From positions 1-64,000 of the forward strand of contig CAWGSK010000011.1 in NCBI GenBank assembly GCA_963825055.1: a stretch of 64,000 nucleotides of DNA. Reading direction: 5' to 3'. This document shows, piece after piece, positions 1 through 64,000 of this stretch. The notes under the pieces were generated by a model that saw only the letters and a list, made by a program, of their open reading frames with translations, did not search any database and had not been told where the DNA came from. The translations under genes and the position numbers were made by a program. Within the stretch, counting starts at the first letter, position 1, and every line of letters begins with the position of its first letter. Origin of the DNA: an uncultured Gemmatimonadales bacterium. GTDB taxonomy: Bacteria > Gemmatimonadota > Gemmatimonadetes > Gemmatimonadales > GWC2-71-9.

Positions 1-275
1 TGGCGCTCTGGAGATTCCCTTGCGCCCAAACAAGCTGCCAGCATGGCTACAGGAGGCGGCGGGGCCGCGCCAGGTGCCATCAAGCTCCGGAACTCGCTGA
101 GGTCCGAAAATGGACATGACGGCTGGCGGGTCAGCCCCAGTGACGCACGGTGGGTGTACATTATTGCGGACGCGATCGACGGGGAGCGACTGCGAGAGTA
201 GTCAGCACCAGAAGGGCGCTGTCCCTCCCGTCGCACCTTACCTGGACTTACCCGATCGAGGGTGACGTGCCCGAG

Positions 276-2069
276 ATGGATCACCGGCTCGAAGTGGCCC
301 TGGCCGGCCACTATCGCGTGGAGCGGGAAGTCGGCCAGGGCGGCATGGCCACCGTCTACCTGGCCCGCGACCTCAAGCACGGCCGCAAGGTGGCCATCAA
401 GGTGCTGCGGCCCGACCTGGCGGCGGTGGTCGGCGCCGATCGGTTCGTGCGCGAAATCCGGACCATCGCCAACCTGCAGCACCCCCATATCCTCGGCCTG
501 ATCGATTCCGGCGAAGCGAACGGCACCGCGTACTACGTGATGCCCTTCGTCGGGGGCGAATCCCTGCGGGATCGCTTGCGCCGGGAACAACAGCTTCCCC
601 TCGCCGACGCCGTCCGGCTCGCCTCGGAGGTGGCGGCCGCGCTCGACTACGCCCACCGGCAGGGCGTGATCCACAGGGACATCAAGCCGGAAAATATCAT
701 GCTCCACGACGGGTCGGCGCTGGTGACCGACTTCGGTATCGCGCTCGCGCTCTCGACAACGGGCGACACCCGAATGACCGAGACCGGCATGTCGCTTGGC
801 ACCCCGCAGTACATGTCGCCCGAGCAGGCAATGGGCGAACGCACGATCACCGCCCGGAGCGATGTCTACGCCCTCGGCTGCGTGCTGTACGAGATGCTGC
901 TGGGAGAGCCGCCCTTTACCGGCCCCACCGCGCAGTCGATCTTCGCCAAGGTAATGACCGAAAAGCCGGTTCCGCCCCGCGTGCGGCGCGAGACCATTCC
1001 CGAACAGGTCGAGCGTGCCATCCTGACGGCGCTCCAGAAGCTCCCGGCGGACCGCTTCCAAAGCACCGCCGAGTTCAGCGCGGCACTGGCGCCCCAGTCC
1101 GTGGCCGTCGCTGCCCCTGCCCGCTCACCGGGCGGCGACCTGATCGCGGACTCGTTCCTCCTCAGCGAGGCAACCTGCCGCCGCCTCTCCCGGTCCGCGT
1201 TCGATCCCCGGCTGAACGGGACCGAGCTCCACTATCTGGACAACAGGGTGGCCTCCCCGGTGCTGCTGTGCCTGATGCCAGCCTGGGGCCGACGCTCGGA
1301 TCAGAACGTGGAGATGATGTCGCGCGTCCCCTACCGGACCGTTATCCCGACCTTCCGCGGATTCGAGGATGTGACACCCTGGCGGCCCAGCCTCGGCATC
1401 GAGGATCACATTGTGCTGGTCCGCGAGTTTCTACACGACCTGGCTGCGCGAGTCGACGCCCGCACGATCATCATCGCCGGCTTCTCGACGGGTGCTGACA
1501 TCGCGCTCCGCTTCGCGGCGATGCCGGATCCGGAGTCCCGCCTCCGAGTCGATGGTTGCCTGGCGCTGGGCGGCAACCTCGCGGAGAGCACATGCTTCTT
1601 CACCAGGGTGATGGCATCGCTTGGCGGCGACGGCGACGCCGACATGCTCGCCGCCATGCGGCAGATCAGCAACGCCGCCACGACGCTCGATGAATGGGTG
1701 AACACCTGCCAGTACGCGATCAGGATCGCCTCCATGTTTCGACACGAGGCGGACCCGGTTCGCACCTTTGCCGCCGGGATCACGGCGCCATTCGAACAAG
1801 AGGACTTGATCGCGTTCGCCAATTGGTACCGAGCCGCCACAGCCGCCGGATGCCGGCTGCGCTGTGTCTTTGAGGACACCCCCATGTACCGCGACCTCGT
1901 CCGTGAACTCCAGCTTCGCAATCTCGACGAGGGACTGCTGGGTGACAGGTACGAGGAGGGCTCCATCATCACCGAGGCTGGCACCGGGCACTTCGACCTG
2001 GCGGAGCCATCGCGGGTGGCACGGCATCTCGAGGCCCTCGTATCTCGACTTGGCACGGGATCGTCGTAG
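276..2069 (+). CDS. Hanks-type Ser/Thr protein kinase fused to a C-terminal alpha/beta-hydrolase-like domain
   Basis: GQGGMATVY, VAIK, HRDIKPEN, DFG and GTPQYMSPE kinase motifs. C-terminal half has GFSTG (GxSxG) and a terminal GTGH. Start taken as ATG 276 (MDHRL) within track ORF 150..2069. Confidence 0.9.
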   Translation: MDHRLEVALAGHYRVEREVGQGGMATVYLARDLKHGRKVAIKVLRPDLAAVVGADRFVREIRTIANLQHPHILGLIDSGEANGTAYYVMPFVGGESLRDRLRREQQLPLADAVRLASEVAAALDYAHRQGVIHRDIKPENIMLHDGSALVTDFGIALALSTTGDTRMTETGMSLGTPQYMSPEQAMGERTITARSDVYALGCVLYEMLLGEPPFTGPTAQSIFAKVMTEKPVPPRVRRETIPEQVERAILTALQKLPADRFQSTAEFSAALAPQSVAVAAPARSPGGDLIADSFLLSEATCRRLSRSAFDPRLNGTELHYLDNRVASPVLLCLMPAWGRRSDQNVEMMSRVPYRTVIPTFRGFEDVTPWRPSLGIEDHIVLVREFLHDLAARVDARTIIIAGFSTGADIALRFAAMPDPESRLRVDGCLALGGNLAESTCFFTRVMASLGGDGDADMLAAMRQISNAATTLDEWVNTCQYAIRIASMFRHEADPVRTFAAGITAPFEQEDLIAFANWYRAATAAGCRLRCVFEDTPMYRDLVRELQLRNLDEGLLGDRYEEGSIITEAGTGHFDLAEPSRVARHLEALVSRLGTGSS

Positions 2070-2070
2070 G

Positions 2071-2166
2071 TTCCCCACCTCCGAGGCGGTCAACGACGCC
2101 CTTCGTTCTCTAGCCTCCATCGCAAAGCGGACAGGCCGGGCCAAGTCCAAGACCCGAACGGCCAAA
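2071..2166 (+). pseudogene. 3' stub of a small putative antitoxin-like gene
   Basis: Reads FPTSEAVNDALRSLASIA, resembling the C-terminus of small antitoxin-like proteins (FPxSExVNxALR). No 5' part; runs into the first attC. Confidence 0.55.
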
Positions 2167-2300
2167 CAGGCGCTGAAAGCCGCCCAGCGCTGCGGCCCCA
2201 ACCTCCTTGCGGCGGGCTGGGGCCCGTGCATACTCAGCGGAAGTCAGACAATTCGCTGCGGGCGAGGAGTCGCTGGCAGCCTAAGCGCAGGACGTTAGGG
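2161..2300 (+). repeat. attC site, family A
   Basis: GCCAAAC...GTTAGGG ends; core GTGCATACTCAGCGGAAGTCAGACAATTCGCTGCGGGCGAGGAGTCGCTGGCAGCCTAAGCGC. Confidence 0.85.
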
Positions 2301-2324
2301 CGCCTTGACTGGAGCTGCCCATAG

Positions 2325-2744
2325 ATGCCACGGCCTCCCTGGACGGAGCGAGCTCTTGTCGGCGCCCTGGGAGGCGCCGCGCTCAGCCTGCTGCTCCTCG
2401 CCGTTGGCATCTTGCGGATAGCCGTGGTCCTTCTCGCTGGTATCCCCGTTCGCAACGGCTTGCCTGGAATCGGTGCCACGATTATCGGCGCAGGCGTCTA
2501 TTGCTTGGGGTTTATCATGGCTGGATTGCTAGTCGGATCCCTCTGGCCCTTGCGACGCCATCTGTTGGGGTCTCTCTGTCTGGGTTACCTGGCAGCGGCA
2601 ATCGTCACCACGGCCTGCTTGTGGTTGATCCGCCAATCTGATGGTCCCAGCGACCCGGACACCACCGTCCTAACGCTGATAATCGCCACTGTCCTCTTCG
2701 GTTCTGTGGCAGGTTGGCATATCTGGCGGTGGGATCGTCCATGA
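2325..2744 (+). CDS. hypothetical membrane protein (cassette gene)
   Basis: About 4 hydrophobic segments; GGAG upstream; directly after attC. Confidence 0.7.
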   Translation: MPRPPWTERALVGALGGAALSLLLLAVGILRIAVVLLAGIPVRNGLPGIGATIIGAGVYCLGFIMAGLLVGSLWPLRRHLLGSLCLGYLAAAIVTTACLWLIRQSDGPSDPDTTVLTLIIATVLFGSVAGWHIWRWDRP

Positions 2745-2775
2745 TGCTTCAGACTCGGCTTCGTGGGTCTCACAC

Positions 2776-3048
2776 ATGAAAGCTGCTGCTCTGGTGACAT
2801 TTGTGCTGTTAGGACTGATTGAGTTCTGGGTGGGCAAGCGGACATTCCGGTTCCTTCAGTATAAGGGCCCTAGCCGGATGCGAGCGAACAAAACGCTTAC
2901 CCACCTCGCGTTCGAGCATTATCTCCCCGAAGGTCAACGCTGGCTGGACGGGCTCCGCTTGGTCATGGTTCTATGGACCCTCTCGTTCTTTCCAGCGTGC
3001 TGGGTCCTGATCCTCGCAGCGCTTGCGCCGGCCTACATGCTGCTGTGA
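2776..3048 (+). CDS. small hypothetical membrane protein (cassette gene)
   Basis: Two hydrophobic segments; ends inside the left arm of the next attC. Confidence 0.55.
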   Translation: MKAAALVTFVLLGLIEFWVGKRTFRFLQYKGPSRMRANKTLTHLAFEHYLPEGQRWLDGLRLVMVLWTLSFFPACWVLILAALAPAYMLL

Positions 3049-3168
3049 AGCTGCTGTCTCCTGCCGACACGGCAGGCGGTGCCACCTCGGCCGTGCATGC
3101 CATAGGGAAGTCATTGATTTTACCCGCTGCGGCGGTTCGCGCCGCAGCTTAAGCGCAGGACGTTAGGC
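3031..3168 (+). repeat. attC site, family B
   Basis: Degenerate GCCTAC left box; GCCACCTCGGCCGTGCATGCCATAGGGAAGT core; GCAGCTTAAGCGCAGGACGTTAGGC right end. Confidence 0.8.
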
Positions 3169-3177
3169 AGCATACAC

Positions 3178-3903
3178 GTGCGCTATCGCGTGCTCACCGC
3201 CCTTAGCTTCGCAACGGCCGTCGTCTGCGCGGGTCAGCAGGCCACGGCCCAAGTCCCCACGCCAGGCAACGGATACCCGTTTGGAGGCTGGCAATGGGAC
3301 GGCCGGCCCCAGTTTACGCACGCCCTGGTCCTCGTTATCCAACAATCAACAGGTCGACTGAGGTACGCAGCGACCGTCTATGGCGGGCTTCCGACTTGCG
3401 GAAAGCCCCCCATCGCGGATAGCACGTTTCTTTCACGGGGAATAGACTTCCTGCGCGCCGTCGGCTGGAGCAGCCCATACCCGGGTCAGCAACGAGTGGC
3501 GCGCTACGCCATGGAGTTTGTGAGAGTTGACGCGTTTGGCGGAGATCCCTCTGCCTTCGTCATCTTCCACCAAGACGGAGGTCTCGTGTACGCAGGATCA
3601 CGCATGTGGATGGGGCATGGTGACCGCTATTATCCTAGCCTCAACATTGATCCCTGGGATCTCCAAATGACCGATAGCCTGGCACCACGGCTGCCCGAAT
3701 CGGTGCTGACCAGCCAGGCGTTGTCTCGACTCCCTGCAAACTCTGGCCCGTCGCTTGAATGTTGTTCACAGCCTCGCGACCAAGCCCTATTCACTCACGG
3801 CCTTCATGCACAACAAGGAAGGGCAGCCTCCGCTGCGCAGATGGAGATTCGGTTCTGCTTTTGGTTCACCGCGGAACCTGCCGCTAAAACGCATGCTGGC
3901 TAA
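3178..3903 (+). CDS. secreted hypothetical protein (cassette gene, possible 3' frameshift)
   Basis: Signal-peptide-like N-terminus; stop TAA lies within the GGCTAAC box of the next attC. Confidence 0.65.
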   Translation: MRYRVLTALSFATAVVCAGQQATAQVPTPGNGYPFGGWQWDGRPQFTHALVLVIQQSTGRLRYAATVYGGLPTCGKPPIADSTFLSRGIDFLRAVGWSSPYPGQQRVARYAMEFVRVDAFGGDPSAFVIFHQDGGLVYAGSRMWMGHGDRYYPSLNIDPWDLQMTDSLAPRLPESVLTSQALSRLPANSGPSLECCSQPRDQALFTHGLHAQQGRAASAAQMEIRFCFWFTAEPAAKTHAG

Positions 3904-4038
3904 CAAGCGCTTAAAGCCGCCCAGCGGCCCGGGCCTCGGCCTGCTTGCGGCGGGCGTCTGGCGGTGCATACTCAGAGGAAGTTGGGCAATTCGCTGCGGG
4001 CGAGGAGTCGCTGGCAGCTTAATCGCAGGACGTTAGAC
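3898..4038 (+). repeat. attC site, family A
   Basis: GGCTAAC-aagc-GCTTAAAGC ... GCTTAATCGC-aggac-GTTAGAC. Confidence 0.9.
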
Positions 4039-4057
4039 CGACAGGAGGCGAGTCAAC

Positions 4058-4576
4058 GTGCAGGTCCGGTATGCCTGTCTCCGCTTCAGCATGTTTCTGG
4101 CCCTCGCCACGCGTGTGCCTGTCCCATGCCAGGCACAGGGCCCGGCCCCATTTCTCGGCATTGCGGCAGGCCCCAGCTCCTATGATCTCGGCGGGACGGG
4201 CACAGCGCCCGTCCTGGCCCTGGGTGTCGGGATCCCACTAGCAGGTCCGCTTCTGATTGAGCCCGGCGTTACGCTGCTACGTTATAAACCGGCTTTGGGT
4301 ACTGAGATCAATCACATCTTTCCGGAAGTCAGCCTCCAAGGCCAGGCTCACCTCGGGCGCTACTATCCCTTCCTCGGGGTGGGAGGAGGCCGGAGCCTGA
4401 TCGCGACCGGGCCTCAACCCCGTCACAACGCATGGACTCTCCATGCTGCCGGAGGCCTGCGAGTAACCTTCTCCAGCGCTTGGGGGATGCAGGGAGAGCT
4501 AAGGGTGCGTGCCGTTGATCCATTCCATGGTACGACGGCGGATTTCACCCTGGGGGTCACCCGACGGCTTCGCTAA
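4058..4576 (+). CDS. outer-membrane beta-barrel-like protein (cassette gene)
   Basis: Signal peptide; alternating beta-strand pattern (YPFLGVGGG, AAGGLRV, DFTLGVTRR); AGGAGG RBS. Confidence 0.7.
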   Translation: MQVRYACLRFSMFLALATRVPVPCQAQGPAPFLGIAAGPSSYDLGGTGTAPVLALGVGIPLAGPLLIEPGVTLLRYKPALGTEINHIFPEVSLQGQAHLGRYYPFLGVGGGRSLIATGPQPRHNAWTLHAAGGLRVTFSSAWGMQGELRVRAVDPFHGTTADFTLGVTRRLR

Positions 4577-4582
4577 CCGTCG

Positions 4583-4723
4583 GTCTCACAAGCGCTCGAA
4601 GCCGCCGGCGCCTGCGGGCGCCGGGCAGGCGGTGCCACCTCGGCCGCCGAGCATGGCATAAGGAAGTTATTAATTGCATTTGCTGCGGGGTTCGCGCCGC
4701 AGCTTGAGCGCAGGACGTTCGGC
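4583..4723 (+). repeat. attC site, family B
   Basis: GTCTCAC-aagcGCTCGAAGC ... GCAGCTTGAGCGCAGGACGTTCGGC. Confidence 0.85.
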
Positions 4724-4754
4724 TGTGTGCCGAGGCCGACTTGGGGATCCATTT

Positions 4755-5123
4755 ATGCGACGTCTCTCTGCCTGCCTCCTTCTCCTTGCTGCACTCACCG
4801 CCTCCAGGCTGGTGGCCCAGACTGGGGGAAGGACTATTATGCGCGGCGGGAGTCTCCTTTGGACCGACCGTGGAATGGCACGACATTCTCAGGGCAAGGG
4901 CTTACTTATGCCACGTGGGGTAAAGATTCGGCGATCCCTGGCCCTCGACCTTGAGGCGTGGCTTTCCCACGTCGGGAAGACGGCCGCTATCTTCGACTGC
5001 TACCGCGGCGTGGCTCAGTACCCTATCTCGGACCTACCACGGTGCTGTCAGTCGAGCCGGTGGTCGAACTCCGAGAGGGACCTACCTCCTCGCACATGCG
5101 CTAGCACTTTGGCCCCACTCTGA
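4755..5123 (+). pseudogene. probable decayed secreted-protein cassette gene
   Basis: Clean signal peptide MRRLSACLLLLAALTASRLVAQ, then no convincing continuous frame up to the next attC. Confidence 0.4.
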
Positions 5124-5309
5124 ATTGGTTCCTGCAGCGCCAGGACGCTTCTCCTGCCCTAGGGTTTGGGGCGCGAGCAGGGATGACCTTCCGGATCGGA
5201 ACACATGTGCCTCTTCTGGTTTCACTAGATGGCTTCGGTTGGCTTCGCGCTGGTGATGATGCCCCGAGATGGATGATCCCGTGACCATGCTAGGGAAGGG
5301 TCTAGCGCT

Positions 5310-5475
5310 GTCTAACAAGTGCTTGAAGGCGTCCAGCGCCCCTGGCCTCGGTCTCCTTGCGGCAGCCCCCGGCGCCGACCTGCGTGCCATTTTGGCCGCC
5401 GTGCATGCCTTAAGGAGGTCGGTAATTTCATCCGCTGCGACACGTCGCTGGCAGCCTAAGCGCAGGGCGTTAGAC
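5310..5475 (+). repeat. attC site, chimeric family A/B
   Basis: GTCTAAC with a family-A left arm, then the family-B GGCCGCCGTGCATGCC core, ending GTTAGAC. 166 bp versus about 140 for the others. Confidence 0.8.
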
Positions 5476-5491
5476 CACACACGGAGGTCCC

Positions 5492-6421
5492 GTGCCAGAT
5501 CTGCTCGATCGATTCCGAGGCGCCCTCCTGGGCCTGGCAGTCGGCGACGCCATTGGAACGACCCTCGAGTTCGAACCCCGCGGCTCCTTTGAGCCCATCA
5601 CTGACATGGTCGGCGGTGGACCTTTCGGCCTGGCACCTGGACAGTGGACCGATGATACCTCGATGGCGCTCTGCCTGGCGGCGAGTCTGATCGACTGCAA
5701 CGGTTTCAATGCTCGCGACCAAATGGAGCGTTATTGCCGCTGGCGAGACGATGGATACATGAGCAGCACAGGCACATGCTTCGATATTGGTAATACGATT
5801 GCCTCCGCGCTGCGACGATACGAGGCGACGGGCAATCCCGTCGCGGGGAGCAGTGATCCCCGAAGCGCCGGTAACGGCTCTCTCATGCGGCTAGCGCCAG
5901 TGGTTCTCTTCTACTACCCGGATCGCGCCAGCATTACCCGCTACGCCGCTGACAGTTCCCGCACGACGCATGCTGCCGACGAGGCGGTAGAGGCCTGCCG
6001 GATATTTGCGCAACTCCTGGCATCAGCCCTCGATGGCCGGGACAAATCTTTCGTGCTCTCCGCTGCGGACGGCTCCGAAGTCTCAGAGCGGTTGGATGCA
6101 ATCACCTCCGTCGCCTACCGCGACTACACATCCCACCAGATTCGGGGAAGCGGGTACGTCGTTGATTCCCTGGAGGCGGCGCTGTGGTGCTTCCTCCGAG
6201 GTCGCACCTTTCGTGAGTCTGTGCTCATGGCAGCCAATCTTGGAGATGATGCCGACACCACCGCCGCGGTGTGTGGCCAACTCGCCGGCGCTTACCACGG
6301 CCTGTCAGGCATACCCACTTCATGGCTCGACACGCTGGCTCTACGCGATGACCTTATCACACTTGCAGGGCAACTACTCCGGACCGGAGATCGCCCTGCA
6401 GAGCCGTCGTCACCTCAGTAG
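5492..6421 (+). CDS. ADP-ribosylglycohydrolase family protein (DraG/ARH)
   Basis: GDAIG, WTDDT, GNGSLMR and GDDADT motifs; GGAGG RBS. Confidence 0.93.
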   Translation: MPDLLDRFRGALLGLAVGDAIGTTLEFEPRGSFEPITDMVGGGPFGLAPGQWTDDTSMALCLAASLIDCNGFNARDQMERYCRWRDDGYMSSTGTCFDIGNTIASALRRYEATGNPVAGSSDPRSAGNGSLMRLAPVVLFYYPDRASITRYAADSSRTTHAADEAVEACRIFAQLLASALDGRDKSFVLSAADGSEVSERLDAITSVAYRDYTSHQIRGSGYVVDSLEAALWCFLRGRTFRESVLMAANLGDDADTTAAVCGQLAGAYHGLSGIPTSWLDTLALRDDLITLAGQLLRTGDRPAEPSSPQ

Positions 6422-6469
6422 TTGCCGACTCACGAGGAGCGCCCGACTATTGATAGGTTGTTTCCTGCG

Positions 6470-6610
6470 CCCCAACAGGCGCTTGACGCCATCCGGCGCG
6501 CCAAGTCTTAGCCTCCTTGCGCCGGGTCCCTGGCGGTGCATACTCAAAGGAAGTCAGACAATTCGCTGCGGGCGGGTACTCGCTGGCAGCTTAAGCGCGG
6601 AACGTTTGGC
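6470..6610 (+). repeat. attC site, family A
   Basis: CCCCAAC...GTTTGGC with the conserved GTGCATACTC...GGAAGTCAGACAATTCGCTGCGGGC core. Confidence 0.87.
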
Positions 6611-6612
6611 AG

Positions 6613-7074
6613 ATGCAACCCTTCCCACAGCCTGTCGGGAGACGCCATGACCCCGGACAAGCGAAGGACCTGGTCGCCCGAATCGCCACGGATGTCTGGA
6701 ATCAAGGCGATGTGGCGGTTTGCGATGAGATCATGCACCCGGATGCGAGATATCACGGGCCACACATGCCGGGTGGAGAGGGAGATCGCGAGACCTGGAA
6801 ACGCGCCATTCAGATGTATCGAGCGGGATTCCCTGACTCTCGTGTAACCTTCAACGCGATGTACACAGCGGGGGACACGGTTGTTGGGCGGTGGATGGCG
6901 ACCGCCACCCACGAAGGTGCTCTCCCAGGCGTGGAGCCCACGGGCCGCCCAATCACCATCACCGGCATTACCATCTACGCCCTGCGCGACGGGAAGATCG
7001 CCGAGGCCTGGGAGGAGCTCGACCTACTGGGAATGTGGCGGCAGCTTGGCGTAGTTACGCTCCCGGAAGCCTAA
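6613..7074 (+). CDS. SnoaL-like ester cyclase (probable 1-bp indel near start)
   Basis: VWNQGD, AGFPD, THEG..PTGRPITITG..DGKIAEAW pattern. The RBS-associated ATG at 6647 is out of frame with the body. Confidence 0.85.
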   Translation: MQPFPQPVGRRHDPGQAKDLVARIATDVWNQGDVAVCDEIMHPDARYHGPHMPGGEGDRETWKRAIQMYRAGFPDSRVTFNAMYTAGDTVVGRWMATATHEGALPGVEPTGRPITITGITIYALRDGKIAEAWEELDLLGMWRQLGVVTLPEA

Positions 7075-7106
7075 CCGGGGCTGGCGCCCCGGTGGACATG
7101 GTATCT

Positions 7107-7245
7107 GCCTGACGTGCGCTTGAAGCTGTCGGCGCCTGCGGGCGCCGGCTGGCGGTGCTGACTCGGCCGCCGTGCATGCCATAAGGAAGCCGTAATTGTA
7201 TCCGCTCTGGCCGCTCGCTGGCAGCTTGAGCGCAGGACGTTAGCT
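7107..7245 (+). repeat. attC site, family B
   Basis: GCCTGAC-gtgcGCTTGAAGC ... GCAGCTTGAGCGCAGGACGTTAGCT. Confidence 0.88.
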
Positions 7246-7273
7246 GGCTTCCCACCCCCCGGGCCGCTCGGAC

Positions 7274-7303
7274 TTGTCTTGGTACATACACCGTACATAT
7301 ACT
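7274..7303 (+). promoter_or_regulatory. putative TA promoter/operator
   Basis: TTGTCT-N18-TATACT ending 6 bp before the brnT ATG, overlapped by direct repeats GTACATA at 7282 and 7293. Confidence 0.6.
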
Positions 7304-7309
7304 TGAATC

Positions 7310-7597
7310 ATGAGCGACCTCCGGATCGAATGGGATCCGCGGAAAGCCGCGGCCAACCGCCGCAAGCACGGCGTCTCGTTCGAGGAGGCGGCCACCGTCT
7401 TTGCCGATGAGGCCGCCCTGCTCATCGCGGATCCCGAGCACTCCGACCAGGAAGATCGGTTCGTGCTGCTGGGCCTCAGTGCCACGTTGCGGGTTCTGGT
7501 CGTGGTCCACTGCTATCGCGGAACCGAGGACGTCATCCGGCTTATCTCAGCCCGGAGGGCGACCCGCAGAGAACGCGGACACTACCCGGGAGGGTAA
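7310..7597 (+). CDS. brnT: BrnT family ribonuclease toxin
   Basis: EWDPRKAAANRRKHGVSFEEA, EDRFVLLG, IRLISARRA. Confidence 0.93.
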   Translation: MSDLRIEWDPRKAAANRRKHGVSFEEAATVFADEAALLIADPEHSDQEDRFVLLGLSATLRVLVVVHCYRGTEDVIRLISARRATRRERGHYPGG

Positions 7598-7601
7598 CGA
7601 T

Positions 7602-7832
7602 ATGAAACCAGAATACGATTTTTCCAAGGGAAAGAAGAATCCCTATGCCAAGCGGCTCAAGCGACCCGTCACCATCCGCCTGGATGAGCCCACCATTGCC
7701 TACTTCAAAGGACTGGCGGCGGAGACGGAGATCCCCTACCAGACGTTGATCAACCTGTATCTCAGGGATTGTGCGGCCTCCCAGAAGCGGCCAGCCCTCA
7801 AATGGCGAGGGCCGAAGGCCGGCGCCAGCTAA
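7602..7832 (+). CDS. brnA: BrnA family antitoxin
   Basis: MKPEYDFSKG..KRPVTIRLD..YFK..IPYQTLINLYLR; directly follows brnT; stop lies inside AGCTAAC. Confidence 0.9.
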   Translation: MKPEYDFSKGKKNPYAKRLKRPVTIRLDEPTIAYFKGLAAETEIPYQTLINLYLRDCAASQKRPALKWRGPKAGAS

Positions 7833-7966
7833 CAAGCCCTTAAGGCCGTCCGGCGCCCCTGGCCTCGGCCTCCTTGCGGCGAGCCCCTGCCGGTGCATAC
7901 TCAGTGGAAGTCGGACAATTCGCTGCGGGCAAGGAGTCGCCGCAGCTCAAGCGCAGGGCGTCAGGC
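7827..7966 (+). repeat. attC site, family A
   Basis: AGCTAAC...GTCAGGC with the conserved core. Confidence 0.88.
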
Positions 7967-7994
7967 GGCGGCCCCCCATCCGGTGAGGGTGAAC

Positions 7995-8327
7995 ATGGCA
8001 GAGATCAGGCAGTCCACCGCGTCGTTCGGCCTGGCCTTTGCCGCGCTGGCGACGGTGCTTCCCGTCTACGCACTCTTGCGCTGGTTTTGGGCGTGGCACC
8101 AGCCTCATGCGGACTTCCGCGACGCAGTGACGGTGTTTGACACCGGCTTCCCTTTCGGGCTGCGCGGATCGAGTATCACCTGGGCTTGCGTCGTCTCTGC
8201 CGCGGCGGGTGTGGTGGCAGCTGGCTTGATCGTACGACGTACTCGTGGTGCGACCCGTGCCGTTGCCTGCACGATCATGGTGAGCGCTGCGGCGCTGCTG
8301 ATGTGGAACTTGTGGACCATGATGTAG
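7995..8327 (+). CDS. hypothetical membrane protein (cassette gene)
   Basis: Three hydrophobic segments; GAGGG RBS. Confidence 0.65.
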   Translation: MAEIRQSTASFGLAFAALATVLPVYALLRWFWAWHQPHADFRDAVTVFDTGFPFGLRGSSITWACVVSAAAGVVAAGLIVRRTRGATRAVACTIMVSAAALLMWNLWTMM

Positions 8328-8348
8328 GACCTGGGGCAGTCGCACCTT

Positions 8349-8446
8349 GGCTGACATGGTTTTGAAGCTGCCACCGCGGCCGGGCGTTTTGCGCATTGCT
8401 CATGAGCCGGACTGGCGGCGGCGCAGTGTATAGCCATCCGTTGGGC
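8349..8446 (+). repeat. attC site, unrelated shorter family
   Basis: GGCTGAC-atggTTTTGAAGCTG ... GCAGTGTATAGCCATCC-GTTGGGC. Confidence 0.65.
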
Positions 8447-8714
8447 GGGACGTGATTCCACTCTACAAAGGGGTGGTTCTGAACCGGTTTCTGCGCTACC
8501 TGGCGCCTGACCACGCGGTGGGCCGTCGCGCCCATCGTCGAGTGCAATGTGGGCTCGGCGCCATCTCACGTGGCGCGCGAGAATCAGCGCGACACGAGGT
8601 GCGGAGAACCACACAAGAACGGCGGAGACACACGGATGCCCAAAGTGACACGATCATCGCCTTCCCCCCGCTCCTGATGTTCCAACGACCAGCTCGACGC
8701 TGCAACTAAGCGTC

Positions 8715-8843
8715 GTCTAACAGGCCTGGGCCACCAACATTCCGCGGATTCTGCGGCGGGCCCCAGCCGGTGCATACTCCGAGGAAGTCAGACAATTCGC
8801 TGCGCGCGAGGAGTCGCTCGCAGCATAATCAAGAACGTCGCCC
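8715..8843 (+). repeat. degenerate attC, family A
   Basis: GTCTAAC left box and conserved core; arms eroded. Confidence 0.7.
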
Positions 8844-9369
8844 GCACTGGCCAACTAAGGACGGCCCAATGCTTCCGCTGAATTAAGTCATCGGTGAGTC
8901 GTCCTTCGGCTACGCGGTTCGTACTTCAGCTTTTCCGAAGGATTCTCGCTCTATGTCGACTGTGAAGACCAGGAGAGGTCTTCGCCGAGACGAGGACTCG
9001 CGGTCTGCATTTGGCCGCTTACATCTGAGGAGCACGAGGCTGAGGAGCCAGACACCAACCGAGGGAACATAGCTCGTCAGCCGGGCACCCCATCGCATGC
9101 CGCTCACGCTGTCGGCCATCACCTGGACCAGATCGTCGCGAGGCGTTTCGTGGAGCGTTATCCGCGACAAGGACACCGAGGAGGGTGTGATGGAAGCGAT
9201 GAATGAACCCGGCCGACTATTCCCGCCCGGTGCACGGCTGGCAACGCTCACTCGCGGTGGGTTGAGCCTCATGCTCATGGCCAGCCTCACCCCGATGGGA
9301 AGCTCGGTGGCGGCCTGGTGTATCGAGAGCTCAAGCCGTAGGAGACGAAGCCGCGGGAGCCTCTACGGG

Positions 9370-9446
9370 CCGCCTGAGCCCGGCATCCGACACTGCTTTT
9401 ACCTGCTTCGAAGTCCACGCTGCAGCTTAAGCGCCAACAGTTCGGC
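9370..9446 (+). repeat. attC right arm (left arm eroded)
   Basis: GCAGCTTAAGCGCCAACA-GTTCGGC. Confidence 0.55.
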
Positions 9447-9522
9447 GGAGATCCATTGCGGCAAGTTCTTGCCCCGCATTGGCAACTGTCACGCGCTGAC
9501 TGCTGAATAAGGCCAAGGAAGA

Positions 9523-10453
9523 ATGAGTTATTCCTATTTCATCTGTGATGTTTTCAGCGAGAACTGGCACCTCGACAACCAGCTGCCGTGATTCCTACCA
9601 ATGACTATCCGAAAGCTGCTGGAGCAGGTTGCGCGGGATCAATTTCTCGGAAAGCGCTTTTGTACTACCTCCAGAGCATGGGCATAATCGCCGAGTCCGG
9701 ATCTTTACGCCGACTACCGAGGTGCCATTTGCCGCGCATCCGAATGTTGGTACCGCTTTCGTTTTGGCTACGATGGGGGCCTTCGGTACAGTCGACGGAC
9801 CGATGACTATCACATTCGAAGAGAAGGCCGGACTAGTCCCGATCACGATTCGTCAGCGGGGAGGAGTGCTCTGGTGCGAACTTTCTGCCCCTGAACCTCT
9901 ATCGCTTGGCAAGACGATTTCTGAGGACTTACTAGCATCGGCGGTATCACTGTCTGCCAGTGATATCGTTACCACAACGCATGTACCCCTGGTGGCTTCG
10001 GTTGGCCTGCCGTTGCTTATGGCGGAGCTCAAGGATCGTTCGGCGCTGGCACGAGCGCGGATTAACCTGCAGGGCTTTGATGCTATCGCTGCGCAAGGCA
10101 TTACACCCGATATCCACCTCTATACCAAGAGCAATGGCGAGTTCGATATCCGGGCCCGGATGTTTGCCCCGTTCGATGGGGTCCCGGAAGACCCCGCCAC
10201 CGGCAGCGCGAACTGTGCATTAGCAGGATTGCTGAGCTCCTACAGCGATGCTACAGACAGCGCCACATCATGGCGCGTAGCACAAGGCGTAGAAATGGGG
10301 CGTCCGAGTGTATTGGAAGCCCATGCACAGAATCAGGCCTATAGTGACGCTCCTCGATCGTGGACCGAGGCATTGGCGGTGCGGAAATCATTCTGGTTAC
10401 TTCGAAGCGGCCATGCACTAAGTGACGATAAGACTATCTCACTCACACAGTAA
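9523..10453 (+). pseudogene. PhzF family isomerase/epimerase, frameshifted at the 5' end
   Basis: SESAF, RIFTPTTEVPFAAHPNVG, EDPATGSA, QGVEMGRPS. The ATG 9523 frame (YFICDVF..NQL) breaks before joining the main frame, and the C-terminus looks altered. Confidence 0.8.
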
Positions 10454-10475
10454 GAGATCATCTCACCAAAGCGCC

Positions 10476-10617
10476 GCCTGACCCGCAAATGCAGATGCCG
10501 AACGGTCGGGAGTGTTTAGGTCCGAGTGGGCGCGGGTTTCCCTGAGCACGATATGGAACATCAGTCAGTGTGGGCGCGGGGCATGCCCGTCTGCAGCTGA
10601 GTTGTATTCCGTTAGGT
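10476..10617 (+). repeat. attC site, third family
   Basis: GCCTGAC-ccGCAAATGCAG ... CTGCAGCTGAGTTGTATTCC-GTTAGGT. Confidence 0.75.
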
Positions 10618-10671
10618 GGCGGCTCACAACTCACAATCAACGACTCCGGATATCGTGTTCATGCACCTCTT

Positions 10672-10813
10672 CAGAGACAGGCACTTGAAGCCGCCCCAGC
10701 GCCCGTGGCCTCGGCCTCCTTGCGGCGGGCCCCTGGCGGTGCATACTCAGGGGAAGTCAGACAATTCGCTGCGGGCGAGGAATCGCTGGCCGCCTAAGCG
10801 CAGGACGTTATGG
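10672..10813 (+). repeat. attC site, family A
   Basis: Degenerate left box; GCACTTGAAGC arm; conserved core; GTTATGG end. Confidence 0.85.
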
Positions 10814-10873
10814 TCGCAGCAGTGGAAAACGTCAGACGGCGGCTCACAACTCGCAATCACGACCCCGGATATC

Positions 10874-11410
10874 GTGTTCACGCACCTCTTCAGGGCTGTG
10901 GCTGCCCTCACGCTGCTTACCGGTTGCGGTCCGGGACTGGACCCACAACTCCAGCCTCCTCCTCGCGGTGAGGACTATCCGCTCTCTCTCGAGCAGCAGC
11001 GCACGCTAGTGGCTGTGGTGGAGACCATTGCCGGTAGCCTCAAGGACTCGACGACCGTGTGTCTCGAGCTCACAGCCGGCGGCAAACGTTACGATCCCCC
11101 TTCAAAGTTCATCCGGAACGTCACCGTCCTGAGCCGCGTCGTACCGCCTTACCAATGTCCACCAACCTATACGAGGATGGTCTGGTACGTCGACCCGGAT
11201 CATCCAAAGGACCGCCCCCACCGGCCCCCAGGTTACGTGGACCCATACATCCTCCGAGTTCCGGTCCCGCCTGATCAGACGGTGGATACCCTCACCACCC
11301 CGGTGGTAGTCTCGCAAGGCACGGTAGACATCCATTACAGTTGTTTCGTCGCTGTCCGGCAGGGCCCTGGCCCAGGCCGATGCAGCCAAACCGACTGGCG
11401 GGTACACTGA
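10874..11410 (+). CDS. hypothetical lipoprotein (cassette gene)
   Basis: Lipobox AALTLLTGC; Cys/Pro-rich body; bounded by complementary cassette boxes. Confidence 0.7.
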   Translation: MFTHLFRAVAALTLLTGCGPGLDPQLQPPPRGEDYPLSLEQQRTLVAVVETIAGSLKDSTTVCLELTAGGKRYDPPSKFIRNVTVLSRVVPPYQCPPTYTRMVWYVDPDHPKDRPHRPPGYVDPYILRVPVPPDQTVDTLTTPVVVSQGTVDIHYSCFVAVRQGPGPGRCSQTDWRVH

Positions 11411-11426
11411 GTGATTATGGGCCGCC

Positions 11427-11566
11427 GTCTAACAAGCGCTTGAAGCCGCCCAGCGCCCCCGGACTCGGCCTCCTTGCGGCGGGCCCCCGGCGGTGCATAC
11501 TCGGAGGAAGTCGGACAATTCGCTGCGGGCAAAGAGTGGCCGGCAGCTGAGCTCGGAACGTCAGGC
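11427..11566 (+). repeat. attC site, family A
   Basis: GTCTAAC-aagcGCTTGAAGC ... GTCAGGC. Confidence 0.88.
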
Positions 11567-11611
11567 ACTCCCACACCCGCCGAGCCATCGAGCACGGCAA
11601 AGGAGATCACC

Positions 11612-12100
11612 TTGCGCTGGAGCCGGAGCGTCACATTCATCATGGTGACCCTGTGGGTCACGCTCGCCGCATCGCCGGCACGCGCCCAGGCAGGCGCGCA
11701 CGTCGCGGACTCTGTCAAATACAGCGCCGTCCACCAACTGCTCGTTGTCCAGCACACCGATAGTCTCATGTTGTTGGGAGTGGAACAGGCCTTCGCCGAC
11801 CAGGCCCAGGATCCGGACCTGCCGGCGGGCTTTATGGACTCGCTACGAGTCCGCATTCGGCGAGACATCAACGTATTTCTCGAGCGCCTCGCGCCCGTGT
11901 ACGACTCCCTCTACACGCTGGAGGAGATCCAGCAATTCACGGCCTTCTACCTTTCGCCCCTGGGCCAGCGTTACATCGCCACACAGCCGGCCCTGACGGA
12001 GGCTATGGGCAACATTGCCAGGCAGTGGGGTATGGAGCTCACTGGCCAGCTCTTCGTTGAGATGTCACGGCAGCCGTCGCCCCGCACGCCCCGCCCGTAG
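11612..12100 (+). CDS. DUF2059-like secreted protein
   Basis: Signal peptide; YDSLYTLEEIQQFTAFYLSPLGQRY; AAGGAG before TTG. Confidence 0.75.
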   Translation: MRWSRSVTFIMVTLWVTLAASPARAQAGAHVADSVKYSAVHQLLVVQHTDSLMLLGVEQAFADQAQDPDLPAGFMDSLRVRIRRDINVFLERLAPVYDSLYTLEEIQQFTAFYLSPLGQRYIATQPALTEAMGNIARQWGMELTGQLFVEMSRQPSPRTPRP

Positions 12101-12113
12101 GAGCTGGTGCGGC

Positions 12114-12252
12114 GCCTGACAAGCGCGTAAGACCGCCAGCGCTCCAGGCCTCAGCCCCCTTGCGGAGTCCCGGAGCCGTGCGGACTCAGCGGACGTCAGA
12201 CAATTCGCTGCGGGCGAGGAGTCGCTGGCAGCTTAGGCGCGGAACGTTAGAT
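12114..12252 (+). repeat. attC site, family A
   Basis: GCCTGAC...GTTAGAT with a diverged conserved core. Confidence 0.85.
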
Positions 12253-12365
12253 GGCGCCCACGCACTCACGTCGGGTCAGATGAGACTACGTACCGCCGGA
12301 CCCGACAGCCCCGGCCGGTGTGAGCCGGGACTATCGGACAACCGACCGCGAGATCCATGTCTCTG

Positions 12366-12884
12366 TTACTGTCCCGAGCTCTCACCCAGGGCAATGAGAA
12401 GTTCGTCCAGCTGATCGAGCGTCTCGCTCATTGCATCGGCTGCTCCGGTGCCGGCAGCGTCGAGCGCTTCCTTCGAAGGATAGCTCTCGTGCAGAACCAC
12501 CAGCGTCTTGCCGCCCTTTTCCTCGAAGGTCACCGTGGTGACAGGCCCGCCCTCGCCACCTTCCTCATTGGTCCACGCGAGACGCGAATACGGCTTCACT
12601 TCGACATACGTGCCGAAAAACGCGGCTGGCTCGGGGCCACCGTGGTCGAATACCAATCGGTACTTGCCTCCGACGCGAGCATCCACCTCGCAGGACAGCA
12701 GGGTCATGCCCATCGACCTGGGCACCCACCAGCGCCTGAGCAGCTCGGCTCTGGTAAATGCCTCGAACACGATGCGGGCCGGGCCGTTGATGGTCCGCGT
12801 GACAACCACCTCGCGATCCGACTTCCGTTCCACCGTGGTGCGGTTCGTCACGGGGCCGGGCTCACTTTCGATTCCTGCGTTCAT
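12366..12884 (-). CDS. SRPBCC/AHSA1 family protein
   Basis: DREVVVTRTINGPARIVFEAFT..RRWW..DARVGGKYR. Confidence 0.9.
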   Translation of the reverse strand: MNAGIESEPGPVTNRTTVERKSDREVVVTRTINGPARIVFEAFTRAELLRRWWVPRSMGMTLLSCEVDARVGGKYRLVFDHGGPEPAAFFGTYVEVKPYSRLAWTNEEGGEGGPVTTVTFEEKGGKTLVVLHESYPSKEALDAAGTGAADAMSETLDQLDELLIALGESSGQ

Positions 12885-13227
12885 CGCTCTTCTCCTGTCG
12901 TGTGAGTTCCTCGACAACCTTGTCCAACGCGTCGAAGCGTTCGTCCCAGCGCTGGCGGTACTTCTCGAGCCAGGCCATCTCTTCCTCCAATCGACGCGGG
13001 CCCAGCTGGCACGTCCGCACGCGTCCGATCTTCTTCGTGGTGACGAGCCCCGCCCGCTCCAGAACGCCAACGTGCTTCTTCATGCCCGTGAGCGTCATCT
13101 GGAACTTCTCGGCCAGGTCCGTGATCGAAGCGTCGGCTCGTCCAAGCTGCTCCACAACGCCACGTCGCGTGGCGTCCGAGAGCGCGGAGAACGAGGTATC
13201 AAGCCGGGTCGTCATATACTGAACCAT
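12862..13227 (-). CDS. ArsR/SmtB family transcriptional regulator
   Basis: FSALSDATRR..ITDLA..MTLTGMKKHVGVLERAGLV..GRVRTC; overlaps the SRPBCC start. Confidence 0.9.
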   Translation of the reverse strand: MVQYMTTRLDTSFSALSDATRRGVVEQLGRADASITDLAEKFQMTLTGMKKHVGVLERAGLVTTKKIGRVRTCQLGPRRLEEEMAWLEKYRQRWDERFDALDKVVEELTRQEKSDERRNRK

Positions 13228-13239
13228 ATGGTTCAGTAT
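13216..13239. promoter_or_regulatory. 24-bp perfect palindrome, ArsR autoregulatory operator
   Basis: ATACTGAACCAT|ATGGTTCAGTAT overlapping the ArsR start codon. Confidence 0.8.
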
Positions 13240-13352
13240 TTTAGCGCAAACGCTCGCGGCACGCAAGGGGCCATCACTTCCCGCTCTGATGGGCTCAGTA
13301 TGCTCCGCCGGCGAGGTACCGGACGGGGCACGCGGGCGGGCTGCGGGTGGAT

Positions 13353-13448
13353 TTGCGGCAGGCCCACGTCGGTGCATACTCAGAGGAAGTCAGACAATTC
13401 GCTGCGGGCGGGAAGTCGCCGGGGCAGCATGAACCGAGGACGTGAGAC
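13353..13448 (+). repeat. partial attC, family A (left arm lost)
   Basis: TTGCGG..GTGCATACTCAGAGGAAGTCAGACAATTCGCTGCGGGC..GGACGTGAGAC. Confidence 0.75.
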
Positions 13449-13488
13449 CGCGGACGCAACATCCCTGCGCAAAGGACAGGTAGAGCAC

Positions 13489-14019
13489 ATGGCCAGGCTC
13501 GTATTCGGAATGAATCAGTCCCTGGACGGGTACGTCGACCATACGGCGTTCGGTCCCAGCCCAACGCTGTTTCGCCACTTCATCAAGGAAGCGCAGGGAC
13601 AGGCGGGCAGTGTGTACGGCCGCCAGATGTATGAGATCATGCGTTACTGGGACGACGACCACCCTGAATGGAATGCGGAGGAACGCGCCTTCGCGGCGGC
13701 GTGGCGCAACCAACCGAAATGGGTCGTCTCGCGCTCGTTGAAGGCGGTCGGCCCCAATGCCACACTTGTTGTGGAAGATCTTGAGGGCGCGATCCGCGAG
13801 ATAAAGGCCCAACGCGACGGCGAGATCGAAGTTGCCGGCCCAGACCTGGCGCACAGCTTAACCGACCTTGGCCTGATCGATGAATATCGCATCTACCTGC
13901 ATCCCGTCGTCCTTGGTCACGGCACGCCATATTTCGCGGGACCCCGGCCGCCGCTCCGCCTTGCCGCCAGTGACCGGATTGACGAGGATGTGATCCGCTT
14001 GACGTATGTCCCTGCCTGA
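13489..14019 (+). CDS. dihydrofolate reductase (RibD C-terminal) family protein
   Basis: MNQSLDGYV, YGRQMYE, PKWVVSRSL, LIDEYRIYLHPVVLGHGTPYF. Confidence 0.9.
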   Translation: MARLVFGMNQSLDGYVDHTAFGPSPTLFRHFIKEAQGQAGSVYGRQMYEIMRYWDDDHPEWNAEERAFAAAWRNQPKWVVSRSLKAVGPNATLVVEDLEGAIREIKAQRDGEIEVAGPDLAHSLTDLGLIDEYRIYLHPVVLGHGTPYFAGPRPPLRLAASDRIDEDVIRLTYVPA

Positions 14020-14079
14020 TGTCGCGACTCCGGGAACGTCATTACCGCAGAGGTAGGGTCACTGCCAGGCCCGGCTGCG

Positions 14080-14290
14080 GCCTGACAACGGGTTGCAGGC
14101 CTCCAGGCCCCAACTGGCTGGTGTCAGCGCGGCCGCCGTGCATGCCAAGGCGTCGGTGGGGTGTTCCTGCCTGGATAGCCCCAGTCCCACCGCGGTAAAT
14201 CGTTGAGGGGTTGTCGTTTATCGAACCAGCAGGTCCGGTGACCGGCCCACCCTGATAAGCGCCTGCGGCCGCCCAGCGCCCCCAGCCTCA
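14080..14290 (+). repeat. two attC left-arm remnants (family B at 14080-14150, family A at about 14250-14290)
   Basis: GCCTGAC..GGCCGCCGTGCATGCCA and CCTGATAAGCGCCTGCGGCCGCCCAGCGCCCC. Confidence 0.55.
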
Positions 14291-14320
14291 GTGCCGGATT
14301 CCCAGGGTTCGACCAGCGAG

Positions 14321-14728
14321 CTACGCCGCCGCGCGGGCGGAGCCTGGCTTGCGGTACCCGCCCTGGACCGCCGGCCCGTGCAGCGCGGCGGCCAGCGTGA
14401 TCCCCAGACCCATGCCGACGCCACCGGCCAGGAGATGCCCCAGGGCGATAACCCAGTGCATCCCCCCGGGCAGGAGCCGCACCTGTACCCGGCCAAGTAC
14501 GACGATCCCGAGTCCCCACAGGACCACGAACACCGCCAACCCGCGCCGGACGCCCCGGCGCAGGGCGATGGCAGCGGTGGCCCACATCACCAGCACCAGC
14601 GTCGCGCCGAGCAGCATGTGGACGGGAATCCATGCGATGAGGTAGCCCCCCCAGATGGCGAGTCCGAGCAGGAGGGCTCCCATACCCGAGAGGCGGATGA
14701 GGATGGTGAGGCGGCGTGTGGTAGTCAT
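14321..14728 (-). CDS. hypothetical membrane protein
   Basis: Four hydrophobic segments with His residues; preceded by an ECF41-type promoter. Confidence 0.7.
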   Translation of the reverse strand: MTTTRRLTILIRLSGMGALLLGLAIWGGYLIAWIPVHMLLGATLVLVMWATAAIALRRGVRRGLAVFVVLWGLGIVVLGRVQVRLLPGGMHWVIALGHLLAGGVGMGLGITLAAALHGPAVQGGYRKPGSARAAA

Positions 14729-14801
14729 TTCGAGTCATTCCCCCTGGCGTGGTTCCCTGCGGCGTCAGCGCGACGCTCCGATTGTGCCATTCCATGACCC
14801 A

Positions 14802-14828
14802 GACGCTTGAGGTCATGAACATGTGACA
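14802..14828 (-). promoter_or_regulatory. ECF41-type promoter
   Basis: Minus strand TGTCACA-N16-CGTC. Confidence 0.7.
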
Positions 14829-14863
14829 CCACGGGTCGGCGCGCGAGATGGATGAAGCGGGGC

Positions 14864-14889
14864 TGTCACGGCCGGGCGCGCCCCGCGTC
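14864..14889 (+). promoter_or_regulatory. ECF41-type promoter
   Basis: TGTCACG-N15-CGTC upstream of the epimerase gene. Confidence 0.65.
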
Positions 14890-14927
14890 TTGTGGGGTGC
14901 AGACCATTCCCGGATCAGGAGGAGCGT

Positions 14928-15860
14928 ATGAGGGTATTTGTGGCAGGGGCAACGGGGGCGATTGGCCGGCAGCTGGTGCCGCGCCTGATCGCCGCGGGCC
15001 ATGAGGTGCATGGAATGACACGGAGCGCGCACAAGCGCACTATGCTGTCCGAGATGGGGGCGGTGCCGGTGGTGGCTGACGCCCTCGATCCGGCCCAGGT
15101 GCTGGAGGCGGTGAAGCGCGCGGAGCCGGAAGTAATCGTCCACCAGCTGACCGCGATCGGCCAGATCGACACCCGCCATTACGAGCGCTCGCTCGAGCCG
15201 ACCAACCGCCTGCGGATCGAGGGCACGGATCACCTGCTCGCGGCGGGGCGGGCGGCGGGCGTCCGCCGGATCGTGGCGCAGAGCCACGTCGTCGCGTACG
15301 GGCGCACGGGCGCGGCCGTCAAGCGGGAGGATGACATCCCCTACGACCCCTCCCCCGTTCGGGCGATGCGCGGCACCCAGGCGGCGATCCGCCACCTGGA
15401 GGAGGCGGTCCTCGGAGCGACCTGGACGGAAGGAGTGGTCCTCCGGTACGGGTGGTTCTATGGGCCGGGGACGTCGCTCGCGGCGGACGGGGACCTGTTC
15501 GAACTGGTCCGCCAGGGGCAGTTCCCGCTGGTCGGCAGGGGCGGCGGTGTGTGGTCCTTCATCCACGTCGCCGACGCCGCGGAAGCAACCCTTGCGGCGG
15601 TCGACCACGGCCTTCGGGGGGTGTACAACGTGGTGGATGATGAGCCCGCCACGGTGGCCGAGTGGCTGCCGGCGCTGGCGCGGACGCTGGGAGCCCGGCC
15701 GCCGCGGCGCGTGCCGCGCCTGTTGGGGCGGATCTTCGCGGGCGCGCCCGCGGTGGTGATGATGACCGAGCTGCGCGGGGCCTCCAATGCCAGGGCGACC
15801 CGCGTCCTGGGGTGGCGTCCGGCACACCGGAGCTGGCGCGAAGGGCTCGCGAGCGCCTGA
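14928..15860 (+). CDS. NAD-dependent epimerase/dehydratase family protein
   Basis: VFVAGATGAIG, LRYGWFYGPG, SFIHVADAA; AGGAGG RBS. Confidence 0.92.
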   Translation: MRVFVAGATGAIGRQLVPRLIAAGHEVHGMTRSAHKRTMLSEMGAVPVVADALDPAQVLEAVKRAEPEVIVHQLTAIGQIDTRHYERSLEPTNRLRIEGTDHLLAAGRAAGVRRIVAQSHVVAYGRTGAAVKREDDIPYDPSPVRAMRGTQAAIRHLEEAVLGATWTEGVVLRYGWFYGPGTSLAADGDLFELVRQGQFPLVGRGGGVWSFIHVADAAEATLAAVDHGLRGVYNVVDDEPATVAEWLPALARTLGARPPRRVPRLLGRIFAGAPAVVMMTELRGASNARATRVLGWRPAHRSWREGLASA

Positions 15861-15904
15861 CTGCCCCCTTCGGCACCCGGGACCCGGAGAACGAGGGAGT
15901 ACAC

Positions 15905-16882
15905 GTGCAGCGGATCTTCATCGCGGGGGCGACAGGCGTGATCGGCCGGCGCGTCGTGCCCCTGCTCATCGAGGCGGGCCATCGCGTGACGGCCGTCGGC
16001 CGCACGCCCGGGAAGCGGAGCGCGTTGCAGCGGGCCGGGGCCACGGCGATCGCGGTCGACCTGTTCGACCCCACGGCGGTCCGCCGGGCGGTACGGGGCC
16101 AGGAGGTGGTGATCAACCTGGCGACCCACATCCCACCCAGCGCATGGGCCTTCGTGCCTGGCGCCTGGCGGGCGACGAACCGGGTGCGACGGCAGGTGTC
16201 CGCCCACCTCGCGGCGGCCGCGGTCAGTGCCGGGGCCGGGCGGATGATCCAGGAGTCGTTTGCGCCCATCTACGCCGACGCCGGCGAGCACTGGATCGAC
16301 GAGGCCTCGCCCGTGCGCGCGGCGCGCTACAATCGGGCGGTCCTGGCCGCGGAGGCCGCGGCCAAGCAGGTGACGCGGGATGGCGGCGCGGGAGTGGTGC
16401 TGCGGTTCGCCTACTTCTACGGCGCCGACTCGGACTTCACCCGGGACGCGATCCGCTACGTGCGAGGTGGGCGGGCGCCGGTCTTTGGCTCGCCGTCCGC
16501 TTACATCTCCTCCATCGCCATCGAGGATGCCGCCACGGCCGTCGTGGCTGCCCTCGGGCTGCCCGCCGGGCGGTACAACGTGGCCGATGACCGGCCGGTG
16601 CGCCGTCGGGAGTTCGCGGAGACGCTGGCCGCCGCGCTCCATGCGCCGGCGCCCGCCTACTTTCCGCCCTGGGTGGCGATGATCGGGGGATCCCTGGGGG
16701 AGACGCTCGCGCGGTCCCAGCGCATTTCCAACCGCCGGCTGCGCGCGGCATCCGGCTGGGCACCGCGGTATCCGAGCGTGGCCGAGGGGTGGCCGGCCGT
16801 CGTCACCGAGCTGCTGCAGCGCGCGGCCGGTCCGAACGGCCGGGCGAAGGCGCCGCCGCGCGGGCAGCACCCTGACCCATGA
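15905..16882 (+). CDS. NAD-dependent epimerase/dehydratase family protein (paralog)
   Basis: IFIAGATGVIG, VINLAT, LRFAYFYG, YNVADD. Confidence 0.9.
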   Translation: MQRIFIAGATGVIGRRVVPLLIEAGHRVTAVGRTPGKRSALQRAGATAIAVDLFDPTAVRRAVRGQEVVINLATHIPPSAWAFVPGAWRATNRVRRQVSAHLAAAAVSAGAGRMIQESFAPIYADAGEHWIDEASPVRAARYNRAVLAAEAAAKQVTRDGGAGVVLRFAYFYGADSDFTRDAIRYVRGGRAPVFGSPSAYISSIAIEDAATAVVAALGLPAGRYNVADDRPVRRREFAETLAAALHAPAPAYFPPWVAMIGGSLGETLARSQRISNRRLRAASGWAPRYPSVAEGWPAVVTELLQRAAGPNGRAKAPPRGQHPDP

Positions 16883-16912
16883 GTGGAGCCGGCCGGCCGT
16901 GGCGGGGTACTC

Positions 16913-17791
16913 CTAGGTCACATGCCGCAGCTTGTCGGGATTGAGAACGGCGTAGAAGGCGCGAATGCGGCCCGCGTCGGTCGCGATCGCGGTAGTGCAG
17001 AAGATCCGGTCGGGCAGGTAGCGCACCCAGGCCGGCTCCCCGTTGAGTCGGACGATCCGGTGGCTTACCAGGCCGCGCCCCTTCCGCTCGTACCCCAGCA
17101 CGAGCCGCGTGACCCGCATGGCGCCCCGCACCACGTTCCGCACCGCCGACACCCTCCCCCCGCCGTCCGACGTCCATGTCACGTCTTCCGCCACGAGGTC
17201 GAGGACCGCGTCCATGTCGTCCGCCTGGATCGCCACGAGGAAGCGCCCGAGCAGCTGGCCCGCAACCTCGCCATCCACCGCGAACCGCTGGCGATCATGC
17301 CGTACGCGCTGCCGGGCCCGGCGCACGATCTGCCGGCAGGCTGCCTCGGACTTGCCCAGCGTGTGCGCGATCGCCATGTAGTCGGTGTCGAAGACGTCGC
17401 GCAGCAACAGGGCGGCGCGTTCCTCCGGTCCGAGGCGCTCGAGCATCAGCAGGAACGCCATGGAGAGATCGGAGTCCAGCTCGGCCCGTTCGTCGGACCG
17501 CGCCCACCGCTGCGTGGCGACGGGCTCGGGCAGCCAGGGCCCGGGGTAGACCTCGCGTTCCCGGCGCGCCCGCCGGAGCCGGTCAATCGCGAGCCGGGTC
17601 ACCACGGTGACCAGCCAGGCCTCCGGCTCCCGAATGGCCCCGGCATCGGCTTCGTGCCAGCGCAGGAATGCGTCCTGGACCACGTCTTCGCCGTCCTGGA
17701 CAGAGCCGAGCATCCGGTAGGCGATCCCGAACAGGCGGGGCCGGACTCGCTCGAAGGCGGTGGTACGGTCGGAAAGGGAGGCCATCGTCAT
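16913..17791 (-). CDS. sigJ: ECF sigma factor, SigJ/ECF41 type with SnoaL-like C-terminal extension
   Basis: AYRMLGS..EDVVQDA, YPGPWLPEP, SDGGG and LNPDKL signature motifs. Confidence 0.92.
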   Translation of the reverse strand: MTMASLSDRTTAFERVRPRLFGIAYRMLGSVQDGEDVVQDAFLRWHEADAGAIREPEAWLVTVVTRLAIDRLRRARREREVYPGPWLPEPVATQRWARSDERAELDSDLSMAFLLMLERLGPEERAALLLRDVFDTDYMAIAHTLGKSEAACRQIVRRARQRVRHDRQRFAVDGEVAGQLLGRFLVAIQADDMDAVLDLVAEDVTWTSDGGGRVSAVRNVVRGAMRVTRLVLGYERKGRGLVSHRIVRLNGEPAWVRYLPDRIFCTTAIATDAGRIRAFYAVLNPDKLRHVT

Positions 17792-17801
17792 ACGTAGTAT
17801 A

Positions 17802-17827
17802 GACGGGCACAGGTGGAGCATGTGACA
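17802..17827 (-). promoter_or_regulatory. ECF41-type autoregulatory promoter
   Basis: Minus strand TGTCACA-N15-CGTC about 10 bp before the sigJ start. Confidence 0.7.
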
Positions 17828-18077
17828 GGGGAGCCGGACGGCCCGAAAAGGGCCCATTCTCGTGGTCAGGCATCACCGTGAAGCCTGACGGTGATGCGCG
17901 GGACGGGAGGGTCGGTGCCTGGGGGCCAGGCCCAGCCCCCATCCACCAGTGTTCCGGGGACGCAACAGCGGCTGCCGGCAGGCGGGGCACGGTCGAATTC
18001 CCGCCTCCCCGTTCGTCGTTCCAGTGAAGGCGGGGCAACCACGCCCGGCCTGATACCCCTCCCAGGCAGGAGATCAC

Positions 18078-18432
18078 ATGCCGCACTACCTGATTGCCGG
18101 GTACCTTCCCGACGACTTCGACCCGTCCACGCAGGATGAAGCGATGGTGGAGGAGATTCACGCGCTCAACCGCGAAATGGTCGCGGCCGGAATCCGGCGG
18201 TTCGCCGGAGGGCCTGGGCGCCGCACACACCCTGCGGGCCCGGCCCGATGGCGAGGTGCACATCACCGACGGGCCATACCTGGAGAGCAAGGAGCTGATC
18301 GGCGGCATTACGATTGTGGAAACCAGGGACCTGGACGAGGCGCTGGCGTGGGCGCAGCGGGGCGTCAAGGCGTTCCGGATGCCGGTCGAGGTCCGGGAGA
18401 TCTTCTTCAACCCGGCCCCCGGGCAGGCCTGA
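18078..18432 (+). pseudogene. YciI/DGPF family protein with frameshift near 18210
   Basis: MPHYLIA..HALNREM in one frame; TDGPYLESKELIGG..PVEVR in another. Confidence 0.8.
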
Positions 18433-18442
18433 AGGAGGCCAC

Positions 18443-18662
18443 GTGACGGTCAAGCGGATGGACAACGTCGGCATCGTGGTGGAATCCCTTGAAACGGCCA
18501 TCGCGTTCTTCGCCGAGCTCGGCCTCTCGCTCGAAGGGCGGGCCACGGTTGAAGGAGACTGGGCCGGGCGCATTACCGGACTGCACCCCATGCGGGTCGA
18601 GATCGCCATGATGCGCACCCCCGACGGTCACAGCCGGCTCGAGCTCTCGCGATTTCTCACCC
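18443..18662 (+). pseudogene. VOC/glyoxalase gene, 3'-truncated
   Basis: RMDNVGIVVE..AMMRTPDGHSRLELSRFLTP, then an abrupt switch to an attC fragment. Confidence 0.75.
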
Positions 18663-18715
18663 CGGCGCCGCCAGCCCCCTTGGCGGCGGGCGGGGGCCAG
18701 TGCATACTGGGCGGA
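18663..18715 (+). repeat. attC family A internal fragment
   Basis: CCCCTTGGCGGCGGGCGGGGGCCAGTGCATACT. Confidence 0.6.
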
Positions 18716-18735
18716 CGCCCGCTCCCGGGAGCACG

Positions 18736-18875
18736 ATGCGACCCCTCCGGTATTCCATCAACGTCACCCTGAACGGGTGTTGCGATCATCGGGCGATTGT
18801 CCCGGGCGAGGCGCTGCACCAGTACGCCGCCAGCGGGCTCGATCAGGCCGACGCCCTGCTCTCTGGCCGGGTGGC
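18736..18875 (+). pseudogene. 5' stub of a DHFR (RibD-C) family gene
   Basis: MRPLRYSINVTLNGCCDH..ADALLSGRV, in frame with the next gene. Confidence 0.7.
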
Positions 18876-18888
18876 GGCTCGGGAAGAC

Positions 18889-19872
18889 GTGAAGCCGGCT
18901 GGCATCGTTTGCCTGGCCCGGGCCGCCCGAATCGCCGGGGCGCTGGCGACTGCGGCCGTGCTCGCCGTCCCGCTTCCGGCCTGGGCGCAGGCCAACTGTT
19001 CGACCGAGCCGCTGGCGGTGCAGGTCCTGGGATCTGGGGGGCCGTCGGCAGGAGGCACCCGGGCGTCTACCGCGTATCTCCTCTGGCGCCGTGGCCGGGC
19101 CGTGGTGATGGTCGATGCCGGCGGCGGGGCGTTCCTGCGTTTCGGCGAGGCGGGCGCGAAGCTGCAGGACCTGTCGCTGCTGGCCATCAGTCACCTGCAT
19201 CCCGACCACGTCTCCGACCTGCCAGCCCTCCTCTGGCTCAGCGAACTCGCGCGTCGCCAGCCGCTGAGAGTGGCCGGCCCCGTGGGAGGAGGCCGGTTTC
19301 CTTCCTTCGATGCCTTCCTCACCCGGCTGTTCGATGCCGGCAGTGGCGCCTTCCCGATGCTCGCCGGGACGCTGGGGCAACCAGGCCAGGGGGTTCGGCT
19401 GGACGTCATCCTCGTCGATGCCTCGGCTGCCACGGCCCAGGCGGTCCTGTCGGATACCAGCCTCGTGGTCAGCGCCATGGGCGTCCCGCACGGCGACGTG
19501 CCGTCACTCGCGTACCGGATCGAGGTCGATGGTCGCCGCATCGTATTCGGCAGTGACCAGAACGGCAGTGACCCGGGGTTCAGCACCTTCGCCAGCGGTG
19601 CCGACATCCTGGTGATGCACCTCGGGCTGTCAGCCCGGGCGGGCCCGCCGCTGACCAGCCTGCACGCGGCTCCGGCAACGGTGGGCGGCCTCGCCCGTGA
19701 CGCGAAGGCGAAGCGGCTCGTGCTGAGTCATTTCATGGAGGCCCCGCCGGCCGTCGCGACTCCCGAGTGGTTCAGCCTGTTCAATCTCGATCGCACGGTC
19801 GCCGAAGTCGGGGAGTACTTCCCGGGGCCCATCGTCGCAGCCGCAGACCTGCAATGCATCCCGATTCCATAG
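18889..19872 (+). CDS. secreted MBL-fold metallo-hydrolase (RNase Z/AtsA-like)
   Basis: QVLGSGGP, VDAGGG, SHLHPDH, VPHG, GSDQ, LVLSH; signal peptide. Confidence 0.88.
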   Translation: MKPAGIVCLARAARIAGALATAAVLAVPLPAWAQANCSTEPLAVQVLGSGGPSAGGTRASTAYLLWRRGRAVVMVDAGGGAFLRFGEAGAKLQDLSLLAISHLHPDHVSDLPALLWLSELARRQPLRVAGPVGGGRFPSFDAFLTRLFDAGSGAFPMLAGTLGQPGQGVRLDVILVDASAATAQAVLSDTSLVVSAMGVPHGDVPSLAYRIEVDGRRIVFGSDQNGSDPGFSTFASGADILVMHLGLSARAGPPLTSLHAAPATVGGLARDAKAKRLVLSHFMEAPPAVATPEWFSLFNLDRTVAEVGEYFPGPIVAAADLQCIPIP

Positions 19873-19969
19873 ACGGACAAGGCACTGAACCAGGTGAAGG
19901 CGGCCACGGGGCGTGGTTGGCGGGGGAGAGCACCAGGTAGCACCTACCTACTCCACGACGGAGGGAACG

Positions 19970-21277
19970 ATGAAGGCATTCATCATCCTCATCGCGGCGG
20001 CTGCGGCAGGCACCGTCGTGTGGGGCGCCGTTATCGGCGCTCGACCAGTGTCGCTCAGGCCCACTGTGGAGATGCCCGTGGACTCGACCTGGTACCAGAC
20101 GCTCCCCGTCGATCCGAGTGCCGCCACCGTGGCTTATCTCCACCGGGCGCGAGCCAGCGTCCGGGCCCGGGGCGAAGCACTCAGTACCAGCCGATACCGC
20201 GTCGTCGCCGTTCGCATCGTGGTACTGGTCGGATCCACCCTTCTTATTCTGTTCACCGGCCTGGCCGAAAGGATGGGCAGGTTTGCGCGCCGGGTAACCG
20301 GACTGGTCCCCCTTCAAGACGCGCTTGCGGCGCTTGGTCTCTTGGTGGTGCTGTTCCTGATCGACCTCCCGGTCGAGACCTATGCCGGCTTCATTCGGCC
20401 GCACCTTGCCGGCCTCTCCCCGCTACCGTATCCGGCCTGGCTCACGGATCACCTGATCAACTGGGCAGTGATCACCGTGTTTGACATCGTGGGCATCGTC
20501 CTCCTGTTCACCCTCATTCGCCGCCGCCCCACGTCCTGGGCTGGGTGGGGCACCGCGCTCTACGGCGCCCTCGCTGCCTTCTACCTGATCATCTCTCCAC
20601 AGTACATCGAGCCGCTCTTCAACCGCATTACGCCGCTTCCCGACAGCCCGCGAAAAGAGGCCATCCTCTCCCTGGCGCGAGCCAACGGGGTCCCCGCGGA
20701 GGATGTATTCGTCCGGGATGCGTCCCGGCAAGGCGTGTTCCTCAATGCTCACGTGTCGGGAGTCCTGGGGACGGCCAGGATCACCCTGGATGACAATACC
20801 ATCGAGCAGGCCTCAGAGCCGGTCCTGATGTGGGTCATGGCCCACGAAGTGGGACACTACGTGATGGCACACGTTGAGAAGGAGGTCGTGTTCGACACTC
20901 TCGTGATGGGCCTGGGCCTCGTCCTCATCGGGTGGGCCTGCCGTGGGCTCATCGGCCGGTTCGGTCCCCGCTGGCGGGTAACAGCCCTGAGCGATATCGG
21001 CGCGCTGCCGCTCTTCTGGGGTCTCTTCCTCCTCTGGGGGTTCATCGCGATGCCCCTCACCAACAGCATCTCACGAGAGCAGGAACGGGAAGCGGACCTG
21101 TACGGACTCAACGCATCGCGGGAACCGCTGGGCCTGGCGGAGGGCACGATCGGCTACGCGGGCGTGATGCAATTGAACCCACCGCCGCTCCTGGAATGGA
21201 TCTTCTTCACTCACCCGAGCCCGAGGCAGCGGATCTATTCAGCAATGCAGTGGCGGGCCGAGCACTTGCCGAAGTGA
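19970..21277 (+). CDS. M48 family (Ste24-like) metallopeptidase
   Basis: NAHVSG, HEVGH, EREAD and THP motifs with TM segments. Confidence 0.9.
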   Translation: MKAFIILIAAAAAGTVVWGAVIGARPVSLRPTVEMPVDSTWYQTLPVDPSAATVAYLHRARASVRARGEALSTSRYRVVAVRIVVLVGSTLLILFTGLAERMGRFARRVTGLVPLQDALAALGLLVVLFLIDLPVETYAGFIRPHLAGLSPLPYPAWLTDHLINWAVITVFDIVGIVLLFTLIRRRPTSWAGWGTALYGALAAFYLIISPQYIEPLFNRITPLPDSPRKEAILSLARANGVPAEDVFVRDASRQGVFLNAHVSGVLGTARITLDDNTIEQASEPVLMWVMAHEVGHYVMAHVEKEVVFDTLVMGLGLVLIGWACRGLIGRFGPRWRVTALSDIGALPLFWGLFLLWGFIAMPLTNSISREQEREADLYGLNASREPLGLAEGTIGYAGVMQLNPPPLLEWIFFTHPSPRQRIYSAMQWRAEHLPK

Positions 21278-21472
21278 CGGGCACCGAAGACCGATGCGCG
21301 CCCTGGAAGCGCGCACGGGCCAGCTCGAGGCGTATGGCTGCGTGATAGCGCCTGAGGGCTCCGCTGGGGGTGCGGTTCCATTCTGAATACCATCCCTTCA
21401 GGCCAGTCGCCTGGATGGAGCCGTTCGCCCTGACGATCAACGCTGCCAGGAAATACTTCGTCGGTCGGCAGG

Positions 21473-21529
21473 TACTTTCCGGGATCGATCATCGCGGCAA
21501 CCGACCTCCAGTGCATTCCGATTCCGTAG
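21473..21529 (+). pseudogene. 3'-end fragment of an MBL hydrolase paralog
   Basis: YFPGSIIAATDLQCIPIP* versus YFPGPIVAAADLQCIPIP* at 19816-19872. Confidence 0.75.
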
Positions 21530-21540
21530 TGGAATTGTAC

Positions 21541-21957
21541 ATGAGAGTTCTTCAGATCACGCTCCTGTGCCTCTGCGCGTCTGCCTCGTCCGTGCGAGCA
21601 CAGGCTGCCCAGGCCGATACCATGCCTGCCACCGTCGTACAGCGCTTCGTGGACGGGGCCAACACCCGCGACCTGCCCCTCATGATGTCCGTGGTGGCAA
21701 CCGAGGCCGTGTTCGCCCGGCTGCCGGACGGCCGAACGCTGGCCGTGGGCCGTGACAGTGTCCAGGCGTTCTACCAGCGTGTCCTGGCCTCCCTTCCGGC
21801 AGCCTTCCGGGTGACCATCGAGTCCCGCATGCGCGAGGGCGCTTTCGTCATGGACCGGGAATACTTCACCGGTGCCGTCACACCCGGCGGGGATCACGCA
21901 ACATGGCTGTACCACGTCACCGGCGGCCTCATCCGGCAGGCGTGGGTTCTTCAATAG
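21541..21957 (+). CDS. secreted SnoaL/NTF2-like protein
   Basis: Signal peptide; VVQRFVDGANTRD..YHVTGGLIRQAW. Confidence 0.75.
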   Translation: MRVLQITLLCLCASASSVRAQAAQADTMPATVVQRFVDGANTRDLPLMMSVVATEAVFARLPDGRTLAVGRDSVQAFYQRVLASLPAAFRVTIESRMREGAFVMDREYFTGAVTPGGDHATWLYHVTGGLIRQAWVLQ

Positions 21958-21989
21958 GTTCTCTCCTCCTCCTGCTGCGGGAGTACGCT

Positions 21990-22430
21990 GTGCAGAACCG
22001 TCTCGCTGTCCTCGCGCTCCTCGGCAGCCTCCTCCCCACCATCGCGCGAGCCCAAGGCCCCACGCCTGCCCCGGTGCTCCCGGACACCGTCCACTGGGTA
22101 AGTCCGCCCACCATCCCCGGCCTCACGGCAGCCTGGCTCCTCGGCGCCGAGCAGAAGCCCGGACCGTACATCCTCAGAGTCAGGCTCGCGGCGGGGACGC
22201 GGCTTCCACCGCATACCCATCCCGACGAACGCAACAGCACCGTGCTGGCCGGCACGATCTACGTCGGGTTCGGCAAAACCTTCGATACGACGAAGGTCGT
22301 GGCGATCCCGGCCGGGGCGGTCTACGTCGCGCCCGCGGGCGTTCCCCATTATGTCTGGGCCAGGGATGGTGCTGCGATGTATCAGGAAGCGGGAGTGGGA
22401 CCTACCGGGACATCTGTGATCGAGCCATAG
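21990..22430 (+). CDS. cupin domain protein (secreted)
   Basis: PPHTHPDER..VLAG..PAGVPHY. Confidence 0.85.
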   Translation: MQNRLAVLALLGSLLPTIARAQGPTPAPVLPDTVHWVSPPTIPGLTAAWLLGAEQKPGPYILRVRLAAGTRLPPHTHPDERNSTVLAGTIYVGFGKTFDTTKVVAIPAGAVYVAPAGVPHYVWARDGAAMYQEAGVGPTGTSVIEP

Positions 22431-22521
22431 CGCAAGTCAGGCCCGCTCTCCAACACCTACCGCCGCGCGCGGTCCGGGGACAGGCTCGCCATCGCCTTCC
22501 TTGCCTCGGCCACCCTCGGCT

Positions 22522-22632
22522 GGCTGCAATGTCCTGGACCGGATCGATGAGTCCGAGTTCGACAGGTTTGCCTGGGTCATCGAGCCGGAGGGGAACGAGG
22601 TAGAGTTGTGGTAACCGCCGGCAGGGCAATAG
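22522..22632 (+). pseudogene. 3' stub of a VOC family gene
   Basis: GCNVLDRIDESEFDRFAWVIEPEGNEVELW*PPAGQ with an internal stop. Confidence 0.65.
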
Positions 22633-22695
22633 AACGCGCCGCCCCGCCCGTCGGCGCCGCGTTTGGGCCGTTCACCAGGTCTGGAGGACCCCAGC

Positions 22696-23056
22696 ATGCC
22701 CCCACGGCAAGATCTGTTATCTCGAGATTCCGGCGGGCCGGGCCGAGGACGCCGCAGTCTTCTACTGCAGCATCTTCAACTGGAAGGTGCGCGAACGGGG
22801 CGACGGGAACCTCGCCTTCGATGATACTGGCGGCGTGAGTGGGACCTGGGTGAAGGAAGAGGACCATACGCCTGACGAGCCGACCCGGGTGTACATCATG
22901 GCGGACAGCATCGCCGAGACACTGGAGCGGATCGTGTCGGCGGGCGGGAGGATCCTGACGCCCCGGACGGAGATCGGTCCCGGCATGGGTGCTTTCGCAG
23001 CCTTTTCAGACCCGGTCGGCAACGAGTTCGGGCTCTACGAAGAACCCCGTCGATAG
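22696..23056 (+). CDS. VOC family protein (extra C in homopolymer after ATG)
   Basis: HGKICYLEIP..FY..IFNW..FSDPVGNEFGLY. The ATG at 22696 with GGAGG is one base out of frame. Confidence 0.75.
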
Positions 23057-23136
23057 CCGACGCTGTCGAGGCGCTTTCATTACATTAGGCATGGAACGGG
23101 CACCCCCACGCCGGCTCCCCCTGCCCCGAGCCCCCC

Positions 23137-23565
23137 ATGAAGCAGACCATCAGCGCCCGATTCGCCATCCAGTCCTGGGATGAGAAACCGTATCACGAGG
23201 TCCCCGGCCAGCCGAAGCTCACCCGGGCTGCGGTCCGGAAGACCTACACCGGCGAGCTGGCGGGTGAGGGATACGTCGAGTACCTGATGATGTACCACCG
23301 CGACGGCTCGGCGGCCTTCGTCGGCCTCGAACTGGTCAGCGGCACGCTCGCCGGCCGCGCCGGAAGCTTCGTCCTCCAGCGGACCGGGGTCTTCGAGGGC
23401 GGCCGGGCCAAGGAGTCCTACATCGTGCTCGCCGGGTCGGCCACCAACGAACTCTGCGGGCTCCGGGGCCAGGGCACTTCGGCGGTCGGGCACGGCACGG
23501 AACATCCTATCGCCCTGGACTACGAGCTCCCCGGCACCCCGCGGGACGCCGGACAGAGCGCTTGA
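23137..23565 (+). CDS. DUF3224 family protein
   Basis: SWDEKPY, AFVGLE..GTLAGRAGSFVLQ, GSATNELCGLRG. Confidence 0.85.
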   Translation: MKQTISARFAIQSWDEKPYHEVPGQPKLTRAAVRKTYTGELAGEGYVEYLMMYHRDGSAAFVGLELVSGTLAGRAGSFVLQRTGVFEGGRAKESYIVLAGSATNELCGLRGQGTSAVGHGTEHPIALDYELPGTPRDAGQSA

Positions 23566-23966
23566 GCTTCGCCATCGGGGTGGGACTGGCCCTCCTGGTC
23601 GGGGCGCTGGCCACCGTCGTGCGCCTGGACCGTGACCGGGCTCTCTACCCCACGGTCATGATTGTGATCGCGGCGTACTACCCCCTGTTCGCGGCGATGA
23701 ATGGCACGTCCCAGACCCTCGTCATCGAGTCGCTGGTGGGACTGATTTTTGTGGGGATGGCACTGGCCGGATTCCGGGGTACGCTGTGGCTGGCCGTGGC
23801 CGCCCTCGCAGGGCACGGCATCTTCGACCTGGCCCACCCGTACCTCTATGCCAACCCCGGCGTCCCGGCCTGGTGGCCCTCATTCTGCCTCGCCTATGAC
23901 GTGGTGGCCGCGGGCTATCTCGCCTGGCTGCTCGGCAGCCGGCAAGTGCGCACCAGGGCAGCCTGA
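23562..23966 (+). CDS. hypothetical membrane protein
   Basis: Hydrophobic; HGIFD..PAWWPSFCLAYD; overlaps the upstream stop. Confidence 0.75.
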   Translation: MSFAIGVGLALLVGALATVVRLDRDRALYPTVMIVIAAYYPLFAAMNGTSQTLVIESLVGLIFVGMALAGFRGTLWLAVAALAGHGIFDLAHPYLYANPGVPAWWPSFCLAYDVVAAGYLAWLLGSRQVRTRAA

Positions 23967-23995
23967 AGGCGATTCATTTCACCCCTGGAGTGCGC

Positions 23996-25987
23996 ATGAC
24001 GCGGCAGCCCGTCGCTGTTCGTTCCGTGGACTGGCGATATTCAGCGGTACTCCTGCTGGTCGGCGCAGCCCTTCCCGTCTCCGGAACGCTCCGCGCCCAG
24101 ACCCCCCAGACACTCGAATCGCCCGACGGCCGCATCCGGGTGGACGTCCGCGCCACCGACCGCCTGCGGTACGACGTCCGGTTCGACGGGAAGCTGCTGC
24201 TCCAGGATGCGACGCTCGCGCTGGTCATTGATGGTGATACGCTCGGTGTCCAACCGCACGTGACCGCCAGGAACGTTCGGAGCGTCGACACCATGGTCGA
24301 ACCGGTGGTCCGGCAGAAAGCCGCCCGCCTCCGGGACCGGTATCGCGAATTACGCCTCGATCTGCGGGGCCACTATGCCGTGGTCTTTCGCGCCTATGAC
24401 GAGGGCGTCGCGTATCGGTTCGAGACAACGCTGCCTCGGGACACCGTGAAAGTGGAGGCGGAGGAAGCCCGCTTCCCGTTTCCCGCCGGTGCCCGCGCCT
24501 GGTTTCCCTCCGAGGAAGGCTTCTTCTCACACAACGAACGGGCCTTCACTGACTACGCCCTCCGCGAGCTCACCGACGACTCGCTCGCCAGTGTGCCCGT
24601 GGTCGTCAACGTCGGAGGCGTGAAGGTGGCCCTCGCCGATGCCGACATCGAGGAGTACCCCGGTATCTGGTTCCGCGGCACCGGGACCAGCACCGTCATG
24701 GCCGACTTTCCTGCGTACCCCCTTGAGGAAACACTGCACCGCGACCGGGACTTCCAGGTCACGAAGCGGGCCGGCTACCTGGCCGTGACACGGGGAACCC
24801 GCACGTACCCCTGGCGGGTCATGGGCATCGCGGCGGATGACGCCGACCTGATCACCAGCTCGCTGGTGTACCTGCTCGGCAGCCCCTCGCGCGTCGACGA
24901 TCCCACCTGGATCCACCCGGGTAAAGTCGCCTGGGACTGGTACAACGCGAACAACATCTACGGGGTCGGCTTCAAATCCGGCGTGAACACGGAGACCTAC
25001 AAGTACTACATCGATTTCGCGTCGCAGTACGGCATCGAGTACATCATTCTCGATGAGGGCTGGTACCGGCTTGGCAACCTGCTGGACGTCGTCCCCGAGA
25101 TGGACATCCAGGCACTGGTGGACTATGGGCGGCGGAAACACGTGGGCATCATCCTGTGGGTCGTCGCGAAGACGCTCGCGGACCAGATGGAGCCGGCGCT
25201 CGACCAGTTCCAGCGCTGGGGTGTCAAGGGCGTCAAGGTGGACTTCATGCAGCGCGATGACCAGAAAATGATGGAGTTCTACCACACCGCCTGCCGCGAG
25301 GCCGCAAAGCGGCACCTGCTCGTCGACTTCCATGGGGCCATCCGGCCCGCCACCATGACCCGCACCTGGCCCAACATCCTCTCCACCGAGGGGGTCCGCG
25401 GCCTGGAGCAGGACAAGTGGAGTCTCCTGTCCAACCCGGAACACAACGTCACCATCCCCTTCACCCGCATGTTCCTGGGCCCGATGGACTACACGCCCGG
25501 GGCCATGCGGAACGCGTCGCAGAAGAGCTTCGCCCCGGTCTGGGAAGAGCCCATGAGCCCGGGCACCCGCGCCCACCAGCTGGCCATGTACGTGGTATTC
25601 GAGAGCCCGCTCCAGATGCTGGCCGACAACCCGTCGAACTACCTGCGCGAACCGGAGGTCATGGAGTTCCTTGGCCCGGTCCCGACCACATGGGACGAAA
25701 CCCGGGTGCTCGAGGCCCGGATCGGCGACTATGTCGCCATCGCCCGCCGCAGGGGCAGCGACTGGTACATCGGCGCGATGACCGACTGGACGCCGCGCGA
25801 CCTGGAGATCGACCTGTCATTCCTGCCAGAGGGCACCTTCGCGATGGAGGCCTGGGAGGACGGCGTCAATGCCGATCGCCACGCCGCCGACTACCGGAAG
25901 ACCAGCCGGCAGGTGGACCGGACAGAACGGCTGACCGTCCACCTCGCCCCGGGCGGTGGATGGGTGGCCCACCTCCACGGGCGGTAG
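23996..25987 (+). CDS. glycoside hydrolase family 97
   Basis: WIHPGKVAWDW, YIDFAS, LDEGW, GVKVDF, EGVRGLE, GPMDYTPG. Confidence 0.95.
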   Translation: MTRQPVAVRSVDWRYSAVLLLVGAALPVSGTLRAQTPQTLESPDGRIRVDVRATDRLRYDVRFDGKLLLQDATLALVIDGDTLGVQPHVTARNVRSVDTMVEPVVRQKAARLRDRYRELRLDLRGHYAVVFRAYDEGVAYRFETTLPRDTVKVEAEEARFPFPAGARAWFPSEEGFFSHNERAFTDYALRELTDDSLASVPVVVNVGGVKVALADADIEEYPGIWFRGTGTSTVMADFPAYPLEETLHRDRDFQVTKRAGYLAVTRGTRTYPWRVMGIAADDADLITSSLVYLLGSPSRVDDPTWIHPGKVAWDWYNANNIYGVGFKSGVNTETYKYYIDFASQYGIEYIILDEGWYRLGNLLDVVPEMDIQALVDYGRRKHVGIILWVVAKTLADQMEPALDQFQRWGVKGVKVDFMQRDDQKMMEFYHTACREAAKRHLLVDFHGAIRPATMTRTWPNILSTEGVRGLEQDKWSLLSNPEHNVTIPFTRMFLGPMDYTPGAMRNASQKSFAPVWEEPMSPGTRAHQLAMYVVFESPLQMLADNPSNYLREPEVMEFLGPVPTTWDETRVLEARIGDYVAIARRRGSDWYIGAMTDWTPRDLEIDLSFLPEGTFAMEAWEDGVNADRHAADYRKTSRQVDRTERLTVHLAPGGGWVAHLHGR

Positions 25988-26377
25988 TCGGCCGCCCGCC
26001 GTGTCCCGCACATTCCCGGCCCGGGTCTCCTGCCGAAGCAGCGCCCCGCTGACGGGATATGCCCAGCGATCAAGGGGCCAACAATCGCTCCTTCGGATGA
26101 CAGGAGGGTTGGGTCGATTGAGCGAGTCGATGCAGGTCACCCTGGAGGCACTTCGGTTCGCTTCGCCCACCGCCGAGCTTCAATCGTCGGCCAGCGGACG
26201 GAGGCGCGCCCTTGCCGGGCAGGCGGGGTGGCGACCGCAGTGACTCAGGCGGGGGCCTGGCGCTCTGCCAAGGAGTAGCGGATTGCCCGGCGGACAGATA
26301 GGGTTTACGGAGGCAGGCTGTCGGCAGGGGGTGTCCCCTGCGGGCCCAATACCTGAGCAGCGAATACGAGAAAGCAC

Positions 26378-27361
26378 ATGCTGACCATTTTCACCACCCT
26401 GGCTGACTGGCTTGCGTTTACGCTCCTTGGCCTGGCGCCGGACTCACGGCTGGGTGGTGCGGTGCACTTTTTCATCGAGGATACGACCAAGATATTTGCC
26501 CTCCTGGTCGTGATGATCTATTTCATTGCGCTTGTTCGTGCGTCTCTGGACATTGCACAGGTTCGCAATTACCTGGCAGGGAAGAACAGATTTATCGGCT
26601 ATTTCATGGGGTCGATATTCGGAGCACTGACACCGTTTTGTTCCTGTTCCAGCATTCCGGTTTTTCTTGGTTTTACGTCGGGAGGCATTCCCGTTGGCAT
26701 CACGATGTCGTTTCTCCTGACGTCGCCGCTGATCAATGAAGTCGCCGTGCTGCTCCTGTTGAGCCTGGTGGGATGGAAAATAACCCTTGTCTATGTACTG
26801 GTCGGGATGGCGGTCGGCATCACGGGCGGCATATTTCTAGACCTTATCCATGCCGAACAACTCCTGCAGCCCTTCGCGCTCAAGGCATATCAATCGGCAA
26901 AGCCCACGGTGATCGGAAACGCCAGCGGACCCACCCTTTCCTTCAGGGACCGGCACGCCTTCGCCAGGCAGGAATTGCTGGATATCCTGAGTCGCGTGTG
27001 GAAATGGGTCTTCATCGGTGTGGGTCTTGGCGCTGCCTTACACGGCTTTGTGCCGGTGTCCTGGATACAGGCGAACCTTGGCAGCGGGCAATGGTGGTCT
27101 GTTCCTTTGGCGGTTCTCATCGGTATTCCGCTCTATTCCAATGCGACAGGCGTCATTCCTGTCATGGAAAGCCTGATCGCCAAAGGCCTGCCGGTTGGAA
27201 CCACTCTGGCCCTGTGCATGAGTACGGTAGCCGCAAGTTTTCCGGAATTCATCCTGCTGAAGCAGGTTATGACCTGGAGGTTACTGTCGATCATTTTAGC
27301 GCTCCTGCTTGCATCCTTTACCGTAGTGGGATGGACTCTGAACGCAATTCATTTCAATTAG
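26378..27361 (+). CDS. ArsP/DUF318-type permease
   Basis: TPFCSCSSIP, SPLINE and IPLYSN motifs. Confidence 0.88.
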   Translation: MLTIFTTLADWLAFTLLGLAPDSRLGGAVHFFIEDTTKIFALLVVMIYFIALVRASLDIAQVRNYLAGKNRFIGYFMGSIFGALTPFCSCSSIPVFLGFTSGGIPVGITMSFLLTSPLINEVAVLLLLSLVGWKITLVYVLVGMAVGITGGIFLDLIHAEQLLQPFALKAYQSAKPTVIGNASGPTLSFRDRHAFARQELLDILSRVWKWVFIGVGLGAALHGFVPVSWIQANLGSGQWWSVPLAVLIGIPLYSNATGVIPVMESLIAKGLPVGTTLALCMSTVAASFPEFILLKQVMTWRLLSIILALLLASFTVVGWTLNAIHFN

Positions 27362-27370
27362 GAGGAATAG

Positions 27371-27622
27371 ATGAAAGAGATACTGGTGTTAGGCACCGGT
27401 TGCGCCAAGTGCAGTAAGACGGCAGAGGTCATTCAATTGCTTGCGACCGAACTCGCCATTCCCGTCCATGTGGTCAAGGAAACCAGTCCAGAGGTCATCA
27501 TGCGCCATGGAGTAATGCGTACGCCGGCCGTCGTGGTCGATGATACTTTGGTGCACTCGGGGTCTGTTCCCGACAGGAAGACCGTGGAACGCTGGCTGAC
27601 ACAGGCCACGACGCGGGCCTGA
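27371..27622 (+). CDS. small thioredoxin-like redox protein (MTH895/ArsE-like)
   Basis: VLGTGCAKC, GVMRTPAVVVD; AGGAGG RBS. Confidence 0.88.
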   Translation: MKEILVLGTGCAKCSKTAEVIQLLATELAIPVHVVKETSPEVIMRHGVMRTPAVVVDDTLVHSGSVPDRKTVERWLTQATTRA

Positions 27623-27723
27623 CCCATCGTCGCAGCGGACGTTGTAGCCCGCCACCCATGTCGCTACCGCCACGGGCGGGGTCGCCTCACCTGGCGCTGG
27701 ACCTGCGCCAGCGGAGCGCCTCA

Positions 27724-28329
27724 ATGACCTTGCTTGATTCCTGGATGCCGGTGTATGACGTGAGCGCCAGGTACTCCCTGCCGATTGCAGCCTCACAAGG
27801 CCAGGTCTACCATGCACTCCTCCAGTCCGACTTCAGTCGCCCGTTCCTCGTGCGGTCCCTGATGGGACTGCGACTCCTTCCCGGCCTGCTTCGCTCACCC
27901 AAAGCCACCTGGCGGCGACTCTCCCGCGCAGACCGCCCGACCCGGGCGTCCCTCCAGGACTTCGATCGATCCGACTTCGTTCGGCTTGAAGAGGCCGCGC
28001 CCCGGGAGATTGTTCTCGGGATTACGGGGCGCTTCTGGACGCTCTCCGCCCAGGTCACGGCCATCCCGCCGGATCGCTTCCGGGACCCGCTGCCCCCGGG
28101 CCTGGCCCAGGCAGCCTGGAACTTTGAGGTTGCGCCCACCCCCGGGGGTTCCTCGCTGGCCACGGAAACCCGCGTCCGATGCGCGGACCGGCAAACACTT
28201 CGGCAGTTCCGCCGCTATTGGTGGCTGGTCGCGCCGGGGAGCGGCCTGATCCGGCACGCCATCCTGCGTCAGGTTCGACAGGAAGCGATGATCAGCGTCG
28301 AAGGCCGGCGCCCGCGAACAGGCGCGTGA
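27724..28329 (+). CDS. hypothetical protein (DUF2867-like)
   Basis: EIVLGITGRFW, AAWNF, TETRVRC, FRRYW..GSGLIR. Confidence 0.7.
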   Translation: MTLLDSWMPVYDVSARYSLPIAASQGQVYHALLQSDFSRPFLVRSLMGLRLLPGLLRSPKATWRRLSRADRPTRASLQDFDRSDFVRLEEAAPREIVLGITGRFWTLSAQVTAIPPDRFRDPLPPGLAQAAWNFEVAPTPGGSSLATETRVRCADRQTLRQFRRYWWLVAPGSGLIRHAILRQVRQEAMISVEGRRPRTGA

Positions 28330-28403
28330 GGCCGCCCGGCATCTCCGGCCTCGACTCTTTGCAGTGGGCTCCTGACGGTGCATACTCCGTGAACGTCGGG
28401 CAA
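28313..28403 (+). repeat. attC family A remnant (right arm lost)
   Basis: CGCGAACAGGCGCGTGAGGCCGCCC..TTGCAG..GGTGCATACTC..GTCGGGCAA. Confidence 0.7.
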
Positions 28404-28498
28404 GCCTCGACGGGCCGCGGGGCGCTGGTGGCACAGGCGGACCGAAGCGTTCAGCGGCCGCACCGTGCAGGTGATGGTCACCCCGGAGGAGGCTTCCA

Positions 28499-28657
28499 AT
28501 GATCAAAGTCACCAAGAACCTCGGCATGCTGTTGCTGGCGATCTGGCTCATCATTACCGGGCTGACACCGCTGCTCCACATCAGCGTTTCGGGGCTGGGA
28601 ACGGTCATGGCCGTGCTTGCCATCGCTGCCGGGGGCCTGCTCCTGATTGGGCGCTAG
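28499..28657 (+). CDS. 52-aa hydrophobic small protein (absent from ORF track)
   Basis: GGAGGAGG RBS; MIKVTKNLGMLLLAIWLIITGLTPLLHISVSGLGTVMAVLAIAAGGLLLIGR. Confidence 0.75.
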   Translation: MIKVTKNLGMLLLAIWLIITGLTPLLHISVSGLGTVMAVLAIAAGGLLLIGR

Positions 28658-28775
28658 GCACGGTACCCGACATTTCGTTGCGGACAAAGGGTCAGTGGCA
28701 GTGTGAGCGCAGGACCTCAGCTCATCGACTGCCAGCCTGTCAGCCACTCCTGAAATACGAGAGGACCGACTCCGG

Positions 28776-29237
28776 ATGCAGGACACCAGCATGGGGTCCA
28801 CCGACATTCTCCGGGTCATTCAGGCGGCCACGGCACCCGTCGTCCTGATCTCCGGCGTAGGGTTGCTGCTGCTCACCTTGACCGCCCGGCTTGGCCGCAT
28901 CGTGGATCGCACACACCTTCTTGCCGGAGAGCGGCGTACCGCACAGCCACCGGAGATGCGGAGCATCGAAGCACAGCTCCTCATCCTCGGGCGCCGCGCG
29001 CGGCTCATTCGCCTCGCGGTGACCCTGAGTGCCCTCGCCGTGGCGATGACCGGCGTTCTCATTGCTATCCTGTTTCTAGGCCTCCTCCTTGACCTGCAGC
29101 TGGCCCTGGTGGCGGCCGCCCTGTTCGTCGGCAGTTTGCTCAGCCTGGTGGCCGCGATGCTCGTGTTCGTTCAGGAGCTTTTTCACGCCCTGACCGCCCT
29201 TGAGTTGAATGTGAGTGAGCCGCCGGCCGCTGGCTGA
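28776..29237 (+). CDS. DUF2721 family membrane protein
   Basis: APVVLISGVGLLLLTLTARLGRIVDR. Confidence 0.82.
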   Translation: MQDTSMGSTDILRVIQAATAPVVLISGVGLLLLTLTARLGRIVDRTHLLAGERRTAQPPEMRSIEAQLLILGRRARLIRLAVTLSALAVAMTGVLIAILFLGLLLDLQLALVAAALFVGSLLSLVAAMLVFVQELFHALTALELNVSEPPAAG

Positions 29238-29371
29238 CCCGGTCTTGAACTGGACGGGGGCCGCGAGCATCCGGGTTTGCGAAGATGTGGTCGCACCCCG
29301 ATGTTGTGGAAGGACGGCGCGGCCGCCCAGTGCCCATGCGGCGCCGGCCAGTTGAGGCCAGGTCGCAAGGG
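29232..29371 (+). repeat. degenerate attC-like site
   Basis: GGCTGAC overlaps the stop; GACCCGGTCTTGAACTGG pairs with CCAGTTGAGGCCAGGTC; right box decayed. Confidence 0.6.
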
Positions 29372-29420
29372 GCCGCGCATCGCGCCGCCGCTGTAACGCA
29401 CTTCGCCAGCGGGCTGGATC

Positions 29421-30242
29421 ATGGATGACGAGCAATACCTCAGTGAAGCCTACCCACCGCAGGAGATCGCGCGAAAGGTCGAGCGTATCGGCCTCGCAAA
29501 GGCGCGCACCGATACCCTCACGATGCTCGTCCTGGCAATGCTGGCCGGCGCCTTCATTTCACTTGGCGCGCTCTTCTGCACGGTGGTGGTTACCGAAAGC
29601 AGGCTCGGGTTCGGTGCCACGCGCCTGCTCGGCGGCCTGAGCTTCAGCCTCGGACTGATTCTCGTGGTGATAGCTGGTGCCGAGCTGTTCACGGGAAACA
29701 ACCTCATCGCGATGGCCTGGGCCAGCAGATTGATCGGCACCCGGGAGGTCATGCGGAACTGGCTGCTCGCCTACGTGGGCAATGTGGTCGGCTGCCTGGG
29801 AACGGTGCTGCTTGTCGTGTGGAGCGGCGTGGCGGGCCTGGGCGGTGGCGCCGTAGGTGAGATGGCGATCCAGATCGCCCGCACCAAGGCCGACCTTTCC
29901 CTCGCCGAGGCCTTCACGCGTGGCATTCTCTGCAACGCGCTCGTCTGCCTGGCCGTGTGGCTCGCCATCGGCGCGCGGAGCGTGACCGACAAGGTCCTGG
30001 CAATCCTTTTCCCCATTACCGCCTTCGTGGCCATCGGCTTCGAGCACTCGATCGCGAACTGGTTCTTTCTGCCGTTCGGATTCGCGCTGGATGGGCAAGG
30101 AGCGGTGTCGCTCGTCGGCGCTGTGAAAAACATCGTAGCGGTGAGCGCGGGCAACATGGTAGGTGGCACCCTGCTGGTCGCCGGCGTGTATTGGGTCGCC
30201 TACCTGCGAGGCGAGCGTATGCGGAACGACCTGACCCCGTGA
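29421..30242 (+). CDS. formate/nitrite transporter (FNT) family
   Basis: AELFTGN, CNALVCLA, GFEHSIAN, GNMVGG. Confidence 0.93.
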   Translation: MDDEQYLSEAYPPQEIARKVERIGLAKARTDTLTMLVLAMLAGAFISLGALFCTVVVTESRLGFGATRLLGGLSFSLGLILVVIAGAELFTGNNLIAMAWASRLIGTREVMRNWLLAYVGNVVGCLGTVLLVVWSGVAGLGGGAVGEMAIQIARTKADLSLAEAFTRGILCNALVCLAVWLAIGARSVTDKVLAILFPITAFVAIGFEHSIANWFFLPFGFALDGQGAVSLVGAVKNIVAVSAGNMVGGTLLVAGVYWVAYLRGERMRNDLTP

Positions 30243-30278
30243 ACCTCCGCCTGGCTCCTGGGAGCCATCGGACACATT

Positions 30279-30833
30279 GTGAGCAACTGCTACGTGGTTG
30301 ACCTGGATGACCTGATCCTGTCGGTGTCCGACGGATGGTTGTCCTTTGCCCGGGAGAACGGCGCCTCGCACCTGACTCGGGACAGGGTGCTCAGGTCCTC
30401 GTTATGGGACTTCATCTCGGGGGCGGAGACGCAACACCTCTACGGCACCATGTTCGCCACCGTTCGCAAGCGCGGGCTCCCCATCGCGGTACCCTTCCGC
30501 TGTGATGCCCCCGATCAGCGCCGCTTCATGCGCCTCACGATCCAGCCTGTGCACGGGGCATCCCTGGAACTCACGGCAGCACTGATCCGCGCAGAGTCGC
30601 GCCGTCGCGTCGAGATGCTCGATCCCGGCGCCAGGCGCTCTGACGAACTCATCACGATGTGCAGCTGGTGCAAGCGCATCCTCGTCAACGGTCCGGGCTG
30701 GGGCGAGATCGAGGAGGCCATCGAACACCTTGCCCTCTTCGACGGAGCACCTCTGCCCGGGATCACCCACGGGGTCTGTCCGGATTGCCTGGTGGTGCTG
30801 GAGCGGGCGATGTCGACCGACTCCGGTTCCTGA
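30279..30833 (+). CDS. PAS-like domain protein with C-terminal CxxC..HGxCPxC motif
   Basis: W..FARENG, PFRCDAP, CSWCKR..THGVCPDC. Confidence 0.75.
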   Translation: MSNCYVVDLDDLILSVSDGWLSFARENGASHLTRDRVLRSSLWDFISGAETQHLYGTMFATVRKRGLPIAVPFRCDAPDQRRFMRLTIQPVHGASLELTAALIRAESRRRVEMLDPGARRSDELITMCSWCKRILVNGPGWGEIEEAIEHLALFDGAPLPGITHGVCPDCLVVLERAMSTDSGS

Positions 30834-30919
30834 CAAGGCGTTCCTGCGGACGCCGTCAGGGTTGAGGGCCCCGGGTCATGGGCCCCTGGGGGCGCGGCCG
30901 ATCCGCACGCCGTGCAGGC
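30828..30919 (+). repeat. possible degenerate attC
   Basis: TCCTGAC-aaggcgttcctgcggacg overlaps the stop; weak right arm. Confidence 0.35.
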
Positions 30920-30956
30920 GCGTCGTGCGACCGGTCCCGACCGGCTAGCTTGTATC

Positions 30957-32489
30957 ATGACCAGTGACCACCACGAAGACGCGCGGTATCGCCGACTCGT
31001 CGAGCATTCGACGGAGGCGGCGTACGTCGTGCGCGACGGTCGCATCGTCTACCTGAACCCGGCGGCGGTGCTCCTCTTCGGCGCGCCGTCGGCAGACGCG
31101 CTGCTCGGGACTGACGTCCTCGACCGCATCCATCCCGATGATCACGAACTTGCCCTCACACGGCGAAGGCAGGCACTGGAGCACAGCGCCCCGGTGCCGC
31201 TCGTCGAGATGCGGTTCATCGCCCTCGATGGCCGCCTCTTCGAGGTCGAAGTGCAGGCGACGGGGATCGACTTCGGCGGTCCGGCGACTTACGCGGCAGC
31301 ACGCGACATCTCCGCCCGCCGGCTCCTCGAGGCGCAGGTGCGCCAGGCGCAGACGCTCGAAGCGATCGGCCAGCTGGCGGGAGGTGTCGCGCACGACTTC
31401 AACAACGCCCTGGCGATCATCCTCGGGCACGCCGAGTTCGCCCTGCTCAACGTCGGCGCTGACGCCCCGATGCGTGTGGACCTCGAGGAGATCCTGCGCG
31501 CGGCGCAGCACTCCGCAGCCCTCACCCGCCAGCTCCTCACCTACGCCCGCCGGCAGGAGAACGCCCCGCGCGCGCTCGACCTCAACGCAGCCGTCGCCAG
31601 GGCCCTGCCGATGCTGCGCCCGCTCATCGGCAGGCATGTCCGGCTCGAGGCAGTCCAGGGGCCGGGCCTCTGGTCGGTGAGGCTCGATCCGACCCAGCTC
31701 GACCAGATCCTCACGAACCTCTGCGCCAACGCACGCGACGCGATCGATGGCCACGGCACCATCACGATCGCCACGGCGAACTGCACGGTCGATGAGGCCA
31801 TCGCGCTGACGATCCCCGAAGCCGCGCCCGGCGAGTATGTGATGCTCACCGTGAGCGATGACGGCTGCGGCATGCCGCCCGAGGTGCTCGCGAAGGTGTT
31901 CGAGCCCTTCTTCACGACGAAGGGCATCGGAGAGGGGAGCGGACTCGGACTCGCCACGGTCTACGGGATCGTGAAGCAGAACCAGGGGGCGCTCACCGTG
32001 GAGAGTGCGCCCGGCCGTGGCACCACGTTCTCGCTCCTCTTCCCGCGCCACGCCGCCGAGGGGGAGCACGTCGCGCCCGCGGACGGGGAGTTCACGGTGC
32101 CGCACGGGCGCGAAACGGTCCTGGTCGTCGAGGACGAGCCGGCCATCCTGCGGCTGACCGCACGCACGCTCCGCGCGAGCGGCTACCAGGTCCTTCCGGC
32201 CGGCACGCCTGACGCCGCGTTGCGGATCGCCACGGTGCATCCCGGGCAGATCGACCTCCTCCTCACCGACGTGATGATGCCGATGATGACAGGCCCCGAC
32301 CTCGCGCGCTCGGTCATCGCCATCCGGCCCGACATCCGGGTCATCTTCATGTCAGGCTACAGCGCCGACCACATCGCGCCCGGAGGCAGGCTCGATCCGG
32401 AGACGACCTTCATCGGCAAGCCCTTCACCCGCGAGGAGATCGCCGCTCGCGTGCGGGGGGTGCTGGACGCTCCCCGCCGCGGGAGCTAG
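30957..32489 (+). CDS. PAS hybrid sensor histidine kinase/response regulator
   Basis: GGVAHDFNN, NARDA, FEPFFTTK, GLGL and a receiver domain (VVEDE, LLTDVMMP, KPF). Confidence 0.93.
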   Translation: MTSDHHEDARYRRLVEHSTEAAYVVRDGRIVYLNPAAVLLFGAPSADALLGTDVLDRIHPDDHELALTRRRQALEHSAPVPLVEMRFIALDGRLFEVEVQATGIDFGGPATYAAARDISARRLLEAQVRQAQTLEAIGQLAGGVAHDFNNALAIILGHAEFALLNVGADAPMRVDLEEILRAAQHSAALTRQLLTYARRQENAPRALDLNAAVARALPMLRPLIGRHVRLEAVQGPGLWSVRLDPTQLDQILTNLCANARDAIDGHGTITIATANCTVDEAIALTIPEAAPGEYVMLTVSDDGCGMPPEVLAKVFEPFFTTKGIGEGSGLGLATVYGIVKQNQGALTVESAPGRGTTFSLLFPRHAAEGEHVAPADGEFTVPHGRETVLVVEDEPAILRLTARTLRASGYQVLPAGTPDAALRIATVHPGQIDLLLTDVMMPMMTGPDLARSVIAIRPDIRVIFMSGYSADHIAPGGRLDPETTFIGKPFTREEIAARVRGVLDAPRRGS

Positions 32490-32642
32490 GGGCTGTCAGG
32501 AGACGAGCGACAGCCTCGCGTTCGACTGCGCGAGGGGCTTTTCCGGTCGAGCATGCGTCCGCGGAGCCTTCGCATTGACTAGATTGCAGAACCAGCCACT
32601 TGCCCTGAGCGGCCTGGTCCGACCTTCATTGATGAGGGGCGC

Positions 32643-32960
32643 ATGCTCATTCAGCTCAATACGGACGCCAATATCGAGGGCACCGAGGCGCTGGCCCAGC
32701 AGGTAGAGGCCGCCATCCAGGGAGCCTTGCAGCACCTCAGCCAGCACATCACACGGGTCGAAGTGCATCTCTCCGACGCGAACAGTGACGCGAAGCGCGG
32801 CCCTGCGGATATCCGCTGCCTGCTGGAAGCCCGCCCGACCGGCCACCACCCGGTCGCGGTAAGCCATCAAGCCGCGACACTCAGTGAGGCCGTGGACGGC
32901 GCCGCGGGCAAATTGAAGCGTGCCCTGGAGAGTCTCCTCGGCCGGCTGGCTGGCCGCTAG
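32643..32960 (+). CDS. HPF/RaiA family ribosome-associated protein
   Basis: MLIQLNTD..ITRVEVHLSD..DIRCLLEAR. Confidence 0.85.
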   Translation: MLIQLNTDANIEGTEALAQQVEAAIQGALQHLSQHITRVEVHLSDANSDAKRGPADIRCLLEARPTGHHPVAVSHQAATLSEAVDGAAGKLKRALESLLGRLAGR

Positions 32961-33115
32961 TTGCCCCCTCGGCGCAATCACCCCGTGGTCGTGCCGTACC
33001 CATCACAGCCCCCCCGGATCGTGAGCGTCGTGGAAGCCCCGGCGGGGTGTGCCGGGCAGGAATAAGCGTCTTCCCTCGAGCCGTTAGCCAACAGCCCTCC
33101 GTCATGTGGGTGAAC

Positions 33116-33640
33116 ATGCCGGTACCGGACATTGTCGTGGTGACGGGAGCTTCGGGAGCCGGAAAGACCACTCTGGTTCAGGAACTCGATCGGCGTGCCC
33201 TGGCTGGGGTGCGGTGTTACTACTTTGACTCCATTGGTGTGCCCTCCCCCGAGACCATGGTAGCTCAGTTCGGCTCGCCAAGCGCCTGGCAGGAGGCGAT
33301 GACGCGCCAGTGGATCTCGCGATTGCTGGCGAACACCGATCACGCACGGATTGCGGTTCTCGACGGCCAGGTGCGCCCATCGGTGGTCCGATCGACATTT
33401 GAGGAGGCCGGGGTAGTCCGGGGGCGGATTGTCCTGGTCGATTGTGGCCATGACGTCCGCGAGGCACGTTTGAATGGCGCCAGGAATCAACCTGCACTCG
33501 CCTCACGGGACATGGCGGCCTGGGCCGCGTATCTGCGGGGGCAGGCGGATGCCCTGGCGTTACCGATCGTGGACACGACCACCGCGAGCATCGCCGGGGC
33601 CACAGACGCCCTCAGTCACTGGGTCATGGCTGCGGACTGA
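33116..33640 (+). CDS. P-loop NTPase/kinase-like protein
   Basis: GASGAGKT Walker A; VLDGQ. Confidence 0.75.
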   Translation: MPVPDIVVVTGASGAGKTTLVQELDRRALAGVRCYYFDSIGVPSPETMVAQFGSPSAWQEAMTRQWISRLLANTDHARIAVLDGQVRPSVVRSTFEEAGVVRGRIVLVDCGHDVREARLNGARNQPALASRDMAAWAAYLRGQADALALPIVDTTTASIAGATDALSHWVMAAD

Positions 33641-33729
33641 CACGCGCCAGGAGCTGCATTCGGCTGGGCGTACCAGGCTATCCGGGCACAGCCCGAAGCG
33701 GATTGCAGCTCAAGCGCAAACCGCTGGCC
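33635..33729 (+). repeat. attC-like site
   Basis: GACTGAC overlaps the stop; GCGCCAGGAGCTGCA pairs with TGCAGCTCAAGCGC; ends GCTGGCC. Confidence 0.65.
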
Positions 33730-33792
33730 AGCCGCGAACAGCGTCCGCCCGGCAACCACCCTTGAGTCGCCAACCACAACAGGAGCGCCCGG

Positions 33793-34419
33793 ATGGAGTT
33801 CAGGAATGTCATCCGCACCGAGGAAGAGCTGCGCACCCTGATGGGCGGGCCGGTCGCTCCGCCGGTCGTCGACAAGACCCTGGCCGCGCTCGACCGGCAT
33901 TGCATGACGTTCATCGCCCGTTCGCCGTTCGTGCTCCTGGCAACGAGCGACCGGGAGGGCCGGATGGACATCTCCCCCAAGGGGGATGCGCCCGGTTTCG
34001 TACGGGTGCTGGACGAGAGAACGCTGGTGATTCCGGACCGGCCGGGCAACCAGCGGTTCGACACATTCCGGAACCTGTTCCAGTCACCCCGGATCGGCCT
34101 CATCTTCCTGATCCCCGGCAAGCGGGAGACCCTGCGCATCGGCGGGAGGGCCGAGATCGTGCGGGACGCGGACCTGCTCGACACCTTGAGCGCGCGGGGC
34201 AAGGTGCCCGCGCTGGCGATCGCGGTGCAGGTTGACGAGGCCTTCTTCCACTGCTCCAAATGCATGATCCGCTCGAATCTCTGGGAGAGCGGCAAGTGGC
34301 CGTCCCTTGACGGCCTGCCGACTCTGGCGCAGACCATGAAGGACGCGGCCGCCATCCCGGCCCCCGTCGAGGATGTCGAAGGGTTGATCAGGGACGACGA
34401 GCTGCACCGCCTGTATTGA
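33793..34419 (+). CDS. pyridoxamine 5'-phosphate oxidase-like FMN-binding protein
   Basis: DISPKGDAPGF, IPDRPGN, FFHCSKCMIRSNLW. Confidence 0.9.
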   Translation: MEFRNVIRTEEELRTLMGGPVAPPVVDKTLAALDRHCMTFIARSPFVLLATSDREGRMDISPKGDAPGFVRVLDERTLVIPDRPGNQRFDTFRNLFQSPRIGLIFLIPGKRETLRIGGRAEIVRDADLLDTLSARGKVPALAIAVQVDEAFFHCSKCMIRSNLWESGKWPSLDGLPTLAQTMKDAAAIPAPVEDVEGLIRDDELHRLY

Positions 34420-34507
34420 CCCCGGCCGGCCTGTCTCGCCCCATGGACATACTGCAGTGTGCAAGCCCTCCCGCTCCACGGCCATTCCCATTCAAGGCTG
34501 GTCATCG

Positions 34508-35731
34508 ATGAGGACCCCCCTTTCACTCGCCGCACTCCTCTGTCTCGCGTCGACCGCGTTCGCGCAGCGCCCGACCTCCGTCGATCTTGGTCTCCCGGCC
34601 ACATGGACCCGCGGCACGTCCAACGCCATCACCGATGTGGCCGGGGTCGAGGTCGGATATACGACGCTCATTTCGGGCTCCGGGCCGCTTCGGGTGGGCG
34701 AAGGCCCCGTCCGTACGGGCGTCACCGTGCTGTTTCCCCGGGGCCGGGAGGCGGGCGATACCGTCTTCGCGGGCTGGTTCTCGCTGAACGGCAACGGCGA
34801 GATGACCGGGACGACCTGGATCGAGCAGTCGGGGCGCATGGAGAGCCCGCTCGCCATCACCAACACGCACAGCGTGGGCGTCGTGCGGGATGCCATCATC
34901 CAGTGGATGGCAGGACATCGCCCGCACTTTCTCTGGGCCCTGCCCGTCGTCGCCGAGACGTTTGACGGCACGCTCAATGACATCAACGGCATGCATGTGA
35001 CGCCCGGGGACGTGCTCGCCGCGCTCGACAGCGCCCACGGCGGCCGGATCGCCCAGGGAAATGTGGGGGGCGGCACCGGCATGATTTGCTTTGGTCTCAA
35101 GGGTGGGACGGGCACGGCATCCCGCGTCCTGCCCGCGGCGGTTGGCGGATACACGGTGGGTGTGCTGGTGCAGTGCAACTTCGGGAACCGGCCCCGCTTC
35201 TCGCCCCTGGGCGTGCCGGTGGGGCGCGAGCTGCCCGACGCGCTCCGCCCCTGCCGTGCCCCGGAGGTCCAGCCCGCGCGCGAGGAGTTCCGCAACGTGC
35301 CCACCTGCGGTTCGACGCAGGGAGAGGCCGACGCCCCCGGGCAGCCGGAAGGCGCCGGGTCCATCATTATCGTCATCGCGACCGATACCCCCCTGCTGCC
35401 CCATCAGCTGAAGCGCCTGGCGACCCGGGCCTCCCTGGCGGTGGGCCGGATGGGTGGCCTGGGCGAAACGTCCTCCGGTGACATCTTCCTCGCGTTCTCC
35501 ACGGCGAACCGGGCCGCTCTGGCAAGTAACGAGAACGCGGTGAGCTACGAAGCCATCTCGGACGAGATCCTGAATCCGCTCTACTCGGCCACAGTGGAAG
35601 CGACCGAAGAGGCGATCCTGAACGCAATGCTCGCCGCGGAAACGATGACCGGCGCCGACGGGTTCCGGGTGTACGCCCTGCCGGCGGACTTCCTGCTCGC
35701 GGCACTACGCAAGTACGGTCGCATGCCATAG
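34508..35731 (+). CDS. DmpA/P1 (S58) aminopeptidase, secreted
   Basis: NAITDVAGV, NGNGEMTG, GGGTGM, GSII, SGDIF. Confidence 0.92.
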   Translation: MRTPLSLAALLCLASTAFAQRPTSVDLGLPATWTRGTSNAITDVAGVEVGYTTLISGSGPLRVGEGPVRTGVTVLFPRGREAGDTVFAGWFSLNGNGEMTGTTWIEQSGRMESPLAITNTHSVGVVRDAIIQWMAGHRPHFLWALPVVAETFDGTLNDINGMHVTPGDVLAALDSAHGGRIAQGNVGGGTGMICFGLKGGTGTASRVLPAAVGGYTVGVLVQCNFGNRPRFSPLGVPVGRELPDALRPCRAPEVQPAREEFRNVPTCGSTQGEADAPGQPEGAGSIIIVIATDTPLLPHQLKRLATRASLAVGRMGGLGETSSGDIFLAFSTANRAALASNENAVSYEAISDEILNPLYSATVEATEEAILNAMLAAETMTGADGFRVYALPADFLLAALRKYGRMP

Positions 35732-36098
35732 CCCGGTCCCGGCCCGGTTGCTCCCGGCCCCCAACGACCGGAAAGACGTGCATTGGCACCGCATACGGCC
35801 CGACCGGTCGTCAGGCAGTCACTCTCAGCGGGGGTGCGTCAAGAGCTGATTCAGCGGTCAGCGGTGCAACGTGGTATATTGGATTGTGTCCATAGTTCTC
35901 TACTATGGATGGCGGGTCATCTTCCCCCGGATGGGCCGCAATCTCCGGTGGCATGCGCCGATCCGGATGTTTAGTGCCCCGGCGCCCATGTCCCGGGGGA
36001 CCGGACCAAATGTCGGATTTTCACCCGTCGGATTCCCACCGCAACGTCCGTGGCGCCACCACGTCCTGCTGTGAGCTGGGCTCAGCCGGTTCCGGACC

Positions 36099-37589
36099 AT
36101 GAGCCCGTCCCTGGCGATCCCCGGCCCCTTGATCGAGTCGCCCTCCAGCCCCAATCGTGGCCTGCGCAAGGCCCCCACAGGAATCTCGGGGCTCGATCAG
36201 GTCACGAGAGGGGGGCTCCCTCAAGGTCGCCCCACGCTGGTCTGCGGCGGCCCCGGCTGCGGCAAGACGGCGCTGGCCATGGAATTCGTCTGTCGCGGCG
36301 CCGTCGAGTTCGGGGAGCCCGGTACGTTCGTGTCGTTCGAGGAGAGCTGCACGGACATCGAAAAGAACTTCGCGTCCACCTCGTTCGGGATGAGCGAAGC
36401 GCTTGCCCGGGGTACGCTCCATCTCGAATCCGTGCTGATCTCCCGCGAACAGAGCATCGAGACCGGGGACTTCACACTGGACGGCCTCCTGGCCCGGCTG
36501 GAGTGGTGGGTCGCGAGGAATGACACGCGTCGGCTCGTGCTGGACAGCATCGACGCCCTCTTCGCCCGTTTCTCGGACAGCGCGAGCCTCCGCTTCGAAA
36601 TTTCCCGCCTCTTCTCCTGGATCAGGGAGCGGGGGATCACCGCGATCATCACGGCCGAGCGCGGCCAGGGGGAGCTCACCCGTCGCGGGCTGGAAGAGTA
36701 CGCGTCCGACTGCGTGATCCTCCTGGACCATCGTATCAGCGAGCAGATCTCGAAGCGTCGCATCCGCATCGTCAAGTATCGCGGCACCGGACACGGTGCC
36801 GACGAGTATCCGTTCCTCATCAGCGCCACGGGCATTTCCGTACTCCCCGTCACGGCCCTGGGCCTGGAGAGCGTCGCTCCCACCAGCTTCATGCCGACTG
36901 GTATCCAGGGGCTGGACGACATGCTCGCCGGGTGCGGGCTCTACCGGGGCAGCACCGTGCTGATCTCGGGTTCCGCCGGCACCGGCAAAAGCACCCTGGG
37001 CGCCCGGTTCGCGGAGCACGTCAGTGAGAGCGGTGGACGCGCCCTGATCATCGCCTTCGAAGAGTCGGCCAGCCAGGTCGTACGCAACATGCGCTCCGTC
37101 GGAATCGACCTCGAGAAGCACGTGCAGAGTGGGGCCCTGGCCATCGAGGCGATGCGGCCCAGCGCCTTCGGCCTCGAAGAGCACTTGATCCGGGTCCACA
37201 TGCTGGTGGATGCTTTCCGCCCGGACGCGGTGATCCTGGATCCCATCACCAGCTTCACGTCCATCGGGGGCCGGACGGAGGTCAAGGCCATGATCATCCG
37301 GCTCCTGGATCACCTGAAGGGGCTGGGGATCACCATCGTCATGCCCAGCCTGACTTCGGGCGGCAATTCGGACGAAGAGACGGACACCGAAGTGTCCTCG
37401 ATCGTGGATGCGTGGATCATTGTCCAGTACGTCCGTGAGCGGGGGACACGCCGGCGCCAGATCTATGTGCACAAGGCCAGGGGCATCGGTCACTCGCAGG
37501 CTGTTGGTGAGTTGCGGTTCTCCCCGTCGGGCATCTCGGTCACGCCGCTCGCCCCGGGCCATGACACGGTGGGAGGCGATCATGCGTGA
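36099..37589 (+). CDS. kaiC: KaiC family ATPase
   Basis: Two RecA-like domains (GGPGCGKT, GSAGTGKST), FEE motifs, EEYASDC and VSSIVD at the phosphosite position. Confidence 0.92.
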   Translation: MSPSLAIPGPLIESPSSPNRGLRKAPTGISGLDQVTRGGLPQGRPTLVCGGPGCGKTALAMEFVCRGAVEFGEPGTFVSFEESCTDIEKNFASTSFGMSEALARGTLHLESVLISREQSIETGDFTLDGLLARLEWWVARNDTRRLVLDSIDALFARFSDSASLRFEISRLFSWIRERGITAIITAERGQGELTRRGLEEYASDCVILLDHRISEQISKRRIRIVKYRGTGHGADEYPFLISATGISVLPVTALGLESVAPTSFMPTGIQGLDDMLAGCGLYRGSTVLISGSAGTGKSTLGARFAEHVSESGGRALIIAFEESASQVVRNMRSVGIDLEKHVQSGALAIEAMRPSAFGLEEHLIRVHMLVDAFRPDAVILDPITSFTSIGGRTEVKAMIIRLLDHLKGLGITIVMPSLTSGGNSDEETDTEVSSIVDAWIIVQYVRERGTRRRQIYVHKARGIGHSQAVGELRFSPSGISVTPLAPGHDTVGGDHA

Positions 37590-37944
37590 CGGGATCCCGC
37601 ATGAGGCAATCGCGTCCGGGACGCGGCAGCGCCCTCAACGGGGTCCGGTCGGCGACGTGGCGGCGATGTGGGAGTTGCGTCTTTTCGTGGCGGGCAGCGG
37701 CGCGGAAGTGCGACGGGTCCATGAGGCCCTGGGAAGCATATGCCGGGAGCACCTCCCGGGCCGGCACCGCATCGCGCTGGTCGATATCCTTCAGGAGCCT
37801 GAACAGGCCGATGCCTTCGACATCGTCGCGGTCCCGACGCTCATTCGGCAGTCGCCGCTCCCGGTGCGCCGGGTCATCGGCGACCTCTCGCTGATCCGGA
37901 AGGTCGTGCTCGGGCTCGGCATTCCTGTTCGGCAGGAGCCGTGA
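37582..37944 (+). CDS. kaiB: KaiB family protein
   Basis: LRLFVAG..ICREHL..VDI..PTL..PLPVRRVIGDLS. Confidence 0.9.
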   Translation: MRDGIPHEAIASGTRQRPQRGPVGDVAAMWELRLFVAGSGAEVRRVHEALGSICREHLPGRHRIALVDILQEPEQADAFDIVAVPTLIRQSPLPVRRVIGDLSLIRKVVLGLGIPVRQEP

Positions 37945-37945
37945 T

Positions 37946-40900
37946 ATGGCCCCAGACACGCCAGGCGGATCCCACCTGAAAGCGCGGGTGGGGGGCGGCA
38001 CCCCTCCCCAGATGGCCAACCTGGTCCGCAATGTGTCCGAGGGGATCGTGGTCGTGGACAGCGATGGCGTGGTGCTGTTTGCCAATCCCGCCGCCGAGAC
38101 TTTGCTGCGCAGGGCACCCGGCGATGCGTTCGGGTTCAACCTGGGCTACCCCCTGGCAGGTGATGAGCCCACCATCATCACCCTGCGCCCACCGGGGACA
38201 GACGCCGCCATCATAGAGATGCGCGCGGCCGAGACGCCATGGGATGACGGAACGGCCTTCGTGGTCAACCTCCACGACATCACGGAACGGACGCGCGGCG
38301 ATGCGGAGCAGCGACAGCTCCAGAAGCGGACCGATCGCCTGAACCAGGTGCTGCGGGCCATCGCCAGCGTCGCCCAGGTCATCATCCGGGAATCGGACCC
38401 GGGCCGGCTCATCCGCGCGACCTGCGAACGGCTGGTGGAGGATGGCGGTTTCCGTGCGGCCTGGCTCGTCCTCACGAACGAGGACGGGAGCCTGGTCGAC
38501 ACGGCCCAATCGCCGCTGGCGGATGGCCCCTTCCCCACAGTGACCGACGCGTTCGCCCGGGGCGTCGTGCCCGAATGTTGCCGGCGTGCCAAACGGGAGG
38601 GTCGCGTCGTCCGTTTCGAACCCGCCCGAGACTGCGAAGCCACGCTCTGTGCGGGCCTGGCCCCGACGGAACACGCCCTCGTGGCCTGCCTGACTCACGG
38701 CACTCGCACGTTCGGTTACATCACCGTCGTGTTCGATTCGCCCGAGCATGAAGACGGGGAAGCGGAGCGTCTTCTGCACACGGTCGCGATCGACCTCGGC
38801 TTCGCTCTCCACAGCGACGAGCAAGCCCTGGCCCGGGAAAAGACACAGCGGCTGCTGGAGGAGACCGAGCGCGTCGCCGACGTGGGTGGGTGGGAATGGG
38901 ACCTCACCACCGACCGGTTCACCGTCAGCCCCGAGTGGCGTCGCATTCACGGCTGGGGCGAGGGGGCGATCGAGTTCTCCGACGTGCTCTCCCTCTGTCT
39001 TCCAGCGGACCAGGAGCGGTGGGCCGCGGGCCTGGAGTCACTCCGCCGTGGCCACGCGACCCTCGAGCTCGAACATCGCATCATCAAGCGGGACAACGGG
39101 GAGACCAGGGTCCTGTGCTCGAGAAGCGGTTCGGTCGAGGAAAGGGCCAACGGGCAACGGGTGGTACGGGGGATCGCCCAGGATATCACGGCCGCGCATC
39201 AGGCGACGGAGCGGATCCGCTTCCAGGCCCGCCTGCTGGCATCCGTCGGTGAGGCCATTATCGTGAACGACCCCAAGGGGAGAATCCTCTACTGGAATCA
39301 GGCGGCGCAGAGGCTGTATGGCTGGCCTGCCGAGGCCGTCCTGGGCCGCAACGTTGTCGACGTGATACGGGAACCTGGCGCTGAGGTCCCGGAGCGACTC
39401 GCCGCGGGGGAGAACTGGTCCGGAGAGCTCATGATGCGGGCCAGGGACGGGCGCCGCTTTCCTGCGCTCGTCACGACCGCCCCGGTCATCGGGGAAGATG
39501 GCAAACTCGATGCGGTCATCGGGGTAGTATCCGACCTCTCCGAGCGAACACGTGCGGCGAATGAGCTGCTCGAGACATCCAGGAAACTGGCCGCAGCCGT
39601 TGTCGCCGGGCACGTTGGACTGTGGCAGTGGAACCTCGAGACCGAGGAGGTCACCTTTTCAGCGGAGTGGAAGCGACAGATCGGGTATGCAGAAGACGAG
39701 ATCAAGGATGATTTCGAGGAGTGGCGGAGTCGGGTGCATCCGGAGGACCTGGACCAGGCGCTCGAGCGCATCAGAATATTCATCGCGGGCGGGCAGGAAG
39801 AACTTCGATTGGAGTTTCGGTTCCGGCACAAGAACGGCTCGTATCGGTCGATCCTGGCCCAGGCGGACGTCATCGAGGGGGAGGAAGGCCGCCCGGTCCG
39901 TCTGATGGTCGGCGCCCACGTGGACATTACCGACCTCCGTGAGGCCGAAGCGCATCAGCAGAACATTGAAGCCCAGCTCCAACAGGCCCAGAAGATGGAA
40001 TCCGTCGGTCGTCTGGCCGGAGGCGTGGCGCATGACTTCAATAACGTCCTGGCGGTGATTCTGGGCATCTCGGAGATCTCGCTGGGGAACATCGAACCGT
40101 CGGATCCGCTGCGCGCCGATTTCCAGGAGATCCATCAAGCCGCCACCCGAGCCGCGGCCCTGACTCGTCAGTTGCTCGCGTTTGCCCGCAAGCAGACCAT
40201 CGATCCCCGGGTGATCGATCTCAACGAGACGGTGGGGGGCATGGTCAAGATGCTGAGCCGTCTCGTTGGCGAGGATGTGGAACTGGTCTGGAAGCCCGCC
40301 TATCAGCTCTGGCCAGTGAAGGTGGACCCCGCTCAGGTGGACCAGATTCTCGCCAATCTGACGGTGAACGCGCGTGACGCCATCCAGGAGGGGGATGAGG
40401 GTAACGGCAGGATCAGCCTCCAGACGGCAAACATCGAGGTCGATCAGGCGTTCTGTGACCACAACGCCGGCCTCCGGCCCGGGCAGTACGTCGTGTTGTC
40501 GGTGAGCGACAACGGCGTGGGCATGGCCAATGCGACCGTCGCCAGGGCTTTCGAACCCTTCTTCACGACCAAAGCCACCGGGACGGGGACCGGCCTCGGG
40601 CTGGCCACGGTATACGGCATCGTGAAACAGAACGCAGGCTCCGTGTACATTTACAGCGTGGTCGGCGAAGGAACGACGATCCGGATCTACCTGCCGCGCC
40701 TGGTGGGCGCGGAGGCGGAGGGCGGGACTCTGGGCGAAGCCCTGGAGCTGGTCCAGGGAACCGAGACCCTGCTGGTCGTCGAGGACGACGCTCCCGTGCG
40801 ACGGGTGATGTCGCGAATCCTGGAGCGGCTGGGGTACACCCTGTTGCTGGCGGAAACGGGGGAGGAGGCATTGGACCTCTTCCGGGAGCGTGGAGAGACC

Positions 40901-41173
40901 ATCGATCTGCTGATGACGGATGTCGTGATGCCCGGCATGAACGGTCGCGATCTGGTGGAGGCGGTTCGCGCCCTGCGCCCGGGGGTGCAATGCCTCTTTA
41001 TCTCGGGCTACACCCACGACGTCATCTCCAACCGGGGCGTGCTGGGAGCCGGGGTACACTTCCTCGAAAAACCCTTCACCACGGAAGGCCTGGCCAGCAC
41101 GGTACGACGGGTGCTGGATGAGCGAGGGGCTGGGCAGGTCCAGCGGCGTCCACCCGGAAGGGGGCAGGAATAG
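37946..41173 (+). CDS. PAS/GAF multi-sensor hybrid histidine kinase
   Basis: Several PAS repeats, a GAF-like segment, GGVAHDFNN, ATPase boxes and a receiver domain. Confidence 0.93.
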   Translation: MAPDTPGGSHLKARVGGGTPPQMANLVRNVSEGIVVVDSDGVVLFANPAAETLLRRAPGDAFGFNLGYPLAGDEPTIITLRPPGTDAAIIEMRAAETPWDDGTAFVVNLHDITERTRGDAEQRQLQKRTDRLNQVLRAIASVAQVIIRESDPGRLIRATCERLVEDGGFRAAWLVLTNEDGSLVDTAQSPLADGPFPTVTDAFARGVVPECCRRAKREGRVVRFEPARDCEATLCAGLAPTEHALVACLTHGTRTFGYITVVFDSPEHEDGEAERLLHTVAIDLGFALHSDEQALAREKTQRLLEETERVADVGGWEWDLTTDRFTVSPEWRRIHGWGEGAIEFSDVLSLCLPADQERWAAGLESLRRGHATLELEHRIIKRDNGETRVLCSRSGSVEERANGQRVVRGIAQDITAAHQATERIRFQARLLASVGEAIIVNDPKGRILYWNQAAQRLYGWPAEAVLGRNVVDVIREPGAEVPERLAAGENWSGELMMRARDGRRFPALVTTAPVIGEDGKLDAVIGVVSDLSERTRAANELLETSRKLAAAVVAGHVGLWQWNLETEEVTFSAEWKRQIGYAEDEIKDDFEEWRSRVHPEDLDQALERIRIFIAGGQEELRLEFRFRHKNGSYRSILAQADVIEGEEGRPVRLMVGAHVDITDLREAEAHQQNIEAQLQQAQKMESVGRLAGGVAHDFNNVLAVILGISEISLGNIEPSDPLRADFQEIHQAATRAAALTRQLLAFARKQTIDPRVIDLNETVGGMVKMLSRLVGEDVELVWKPAYQLWPVKVDPAQVDQILANLTVNARDAIQEGDEGNGRISLQTANIEVDQAFCDHNAGLRPGQYVVLSVSDNGVGMANATVARAFEPFFTTKATGTGTGLGLATVYGIVKQNAGSVYIYSVVGEGTTIRIYLPRLVGAEAEGGTLGEALELVQGTETLLVVEDDAPVRRVMSRILERLGYTLLLAETGEEALDLFRERGETIDLLMTDVVMPGMNGRDLVEAVRALRPGVQCLFISGYTHDVISNRGVLGAGVHFLEKPFTTEGLASTVRRVLDERGAGQVQRRPPGRGQE

Positions 41174-41220
41174 GCGGCAGGCACCGGCCCGTCCGATTGG
41201 TCCCAGGATATTTGCCCGGG

Positions 41221-41432
41221 ATGGAGTCCCTGCTTTCCGCCTCCAGACCGCGATCGCTGACCGCTACGGCATCGAGCGCGAACTCGCGCGACAGATCGCC
41301 TCTGCGCTGGACAATGCCCACTACCCGCCGTGATCCACCCGGACATCAAGTTCGAGAACATCCTGCTCCATGAGGGCGACGCGTTCCTGACCGGCTTCGG
41401 CATCGTACTGGCGGTCCAGGAGGCCGGCGGCG
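41221..41432 (+). pseudogene. internally deleted Ser/Thr kinase remnant
   Basis: RLQTAIADRYGIEREL joined to ARQIASALD.AH, then IHPDIKFENILLHEG..TGFGI; frameshifted. Confidence 0.75.
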
Positions 41433-41460
41433 CCCCCACGGACGATCTAACGTTCCCCGA

Positions 41461-41925
41461 ATGTGCAAGGAGTCGCGAGTGAAGCCCTCAATTCCCTCGG
41501 CGAAGGCCTATGCCAGCGAGCCGGTCCGTTACCCGCCGCTCGTAGTAGTGGATATCGTGGATGAGGCAGCTGCAACCACCGATCACTACCGGAACCAGGT
41601 CCTCAGCCAGGTGAATACGAGCTGCCTGCGCCTGGGAGTGCTGGCCGGAGACTATCCCTGGCACCAGCATCCCGGCTCCGATGAGCTTTTTCTCGTGGTG
41701 GAGGGCCGGCTGGAGATTTCGCTGGCCGACGGTCGGACCCTGAGCCTCGGTCCATGGCAGAGTGTCGTGGTGCCGGCGGGAATGGTCCATCGCACTCGAG
41801 GTGTCGGACGCACCGTCAACCTGTGCTTCGAAGCCGCGGCCGCCGAGACGGTCTTCATTGACCATCCACCCCCGGCCGCGCCAGCCGACGGGCCCGGCGC
41901 CGGGCCACCAGGCAGCGCTTCCTGA
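41461..41925 (+). CDS. cupin domain protein
   Basis: YPWHQHPGSDELFLVVEG..PAGMVHRT. Confidence 0.85.
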   Translation: MCKESRVKPSIPSAKAYASEPVRYPPLVVVDIVDEAAATTDHYRNQVLSQVNTSCLRLGVLAGDYPWHQHPGSDELFLVVEGRLEISLADGRTLSLGPWQSVVVPAGMVHRTRGVGRTVNLCFEAAAAETVFIDHPPPAAPADGPGAGPPGSAS

Positions 41926-42087
41926 GAGCATGATCCGGGCGGCAACCGCCTGCGTTTCACTATCGTCGTGCCCGCAGAATCCGAGGGTGGTACCCGGGGG
42001 CTGACCGCCAGCCAGGGCGGCACCTGTCTCGCCACGGCAAGGCGTGCCTCCCCCTGGCAACCCCGCCTGCAGTCGACGGTTAGAGGC

Positions 42088-42121
42088 CCCCTCTTGCGGC
42101 GGGCGGAGGCCGATGCATAAT
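42088..42121 (+). repeat. attC family A internal fragment
   Basis: CTCTTGCGGCGGGCGGAGGCCGATGCATAAT. Confidence 0.5.
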
Positions 42122-42205
42122 AGGCAACGCCAGCACGTTGCTGCGGCCGGGGGACCCCACGTCCCGGGCAGGTTGTGTACCTCCACGCGCATCCTGAGGT
42201 GCCGT

Positions 42206-42619
42206 ATGTCGCCCGCCAAGCTGCTTCGCCTGCTGGTGATCCCCTGCCTTATCAGTTGCCAGGAAGACCCGACGAGCTCCGTCACCCTGAAACCGCTGAT
42301 GGAGGTAGGCGAGGGCCTGAGCGAGTTGCTTCCCCACGAGCAGGAGGGAACCCCGCTTACCCTCACCGTCACCGTGACTCGCGCCGGCCTGCCGGCGCCC
42401 GGGCTCGAGGTCTACTGGTATGACGGAAACGTCTGGAGCAGCCTGAGTGACAGGTCATCCCTGACTGATGCCAACGGAGTTGCCAAGGTCATCTGGACGC
42501 TTCCCACCATCCCGGCGAACGCTCCCTGGGCTACGTATTCCGTTCAGGCATCCCTGCCGGGCGCGACTGGCAACCCCATTGTCTATACGATTGAGGTGTA
42601 CCGCTGCACCCGGTGCTGA
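42206..42619 (+). CDS. hypothetical lipoprotein, Ig-like
   Basis: LISC lipobox; TDANGVAKVIWTL. Confidence 0.65.
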   Translation: MSPAKLLRLLVIPCLISCQEDPTSSVTLKPLMEVGEGLSELLPHEQEGTPLTLTVTVTRAGLPAPGLEVYWYDGNVWSSLSDRSSLTDANGVAKVIWTLPTIPANAPWATYSVQASLPGATGNPIVYTIEVYRCTRC

Positions 42620-42722
42620 CGAGACACGTCCCGGCCGGCCCCGCACAGGGCTGGAGTTGATCGGGACCATCGCCTCCTCCCGCACCCTCCAGCCTCCCGA
42701 ACCAGACCAGGAGGGAAATCAC

Positions 42723-42950
42723 ATGGGCAAGCGGATTACGCTGGGCTTGGCGGGGGGACTGCTGGGGTATCTGCTGGGTGCCTTCGGTGGTGGCTTTCTG
42801 GTGTCCGTCCTGTCCTCAAATACCCACGATCGCTCGATCGAGGCCGCGATGACCGGGGCGTTCGTGCTGGGCCCGCTGGCGGCGATCGCCGGGGTGGTGC
42901 TGGGCGTCCGGCGTGCCCGGTCAGCCGGCTCGACTCCCGGCGCCGGCTGA
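42723..42950 (+). CDS. small membrane protein
   Basis: GGAGGG RBS; two TM segments around SSNTHDRSIEAAMTGAF. Confidence 0.75.
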   Translation: MGKRITLGLAGGLLGYLLGAFGGGFLVSVLSSNTHDRSIEAAMTGAFVLGPLAAIAGVVLGVRRARSAGSTPGAG

Positions 42951-42995
42951 CCCCCCCGGCATCCGGACCTGCCCGCCGCCCAGGGCCGCGCCCGC

Positions 42996-44891
42996 TTACT
43001 CCGGCGCGGTCCATGTGTTGTTGGTCGTGTCCGCGTCCACCCAGATCCCACCATCGAGCGCCACCGAGCGCAGCGCCTTGCCCCCCCGCACCACGACCGT
43101 CGCCCGCCGCTGGTCGGCCTCCCAGATCCCCGGCATCTGGTGCAACGTCGCGGTGCTGCCGTCCGCAAACGTGAGCACGAGGTCCACCGGCGCCGCCATG
43201 CCGCCGACGTTATCGAGGACGACGCGGTAGTCGCTTCCCGCGCGGGTCACGCTCGCGATGCCCACGTCGATGTATGCATTGCTGAAGAACCAGTTGTCCC
43301 AGAACCAGTCGAGGTTTCGGCCGGTCACGTCGTTGAAGGTGTAGAAGAAGTCCCAGGGGATCGGGTGCCTGCCGTGCCATCGGTCCATGTAGGCGTGGAG
43401 CGCCTTGGCGAAGAGCGCGTCTCCCAGCAGATCCTTCACGGCGAGGTAGCCCTGGGCGGGTTTACCATAGGCGTTACTGCCCGAGACATAGGGCGTGGTG
43501 ATGGGGATTTCGTTCAGGGCGCCGGAGGCACGAAACTGCTGGAAGTTCTTCGTCGCCCGCTCCCGGCCGAGGTCGGCGACCGAAATGAGGTACTCGAACG
43601 TCGTGGCCCATCCCTCGTCCATGAATCCGTGACGGGTCTCGTTGATGCCCATGTAGAACGGGAACCAGGTGTGCGCGATCTCGTGCTCGGCCACGAATCG
43701 GGAAAAGACGGTATCGGCATAGCTCTCGTCGTTGACCATCATGGGATATTCCATCCCGGCAAACCCCTGCACCACCGTGGTTCTCTCGTAGGGGTAGGGC
43801 ACACCCGGCCAGTGGTGCGAAAGCCAGTCCAGTGCGTGCCGGGCGTACCGCGCCATGTGGTGAAAGTCCGCCGCCGCGTCGTCGTAGGCGGCCTGCGCCC
43901 CGGCACGCCGCCCGGTGGCATCGTCCACCACGACGCTGGTGGCGTCCCAGTCGTAGTGGTTGCTCAGGGCGAAGGTCATGTCCGGTACGCCGGTGGCGGT
44001 GAAGTGCCACGCATTGACCGGCTGCTGCGCGGTGACGGCCCGGGCGGCCACCTGGGCCGCGGTCGCCACCACGATCGTCGTATCCGCCGTTTCCGAGGCG
44101 CGCAGCCGCTCTGCGACGGCCGGTTGAAGTACGGCTGGTGCGTTGGTCAGCGTGCCGGTGCCCCAGACCACGTAGTTGGCCGGGACCTTCACGGTCACGT
44201 CGTAGTCATTGAAATCGCTGTAGAACTCGAGCGCGTCATCGAAGTTGTGGGTGTCCCAGCCGTTCACGTCGTCGTAGACCGCGACGCGCGGATAGAAGTA
44301 GGCGAGGAAGAAGGTGGTCGAGTCGATCGCACCCTCGCGGCCGCTCTGACGCGACATCTCGTAGTGCCAGTCGAAGCTGAGGTGCACCGAATCGCGCGGC
44401 ATCAGCGGCGCGGGGAGGCGGACAGGCTGCCAGGTGAAATACCGGCCGCTGCTGTCCCACGGGACCGCCTGGCCGCTGACGGAAAAGCGGTCGACGTGGA
44501 CGCCGGAGGTGAGATAGTCCGCCCCCGCACCGCCGGCCCGGGGCGCACCCGGCTTGTGGATGTTGACGAGCAGCCGGAAGACCAGGGCGCGCAGTGTGTC
44601 CGGGCTGTCATTGAAATAGACGATCTGCTCGCTGCCGGTGACCTTGCGGTCTGGTGGTGTCGTGGCCACCGTGATGGCGTAGCGGGCGTGGTTCTGCCAG
44701 TACTTCGGTCCGGGCCGCCCATCGCGGGAGCGGGTGCCGTGGGCCCAGGCCTCCTTGACGGCGTGTGGCGCGTACAACTCCTGCGCGACGGCGGGTCGAG
44801 GCACTGCCGCGGCGAGAAGTGCGAGGGACACGCCTGCCAGGGTCGCGGGCCGGAGCCACGGGGAAGAACCGGGTTGCATCTGTTGCCTCAT
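42996..44891 (-). CDS. M1 family metallopeptidase
   Basis: GMEYPM, HEIAH..E; signal peptide. Confidence 0.9.
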   Translation of the reverse strand: MRQQMQPGSSPWLRPATLAGVSLALLAAAVPRPAVAQELYAPHAVKEAWAHGTRSRDGRPGPKYWQNHARYAITVATTPPDRKVTGSEQIVYFNDSPDTLRALVFRLLVNIHKPGAPRAGGAGADYLTSGVHVDRFSVSGQAVPWDSSGRYFTWQPVRLPAPLMPRDSVHLSFDWHYEMSRQSGREGAIDSTTFFLAYFYPRVAVYDDVNGWDTHNFDDALEFYSDFNDYDVTVKVPANYVVWGTGTLTNAPAVLQPAVAERLRASETADTTIVVATAAQVAARAVTAQQPVNAWHFTATGVPDMTFALSNHYDWDATSVVVDDATGRRAGAQAAYDDAAADFHHMARYARHALDWLSHHWPGVPYPYERTTVVQGFAGMEYPMMVNDESYADTVFSRFVAEHEIAHTWFPFYMGINETRHGFMDEGWATTFEYLISVADLGRERATKNFQQFRASGALNEIPITTPYVSGSNAYGKPAQGYLAVKDLLGDALFAKALHAYMDRWHGRHPIPWDFFYTFNDVTGRNLDWFWDNWFFSNAYIDVGIASVTRAGSDYRVVLDNVGGMAAPVDLVLTFADGSTATLHQMPGIWEADQRRATVVVRGGKALRSVALDGGIWVDADTTNNTWTAPE

Positions 44892-45010
44892 TTCACCTGA
44901 ATCCATGGGTCGCGGATGGTTTCCTGTCTGCCGGACTGGCGCAGTGGGGCCTGGCGCCCGCCTCACCAGGGCCTCGCAAGAGCGGGGCGGAGTCATCAGG
45001 CCGCACGAGG

Positions 45011-45508
45011 CTACGGGAGCGCGGGTCCCCATATCTGGTGGCTGATCCTCCATGTACCGTCCGCCTGACGGCGCAGCAGCGTGAGGTTGGCACTTCTGAC
45101 GGTCGACGACTGACGAACGGTGTCCTTCTCATAAAGCCAGCTGAGGGTTGAGAATCCTCTCGTGTAGGCGAACCCGGACCCGCCGTCCAGCTCAGCGATG
45201 GGCCACTCGAAACTCTCGATGGTCGTGCGGGAGCCATCGTCCGGCCACCAGAAGGCGCGAATGGCCGCCTGGCCAATGACCGGTTCCCGCCCGGGAGGCA
45301 TGAGCACGGCGTCCGGCGACAACGTCGCAAGCACCCCCAGGGTATCATCCGCCAGCCACGCCCGCACGTATGAGGACTGGACTTCGCGGATCGCCACGGA
45401 GTCCCCGGCCGTCAGACGTACGGAATGCGCGGACGGTGCATCGCACGCGACAAGGGCCAGCACGGCCCCGAGCGCAAGGCCTGGGCGTACATCCATGAGA
45501 TTATCCAC
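45011..45508 (-). CDS. DUF4440/SnoaL-like lipoprotein
   Basis: LVAC lipobox; DAVLMPPG..G..AIRAFW; RRQADGTWRI. Confidence 0.8.
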   Translation of the reverse strand: MDNLMDVRPGLALGAVLALVACDAPSAHSVRLTAGDSVAIREVQSSYVRAWLADDTLGVLATLSPDAVLMPPGREPVIGQAAIRAFWWPDDGSRTTIESFEWPIAELDGGSGFAYTRGFSTLSWLYEKDTVRQSSTVRSANLTLLRRQADGTWRISHQIWGPALP

Positions 45509-45589
45509 CTGACGTGTAGGGGTACTACGGGAGCCGGGCGGCTGCGGTTTCCGGTGCGGACTGCCAGGCGCTCAAGACTTCCCGGCGCG

Positions 45590-47161
45590 TCACGGGGCCT
45601 CGACGCCCAGGGCGAGCTGAACCGCCGCCAGCAAATCCTCGGCCGTAAAGGGCTTCTGCAGCAGCTCCCCCGCCGCGCCGAGGTGCATGAGATCGTCCAG
45701 CAGTTCGGCGGAGTAACCCGACATGAAGAGCAGCGGCAGGGCGGGCCAGCGACCGTGCACCTGCTCCGCCAGCTCGATCCCGCCCATCACCGGCATCATG
45801 AGGTCGGTCAGCACCAGGTCGGGGATTCCCTGATGCTGGATCACCTCGAGCGCTTCCGCACCGTTTGCGGCGTGCGACACCAGGTATCCGCCGCTCCGGA
45901 GCATCCGGGTCACACTCTCCAGCAGCCCCGGCTCATCGTCCACCACCAGCACTTCGGCCCCGGACGATGGCCTCACCGGTACGGTGGCCGGGGGTTGGAC
46001 CAGGCCTTCCTCACGGCCCGCCGCCGGCAGGTAGAGGCTGAACGTGGTGCCCTCCCCCGGCATGCTCGCCACCGTGATGTATCCGTCGTTCTGGGTCAGT
46101 ATCCCGCTGGCCGCCGCCAGGCCGAGCCCGGTGCCCTGCCCTATCTCCTTGGTCGTGAAGAAGGGCTCGAAGATCCGCCTCAGGGTCACGGCATCCATGC
46201 CGCTCCCGGTGTCGCGCACATGGATGACTGCGTAGCGTCCCGCCGGGATCGACCCGGTTACGGCGTCCACCGGGGTGGCGAGATCCGTCGCCACAGTCGT
46301 GATCCTGAGCACCCCCGCCCGGGACATCGCCGCGGTAGCGTTCAGGGTGAGGTTGACCAGGACCTGCTGCAACTGGGCCGGATCAACCCAGGAGAGCAGG
46401 GCGCCGCGCCCGCGCATCTCCAGCACCTGTCCCTGGCCCAGTATCCGCCGCAGCATGGGTGCGGCATCGCGCACGGCCGCCCGGAGATCGACCACCGCGG
46501 GCCGATGCACCGCCCGACGAGAGTAGGACAGCAACTGCGTGGTCACTGCCGCGGCCCGGCTGGCCGCCTGCACGATCTCGCGTACATCCGGCAGGCACTC
46601 CGCCGGCAGGCGTGTATCCTGGATAAGGGACGCGCCAAATCCCAGGACGACCTGCAGCATGTTGTTCACCTCATGTGCCACGCCTCCCGCAAGGGCACCA
46701 ACCGTTTCCATCCGCTGCGCCTGCTGCAGCCGTTCTTCCATGGTCCGTGCAATCCGGTCCGCGTCGAGGCGGTCGCTGATGTCCCGGATGATCAGCAGCA
46801 CGGATGGCTGGCCCTGGTCCGTGAAGGCCACCGCCCGGATCTCCACCGGCAGGTCAACGCCATCCAGCCGGTGCAGCGTGTCCCGGACCGGCTGGGCGAC
46901 GTCCCGGACACCGGATGCCGAGCACAATTGCCCCCTGACCGCCTTCAGGTAGGGAGGATCGAGGAGGGAGTCAACCGGGAGCGTCAGGAGCTGGTCGGGA
47001 CGGGTGGCGCCGGCCAGGTGGGCCGCGGCATCATTGGCCAGCACGACCTCGCCCGAGGAGTGCACGAGAATGCCGTCGGGAGAGAGTTCCACCAGACGCT
47101 CGAAGCCTTCATCCACAGGCAGGACCGCACTGGCGACGGTACGAGCGTCCCGGGCGATCAT
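45590..47161 (-). CDS. PAS hybrid sensor histidine kinase/response regulator
   Basis: GGVAHEVNN, FEPFFTTK, GLGL and a receiver domain; ATGA overlap with the upstream KaiC-like gene. Confidence 0.92.
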   Translation of the reverse strand: MIARDARTVASAVLPVDEGFERLVELSPDGILVHSSGEVVLANDAAAHLAGATRPDQLLTLPVDSLLDPPYLKAVRGQLCSASGVRDVAQPVRDTLHRLDGVDLPVEIRAVAFTDQGQPSVLLIIRDISDRLDADRIARTMEERLQQAQRMETVGALAGGVAHEVNNMLQVVLGFGASLIQDTRLPAECLPDVREIVQAASRAAAVTTQLLSYSRRAVHRPAVVDLRAAVRDAAPMLRRILGQGQVLEMRGRGALLSWVDPAQLQQVLVNLTLNATAAMSRAGVLRITTVATDLATPVDAVTGSIPAGRYAVIHVRDTGSGMDAVTLRRIFEPFFTTKEIGQGTGLGLAAASGILTQNDGYITVASMPGEGTTFSLYLPAAGREEGLVQPPATVPVRPSSGAEVLVVDDEPGLLESVTRMLRSGGYLVSHAANGAEALEVIQHQGIPDLVLTDLMMPVMGGIELAEQVHGRWPALPLLFMSGYSAELLDDLMHLGAAGELLQKPFTAEDLLAAVQLALGVEAP

Positions 47162-48858
47162 TGATCGGACGACCACCCGGTGGCGTGGAACCGGGTACCC
47201 GACTTCTCCACGTACTCCAGTTGCAGCAGCCGGCCCAGGAGCCCTGGCATCACGTCGGTACCCAGTCCTGTGGTCCGCACAATATCAGCCGTGAGCATCG
47301 GGCCCGAGAGCGTGATCGCCTCCAGGACCTGCAACTCCGAAACCGTCAGCCCGGGAAACGATTCCTGCGGCGCACGAAGCTGGCGAATCGGCGACCCCGA
47401 GGCGATGGCGTCATAGTTGCGCATCGATTTCCGCAACTGGATCCCCGACGTCGTGATGTCGTAGGCCCGGAACTCCCGGCTGTGCTTGCTGCCCCGCATC
47501 TTCACCACGACCAGGACCTTGCAGAGCTCTCCCTCGATCTCGACATACCGCTGGCTGAGGACGTCGTCAGTGAGGAACGAGACCTGGTAACCGGTGAACT
47601 GCAGCCCCGTCCCTTCTCCCCGCCCGACGACCTCGACCGTGGAGAAGACCGTGACACCCAGCGCCGTGAGCGCGCCGATCAGGCGGTAGAGCGACTCCCG
47701 GAAATCCTCCCGGAAGGCGGGAGCCAGCGCCATCTCGAAACCCGAGAGCGAGTCGATCACCACCCGGCTGGCCCCGATGGCCGCGACCGAGGTCCGGATC
47801 TCATCCAGCGTTTCGTCGACCGAAAGATCAAGCGGCCGGAGGTAGATGATCCGCAGCCGGTCAGCCTCGAGCGCGCCATGCAGGTCCACGTCCACCGTCC
47901 GGGCGCGGTCGAGATACGATTCGGGGTGCTCCTCGAAGATGACGACAACCGCCGTCTCACCGGCCTGCAGCCCGGCCGCGACAAACCGCATCGCGAAGGT
48001 GGTCTTGCCAGTCCCGGTGGGGCCCGCGAGGACCAGAGAATCACCCGCCGGGATCCCGCCACCCATCATGGCATCGAGGCCGATGATGCCGGTGGAAAGC
48101 CGGTCGCGCCCCCGCTTGGATACGTCGGTGGTACGGGTCGGGGTGCGGGGAAATACCTGCATCCCGGCCCGACTGAGGCGGATCGTGTGCACGCCTGGCA
48201 TTGGATCGGCGCCGCGCATCTTCACCACCTGGAGTCGGCGCACGACCGAGTTGCGGTTGGTGGCCTGCGAGAGCCAGATGATCCCATCCGCCACCGTGAA
48301 GACGGGGTCGCGCAGCTCCTGGTCCGGGTACTCGCCAATCAGGAGCGTGGTGATTTCCCAGGTGGCCATGCGCAGGGCCAGGCGCTGCACGAACTGCTCG
48401 ACATATCCCGCGGGTGCCTCGTTCGCCTTGACCAGGGAGCGGTAGGAGTCCACCACGATCATGGACGGACCGAGGCGCTGCACCTCCTGGGTGATGCGAT
48501 GCAGCATCGCGTCGAGGTCGCCGGTCAGCGCCTCCTCGCTCAGGTTGAGAAAGTGTATACTCGACCCGATCAGGGACGCATCGAAGAAGTCGAACAGCTG
48601 CTGATAACGCATCATCTTGATCGAGGACTCCCCCAGCATCGTGATGAACAGCCCGGGGCGTTCCGGCGTGGCGATGGCGTACATGCACTGCATCGCAAGG
48701 GTCGTCTTGCCGGAGCCCGGGGTGCCGGCAATGAGATTGAACGAATAGGCCGGCAATCCTCCACCGAGGACCGCATCCAGGCCGGGTACGCCGGTGGCGA
48801 GCGTGGCCAGCGGCGGTGGACGCGGCGCCGGGATTGGTCGGGCGCGCTTCTTAGTCAT
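47158..48858 (-). CDS. KaiC-like double-domain ATPase with C-terminal winged-HTH-like extension
   Basis: GTPGSGKT and GPTGTGKT Walker A motifs, two KMRG motifs, extra tail LTVSELQVLEAITLSGP..LLQLEYV. Confidence 0.88.
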   Translation of the reverse strand: MTKKRARPIPAPRPPPLATLATGVPGLDAVLGGGLPAYSFNLIAGTPGSGKTTLAMQCMYAIATPERPGLFITMLGESSIKMMRYQQLFDFFDASLIGSSIHFLNLSEEALTGDLDAMLHRITQEVQRLGPSMIVVDSYRSLVKANEAPAGYVEQFVQRLALRMATWEITTLLIGEYPDQELRDPVFTVADGIIWLSQATNRNSVVRRLQVVKMRGADPMPGVHTIRLSRAGMQVFPRTPTRTTDVSKRGRDRLSTGIIGLDAMMGGGIPAGDSLVLAGPTGTGKTTFAMRFVAAGLQAGETAVVVIFEEHPESYLDRARTVDVDLHGALEADRLRIIYLRPLDLSVDETLDEIRTSVAAIGASRVVIDSLSGFEMALAPAFREDFRESLYRLIGALTALGVTVFSTVEVVGRGEGTGLQFTGYQVSFLTDDVLSQRYVEIEGELCKVLVVVKMRGSKHSREFRAYDITTSGIQLRKSMRNYDAIASGSPIRQLRAPQESFPGLTVSELQVLEAITLSGPMLTADIVRTTGLGTDVMPGLLGRLLQLEYVEKSGTRFHATGWSSDQ

Positions 48859-49513
48859 CGGTGCCTCTAGGGAAGGGACGCTCCGGGTAGGACGGTCCGG
48901 CGCAGGCCAGGGTAAGGAGATCGCCGGCGACCTGGGGCCCGACCGTGTGGCCGAGCAGGTCCGTCAGGGTCGCGAGCATGGCGATGACCGCCTTGTCCCG
49001 TGCGGCGGGCACCGGCAGAGGTTTTCCGGAGGGGAGCGGTACGACATCTCCGGCGAATGATGTGACCGACTCGATCGCCGGATGCGCCACCCGCACCAGG
49101 CCAAACGCACGATCGAGGAGCACATAGTATCCATCCACGCCGATCCAGCGGCTCAGCCTGTCGCGCACCTGCTGACCCAGAGACTCGGCGGCGGCGGCCC
49201 TCTCGGCCGGCGTCCGTGCCCGCCGCGTGGCCTGGGTCCAGAGTTGTCGGGCAAGCGCGGTGGCGGCGGTGCCGGTCGCGGGATCCACATCCCCGACCGG
49301 GACCGTCCGGGCAGACGACCTGCGACTCGGCACGAAAAAAACTCCTGACCAGAGAGGAACTGGACTCCAATGACCTCCATTGAAGCGTACCGGTGCGCCC
49401 GTGCACGGGCAATCGCCCATTGGACGGGGCCGGGTGACTAGATCCGAAGATGGAGAGAAGCCCCTCCGACCGGCCCGGAGCGCACCGCTGCCCGCGGTGG
49501 GCCCCGAGGTCAC
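48851..49513 (-). CDS. hypothetical helical protein upstream of KaiC-like gene (true start probably near 49290-49330)
   Basis: LSRWIGVDGYYVLLDRA..LTDLLGHTVG; overlaps the KaiC-like start. Confidence 0.65.
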   Translation of the reverse strand: MTSGPTAGSGALRAGRRGFSPSSDLVTRPRPMGDCPCTGAPVRFNGGHWSPVPLWSGVFFVPSRRSSARTVPVGDVDPATGTAATALARQLWTQATRRARTPAERAAAAESLGQQVRDRLSRWIGVDGYYVLLDRAFGLVRVAHPAIESVTSFAGDVVPLPSGKPLPVPAARDKAVIAMLATLTDLLGHTVGPQVAGDLLTLACAGPSYPERPFPRGTDD

Positions 49514-49635
49514 CGGAGCTGGCGACCGGCTGGTTTTCCGAGGAGCGAGGCGGCCAGTCGGCCCTCCGCTTCGTTACCTGCATGCTCAGGGGAAGTGGCC
49601 GCTCAGGCGCAGGATGGTCACACCCGGGGGCGCAG

Positions 49636-49644
49636 TGGTATAAT
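49636..49644 (+). promoter_or_regulatory. extended -10 element
   Basis: TGGTATAAT in the intergenic region upstream of the GH3 gene. Confidence 0.5.
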
Positions 49645-49816
49645 CTGCCTGTCCAACCGTTCCGGCTCTCAATCGTTGACTCACACAGGGGGACCACGTT
49701 ACGGGCCTCACTGGGTTCCCTGCGCGGATGGTGCGTTCCTCCTCATACGCCGTAACGGCCGGGAACTACTATCGCGAGGCCGGCCGGACCAGCGCGATCG
49801 ACGCGATGGCGGGCAC

Positions 49817-52351
49817 ATGAACTCCCGCGGCCTGCTGGCCCTTCTGCTCGTGGTCCTGGCGCCGCTCGAGGCGGGGGCCCAGGCCACCGGGGACCTCCTC
49901 GACCGCATGACACTCGAGGAGAAGTTCTGGCAGCTCTTCATGATCCCCGGTGACCTGTCCGACTCCACCCACGACTACAGCCACGGCGTCTTCGGACTCC
50001 AGGTCCCCGCCGCTCCGACGGCGCGCGAAGATGCAGAACGCATCGCTGCCATCCAGCGATACTTTGTGGACCAGACCCGGCTCCACATCCCGATCATTCC
50101 GTTCGACGAAGCCGTGCACGGGCTCACCCGCCCGGGTGCCACCGTGTTCCCCGCGGCGATCGGGCTGGCCGCCACCTGGGACACCGCCGTCATGGGGCGC
50201 GTCGCCACCGCCATCGCCCGCGAGACCCGCTCGCGCGGGATCCGCCAGGTGCTCTCCCCCGTGGTGAACCTCGCCAGCGATGTCCGCTGGGGACGCACCG
50301 AGGAGACGTACGGCGAAGACCCCTTCCTCGGCTCCGCGATGGCCCGCGCGTTTGTCCGCCCCTTCGAGCAACACGGCGTCGTCACCACGCCGAAGCACTT
50401 CGTCGCCAATGTCGGCGAGGGCGGTCGAGACAGCTACCCGATCGCGCTCGATGATCGCACTCTCGCCGAGCGCGACTACCCGCCGTTCCGCGCCGCGCTC
50501 GGCGCCGGCTCACGATCCATCATGACCGCTTACAACTCCGTGGGCGGACTCCCCGCCACCCAGAACCCCCACCTCCTCACGGAGACACTGCGGCGCGCGT
50601 GGGGATTCAAGGGGGTCGTGATCACGGACGCCGCCGCCACGGGCGGGGCAACCGTGCTGCACCATACCGCGGCGACCACGCAGGAGGCCGCCCGGCAGGC
50701 GCTCACAGCCGGTGTCGACGTGATCTTCCAGAGTTCGTGGCCCCAGCACGCTCCCTATCTCGACGCCGTCCGCCGCCTGGTGCCGCCCGCCGTCACTGAC
50801 ACTGCCGTCGCCCGTGTCCTCCGGCTCAAGCAGGCGCTCGGGCTCTTCGATGACCCCTGCCCCGACCCCGACAGCGCGGCGTTCTGGAACGGGAACCCGC
50901 GTCATATCGCCCTGGCCCGGGAGGCTGCGGCCGCCGCCGTGGTGCTGCTTCGAAATGACGGCCTGCTCCCGCTCGACAGCACGGTGCCTTCCGTAGCGCT
51001 GATCGGCGCGGACGCCAGTGAGGCACGCTTCGGTGGCTACAGCGCGCCCGGAGTGGCACCCGTTTCCATCCTTGCGGGGCTTCAGGCCCGCCTCGGCGAC
51101 CGGGTGCGATTCGCGCCGGGCCCCGGGCGGGACGACGGATCGCTCGTGACGGTCCCCGCCGGCCGCCTCGCGCTCACGACGGAGCTCTTCACCAATCCGG
51201 GCCTCACGGGCACCGCGGCCACGGTGCGCCGTGACTCGACCGTGGATGTCCGCTGGACCTTCATGCCACCCGCAGCCGGACTCGAGACCGACTGGTACTC
51301 GGTCCGCTGGACCGGCACGCTCTCCAGCGGCCCGAACCGGGTCACGCGGCTCGGCGTCGACGGCACAGACGGCTGGCGCCTCTGGCTCGACGATCGCCTC
51401 CTGCTCGACCGCTGGACCAAGCGCTCAGCAGGAAGGTCACTGGCGGCGGTGGACCTGGCCCCGGGAAGCACGCACACCATCCGGCTCGAGTTCTACGAAA
51501 CCACTGGTAACGCGCGGCTCCGGCTGGTCTGGGACACCGGGGGCGAGCGCGCGCTTGACGCGAAGGTCGACAGCGCGGTCGCCCTGGCCGGCCGGAGTGC
51601 CGTCGCGGTGGTGGTCGCCGGCATAGAGGAAGGGGAATTCCGTGACCGTGGGTCGCTCGCCCTTCCCGGCCGGCAGGAGGAGCTGATCCGCCGGGTGGCC
51701 GCCACCGGCACGCCGACCGTTGTGGCGCTGGTCGGGGGCAGCGCCATCACCATGCCGTGGCTGGAGCATGTCGGCGCCGTGCTGATGGCGTGGTATCCGG
51801 GGGAGCAGGGTGGGCAGGCGCTGGCGGACGTGCTCTTCGGTGACGTCAGCCCTTCCGGCCGGCTTCCGATCACCTTCCCCATCGCCGAGGGCCAGCTGCC
51901 GCTTACCTACAACCACCGCCCTACCGGTCGCGGCGACGACTACCTCAACCTCACCGGCCGGCCGCTGTTCCCCTTCGGCTTCGGACTGTCGTACACCGAC
52001 TTCACGTACGACAGTCTCGTATTCACTCCGGACACGATCGCGCCGGGGGACTCGGCAGAGGTCCGCCTCCAGGTGCGCAATACCGGGACGCGCCCGGGCC
52101 ACGAGGTGGTCCAGCTGTATCTCCACGACGATGTGGCCACCTTCGCGCAACCGGTGCTCCAGCTCGCGGGATTCACCCGGGTATATCTCGAACCCGGCGA
52201 GGCGCGCGAGGTTCACTTCCGGCTCGGCCCTGACCAGCTCTCGGTGCTCGACAGCGGGCTGCATCCGGTGATGGAGCCGGGCACGTTCACCGTCTACGCC
52301 GGAGCCTCGTCGCGCGACCTGCGCCTGCGCGGTATGTTGACAGTCCGATGA
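49817..52351 (+). CDS. GH3 beta-glucosidase-like enzyme with PA14 and Fn3-like domains
   Basis: DEAVHG, RWGRTEETYGEDP, KHF, VITD; PA14 insert (YSVRWTG); PSGRLPITF. Confidence 0.93.
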   Translation: MNSRGLLALLLVVLAPLEAGAQATGDLLDRMTLEEKFWQLFMIPGDLSDSTHDYSHGVFGLQVPAAPTAREDAERIAAIQRYFVDQTRLHIPIIPFDEAVHGLTRPGATVFPAAIGLAATWDTAVMGRVATAIARETRSRGIRQVLSPVVNLASDVRWGRTEETYGEDPFLGSAMARAFVRPFEQHGVVTTPKHFVANVGEGGRDSYPIALDDRTLAERDYPPFRAALGAGSRSIMTAYNSVGGLPATQNPHLLTETLRRAWGFKGVVITDAAATGGATVLHHTAATTQEAARQALTAGVDVIFQSSWPQHAPYLDAVRRLVPPAVTDTAVARVLRLKQALGLFDDPCPDPDSAAFWNGNPRHIALAREAAAAAVVLLRNDGLLPLDSTVPSVALIGADASEARFGGYSAPGVAPVSILAGLQARLGDRVRFAPGPGRDDGSLVTVPAGRLALTTELFTNPGLTGTAATVRRDSTVDVRWTFMPPAAGLETDWYSVRWTGTLSSGPNRVTRLGVDGTDGWRLWLDDRLLLDRWTKRSAGRSLAAVDLAPGSTHTIRLEFYETTGNARLRLVWDTGGERALDAKVDSAVALAGRSAVAVVVAGIEEGEFRDRGSLALPGRQEELIRRVAATGTPTVVALVGGSAITMPWLEHVGAVLMAWYPGEQGGQALADVLFGDVSPSGRLPITFPIAEGQLPLTYNHRPTGRGDDYLNLTGRPLFPFGFGLSYTDFTYDSLVFTPDTIAPGDSAEVRLQVRNTGTRPGHEVVQLYLHDDVATFAQPVLQLAGFTRVYLEPGEAREVHFRLGPDQLSVLDSGLHPVMEPGTFTVYAGASSRDLRLRGMLTVR

Positions 52352-53658
52352 TCGACCGCCGAACCCTCCTGGCCGCGGGCGCCGCGGCACTGGCCTTCCC
52401 CCGTCTCCGGAACGTGGTGACTCCGGCGCCGCGTCCGGTCCCCTCCCCCGCACAGCTTCGCTGGCAGCAGGACGGAGTCGCGCTTTTCCTGCATTTCGGC
52501 GTGAACACCTTCACCGACCGCGAATGGGGCGATGGACGGGAAGACCCGGTGATCTTCGCGCCCGCCGCCCTCGACGCCCGCCAGTGGGCCCGCGTCGCGC
52601 GGGCCGGCGGTGCGAAGGCCATGATCCTGACCGCCAAGCACCATGACGGCTTCTGCCTCTGGCCCACCAGGACGACCACGCACTCGGTCGCGAGCAGCCC
52701 GTGGCGAGGGGGTGAGGGCGACGTGGTCCGCGAATTCACCGATGCCTGCCGGGCGGAGGGACTGCGGGCCGGGCTCTACCTCTCACCGTGGGACCGGAAT
52801 GCCCCGGTCTACGGTGACTCGCCTAGGTACAACGACTTCTACTGCGACCAGCTGACCGAACTGCTCACGCGCTACGGCCCCATCAGCCAGGTCTGGTTCG
52901 ACGGAGCGGTGGAGGTCGGGCCGGACGGGCGAAAGCAGGAGTACGACTGGCCCCGTATCTGGGGGCTGGTCCGCCGGCTCCAGCCGGAGGCGGTCATCTT
53001 CTCCGATGCGGGCCCCGACGTGCGCTGGATCGGCAACGAGCGGGGCGTGGCGGGCGATCCCAACTGGTCCACCGTCAACCCGGATACCGTTCCCTTTCCG
53101 GGCGCGAGTGGCGATGACGTGATCGCCATGCTCCAGCACGGTGACCCGAACGGTACCGTCTGGCGTCCAGGCGAGGCCGACGTGTCGATCCGGCCCGGCT
53201 GGTTCTGGCACCCGGCCGAAGATGAGAAGGTGCGGTCGGTGGAATCGCTGGAGGACTTGTACTTCAGTTCGGTGGGGCGGAACTCGAAGCTGCTCCTGAA
53301 CGTCCCTCCCACCCGCGATGGACTGATCCACCCGGTCGATGCCGCCCGGCTGGCGGCCATGCGGGACCGGCTCGGCAGCACGTTCGCTGACAACCGCGCT
53401 GCAGCAGCCGCAGCGGGACGGCCGGTGGCCGTGAGCGTGGCGGACCTGCGAGAGGACATCACCCGCGGGCAGGTGGTGGCGGGCTACCGGCTGGAAGGCC
53501 GGGTGAACGGCCGGTGGCAAACCCTGTCGTCCGGAACCACCGTCGGATACCGGAAACTGGACCGGTTCGAGCGCGTCACGGTGACGGGAGTACGGTTCCG
53601 GGTCGAGGCATCCGTGGGCCAGGGCTCCGGCCGCGTGGCGGTCGGCCTCTTCGGGTAA
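52348..53658 (+). CDS. GH29 alpha-L-fucosidase, Tat-exported
   Basis: RRTLL signal; FLHFG, AKHHDGFCLW, YLSPWD, WFDGA, SIRPGWF. Confidence 0.93.
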   Translation: MIDRRTLLAAGAAALAFPRLRNVVTPAPRPVPSPAQLRWQQDGVALFLHFGVNTFTDREWGDGREDPVIFAPAALDARQWARVARAGGAKAMILTAKHHDGFCLWPTRTTTHSVASSPWRGGEGDVVREFTDACRAEGLRAGLYLSPWDRNAPVYGDSPRYNDFYCDQLTELLTRYGPISQVWFDGAVEVGPDGRKQEYDWPRIWGLVRRLQPEAVIFSDAGPDVRWIGNERGVAGDPNWSTVNPDTVPFPGASGDDVIAMLQHGDPNGTVWRPGEADVSIRPGWFWHPAEDEKVRSVESLEDLYFSSVGRNSKLLLNVPPTRDGLIHPVDAARLAAMRDRLGSTFADNRAAAAAAGRPVAVSVADLREDITRGQVVAGYRLEGRVNGRWQTLSSGTTVGYRKLDRFERVTVTGVRFRVEASVGQGSGRVAVGLFG

Positions 53659-53744
53659 CAGGGAGCGAAGCCGGACTGACCGCGCTTCTGGCACTGGCTC
53701 GCCCTGAGCTCCCCGCGGCGAGCTGGTGACACGCCTCGTGGAGG

Positions 53745-54797
53745 ATGACGATGAACATGAAAACGGTCCTATTCATTCTTGTGCTTCCATTTGCACCTGG
53801 GCCCGTACCGGCGCAGCAGGCCTTGCCCCCGCCGGTCATCGACATGCACCTTCATCCCAGCGCCGTCGATTTCGCCGGGCCTCCGCCACTGGCCTACTGT
53901 GTTCCCCTGACACCCTACATGCCGCCACTGGACCCGCAGGAACCGTGGGGCGTCGTCTTTCTGCGGACCTTCAGGGCCCCGCCCTGCCCCGATCCCATCT
54001 GGTCGCCGACAACGGATCAGGCGTTAATTGATGAAACCGTGGCCGTGCTCAAGCGGCGCAATGTGATCGGTGTGCTGGCCGGACCTGTTGAATCAGTGCG
54101 CAGGTGGCACGCGGCCGCGCCGGATCGCTTCATTGCTGCCGCCGATCCCGACGAAAGCGGCACCCCGAATCCGACATCCGCTCCGGAGGCGCTTCGGCCA
54201 TTATTTGAGAGTGAGGAATTCGCCCTCCTCGCCGAGCTGTCGTACCAGTACGCCGGATGGGCGCCTGACGACGAACGGTTGGAGCCCTACTGGGCCATGG
54301 CTGAAGAACTCGACATCCCGGTCGGTATCCACATGGGCGAAGGTCCGCCAGGCGCCACCGGCCTGTTCCCCGAATATCGTGCGAGGCTCAGCAGCCCTTA
54401 CGGACTTGAAGACGTGCTGGCGCGCCATCCCCGTCTGCGTCTGTACGTGATGCATTACGGGTCACCCATGGTCAGCGAGATGATCGCAATGATGGCGGCC
54501 TACCCAGGCCTGTATGTGGATATCGGTGGAATGGCCACGTTCTATCCCCGACCATACTTCTATGGCCAGCTCAAGCAGTTCGTGGACGCGGGATTCGGCA
54601 AACGGGTGATGTACGGGTCGGATTCGATGATCTGGCCGGGCGTGATCGAGGCCGGCATCGCGGTCATCGAGGAGGCGCCGGTGCTCACTGCGGCGCAAAA
54701 GCGGGACATCCTCTATGACAATGCCGCCCGTTTCCTGCGACTGAGCGAAGACGACATTGCGCGGCACCATGGGAAGCCGTCGGGCGTTGATCCGTGA
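53745..54797 (+). CDS. amidohydrolase family protein, secreted
   Basis: IDMHLH, IHMG, MHYG, MYGSD. Confidence 0.88.
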   Translation: MTMNMKTVLFILVLPFAPGPVPAQQALPPPVIDMHLHPSAVDFAGPPPLAYCVPLTPYMPPLDPQEPWGVVFLRTFRAPPCPDPIWSPTTDQALIDETVAVLKRRNVIGVLAGPVESVRRWHAAAPDRFIAAADPDESGTPNPTSAPEALRPLFESEEFALLAELSYQYAGWAPDDERLEPYWAMAEELDIPVGIHMGEGPPGATGLFPEYRARLSSPYGLEDVLARHPRLRLYVMHYGSPMVSEMIAMMAAYPGLYVDIGGMATFYPRPYFYGQLKQFVDAGFGKRVMYGSDSMIWPGVIEAGIAVIEEAPVLTAAQKRDILYDNAARFLRLSEDDIARHHGKPSGVDP

Positions 54798-54929
54798 GCA
54801 TCGCCGTCTTTGCCGGTCCGCCGGCATCCAGCGCTCTGGGCAGCCGCTCCAGCGGGGGTCTCGACGGCGCCAGGGGTGGGATTTCAACGGCGACTCCGGC
54901 GGCAGCCGCAGCGAGGGCCGGGGCCATCA

Positions 54930-55265
54930 ATGCGAAAATGGCCATCGCGCGAAGTGAGCTCCGATGACAGAACGCGCGGGATCTGTGTCCGGCTGAAGCG
55001 CGTCACGATAGCGGATGACCTCGTCCGGATGTCCAACTACTCTCATGCGGTGACGGTCCCCCTGCGGAACATCGAGAGCGTCACGGAGATCCGGTGGCTC
55101 AACATCCACCCCGTTACCATTCACTTCTACCGCCCCACGGACTTTGGCAGCACCTTGGTGTTCATGCCCACATTCCGGCTGATTTCCTGGTTCTCGCACC
55201 CTGTCGTCGAGGAGCTGCGCCGGGCGACCGCGCGCGCCCGCGGTATGGCGGTTGCACTCTCTTGA
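54930..55265 (+). CDS. hypothetical protein, possibly 5'-truncated
   Basis: LKRV..SNY..VPL..IHPVTIHF..T.FG..FMP..SHPVVEEL looks protein-like, but there is no clear start. Confidence 0.45.
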   Translation: MRKWPSREVSSDDRTRGICVRLKRVTIADDLVRMSNYSHAVTVPLRNIESVTEIRWLNIHPVTIHFYRPTDFGSTLVFMPTFRLISWFSHPVVEELRRATARARGMAVALS

Positions 55266-55283
55266 CCCCGACTGGATGAGGCG

Positions 55284-55983
55284 ATGACACGTCGATACAC
55301 CGATGACGAAGTGCGAGAGATCTTCGGCCGGGCCGCCGAAGATGAGCCCGCCCGGCTTCCGCCTTCCGCCGAGGGTCTCTCGCTCGAGCAGATCAAGGAG
55401 ATCGGCGCCGAGGTCGGGATTGACGGGGCCAGTCTCGAGCGCGCGGCCCGGTCCCTGCCGGCGGACCAGCCACAGACGAGGTCGCCGCTCACAGGCGGGG
55501 CCCTGTCACTGCACGCGGGGAGCCGTATCAGCGGCGATCTCGGGGCAGTTCCGATGAGTGAGATCCTCGCCACCATCCGCCGGGACATGGGGACACCCGG
55601 CGAGATCTCGCAGGTCGGCGATCTCATCGAGTGGCGGTCGAGCGGTGACCTCGGCCAACGTGCCATCACGCTCTCGTCCGATCAGGGACACACCGACATC
55701 TCGGCCTCGGCGAACCTGGCCAGTGCCGCCGCCGTGACGTTCGTGCCGGCCGGCATCCTGGGAGCCTTCGTCGCGATCCTCGGATTCATCCAGGCCGCCG
55801 ACAGCGGCAGTGCCGCCGGCATGCTGCTGTCCGTGGTGGCCATCCCCGCTCTCTTCCTCGTAATGCGCGTCATTTTCGCCCGCATCTCACGGGCGGAATC
55901 CGCCAGGCTGGAGCAGGTGATGGGAGGAACTCGGCAGGCTCATCGCAGAAACGGACACCCGCGGTCCAGCTTCGCCCGCCTAG
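55284..55983 (+). CDS. hypothetical membrane protein (possible frameshift near 55925)
   Basis: RRYTDDEVREIF..GLSLEQIKEIGAEVGID; two C-terminal TM segments. Confidence 0.7.
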
Positions 55984-56230
55984 TCTGCCTCGGCGGATTC
56001 GTGGCGCCCGGGAGCAGATCGGGTGTCACAAGCGAGCGGTGGTTCAGCGGGGCTATCACATCGCGAACAGTACCGGCAGTGGGAGCGGCTCGGGGCGAGG
56101 GAGTTCAGGCCTTCTACGACAGCGCGTTCTCCGAGTGCCTGGCCGGACGGCCCCGGTCGGCATTCCTCGCCGAGGGTTCTCCCCTCATGGGGTACCGGGG
56201 CCGGATACTCGGAGCGGACGTACCCTGAAA

Positions 56231-56284
56231 CAACCATATGGTTGACAAACATCAGAATAAGCCTTACCGTCAACCGTATGGTTG
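56231..56284 (+). promoter_or_regulatory. ArsR operator pair and sigma70 promoter
   Basis: CAACCATATGGTTG (56231) and CAACCGTATGGTTG (56271); TTGACA-N17-TACCGT. Confidence 0.8.
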
Positions 56285-56616
56285 CTAATCATTCCCGGCT
56301 CGACACGGTCTTCCATGCCTTGTCCGATCCTACTCGCCGCTCCATCCTCCAGCGTCTCGCCACCGGCGGCGCGCTGGTGAAGGATCTCGCCGAGCCCTTT
56401 GCGATGAGCAAGCAGGCTGTATCCAAACACCTCCACGTTCTGGAGGAGGCCGGCCTGGTGATGAAGCTGCCGGAGGGACGGTCGGCCAGGGTACTGCTCC
56501 AGGCCGGACCGCTCAGGCAGGTCGAGGACTGGGTAGCGTTCTACAGTCGCTTCTGGGCCGGCAGTCTCGCCGCGCTCGGGAATCTCGTGGACAGCGAAGA
56601 GGAGACAGGTAAATGA
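56278..56616 (+). CDS. ArsR/SmtB family transcriptional regulator
   Basis: FHALSDPTRRSIL..MSKQAVSKHLHVLEEAGLV. Confidence 0.92.
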   Translation: MVANHSRLDTVFHALSDPTRRSILQRLATGGALVKDLAEPFAMSKQAVSKHLHVLEEAGLVMKLPEGRSARVLLQAGPLRQVEDWVAFYSRFWAGSLAALGNLVDSEEETGK

Positions 56617-57047
56617 CGGCCGAAGCGGTGATCGTGACGCGAACGTTCAAGGCAGCCCCGGACCGCGTGTTCACGGCGTTCGAAAACCCGGCGGAACTGG
56701 CCCGCTGGATGGGTCAGCCCGGGAGCCGGACGGAGGTGGAGGCCCTGGAGGTCCGCGAGGGCGGCGGGATTCAGGTGCGGATGAGCTGGGAGAACGGCAT
56801 GGCCATTCGGCTGCGCGGCACGTTTCAGCGGGTCGAACGGCCGTCACTGCTCGAGTTCAGCTGGGCGATGGAAGGCGATGACGCCAATGCAGGCGTTGTG
56901 ACCGTGGAGATCCGGCCCCACGGCACCGGCACCGAACTCACTCTGACGCACGAAGGCCTGACTGGTTCGGCACAGAAGCAGTCGCGGGCGGGCTGGAACG
57001 GCTGGTTCGATCAGTTGCAGGCGCTGGTGGAGGAGGAAGCTCCATGA
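56613..57047 (+). CDS. SRPBCC/AHSA1 family protein
   Basis: VTRTFKAAPDRVF..W..LEFSW..GTELTLTH..GW. Confidence 0.9.
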   Translation: MTAEAVIVTRTFKAAPDRVFTAFENPAELARWMGQPGSRTEVEALEVREGGGIQVRMSWENGMAIRLRGTFQRVERPSLLEFSWAMEGDDANAGVVTVEIRPHGTGTELTLTHEGLTGSAQKQSRAGWNGWFDQLQALVEEEAP

Positions 57048-57268
57048 GCTGGAACCACTGGATGCGCCAGTTGCACCGCTGGCTGTCGATCGCCTTTACC
57101 CTGACGGTCGTCATGTGCTTCGTGAACCTGACCCGGGATGAACCGGCGCAGTGGATATTCTATGTACCACTGCTCCCACTGGCCCTGCTGAGCTTCACGG
57201 GCCTGTACCTGTTCGTGCTGCCGTACGTCCTCCAGTGGCGCCTTGCGCGCCGACCCGGCACGCGTTGA
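57044..57268 (+). CDS. small membrane protein
   Basis: RQLHRWLSIAFT..LLSFTGLYLFVLPY. Confidence 0.8.
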   Translation: MSWNHWMRQLHRWLSIAFTLTVVMCFVNLTRDEPAQWIFYVPLLPLALLSFTGLYLFVLPYVLQWRLARRPGTR

Positions 57269-57293
57269 TCACCAACCTCTGTTCCGGAGCTGC

Positions 57294-57737
57294 ATGATGG
57301 CCGCGATGCGCAGGAAGCCCGCCAGCCGGAAGCCGCAGTCCAGCCCGAAGAAGGGAGGACCTGGAGGAACGTCGCCCTCCCGCCTGATCGACCAGAGGAT
57401 CCAGGACCTGGACGACTGGCAGGGGAAAACCCTGGCCCGGCTCCGCGCCCTGATCCATGAGGCCGACCCGGACGTGGTCGAGGAATGGAAGTGGAATAAC
57501 CCCGTCTGGTCACACGACGGCATCATCTGCACCGGCGAGGCGTACAAGAAGGCGGTGAAGACGACCTTCGCGCGCGGCGCCGCGCTCGAGGACCCGGCCG
57601 GGCTGTTCAACTCCAGCCTGAGCGGCAACACCAGGCGTGCAATCGACTTCCATGAAGGCGACGCGATCGACGCACAGGCGTTCAAGGCCCTCGTGCGCGC
57701 GGCCGTGCGGCTCAATACTTCGTCCACGGCAGACTAG
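57294..57737 (+). CDS. DUF1801 family protein
   Basis: ADPDVVEEWKW..PVWSHDGIICTGE..FNSSL.GN.RRAID. Confidence 0.88.
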   Translation: MMAAMRRKPASRKPQSSPKKGGPGGTSPSRLIDQRIQDLDDWQGKTLARLRALIHEADPDVVEEWKWNNPVWSHDGIICTGEAYKKAVKTTFARGAALEDPAGLFNSSLSGNTRRAIDFHEGDAIDAQAFKALVRAAVRLNTSSTAD

Positions 57738-57751
57738 CGGCCGGCGTCGCC

Positions 57752-58168
57752 ATGACCCCGAAGAGGCCTCGCCTGCTCGCGGGCGGCAATCCGCAGATCC
57801 CGAAGGGTGACGGCCACGCGCCTGTGCAAGCCTACATCCGCGCCATGCCGGGCTGGAAGCGCGACATCGGCCGGCGCCTCGATGCCCTGATCTCGCGCCT
57901 CGTGCCCGACGTCCGGAAGGCCGTGCGCTGGAACTCGCCTTTCTACGGCATGGAGGACCGGGACTGGTTCCTCAGCTACCATTGCTTCACGAAGTACGTG
58001 AAGGTGACCTTCTTCCGTGGCTCGTCGCTCGATCCCCTGCCCCCGGGGGAGTCACGCAACCCCGACACGCGCTACCTCGACATCCGCGAAGACGATCCCA
58101 TCGACGAGAAGCAACTCTCGCGCTGGATTCGCCAGGCCAGCCGCCTGCCGGGCTGGGATGGCGCCTGA
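57752..58168 (+). CDS. DUF1801 family protein
   Basis: GGNPQIPKG, MPGWK, AVRWNSPFYG, YVKVTFFRG. Confidence 0.88.
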   Translation: MTPKRPRLLAGGNPQIPKGDGHAPVQAYIRAMPGWKRDIGRRLDALISRLVPDVRKAVRWNSPFYGMEDRDWFLSYHCFTKYVKVTFFRGSSLDPLPPGESRNPDTRYLDIREDDPIDEKQLSRWIRQASRLPGWDGA

Positions 58169-58744
58169 CCCCGTGGCCTACCTGATCCTCTTCGCGATCG
58201 TCCTCGGCGTGAACCTCATGCCGGCATTCGGTCCGCCGACCTGGTCCATCATCGTGCTCTACGGGCTGAACACTACCCTGCCGCTGGCGGCCATCGTGCT
58301 GATCGGGGCCACGGCCGCCGCGCTGGGGCGGTTCGCACTCGCCCACGGCTTCCGGCTGCTCGCCGGCCGGGTCTCGCAGCGGACCCGGGACAATCTCGCC
58401 GCCGCCCGTGAGGCGTTCGAGCGGCACCGGCGCAACGGCATCCTGGCCCTCGCCCTGTTCGCGCTGTCGCCGGTCCCCTCGGCGCAGCTCTTCGAAGCGG
58501 CGGGCCTGGCCGGCGTCAGGCTTCTCAAGTTCACCGCCGCCTTCTTTCTCGGCCGCATCGTGTCCTACACGATCTACGCCGTGACGGCGAAAGGCATCCA
58601 GGAAACCTCCCTGGGCGAGGTGCTCACCCGGAACCTCACCAGTCCGCTGGGCTCGCGATTCAGGTGGTCATGATCGCCGCCCTCATCGGCCTCACACGGA
58701 TCGACTGGGCCGCGCGCTTCAAGTCGGGAGCCGGCCCGGCGTGA
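58158..58744 (+). CDS. hypothetical membrane protein (frameshift near 58650)
   Basis: NLMPAFGPPTW, SPVPSAQLF; C-terminal IDW segment in another frame. Confidence 0.7.
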
Positions 58745-58824
58745 GGGCTGCTCGACCGCTTGACCTCTCGACCTTCGACCATGCCTCCCAGACGGCATCC
58801 ACCCGTGAACGGATCGACACCAGG

Positions 58825-59322
58825 ATGATCGCTACCATGCTCTGCCGGGCAGCCCTCGTCGGCCTCGGCGCCACCCTGCTCATGGACCTGTGGAATCTCT
58901 TCCTGAAACGGGCCTTGGGTCTCGCGTCCCTCAACTACTGCCTCCTGGGACGCTGGATCCTTCACATGCCCGGGGGGACGTTTGGGCACGAGCACATTGC
59001 GCGGGCCCCGGCGAAACGCTTCGAATGCCCGGCCGGCTACCTGGCCCATTACTCGATCGGGGTCGTGTTCGCGATCCTGTTTGTCCTGGTCGCCCCGGCC
59101 GACTGGCTCGATCATCCGTCTCTCCTTCCCGCCTTCCTCTTCGGGATCGTCACGGTGGCCCTGCCGTATTTCGTGATGCAGCCGGCGCTCGGGCTCGGGA
59201 TCGCCTCGGCGAAGGCGCCGAGCCCTGCCCAGGCCCGGCTCAAGAGTCTGGCGACCCATATCATCTTCGGGCTCGGCCTGTATCTCGCTGCCATGGCGCT
59301 CCGCGCCACGACCCGCCCCTGA
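58825..59322 (+). CDS. DUF2938 family membrane protein
   Basis: GATLLMDLW, LGRW, HYSIG, MQPALGLG. Confidence 0.85.
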   Translation: MIATMLCRAALVGLGATLLMDLWNLFLKRALGLASLNYCLLGRWILHMPGGTFGHEHIARAPAKRFECPAGYLAHYSIGVVFAILFVLVAPADWLDHPSLLPAFLFGIVTVALPYFVMQPALGLGIASAKAPSPAQARLKSLATHIIFGLGLYLAAMALRATTRP

Positions 59323-59407
59323 TCCCCTCGGGGTGTTGCCCCCTGAAGCACTCGTGGATACTTTGTGGTGCAAAGTTCATTGCGCCATACGAATTGATGG
59401 GGTATCG

Positions 59408-59995
59408 ATGACCGACAACCGATCCAGACACCTCCGGGCCATCTTCCGAAACGCCCTGACCTGGGGGGCTGCCTGGGCGATCGCCGGCAGCGCCATCATG
59501 ACCGCCATCGCCCTCTTCGACCCGAGCCCGGTGATCGAGTCCCTGCCCGAGCGGGTGGGCATGGCCCTGTTCGCCGGAGCATCCTGGGGCGTCCGCTTCG
59601 GCCTCGCCGGCGCCGTCATCGGCACGGCCTTCGCCACCATCATTCGCCTCGGCTACCGGGGCCGCCGCCTGGCCGACATCAACCCCGTCCGCTTCGCCCT
59701 CCTGGGCGCGGCCGTGGGCGGTGTGGGCGTGCCGCTCTACCTCCAGGCGATGAACGTGCTGACCGACGGCCACCCGATCGCCTGGGGTCTCGTGATGGAC
59801 GATGGCATCTGGGCGTCCGTCTTCGGTGCCGTTGCCGCGGCGGGCTCCATCCTGCTCGCCCGTCGGGCCGATGCACTCGCGCGGGGGGCACGCCAGGCTC
59901 CGGTCGAAGGGCCAGAGGAGGCGGAGGGTCTTCCGCAACCCGATGCCATGCGCAGTGAGACGGTCGTGGAACGTTCACGTCCGGCCCGCTCCTGA
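59408..59995 (+). CDS. hypothetical membrane protein
   Basis: Hydrophobic segments; NALTWGAAW. Confidence 0.7.
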   Translation: MTDNRSRHLRAIFRNALTWGAAWAIAGSAIMTAIALFDPSPVIESLPERVGMALFAGASWGVRFGLAGAVIGTAFATIIRLGYRGRRLADINPVRFALLGAAVGGVGVPLYLQAMNVLTDGHPIAWGLVMDDGIWASVFGAVAAAGSILLARRADALARGARQAPVEGPEEAEGLPQPDAMRSETVVERSRPARS

Positions 59996-60044
59996 CCCTG
60001 AATCCAGGCGCCGCCTGGCCCCGTACGTGGCTCATGGGCACCCG

Positions 60045-61241
60045 ATGAAGCGGTCAATCCTCCTCCTCCCGATCCTCCTGGCCTGCGGCGACAGCACGCC
60101 GCCGGAGCATTACGGCTTTGTCGCCGTCCTGGGAAACGACACCGTCGCCGTTGAGCGGATCACGCGTTCCCCCCGTGAGCTTGTGGTCGATGGCGTGGAC
60201 CAGTGGCCGTTCGTGCGGAAGCGGCACACCGAATTCAAGCTGGCCTCAGACGGGAAAATCCGTCACATGGTGATGGACATCCGCACCCCGAATGCTCCGA
60301 CGCCGGCGGAACGGGGGCGCCGGGTCACTGCCGACTTCTCCGACAAGACCGTAGCCATCTCGATCCAGGACAGCAGCGGGGTACGGGACACTTCATTCAA
60401 CACAGGCGGCGCCATCACGGTGCCCCACGCCTCGATGATGTACAGCGTCATCGAGCTGGAGATCGCGGCCGCGTTGCGCCAGGCCGCAAGCGAGGGTCTT
60501 CACGCCGGGGACAGCGTGATGTTCCGGCAGTTCTACCCTGACCGTGATGTCGGACCGAGCTTTGTGCTGCACCGGGGCTACGTGCACCCTCTGGGGGATG
60601 GAAAGGTGGACCTCCGGCATGACTGGCTGGCCGGTACGGGGACGGTGCAGGTGGACAGCAGCGGACGGATGCTGGCCTACTCGGGAATGCGGAGCACCTA
60701 CAAGGTATCCGTGACGCGGACGGCGACAGCGCCCGACGTCGAGGCCATCGGCGATCGCCTCGCTGCCGCCGAACGACGCACCGGACCCCGGCAACTCAGC
60801 GTACGCGACACCGCACGTGCCACCATCGGCCCCGTGAGCCTGACGGTGGACTACGGGCGCCCCCTGGCGCGCGGGCGCACGCTGCTGGGCAACGTGATCA
60901 GCTACGACCGCATCTGGCGCACGGGGGCCAATGCCGCGACCCAGTTCACCACCTCGGCGCCGATCACGCTCGCAGGGCTGCCACTGCCGGCAGGGACGTA
61001 CACGCTCTGGACGGTGCCGCATCCCGGCAGCGCTGACCTCATCGTGAACCGGCAGACCGGACAGTGGGGGACGCAGTACAGCCGCGCCCGCGACCTGGGA
61101 AGGGCCAGGATGACCTCCGACAGCACGGACGCGCCGCTCGAACAGTTCACCATCTCGATCGACGCCCGCGACGCGCGCCACGGCACCCTCGCGATGGCGT
61201 GGGGACCGTTCCGGTGGACCGCCCCCATCGTGGTGCAGTAA
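60045..61241 (+). CDS. DUF2911 domain lipoprotein
   Basis: LLAC lipobox; VDYGRP..RGR..WRTGANAAT..GTYTL..QWGTQY. Confidence 0.85.
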   Translation: MKRSILLLPILLACGDSTPPEHYGFVAVLGNDTVAVERITRSPRELVVDGVDQWPFVRKRHTEFKLASDGKIRHMVMDIRTPNAPTPAERGRRVTADFSDKTVAISIQDSSGVRDTSFNTGGAITVPHASMMYSVIELEIAAALRQAASEGLHAGDSVMFRQFYPDRDVGPSFVLHRGYVHPLGDGKVDLRHDWLAGTGTVQVDSSGRMLAYSGMRSTYKVSVTRTATAPDVEAIGDRLAAAERRTGPRQLSVRDTARATIGPVSLTVDYGRPLARGRTLLGNVISYDRIWRTGANAATQFTTSAPITLAGLPLPAGTYTLWTVPHPGSADLIVNRQTGQWGTQYSRARDLGRARMTSDSTDAPLEQFTISIDARDARHGTLAMAWGPFRWTAPIVVQ

Positions 61242-61334
61242 GGGAACCCTCCCCCTTGACCCGGGACGCCAGTCCGGATTTTCTCCCTGCACCGGCAGGC
61301 CCCCGTCATCGTCTCCCTCGAACCGACACGGCCC

Positions 61335-63194
61335 GTGACTCACCGACTCCCAACCCGGCGGGAAGTACTGGCAACCCTGGCGTCCGTCGCCGCCCTCCCC
61401 CTGCTGCCCGCGTGCCACCACGGCCGCGCATCCCTCCCGGCCCCGAGGGGAAGTACCGGCCCCGACGCAGAGGCCCTCGCCCTGCTCGACCGCGTGGCCG
61501 ACAACCTCCTGACCCTCTACCCCGAGTCGGCGACGTCGCTCGGCATCGACACGGGAACGAGGGCCGGTCTCCGATCCAGGCTCAGCGATCGCTCTACCGA
61601 GGGCCAGCAGCGGATCGCCGAGCGGCTTCGCACTGACCTCGCCCGGGTCAAGGCCCTCGACACGGCCGCGTTGTCCCATGCGACCCGCACCAGCGTCGAG
61701 GTCGTCGGGAGCGCCTATGCGACGTCGCTGGAAGGCTTCGCGCTCCCCTATGGCGACATCACGGTCGGTGGCTGGCGCAACACGCCGTATGTCGTCATCC
61801 AGAACGTCGGCGCCTACCTCGACATTCCCCGATTCCTGGACAGCGACCACCGCATCGAGAACGCTGCCGACGCCGAGGCCTACCTCGCGCGCCTTGAGTC
61901 ATTCGGGAGACAGCTCGACGGCGAACTCGGACGTATCCGGGAGGCGCGTGGGAATGGGCTGGTGCCGCCCGCCTTCCTGCTGGACAAGGCGCTCGGGCAG
62001 ATGCGCCTCTCTGTGGCCAACGCGCGGGCGGGAGGAACTCTCGTCGAGTCCATCGAGCGGCGGACCAGGGCCATCCCCGGAGACTGGGCCAGCCGGGCGC
62101 GGAGCATCGCGGCGCAGGAGGTGGCCCCCGCGCTCGACCGGCAGGTCCACGAGCTGGAGGCCCAGCGTGCCGTCGCGACGGACGACGCGGGCATCGCCGC
62201 GCGGCCGGATGGCGAGGCCTTCTACCGCTGGGCCCTCAAGGCATCCACCACCACTACGATGTCGCCCGACGAGGTCCATGAGCTCGGCCGGAGCGAGCTC
62301 GAGCGCCTGCACGCCCGGATGGACCCGATCCTGAGGCAGGCCGGCTACGGGCAGGGCAGCGTAGGCGAGCGGATGAAGCAGCTGGCGAAGGATCCCCGGT
62401 ACAAGTTTGCTCCCGGTGATACGGGCCGGGCCGAAATCATGGCGTTTATTCACGAGCGCCTGGCGTGGATCACGGCGCAGATGCCGCGCGCGTTCAATAC
62501 GCTGGTCGCCCCGAACATGGAAGTGAAGCGCCTGCCCCCGGAGGAGGAGCCGGGCGCCCCCGCCGCCTATGGCGGCGCCGGGTCGATCGACGGCTCCATT
62601 CCCGGCCGGTTCTGGATCAACCTCCGCACCACCGATCTCCACAGCCGGTACAGCCTCGCCGACCTCGCCTTCCACGAGGCGATTCCCGGCCATATCTGGC
62701 AGGGCGAGTACACCCACGCCATGCCCCTCATCCGGCAGATGCTCTCCTTCAACGCCTATTCGGAGGGCTGGGCTCTCTACGCCGAGCAGCTGGCCGACGA
62801 ACTGGGCGCGTACGACAGTGATCCGGTCGGGCGGCTGGGCTACCTCCAGTCCATTGCCTTCCGGGCCTGCCGCCTGGTGGTGGACACCGGCCTGCATGCA
62901 AAGGGCTGGACGCGCGAGGAGGGAGTCAGATTCTTCGTAGACGTGAACGGGTCCAACCCCGAGGAGGTCGCCAGCGAGGTGGACCGCTACTGCTCCTGGC
63001 CCGGACAGGCCTGCGGCTACAAGGTCGGCCACAGCGAGATCAACCGCCAGCGGGAGCGGACGATGGCCGCCCTCGGGTCCCGCTTCGATTTGAAGGCGTT
63101 CGACGACGCCGTGGTCCGGGGCGGGAACGTCCCCCTCGACGTGCTCGCGAAAAACGTGGACGAGTACCTCCGGACCGCGCCGCGACCCGGCTGA
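61335..63194 (+). CDS. DUF885 family protein (Tat signal)
   Basis: TRREVL; HEAIPGH, AYSEGWALYAE, RLVVDTGLH, PGQACGYKVG. Confidence 0.92.
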   Translation: MTHRLPTRREVLATLASVAALPLLPACHHGRASLPAPRGSTGPDAEALALLDRVADNLLTLYPESATSLGIDTGTRAGLRSRLSDRSTEGQQRIAERLRTDLARVKALDTAALSHATRTSVEVVGSAYATSLEGFALPYGDITVGGWRNTPYVVIQNVGAYLDIPRFLDSDHRIENAADAEAYLARLESFGRQLDGELGRIREARGNGLVPPAFLLDKALGQMRLSVANARAGGTLVESIERRTRAIPGDWASRARSIAAQEVAPALDRQVHELEAQRAVATDDAGIAARPDGEAFYRWALKASTTTTMSPDEVHELGRSELERLHARMDPILRQAGYGQGSVGERMKQLAKDPRYKFAPGDTGRAEIMAFIHERLAWITAQMPRAFNTLVAPNMEVKRLPPEEEPGAPAAYGGAGSIDGSIPGRFWINLRTTDLHSRYSLADLAFHEAIPGHIWQGEYTHAMPLIRQMLSFNAYSEGWALYAEQLADELGAYDSDPVGRLGYLQSIAFRACRLVVDTGLHAKGWTREEGVRFFVDVNGSNPEEVASEVDRYCSWPGQACGYKVGHSEINRQRERTMAALGSRFDLKAFDDAVVRGGNVPLDVLAKNVDEYLRTAPRPG

Positions 63195-63295
63195 CGCAGG
63201 CGGATCGGGGCCGGACCGGTTGACGGCCTCCGCCCTGCCGGGAACCTTCCGAAGTGCAGGGCCGCCATTCCAGGAGGATCCGCAGAGGAGGAATC

Positions 63296-64000
63296 ATGAC
63301 TCCACGGCCTTTCGACCGGTTGTCCCCCGCAGCCGCGCCGCAGAACTACGAACGTTTCTTCGTCCCCGCCATCGGCAGGCCCGTGGCGGAGGACCTGATC
63401 CAGACCGCGGCGCTGCAGGCCGGGGAACGGGTACTGGACGTCGGGTGCGGCACAGGCGTGGTGACGCGTCTCGCGGCCGCGGAGGTCGGACCCGGTGGCA
63501 GGGTGGCGGGGCTCGACGTGAATCCCGGCATGCTGGCGGTCGCGCGGTCCGTCACGCCGGGCGACATGGACATCCAGTGGTACGAGGCGGACGCGCAGGA
63601 CATCCCCCTTCCCGACCAGTCGTTCGATGTCGTCCTCTGCCAGATGAGCCTGCAGTTCATTCCGGATCGCGTGCAGGGCCTGCGGGAGATGCGGCGTGTC
63701 CTGGCCGCGGGCGGCCGCCTGGTGCTCAACGTTCCAGGCCCCGCAGCCCCCGTCTTCGAGACCCTGGCGCGTGCGATGGGTGAACACGTCGCGCCGCAGG
63801 CGGAAGGGTTCGTGCGCGCGGTGTTCGCGCTGAATGACGACGGAGAACTGGAGAGCCTTCTGACAGAGGCAGGATTCCGGGACGTGCACGTCCGTGCGGA
63901 CTCCCGCGCACTGTCCCTGCCCGCTCCCGAGGAATTCCTCTGGCAGTATGTCGGCAGTACCCCGCTGGCGGCCATCGTGGCGGAGGCGGATGACCGCGCG
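63296..64000 (+). CDS. class I SAM-dependent methyltransferase (runs off window end)
   Basis: AGGAGG-like RBS; NYERFFVP..RVLDVGCGTG..GLDVNPGML..FDVVLCQ. Confidence 0.9.
   Translation, partial: MTPRPFDRLSPAAAPQNYERFFVPAIGRPVAEDLIQTAALQAGERVLDVGCGTGVVTRLAAAEVGPGGRVAGLDVNPGMLAVARSVTPGDMDIQWYEADAQDIPLPDQSFDVVLCQMSLQFIPDRVQGLREMRRVLAAGGRLVLNVPGPAAPVFETLARAMGEHVAPQAEGFVRAVFALNDDGELESLLTEAGFRDVHVRADSRALSLPAPEEFLWQYVGSTPLAAIVAEADDRA

Follow-up and report, generated by a model that had tools for sequence, protein, structure and literature searches.

The locus examined here raises two questions: what its array of repeats is, and whether the repeat centres have a role of their own. The window is a stretch of 64,000 nucleotides from an uncultured Gemmatimonadales bacterium (GCA_963825055.1, contig CAWGSK010000011.1, positions 1 to 64,000). 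Our best overall explanation, which we favour somewhat, is a decaying integron segment in which the attC centre is a predicted expression module. A preliminary description had reported about 15 palindromes, each with both boxes, and the repeats were confirmed at their places on the + strand. The array stood, with 18 attC-like elements between 2161 and 14290, all on the + strand, but both boxes are not present in every element: 13 are two-armed, four have lost an arm or are wrecked (3046-3168, 8715-8843, ~9400-9446 and ~13340-13448) and one is a left half (Table 1). The two proposed families of about 140 bp, A and B, were recovered at 139-142 bp, with akin centres; the two-armed sites comprise seven of family A, two of family B, one A/B hybrid and three singletons. 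Of two single attC types claimed earlier, the one at 10476 scores 26.9 bits with the covariance model below, whereas the one at 8349 is marginal (9 bits, E 1.5). The ORFs are mostly co-oriented, as described, but the ArsR/AHSA1 pair (12366-13227) lies on the opposite strand.

Table 1. Sites, cassettes and genes of the array and its outliers in the window.
Feature	Position	Strand	Basis or remark
Ser/Thr kinase gene inside array	150..2069	+	Pfam Pkinase
3' remnant of small gene, presumably antitoxin-like	2071..2165	+	Reading frame; overlapping ORF without Pfam match
attC family A (A1), decayed	2161..2300	+	L 9/12, R 5/7 paired, P(stem) 0.04; 30.6 bits
Cassette, 2 small ORFs (139 and 90 aa), no family	2325..3048	+	ORF list, Pfam
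attC family B (B1), without R'' box	3046..3168	+	24.4 bits
Cassette ORF 241 aa, no family	3178..3903	+	ORF list, Pfam
attC family A (A2)	3898..4038	+	L 10/12, R 6/7, P 0.05; 54.2 bits
Cassette ORF 172 aa, no family	4058..4576	+	ORF list, Pfam
attC family B (B2)	4583..4723	+	49.1 bits; AAGGAAG 4660, TTG 4674 in core-site frame
Cassette ORF split over two frames, probably pseudogene	4755..5256	+	
Hybrid attC, A left half and B right half, 166 bp	5310..5475	+	44.6 bits
ADP-ribosylglycohydrolase cassette	5492..6421	+	DraG/Tri1-like, under both cut-offs
attC family A (A3)	6470..6610	+	Folding, covariance model
SnoaL-like cassette	6613..7074	+	Pfam
attC family B (B3), best folder	7107..7245	+	P(stem) 0.87
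BrnT/BrnA toxin-antitoxin cassette	7274..7832	+	Pfam; own promoter-like site 7274-7303
attC family A (A4), decayed	7827..7966	+	Folding, covariance model
Cassette ORF 110 aa, no family	7995..8327	+	ORF list, Pfam
Singleton attC-like site, marginal	8349..8446	+	9.1 bits, E 1.5; L 8/12
Family-A remnant, left arm mostly gone, promoter-like centre retained	8715..8843	+	
attC right arm alone	~9400..9446	+	
PhzF-family cassette, 5' end broken	9523..10453	+	Pfam
Singleton attC, register 8/G/11 as in other window sites	10476..10617	+	26.9 bits
attC family A (A6), R'' decayed	10672..10813	+	Folding, covariance model
Cassette ORF ~180 aa, no family	10871..11410	+	Pfam
attC family A (A7), right arm with 1-nt deletion	11427..11566	+	Covariance model
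DUF2059 cassette	11612..12100	+	Pfam
attC family A (A8), without promoter-like centre	12114..12252	+	Reverse-strand genes next
ArsR-type regulator and AHSA1-family gene	12366..13227	-	Pfam
Family-A remnant without left arm, promoter-like centre retained	~13340..13448	+	Upstream of RibD_C gene
RibD_C gene	13489..14019	+	Pfam
Two-armed singleton, wrecked B-like	14080..~14208	+	No covariance-model match
attC left half-site, end of dense array	14249..14290	+	
Outlying family-A remnant, promoter-like centre retained	28310..28450	+	
Outlying decayed attC	33635..33729	+	23.1 bits
Family-A promoter-like motif, same as at 2207..2234	3945, 6517, 7874, 8751, 10720, 11474, 13353, 28359	+	

The attC architecture recognised earlier was borne out by a covariance model for which 41 attC from other genomes, and no window sites, were used. 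It matched 12 window sites, each on the bottom strand, with scores of 19-54 bits and E from 5e-12 to 1e-2. In the 41 sites the arms are 96% paired, and the L''/L' stem shows covariation (18 of 25 pairs compensatory) with columns 125 and 132 unpaired, 6 bp apart in one arm; the window register is the same. In the host's own genome the model gave 18 matches at E<=0.1 (150 of 8246 candidates scored), confined to contigs C11, C8 and C5. A REP, a MITE or another non-integron repeat, for which the lack of an integrase in the assembly and the poor folding of many copies could be cited, deserves almost no weight: instead of being dispersed genome-wide in both orientations, the copies are limited to three islands, each co-oriented, sites of the same geometry adjoin intI in relatives, and Rfam returned no match at E<=1 over positions 1-20000.

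IntI recombines folded bottom-strand attC hairpins. The sites depart from the usual attC form, in which each arm has a 5-6-nt spacer and the first extrahelical base is G, and a detector set to 5/6 spacers missed all window sites. In the host's family, 536 of 602 attC, a pattern-biased sample, have spacers of 5/8 nt and an extrahelical C on the bottom strand. The sites resemble VCR and canonical attC, as described in PMC5027507, PMC3053210 and PMC5371416, in being long and homogeneous with R and L boxes, in two extrahelical bases 6 bp apart and in a toxin-antitoxin cassette with its own promoter. Unlike the sites characterised there, they have 5/8-nt rather than 5-6-nt spacers per arm, several families in one array, and C rather than the usual G at bottom-strand base 16. 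Spacers of up to 10 nt are on record (PMC7370490), and C as an extrahelical base also works in the experiments of PMC3053210. The family-B centre has some resemblance to dif/Xer sites, but by eye its spacing did not suit that reading.

The earlier statement that no integrase is in view holds for the whole 87%-complete assembly, in which no intI was found. IntI scored above the cut-off in 22 of 40 relatives. The attC lay downstream of and co-directional with intI in 12 of 20 IntI genomes, and upstream in none; in all 12 relatives with detectable attC, as in Gemmatirosa, intI is upstream and co-directional with the cassettes. AttI-like sites with GTTAG were also found in relatives, whose IntI show a normal alignment with VchIntIA across 2-312 and nothing odd by eye; the best match to one relative's IntI in the plasmid collection was Gemmatirosa. 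Because the relatives' arrays all lie downstream of a co-directional intI, a window intI would lie past the left contig edge. One contig links window position 1 to the end of an attC, so the array runs on to the left of that edge, and it is plausible, at near even chances, that the integrase falls in an assembly gap.

The window holds at least two clustered attC, as a CALIN does, together with the traits of a sedentary integron, namely homogeneous lineage-specific attC, co-oriented low-GC cassettes (62% against 66-69% for the contigs) and a toxin-antitoxin cassette, whereas the assembly fails to place intI, attI and Pc beside the array, as a complete sedentary chromosomal integron would. In the CALINs set out in PMC4889954, at least two attC stand without a neighbouring intI, as they do here as far as the assembly reaches, and cassettes are mostly of unknown function in both; the window array differs from them in lying at the contig edge of an incomplete assembly, in being larger than most (6.6% of the CALINs surveyed there have >10 sites; Cury et al. 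2016) and in being visibly decayed. The relatives' intI points to the array as in the Treponema-type inverted-integrase integrons of PMC3607928, where intI-less decayed arrays are also described, among them an integron remnant in T. phagedenis; these belong to another phylum, however, and the window has no visible intI or attI. That the window carries an integron cassette array, integrase-less in the assembly, is supported, as is the earlier proposal of a superintegron-like array or CALIN in a Gemmatimonadota genome. The sole other family-A site found is in a sequence from an uncultured Gemmatimonadales. The preliminary description had overlooked the decay of the sites, the extension of the array beyond the left contig edge, the upstream co-directional intI of the lineage's integrons and the putative expression signals in the attC centres. 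The suspected lineage specificity also held for family A, because no full-length match occurred in 150 genomes of the host's family. Pattern scans of metagenomes gave no match, and homologues of 10 cassette ORFs, sought in the fetched loci and the own genome, amounted to one weak match (the DUF2059 ORF). Taken together, we regard the array as very probably an internal, decaying part of a sedentary chromosomal integron of Gemmatimonadales, with a co-directional ('inverted integrase') layout.

The window sites are decayed. The AAC/GTT triplets are invariant in the 41 relatives' sites, and several are mutated in the window. R''/R' boxes are present in all 13 two-armed sites, with 3-7 of 7 R pairs. 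The expectation that the bottom strands fold as attC hairpins failed for nine of these 13, which barely fold (P(stem) <0.1; 0.87, 0.62, 0.31 and 0.30 in the others), and P(stem) is 0.54-0.98 in all seven sites on C8 and C5. Whole-site free-energy z-scores in the window (-1.6 to +2.9) were uninformative. Most window attC are probably locked for recombination. A still-active superintegron, with intI and most cassettes in an assembly gap and window sites that still recombine, is improbable. It would fit an assembly that is 87% complete, contigs C11 and C8 that start within arrays, a C5 site near its contig's end, the intact C8 and C5 sites, and contigs of run X1 in which attC ends are joined to other attC starts via sequence absent from the window; functioning Vibrio arrays, among those in PMC5371416, contain poorly folding sites as well. 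Nevertheless, the window has AAC/GTT mismatches, lost arms and broken cassettes, while in the G020 array 52 of 56 places were detected intact, and an integrase in the gap would not mend the window sites.

As a decayed array the window is ordinary; its value is that the arms eroded while the promoter-like centre did not. Inside the family-A attC at 2207..2234 (+) lies a sigma70-like promoter, TTGCGG-16-CATACT, whose 9.6 bits under a host-trained model are middling: 44% of host upstream regions score this high, as do 9% of convergent controls. A generic promoter scan did not detect family A under its 9-of-12 rule. The hexamers, first spotted by eye, carry 3 mismatches in 84 positions, against 19/112 in the spacer and 46/294 in the arms, and the centre is retained in three family-A remnants that have lost an arm. 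The candidate promoter of family A appears to have been kept and would drive downstream genes in the window. In the relatives, sense-strand sigma70-like promoters are, as judged by scoring, enriched in attC: scores were 7.5 bits on the top strand, 4.2 on the bottom strand and 6.25 with a wrong spacer, and for 53 of 76 groups the top-strand score exceeded the wrong-spacer score. A -10 role for the L' box was discarded, with no spacing peak among 32 groups.

A second signal concerns translation, and was sought in the relatives' sites, which form 77 single-linkage groups. An ATG with a strong Shine-Dalgarno sequence lies in the frame of the core-site TAG in 15 of 16 groups, and any ATG does so in 26 of 39, with the bottom strand unbiased. 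Held-out new families gave 7.0/1.7/1.4 by frame, and against shuffles (about 3-4) the TAG frame was enriched and the other two depleted (11.2/0.8/0.8). Stops 3' of the purine box number 3.1/10.1/18.3 per frame. No frame bias was seen for TTG, and that for GTG was weak.

Both signals must be weighed against a plain CALIN or split integron in decay, whose centre motifs would descend from a small number of ancestral attC without any role in expression. The decay of the window sites agrees with it, as do several details: start-to-end lengths bunch at particular values (47 and 86 nt), indels within families are not frame-preserving (multiples of 3 in 6 of 39 downstream of the start and in 8 of 36 upstream of it), no more than three groups account for the leaderless layout, and in family A conservation covers the entire downstream centre (23/294 mismatches) as well as the hexamers. 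Yet in-frame ATGs occupy 19 of 33 distinct distances, the frame bias recurs in families with no link to the first set, and the enrichment over shuffles is confined to the TAG frame; we consider simple inheritance rather unlikely. An AT-rich purine/pyrimidine patch for DNA folding or host-factor binding, e.g. a melting point for hairpin extrusion, would suit an unpaired, AT-rich stretch in a site of ~67% GC, and unpaired attC regions influence strand choice in the systems of PMC5027507, but such a patch predicts neither a codon-frame bias to TAG nor a 16-18-nt spacing and is decidedly improbable.

The preferred reading, a decaying integron segment with an expression module, would work as follows. 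IntI would insert cassettes at folded bottom-strand hairpins whose spacers are 5/8 nt and whose extrahelical base is C, and the long centre may act in this lineage as a sense-strand expression module: a sigma70 promoter in some families, a Shine-Dalgarno sequence and start codon in many, and in a few a -10 box for which position +1 is a GTG. A putative leader of 13-28 codons would run through the right arm and end at the core-site TAG that the following cassette brings. Each cassette, however remote from Pc, could in this way supply the one after it with transcription, or shield its own hairpin with ribosomes on that neighbour's behalf. In the window, the recombination arms have eroded and the family-A promoter would have been retained for downstream genes. 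That attC are dual-purpose across this Gemmatimonadales family, with a bottom-strand hairpin and a top-strand putative promoter and/or SD-led or leaderless leader ORF ending at the next TAG, is a tentative proposal that we hold at somewhat under even confidence. With the longer right spacer, the L' box would stay open in the leader frame; leader presence against an open L' codon gave Fisher p=0.07, and p-values here are overstated because the groups share ancestry. A leader frame tied to TAG irrespective of register was unsupported, with 4 of 11 in-frame among sites outside the 11 register, and the leader frame was not favoured in G405 and G174. Simple termination-reinitiation is disfavoured, because cassette genes have their own SD (55%, against 49% of host genes) and start at a median of 31 nt past the TAG; the idea that cassette genes lack an SD of their own was rejected, the share being that of host genes.

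In the standard model, cassettes distant from Pc are silent. To our knowledge, attC centres have no conserved sequence function in that model, and the known exceptions are single cassettes; the new part is the signals inside the sites. ORF-11 of attI1 and short ORFs in attC were reportedly treated in Hanau-Bercot 2002 and Jacquier 2009. The leaders resemble these in being short SD-led ORFs whose stop is the incoming TAG, and a short ORF in attC can relieve a hairpin block in the cases given by PMC8876359 and PMC11511950, the latter calling them anecdotal. Those accounts concern one attI or a few mobile cassettes, whereas here the putative leader, with its own SD or promoter-like site, appears in many chromosomal attC families, and reinitiation looks unlikely for most cassettes. 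Pc-independent transcription in large arrays is likewise described in PMC2945992 and bioRxiv 2023.11.21.568050, one sigma70 promoter of Vibrio DAT722 spanning an attC junction (Michael and Labbate 2010; Blanco et al.); the promoters presented there lie in 5' UTRs, gene-less cassettes and one junction, whereas the candidate here belongs to the repeat itself and recurs in almost all copies of a family.

If true, systematic promoters and leader ORFs in attC would explain how large arrays stay expressed along their full length with no need of Pc. Once recombination is lost, sites would become domesticated as promoters, as the window appears to show, which would reveal a route by which dead recombination sites turn into regulatory DNA. 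The cultured Gemmatirosa kalamazoonensis offers a contrast, its 28 sites being in the 8/9 register and, on inspection, lacking such a box; the box does occur in a Marinimicrobia site whose right side is 11 nt long. The window itself shows a weak leader signal, with ATT alone in family A and an in-frame TTG in three of eight B-like sites. The TTG frame of B2 (4674) enters the next ORF because its core is TCG, not TAG; in B3, AAGGAAG at 7183 precedes a frame of 15 codons that starts with TTG at 7196 and stops at the core-site TAG (7241). Just before A6 (10672-10813) stands a ~60-bp copy of the next cassette's start.

The repeats in the window are attC sites. In an alignment of 41 attC sites, all from other genomes, 96% of the cells in the arms were paired and 18 of the 25 pairs showed compensatory change, a level reached in 0 of 500 shuffles, and this covariation arose partly by construction because the 41 sites had been chosen by a pairing-based detector. 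A covariance model built from these relatives' sites alone matched 12 window sites and a site at 33635, all on the bottom strand; genome-wide it gave 18 matches (150 of 8246 candidates scored), found only on the window contig C11 and on C8 and C5, two other contigs of the assembly. The preliminary description had recognized attC architecture and suggested a covariance-model search of the contig; this search, performed with our own relatives-only model, and the covarying arms bore the architecture out. Moreover, its two main families, A and B, put at about 140 bp, measured 139-142 bp, with centres akin to each other. Its count of about 15 palindromes held in part: 18 attC-like elements were present on the + strand, but only 13 were two-armed, four had an arm that was missing or wrecked, and one consisted of a left half. 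Its single attC types at 8349 and 10476 were likewise upheld in part, the 8349 site scoring only 9 bits on the relatives' model.

The sites followed the register AAC, 8 nt and an unpaired G, then 11 nt and GTT (8/G/11), the spacers measuring 5 and 8 nt and the bottom-strand extrahelical base being C. This register was shared by 536 sites of a 602-site set drawn from 65 genomes, most loci of this set having been collected by a pattern that required it, and by 92 of 105 sites (52 from one genome) of a set gathered mainly beside intI. With a free-spacer pattern, whose tally takes in the unpublished genomes G202 and G458, it was seen by eye in all but four among the matches listed, 336 further matches lying outside the list. 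Of 401 genomes from the family, 149 contained the right-arm motif (a tally taking in unpublished G083, G202 and G253), with reversed controls near zero. None of the sequence analyses was based on the unpublished genomes G014, G083, G202, G253 and G458. The window and relatives' sites, with their 5/8 spacers and C, differ from the canonical attC, for which excerpts of PMC5027507 give a spacer of 5-6 nt per arm and an extrahelical G. According to excerpts of the respective papers, spacers of up to 10 nt are permitted (PMC7370490), an extrahelical C is functional, though rare (PMC3053210), Gemmatimonadota are recorded as integron-bearing (PMC8618304), and the 11 taxon models of Ghaly 2021 do not cover Gemmatimonadota (PMC8352920).

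The chromosomal integron-type array proposed for a Gemmatimonadota genome was supported: the array belongs to a chromosomal integron of Gemmatimonadales and is a decayed part of it, in itself ordinary. The window sites retained between 5 and 11 pairs of the 12-pair L stem and between 3 and 7 of the seven R pairs. The expected folding of the bottom strands into an attC hairpin was poor in most of them, stem probability being below 0.1 in 9 of the 13 two-armed sites, whereas it was better for the seven sites on C8 and C5, which retained 11-12 pairs and reached 0.54-0.98. The relatives' sites (n=351, detector-selected) had a mean of 11.6 pairs and a stem probability of 0.88, and the array of G020, a relative, was detected as intact at 52 of 56 places. 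Since working Vibrio arrays also contain poorly folding sites, as stated in an excerpt of PMC5371416, low folding alone is no proof of decay; mutations in the triplets, missing arms and disrupted cassettes likewise indicate it.

The assembly comprises 3.53 Mb in 35 contigs (completeness 87%, contamination 6%), the window being C11:1-64000. The array had a GC content of 62% against 66-69% for the contigs, and BLAST copies beyond it were confined to C11:28314, C8 (n=3) and C5 (n=1); C8 carried four more sites of other types. Pfam gave no family for seven array ORFs other than those in the table. About 60 bp is repeated within the array, the start of the cassette after 10813 being copied between the 10476 and 10672 sites. 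In addition, most B sites contain a three-codon minigene of ATG, a variable codon and a stop that overlaps an AAGGAAG box, the ends being conserved. The accessory genes to the right of the array are possibly older domesticated cassettes; an A-like promoter motif lies among them at 18676, and stray remnants of attC occur there at 28310 and at 33635.

Features of the array and of related loci
Feature	Location	Strand	Content or basis
Kinase gene, probably inside the array	150-2069		
attC array	2161-14290	+	18 attC-like elements
Minigene in a B site	4654-4666		
A/B hybrid attC	5310-5475	+	Left half of A, right half of B
Array cassette genes			Pfam match: ADP-ribosylglycohydrolase, SnoaL, BrnT/BrnA, broken PhzF, DUF2059
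Repeat, first copy	10610-10674		Gene-less mini-cassette
Repeat, second copy	10830-10893		
Accessory genes	14300-34400		Epimerases, ECF sigma, SnoaL, cupin, GH97, low-GC ArsP permease
Start of C8	L005:95-8045		Six intact attC of four types, two in an 8/G/12 family absent from the window; between them DUF4440, DUF6946, erythromycin-esterase-family gene, glyoxalase
C5 locus	L006:2-1783		Patatin-like phospholipase and nucleotidyltransferase directly 3' of an intact B-type attC, ~1.2 kb from tRNA-Pro; NCBIfam DS2 anti-phage pair above cut-off, CBASS-like in PADLOC
Phage-type tyrosine integrase (C13)	L002:1402-2545		Split over two frames
Gemmatirosa kalamazoonensis plasmid 1	L275:20001-39813		Complete co-directional integron, at least 28 homogeneous 8/G/9 attC
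Marinimicrobia attC (9/C/11)	L064:3003-3127		SD, ATG and 23-codon frame stopping at core TAG

The absence of an integrase, noted for the window, extends assembly-wide: searches with TIGR02249, with tblastn and with a profile made from the IntI of 18 relatives found no IntI or IntI remnant in the 87%-complete assembly, which encodes XerD and the phage-type integrase. The missing intI reflects either loss or an assembly gap. IntI scored above cut-off in 22 of 40 relatives, one of them unpublished (G014). Attachment sites were detected nearby in 12 of 20 IntI genomes, and in all 12 the attC lay downstream of, and co-directional with, intI, the layout also described for Treponema integrons in an excerpt of PMC3607928; attI-like GTTAG sites were seen by eye 3' of the intI stop in many relatives. 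By this layout, the intI of the window array would lie left of position 1. In run X1, which is one study and possibly the source sample, one contig joins an attC end to window position 1, further contigs connect one attC with another via sequence absent from the window, and joints at 90% likeness can stem from other organisms. Given the joint at position 1, the kinase gene probably belongs to the array. A family-A site was present in one of seven genome-collection matches to the right-arm pattern, in a record of an uncultured Gemmatimonadales, and the suggested comparison of family A across relatives gave no full-length match among 150 genomes of the family. The near-complete genome G020 (L044, L070, L071), with a 38-kb array of 52 intact attC directly 3' of intI, is a good reference for this integron type.

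Besides the anatomy, register and decay of the sites, the analysis showed that promoter and start signals are statistically biased in them. A two-box promoter model trained on 1045 upstream regions of the host genome, integron regions excluded, gave TTG(C/A)C-N, 17 nt, TA-N-(C/A)-TT. In six of the seven two-armed A copies, the best site by this model was the sense-strand TTGCG(G/C)-16-CATACT, at 9.6-9.9 bits; 44% of the host's upstream regions attain such a score, as do 9% of the convergent controls. Family B had no site by this model. Mismatches among the 7 A copies numbered 3/84 in the hexamers, 19/112 in the spacer and 46/294 in the arms (p ~0.003; hexamers first spotted by eye), and the downstream centre was likewise conserved (23/294). 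The motif was retained in three remnants with one arm lost and was lost at 12114, where reverse-strand genes come next, and we infer that family-A remnants may persist as putative promoters. In 76 groups of relatives' sites, which share kinship and hence are not independent, scores with the -10 restricted to the centre were 7.5 for the top strand, 4.2 for the bottom strand and 6.25 for a wrong spacer, the top strand exceeding the wrong spacer in 53 groups.

Furthermore, the sites contain candidate leader ORFs ending at the core-site TAG, and both the anti-SD and the SD spacing of the host are canonical. A strong SD together with a start was counted 215 times on the top strand of the first 365 sites, versus 23 times on the bottom. 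With the TAG frame first, ATG with strong SD was distributed as 11.2/0.8/0.8 (shuffles ~3-4 per frame), stops downstream of the purine box as 3.1/10.1/18.3, and ATG, for 16 held-out clusters that had no link to the first set, as 7.0/1.7/1.4; in-frame ATGs stood at 19 of 33 distinct distances. Across 77 single-linkage groups, the TAG frame was used by ATG with strong SD in 15 of 16 and by any ATG in 26 of 39, the bottom strand being unbiased, and an open in-frame leader was present in 249 of 602 sites, the two other frames giving 119 and 94. An arm-encoded -35, a -10 box 17 nt on and GTG or ATG 7 nt later occurred in 62 sites stemming from only three groups, 54 being in frame. In the host, 17% of 431 strong promoters have their -10 box 5-8 nt ahead of the start codon, which points to leaderless translation being common. 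The 28 Gemmatirosa sites have an 8/9 register, the box being absent by inspection. The Marinimicrobia attC suggests that the leader feature may extend beyond one phylum.

Other results weigh against a role in expression. Within-family indels were rarely frame-preserving (6/39), frame bias was absent for TTG and slight for GTG, off-register sites were mixed (4/11 in the TAG frame), and two well-sampled genomes (G405, G174) showed no preference for that frame. In the window the leader signal was weak, family A having ATT and in-frame TTG occurring in 3 of 8 B-like sites. Moreover, cassette genes carried their own SD as frequently as host genes and started a median of 31 nt after the TAG, so that cover of the hairpin by ribosomes appears likelier than reinitiation.

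IntI recombines folded bottom strands with the crossover at G/TT, and the TAG is thus supplied by the next cassette. Such an attC would be recombined as a bottom-strand hairpin, its sense-strand centre serving as an expression module, and the promoter and start signals are presumably used. Short ORFs in attC were reportedly described by Jacquier in 2009. According to excerpts of the cited works, such ORFs have been termed anecdotal (PMC11511950), ORF-11 of attI1 likewise takes its TAG from the next cassette (PMC8876359), one promoter bridges an attC junction in Vibrio DAT722 (PMC2945992), and gene-less promoter cassettes are on record (bioRxiv 2023.11.21.568050). No paper listed in searches of an open-access library dealt with an attC expression module spanning a lineage or with the structure of attC in Gemmatimonadota, and the IntegronFinder and Ghaly 2021 supplements may include such sites. 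The attC type, a new form, has probable built-in expression signals. A dual purpose across the family, uniting a bottom-strand recombination hairpin with a top-strand promoter and/or leader ORF, is proposed tentatively, at somewhat under an even chance. In those attC of relatives whose right arm contains CAGCTGATG (for instance in G365, G405 and G384), the L' box is TGATG, in which the leader-frame stop overlaps an ATG that reads into the next cassette, an arrangement that may be imposed by the palindrome.

What the first reader, a model, noticed from the sequence alone, without database searches (positions are those of the whole stretch)
2207..42121. Family-A attC carries a conserved sigma70-like promoter that outlives the recombination arms
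Seen: family-A copies keep TTGCGG-N16-CATACT at a fixed spacing (for example 2207-2234, 10720, 11474). Degenerate remnants that have lost one or both arms keep this same segment: 13353-13380 (N16), 18680-18708 (TTGGCG-N17-CATACT), 28359-28386 (TTGCAG-N16-CATACT) and 42094-42121 (TTGCGG-N16-CATAAT, closer to consensus). Each lies just upstream of a + strand gene. Established: the central attC region is normally variable, and distal cassettes are usually poorly expressed from Pc. Inference: each attC supplies a promoter for the next cassette, giving Pc-independent expression, and old sites are being domesticated as promoters.
Basis: partly seen in the sequence, partly recalled or inferred. Interest (0 to 1): 0.78.

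Follow-up and report, generated by a model that had tools for sequence, protein, structure and literature searches.

The report
Host promoter inside integron recombination sites
In this uncultured bacterium, one family of the DNA hairpins that separate swappable integron gene cassettes contains an exact copy of a promoter-like signal the host also places in front of a dozen of its own genes, so these sites probably switch on the next cassette, although no transcript data exist.

Summary
The motif is at every stated coordinate. It lies in the loop of family-A attC sites of a cassette array with no integrase found. New result: the same box, CTTGCG-N17-CATACT, occurs 12 times outside attC sites, intergenic, with unrelated spacers (expected 0.2). 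In 10 of 11 distinct cases an ATG ORF starts within 60 nt. It is a strict promoter-like class, enriched in this genome but not in 60 relatives, unlike the host's 17-nt housekeeping type. Six window copies and one on contig C8 match it exactly. Other attC families of related genomes hold top-strand promoter-like pairs, specific to spacer and motif order. Overstated: family B and other sites lack the box; the four 'remnants' all differ at class-invariant positions; two other remnants kept arms and lost the box. No RNA data. This scan noted attC-loop promoters before in other genomes. Verdict: probably real attC-borne promoters; reading sigma unknown; domestication unproven.

The parts
2161..2300 (+). 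family-A attC; exact class box CTTGCG-N17-CATACT at 2206-2234; next ORF 2325-2744
3898..4038 (+). family-A attC; exact box 3944-3972; next ORF 4058-4576
6470..6610 (+). family-A attC; exact box 6516-6544; next ORF 6613-7074 (SnoaL-like)
7827..7966 (+). family-A attC; exact box 7873-7901; next ORF from 7995
8705..8843 (+). degenerate family-A attC, left arm broken, -35 changed to CTGCGG; no clear gene downstream
10672..10813 (+). family-A attC; exact box 10719-10747; sits between two copies of a ~60-nt segment, so its own cassette is only a short duplicate of the next cassette's start
11427..11566 (+). family-A attC; exact box 11473-11501; next ORF 11612-12100 (DUF2059)
12114..12252 (+). family-A attC with both arms but destroyed -10 (CGGACT, 15-nt spacer); faces a minus-strand HTH_20/AHSA1 gene pair that has its own promoter-like site at 13266 (-)
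13352..13448 (+). family-A remnant without left arm; box TTTGCG-N17-CATACT (one change from the class); next ORF 13489-14019 (RibD_C)
14251..14290 (+). family-A left arm only, ends before the box
18679..18708 (+). box with 1-nt insertion (TTGGCG-N17-CATACT) inside a truncated glyoxalase-family ORF, 27 nt before ORF 18736-19872; descent from family A weak
28313..28455 (+). diverged full-length family-A site; box TTTGCA-N17-CATACT; next ORF from 28499
28667..28720 (+). family-A right half only, no box
42059..42174 (+). heavily diverged family-A-like site; box CTTGCG-N17-CATAAT at 42093-42121; next ORF 42206-42619 (weak Big_1)
3046..3167 (+). family-B attC (partial), no class box
4584..4722 (+). 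family-B attC, no class box
5311..5474 (+). A/B hybrid attC: family-A 5' part with the -35, family-B 3' part, no -10
7108..7243 (+). family-B attC, no class box; followed by a BrnT/BrnA cassette with its own promoter-like site at 7274

Best explanation
The window holds a cluster of integron cassettes without a detected integrase. In double-stranded DNA, RNA polymerase would start about 6-8 nt after CATACT, read the 3' half of the site and enter the next cassette 85-110 nt downstream, sometimes carrying on through neighbouring box-less family-B sites. The site therefore travels with one cassette and expresses whichever cassette follows it, without an integron Pc. Shown: sequence, anatomy, the dispersed class, its spacing and start-codon association, higher conservation of the hexamers. 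The strict two-box consensus suggests one of the non-primary sigma-70-family factors (four RpoD/RpoS-like paralogues and about 20 other Sigma70_r2 matches are present); I put that at about 60% given promoter function, the primary sigma at 40%.
For: Outside attC regions TTGCG stands at the 16-nt spacer before 12 of 336 CATACT, expected 0.21; all other spacers from 10 to 25 give 6 together; 11 distinct sites, Poisson about 1e-15. All 12 are intergenic and point at a same-strand gene; their spacers and flanks show no family-A homology (spacer identity 3-9 of 16). An ATG ORF of 75+ codons starts within 60 nt at 10 of 11 (24% of 1500 random intergenic positions), at 24-36 nt in 6 and at 5-9 nt in 3. 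The C before TTG, not part of the search, is present in 11 of 11 (44 of 100 in housekeeping-like sites). All 17 intergenic sites within one change of the box vary only at the third -10 base. Six window copies and the C8 copy are exact. Hexamers are more conserved than arms and spacer; the -10 is less paired than the site average in most bottom-strand folds. The one family-A copy found in another genome (G421) has its -35 broken by an insertion, and G421 has 0 class sites. In 21 other attC families the loop holds top-strand promoter-like pairs under the host matrix (Fisher p about 1e-6, bottom strand 0.24); 0 of 40 column-permuted matrices reach the signal and it peaks at a 17-nt spacer; merged into 7 groups, 1 of 150 permuted matrices reaches it.
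Against: No transcript evidence. Under the housekeeping matrix the box scores 7.3 bits, reached by about 6% of coding 140-mers and by 2-5 of 40 shuffles. Family-A copies share one ancestor, so their agreement is one event. Other loop segments (CGCTGCGGGC) are as conserved as the hexamers, and CTCCTTGC can pair with GCGAGGAG, though its key T pairs with G in 8 of 11 rows, a mismatch on the bottom strand. Substitutions inside hexamers of five families were not biased towards matrix-tolerated bases (22 substitutions, p 0.50). The replicate on 12 short-attC families is weak (p 0.012 against 0.37; only one family significant alone). Large related families 13, 10 and family B show no promoter inside the loop. 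'Intergenic' rests on my own gene calls, which miss atypical genes.
Confidence: 0.72

Rival explanations
1. The box is an inherited piece of the attC loop, kept by recent common ancestry and hairpin pairing; the match to the host class is chance and nothing is transcribed from it.
For: Copies share an ancestor; equally conserved non-hexamer segments exist; CTTGC pairs with GCRAG in family A and in family 11; family B shares the GTGCAT block without a promoter.
Against: The motif was defined from the attC and then found 11 times independently at exactly this spacing; an 11-12 base two-box match inside a 140-nt element by chance is very unlikely; the -10 is poorly paired and the -35 T:G pair is a mismatch on the recombining strand; top-strand, 17-nt-specific signal in other families.
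Confidence: 0.12
2. CTTGCG-N17-CAnACT is a two-part site for a DNA-binding regulator or nucleoid protein rather than a promoter; in the attC it would control folding or recombination.
For: The consensus is unusually strict, and enriched in this genome only although an orthologue of the one sigma paralogue checked is found in most relatives.
Against: It is not palindromic, has -35/-10-like halves with A and T at the sigma-70 key positions, is always oriented towards a gene, and 3 of 11 sites have an ATG 6-8 nt after the second box, the geometry of a leaderless transcript.
Confidence: 0.08
3. The dispersed sites are not a native class but the last stage of the first reader's domestication: old family-A sites spread with cassettes, of which only the two hexamers survive.
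For: The class is confined to the genome that has family A; several downstream genes have atypical codon use and no Pfam family; two sites lie near the C5 and C8 arrays.
Against: No residual homology in spacer or flanks at any of the 12 sites, whereas the recognisable remnants keep spacer similarity and have damaged hexamers, the reverse of the expected order.
Confidence: 0.08

Closest known systems
[quoted passage not shown] DAT722 (Michael and Labbate 2010, PMC2945992; passages and section 29 read)
   Same: A sigma-70-type promoter overlapping an attC site raises transcript about 40-fold on the downstream cassette, independent of Pc.
   Different: One junction-specific promoter formed across the site; here both boxes lie wholly inside the loop of a repeated attC family, so they act on any following cassette, and they match a distinct host class.
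Promoter-carrying gene-less cassettes of Vibrionaceae superintegrons (Blanco et al. 2024, PMC11014356; passages read)
   Same: Mobile units that supply promoters inside arrays; some start sites were mapped within the attC of cassette F2.
   Different: There the promoters lie in the cassette body and the attC starts were read as possibly spurious; here the promoter is a conserved part of the recombination site.
Cassette-borne promoters (cmlA, qacE, qnrVC1, toxin-antitoxin cassettes) and group IIC-attC intron promoters (review PMC8876359, passages read; PMC3001079, search listing only)
   Same: Pc-independent expression of distal cassettes.
   Different: They sit in a cassette's 5' leader and serve its own gene, or come with an inserted intron; the review passages list none as a fixed part of an attC family.
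CALIN, cluster of attC sites lacking an integrase (Cury et al. 2016, PMC4889954; passages read)
   Same: Two or more attC sites, no intI found; degenerate attC sites proposed as a step towards stabilising genes.
   Different: [quoted passage not shown]
RpoS-type promoters (-10 CTATACT; PMC5650638, one passage read)
   Same: The -10 shares A-A-C-T (CATACT against TATACT).
   Different: C replaces T at -12, and this class has a strict -35 and spacer, whereas RpoS promoters are described as lacking a -35 consensus.

Membership tests
integron attC site | complementary R'' and R' cores (RYYYAAC / GTTRRRY) | tested here: met
   Paired in the intact copies; A-T at the core in 11 of 11 rows, other core pairs in 6-10 of 11
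integron attC site | L''/L' boxes pairing with extrahelical bases, unpaired spacer, variable terminal loop | tested here: met
   Bottom-strand fold of the C8 copy and family-B copies gives the canonical stem; several window copies misfold because their arms have decayed
integron attC site | co-oriented sites separating single ORFs with short leaders | tested here: met
integron attC site | recombined by an integron integrase | not testable with these tools
   Indirect: 3 of 5 genomes carrying attC sites with the same arms have an integrase over the TIGR02249 cut-off
complete integron | intI with attI and Pc next to the array | tested here: not met
   0 matches over the cut-off in G000; genome 87% complete, array begins 2.1 kb from a contig end behind a kinase gene
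CALIN | two or more attC sites, no neighbouring intI | tested here: met
   subject to the incomplete assembly
host housekeeping sigma-70 promoter | TTG(A/C)CN, 17-nt spacer, (T/C)AnnTT | tested here: inconclusive
   Scores 7.3 bits, 65th percentile of upstream regions; spacer 16 makes up 10% of the model
host class CTTGCG-N17-CAnACT (defined here) | exact two boxes at fixed spacing | tested here: met
   6 of 13 window sites examined are exact; the other 7, including all four quoted remnants, deviate
RpoS-type promoter | -10 CTATACT without a conserved -35 | tested here: not met
   C at -12 and an invariant -35
any promoter | transcription start 6-8 nt after the -10 | not testable with these tools
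   No reads could be laid; leaderless ATGs at 6-8 nt in 3 of 11 class sites are indirect

The most novel reading that the evidence does not exclude
Family-A attC sites wire whatever cassette follows them into the regulon of a host alternative sigma factor that otherwise serves mostly exported and envelope proteins, so an integrase-less array is switched on conditionally from its own recombination sites; across Gemmatimonadales, attC families have repeatedly built promoters in several registers, some using the L'' or L' box itself as a promoter half.
Probability: 0.4. Interest if true: 0.82.

Novelty: new variant of a known kind. Interest (0 to 1): 0.66.

Why it matters
The standard integron model has promoterless cassettes expressed from Pc, with distal cassettes silent (PMC8946536, passages), and whether CALIN genes are expressed is stated as unknown (PMC4889954). 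A promoter that is a fixed part of the attC changes the logic: expression depends on which attC family lies upstream, not on distance from Pc, and an array can stay expressed after losing its integrase. The exact match to a strict host class gives sharp predictions (start sites, two hexamers, candidate sigma factors), and also yields a promoter class for a phylum with almost no promoter literature (one search found one marginal paper).

Tried and rejected
RNA evidence: no RNA holder was listed for 2100-12000, so no reads were laid. Family A in other genomes: an internal pattern found 0 in genome contigs; the metagenome scan gave 1 match, a chance hit in a coding region; DNA search of 60 relatives gave only 2 short weak hits; an arm pattern in 400 genomes of the phylum gave single or double hits in 25. 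One copy was found, in G421. Rfam: 0 matches in 1-45000. The generic E. coli-consensus scan does not list the box. TTGCGC-N18-CAGCTT hits use the L' box that my search pattern fixed, so I excluded the arms; the register test shows a -35 peak at 17-18 nt but a bottom-strand control peaks at 16, and CTTG can pair with CAAG, so this second register is only a lead. Direction-of-substitution test: null. Folding of the predicted mRNA with or without the left arm made no difference to pairing of the ribosome-binding region in 3 of 3 cases. Sigma assignment: the C9 paralogue has a 65-74% identical orthologue in 34 of 36 relatives, so it does not explain the lineage-specific class; none of the four paralogues reaches a named NCBIfam cut-off other than the sigma-70 superfamily. 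'Each attC has a promoter' rejected. 'CATAAT is closer to consensus' rejected for this host.
Full report
Setting. The window is G000:C11:1-64000 of a 3.5-Mb, 35-contig genome, 87% complete. Named records that share the attC arms are mostly Gemmatimonadales, so the host probably belongs there; that is an inference. From 2160 to about 13450 co-oriented repeats separate short ORFs: membrane and exported proteins of no Pfam family, an ADP-ribosylglycohydrolase, SnoaL, BrnT/BrnA, PhzF-like, DUF2059, a reversed HTH/AHSA1 pair and RibD_C. The repeats have attC cores and L boxes. No integrase reaches the TIGR02249 cut-off in G000, while 3 of 5 genomes with the same arms have one. The array is therefore best called a CALIN, subject to the incomplete assembly. 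Smaller arrays lie on C8 and C5.

Observation. All quoted boxes are present. Family A has eight array copies, the 13353 remnant and one copy on C8; family B, an A/B hybrid and three other site types share the arrays. In 11 aligned copies the hexamers diverge at 5 of 132 cells, the spacer at 24 of 176, the arms at 49 of 297 and 40 of 297. The hexamers were picked after the fact, copies are related, and another loop segment is equally conserved. The -10 is less paired than the site average in most bottom-strand ensembles; the -35 can join a CTCCTTGC/GCGAGGAG helix, but one of its T bases faces G in 8 of 11 rows, a mismatch on the strand that recombines (strand preference from PMC5027507, passages).

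Host promoters. I called 3098 genes with a simple codon model and fitted a two-box model, seeded with the recalled sigma-70 key bases, to 1509 upstream regions outside the arrays: TTG(A/C)CN, spacer 17 in 67% and 16 in 10%, (T/C)AnnTT; the antisense control did not converge on such a motif, and tRNA upstream regions show the same type. The family-A box scores 7.3 bits, the 65th percentile of upstream and 94th of coding windows; family B scores 3.7-5.7. Alone this is weak: 34 + strand hits of 7 bits or more lie in 2000-14300.

The decisive result. Searching the rest of the genome for the attC-defined box, TTGCG stands at the 16-nt spacer before 12 of 336 CATACT words, against 0.21 expected; spacers 10-25 otherwise give 6 in all. 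All 12 are intergenic by my gene calls and face a same-strand gene. One pair is a duplicated locus (11 distinct, Poisson about 1e-15) and two more look like paralogous loci by eye. Their spacers match family A at 3-9 of 16 positions and no flank aligns significantly. The preceding C, not searched for, is present in 11 of 11. All 17 intergenic sites within one change of CTTGCG-N17-CATACT vary only at the third -10 base; neighbouring spacers give 0, 1, 5 and 3 sites. An ATG ORF of at least 75 codons starts within 60 nt at 10 of 11 sites (24% of 1500 random intergenic positions), at 24-36 nt in 6 and at 5-9 nt in 3. With TAnnnT, TTGAC, TTGCC and TTGCG all prefer 17 nt; only TTGCG with CAnACT prefers 16. 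Of 14 downstream proteins scanned, 3 match TonB_C (1 over the cut-off), 1 TPR, 1 SIMPL, 1 a deacetylase/glycosyltransferase, 1 Big_1 weakly, and 7 nothing; many have signal-peptide-like starts by eye. G000 has 20 exact matches (8 in attC sites); 60 relatives have 19 together against 13 for the reversed control; with one more spacer base G000 has 0 and the relatives 32 against 21. G014, flagged unpublished, is in these samples (0 and 1 match); no claim depends on it. So this is a strict, lineage-enriched promoter-like class, and six window copies plus the C8 copy are exact members. The only family-A copy found elsewhere, in G421, has a 1-nt insertion in the -35, and G421 has no class site; this is one case.

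Which sigma. G000 has 24 Sigma70_r2 matches, among them four RpoD/RpoS-like paralogues of about 290-310 residues. The -10 resembles the RpoS word CTATACT (PMC5650638, one passage) but has C at -12 and a strict -35. The paralogue on C9 has a CATACT 28 nt before its own start but is conserved in 34 of 36 relatives.

Related attC families. I dropped one non-attC cluster and the G421 family-A copy and added family B: 21 families. With both hexamers confined to the loop, the top strand beats column shuffles (Fisher p about 1e-6; bottom 0.24; up to 30 members per family). Examples: TTGACC-17-CACTTT, TTGCNC-18-TACGTT, TTGTGC-17-YAVTCT. On up to 5 members per family, 0 of 40 column-permuted matrices reach the signal and mean z is 1.43 at spacer 17 against 0.17-0.47 at six other spacers. 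Merged by hand into 7 groups, with 3 members per family, 1 of 150 permuted matrices reaches it. In family 9 the -35 is invariant (0 of 54) while the spacer varies (39 of 153) at length 17 in 7 of 9. Against: families 13, 10 and B show nothing inside the loop; hexamer substitutions are not biased towards tolerated bases (p 0.50); 45 short sites found independently give only p 0.012 against 0.37 over 12 families, although 10 of 16 sites of about 102 nt have TAnnnT exactly 17 nt after the L'' box. None of 328 related sites carries the exact G000 class.

Remnants. An unbiased sliding profile finds six family-A-derived pieces beyond the intact copies: 13353, 18680, 28359 and 42094 with the box, 14251 and 28667 without. 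13353, 28359, 28667 and 42094 align better than all 3000 random windows, 14251 better than all but 2, 18680 only at the 0.9% level. 28359 and 42094 are diverged near-full-length sites. At 28359 the hexamers differ at 1 of 12 positions and the rest at 40 of 123 (p 0.11). All four boxes deviate at class-invariant positions, though they still score 6.7-8.7 bits under the housekeeping matrix. Domestication remains possible but unshown.

Mechanism. Shown: anatomy, class match, conservation. Inferred: polymerase starts 6-8 nt after CATACT and reads into the next cassette, whose leader is too short for a promoter of its own; exact boxes recur every one to three cassettes. Confidence 0.72.

Comparison and novelty. 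Single cases are known: a promoter bridging one attC in Vibrio sp. DAT722 (PMC2945992, section 29), start sites inside one attC (PMC11014356, passages), promoters in cassette leaders and introns (PMC8876359, passages). Reviews still describe cassettes as mostly promoterless (PMC8946536, PMC8618304, 10.1101/2022.09.11.507474; passages). Searches showed no paper describing a promoter as a conserved part of an attC family, nor this class; the library lacks most subscription papers and I read no supplements. Earlier notes of this scan report attC-loop promoters in other genomes; they are unchecked and not counted as support. What is added here is the independent within-genome test and the strict, lineage-enriched class. 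I file it as a new variant of a known kind, interest 0.66.

Noticed in passing
G000 contigs C3, C5, C6, C8, C12, C13, C15, C17: A strict promoter-like class CTTGCG-N17-CAnACT with 17 intergenic sites, mostly before exported or envelope proteins; enriched in this genome and not in 60 relatives.
   Followed up: yes
window 10611-10899: The family-A site at 10672-10813 lies between two copies of a ~60-nt segment (58 identical columns of 70), so it acts like an ORF-less promoter cassette made by duplication of the next cassette's start.
   Followed up: partly
window 13290-13325 (-): An inverted partial copy of the -10 segment (GCATACT with flanks) faces away from the 13353 box, towards the reversed HTH/AHSA1 genes.
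   Followed up: partly
window 13215-13270 (-): TTGCGT-N17-TAAAAT (11.5 bits) with a palindrome over the start of the HTH_20 gene, a likely autoregulated promoter.
   Followed up: no
window 5311-5474: Hybrid attC joining the family-A 5' part to the family-B 3' part, suggesting recombination inside the loop.
   Followed up: partly
window 18443-19872: A glyoxalase-family ORF is cut off at the 18680 box; behind it a short start that resembles a RibD_C/DHFR-type gene by eye is fused in frame to a metallo-beta-lactamase-fold ORF.
   Followed up: no
related attC families 11, 13, 10, 1 and the 90- and 102-nt families: A second register: a -35-like word 17-18 nt before the L' box CAGCTT, itself a good host -10. 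Partly explicable by pairing.
   Followed up: partly
related family 7: A 7-nt deletion in 4 of 11 members moves the -10 from 17 nt after CTGACG to 16-17 nt after TTGAAG, both in the L'' arm.
   Followed up: partly
related family 1: By eye, a GTG 7 nt after TAGAAT opens a 14-codon frame ending at the TAG of the R' core, a possible leader peptide; not tested.
   Followed up: no
G000:C9:88741-88775: An RpoD/RpoS-like sigma gene has CATACT 28 nt before its start, with GTGCCC at the -35 position.
   Followed up: partly
window 14099-14147: A family-B remnant also keeps its central segment although family B has no good promoter match (E 0.1).
   Followed up: no
window 36279-41173: KaiC, KaiB and a PAS histidine kinase in a row.
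   Followed up: no
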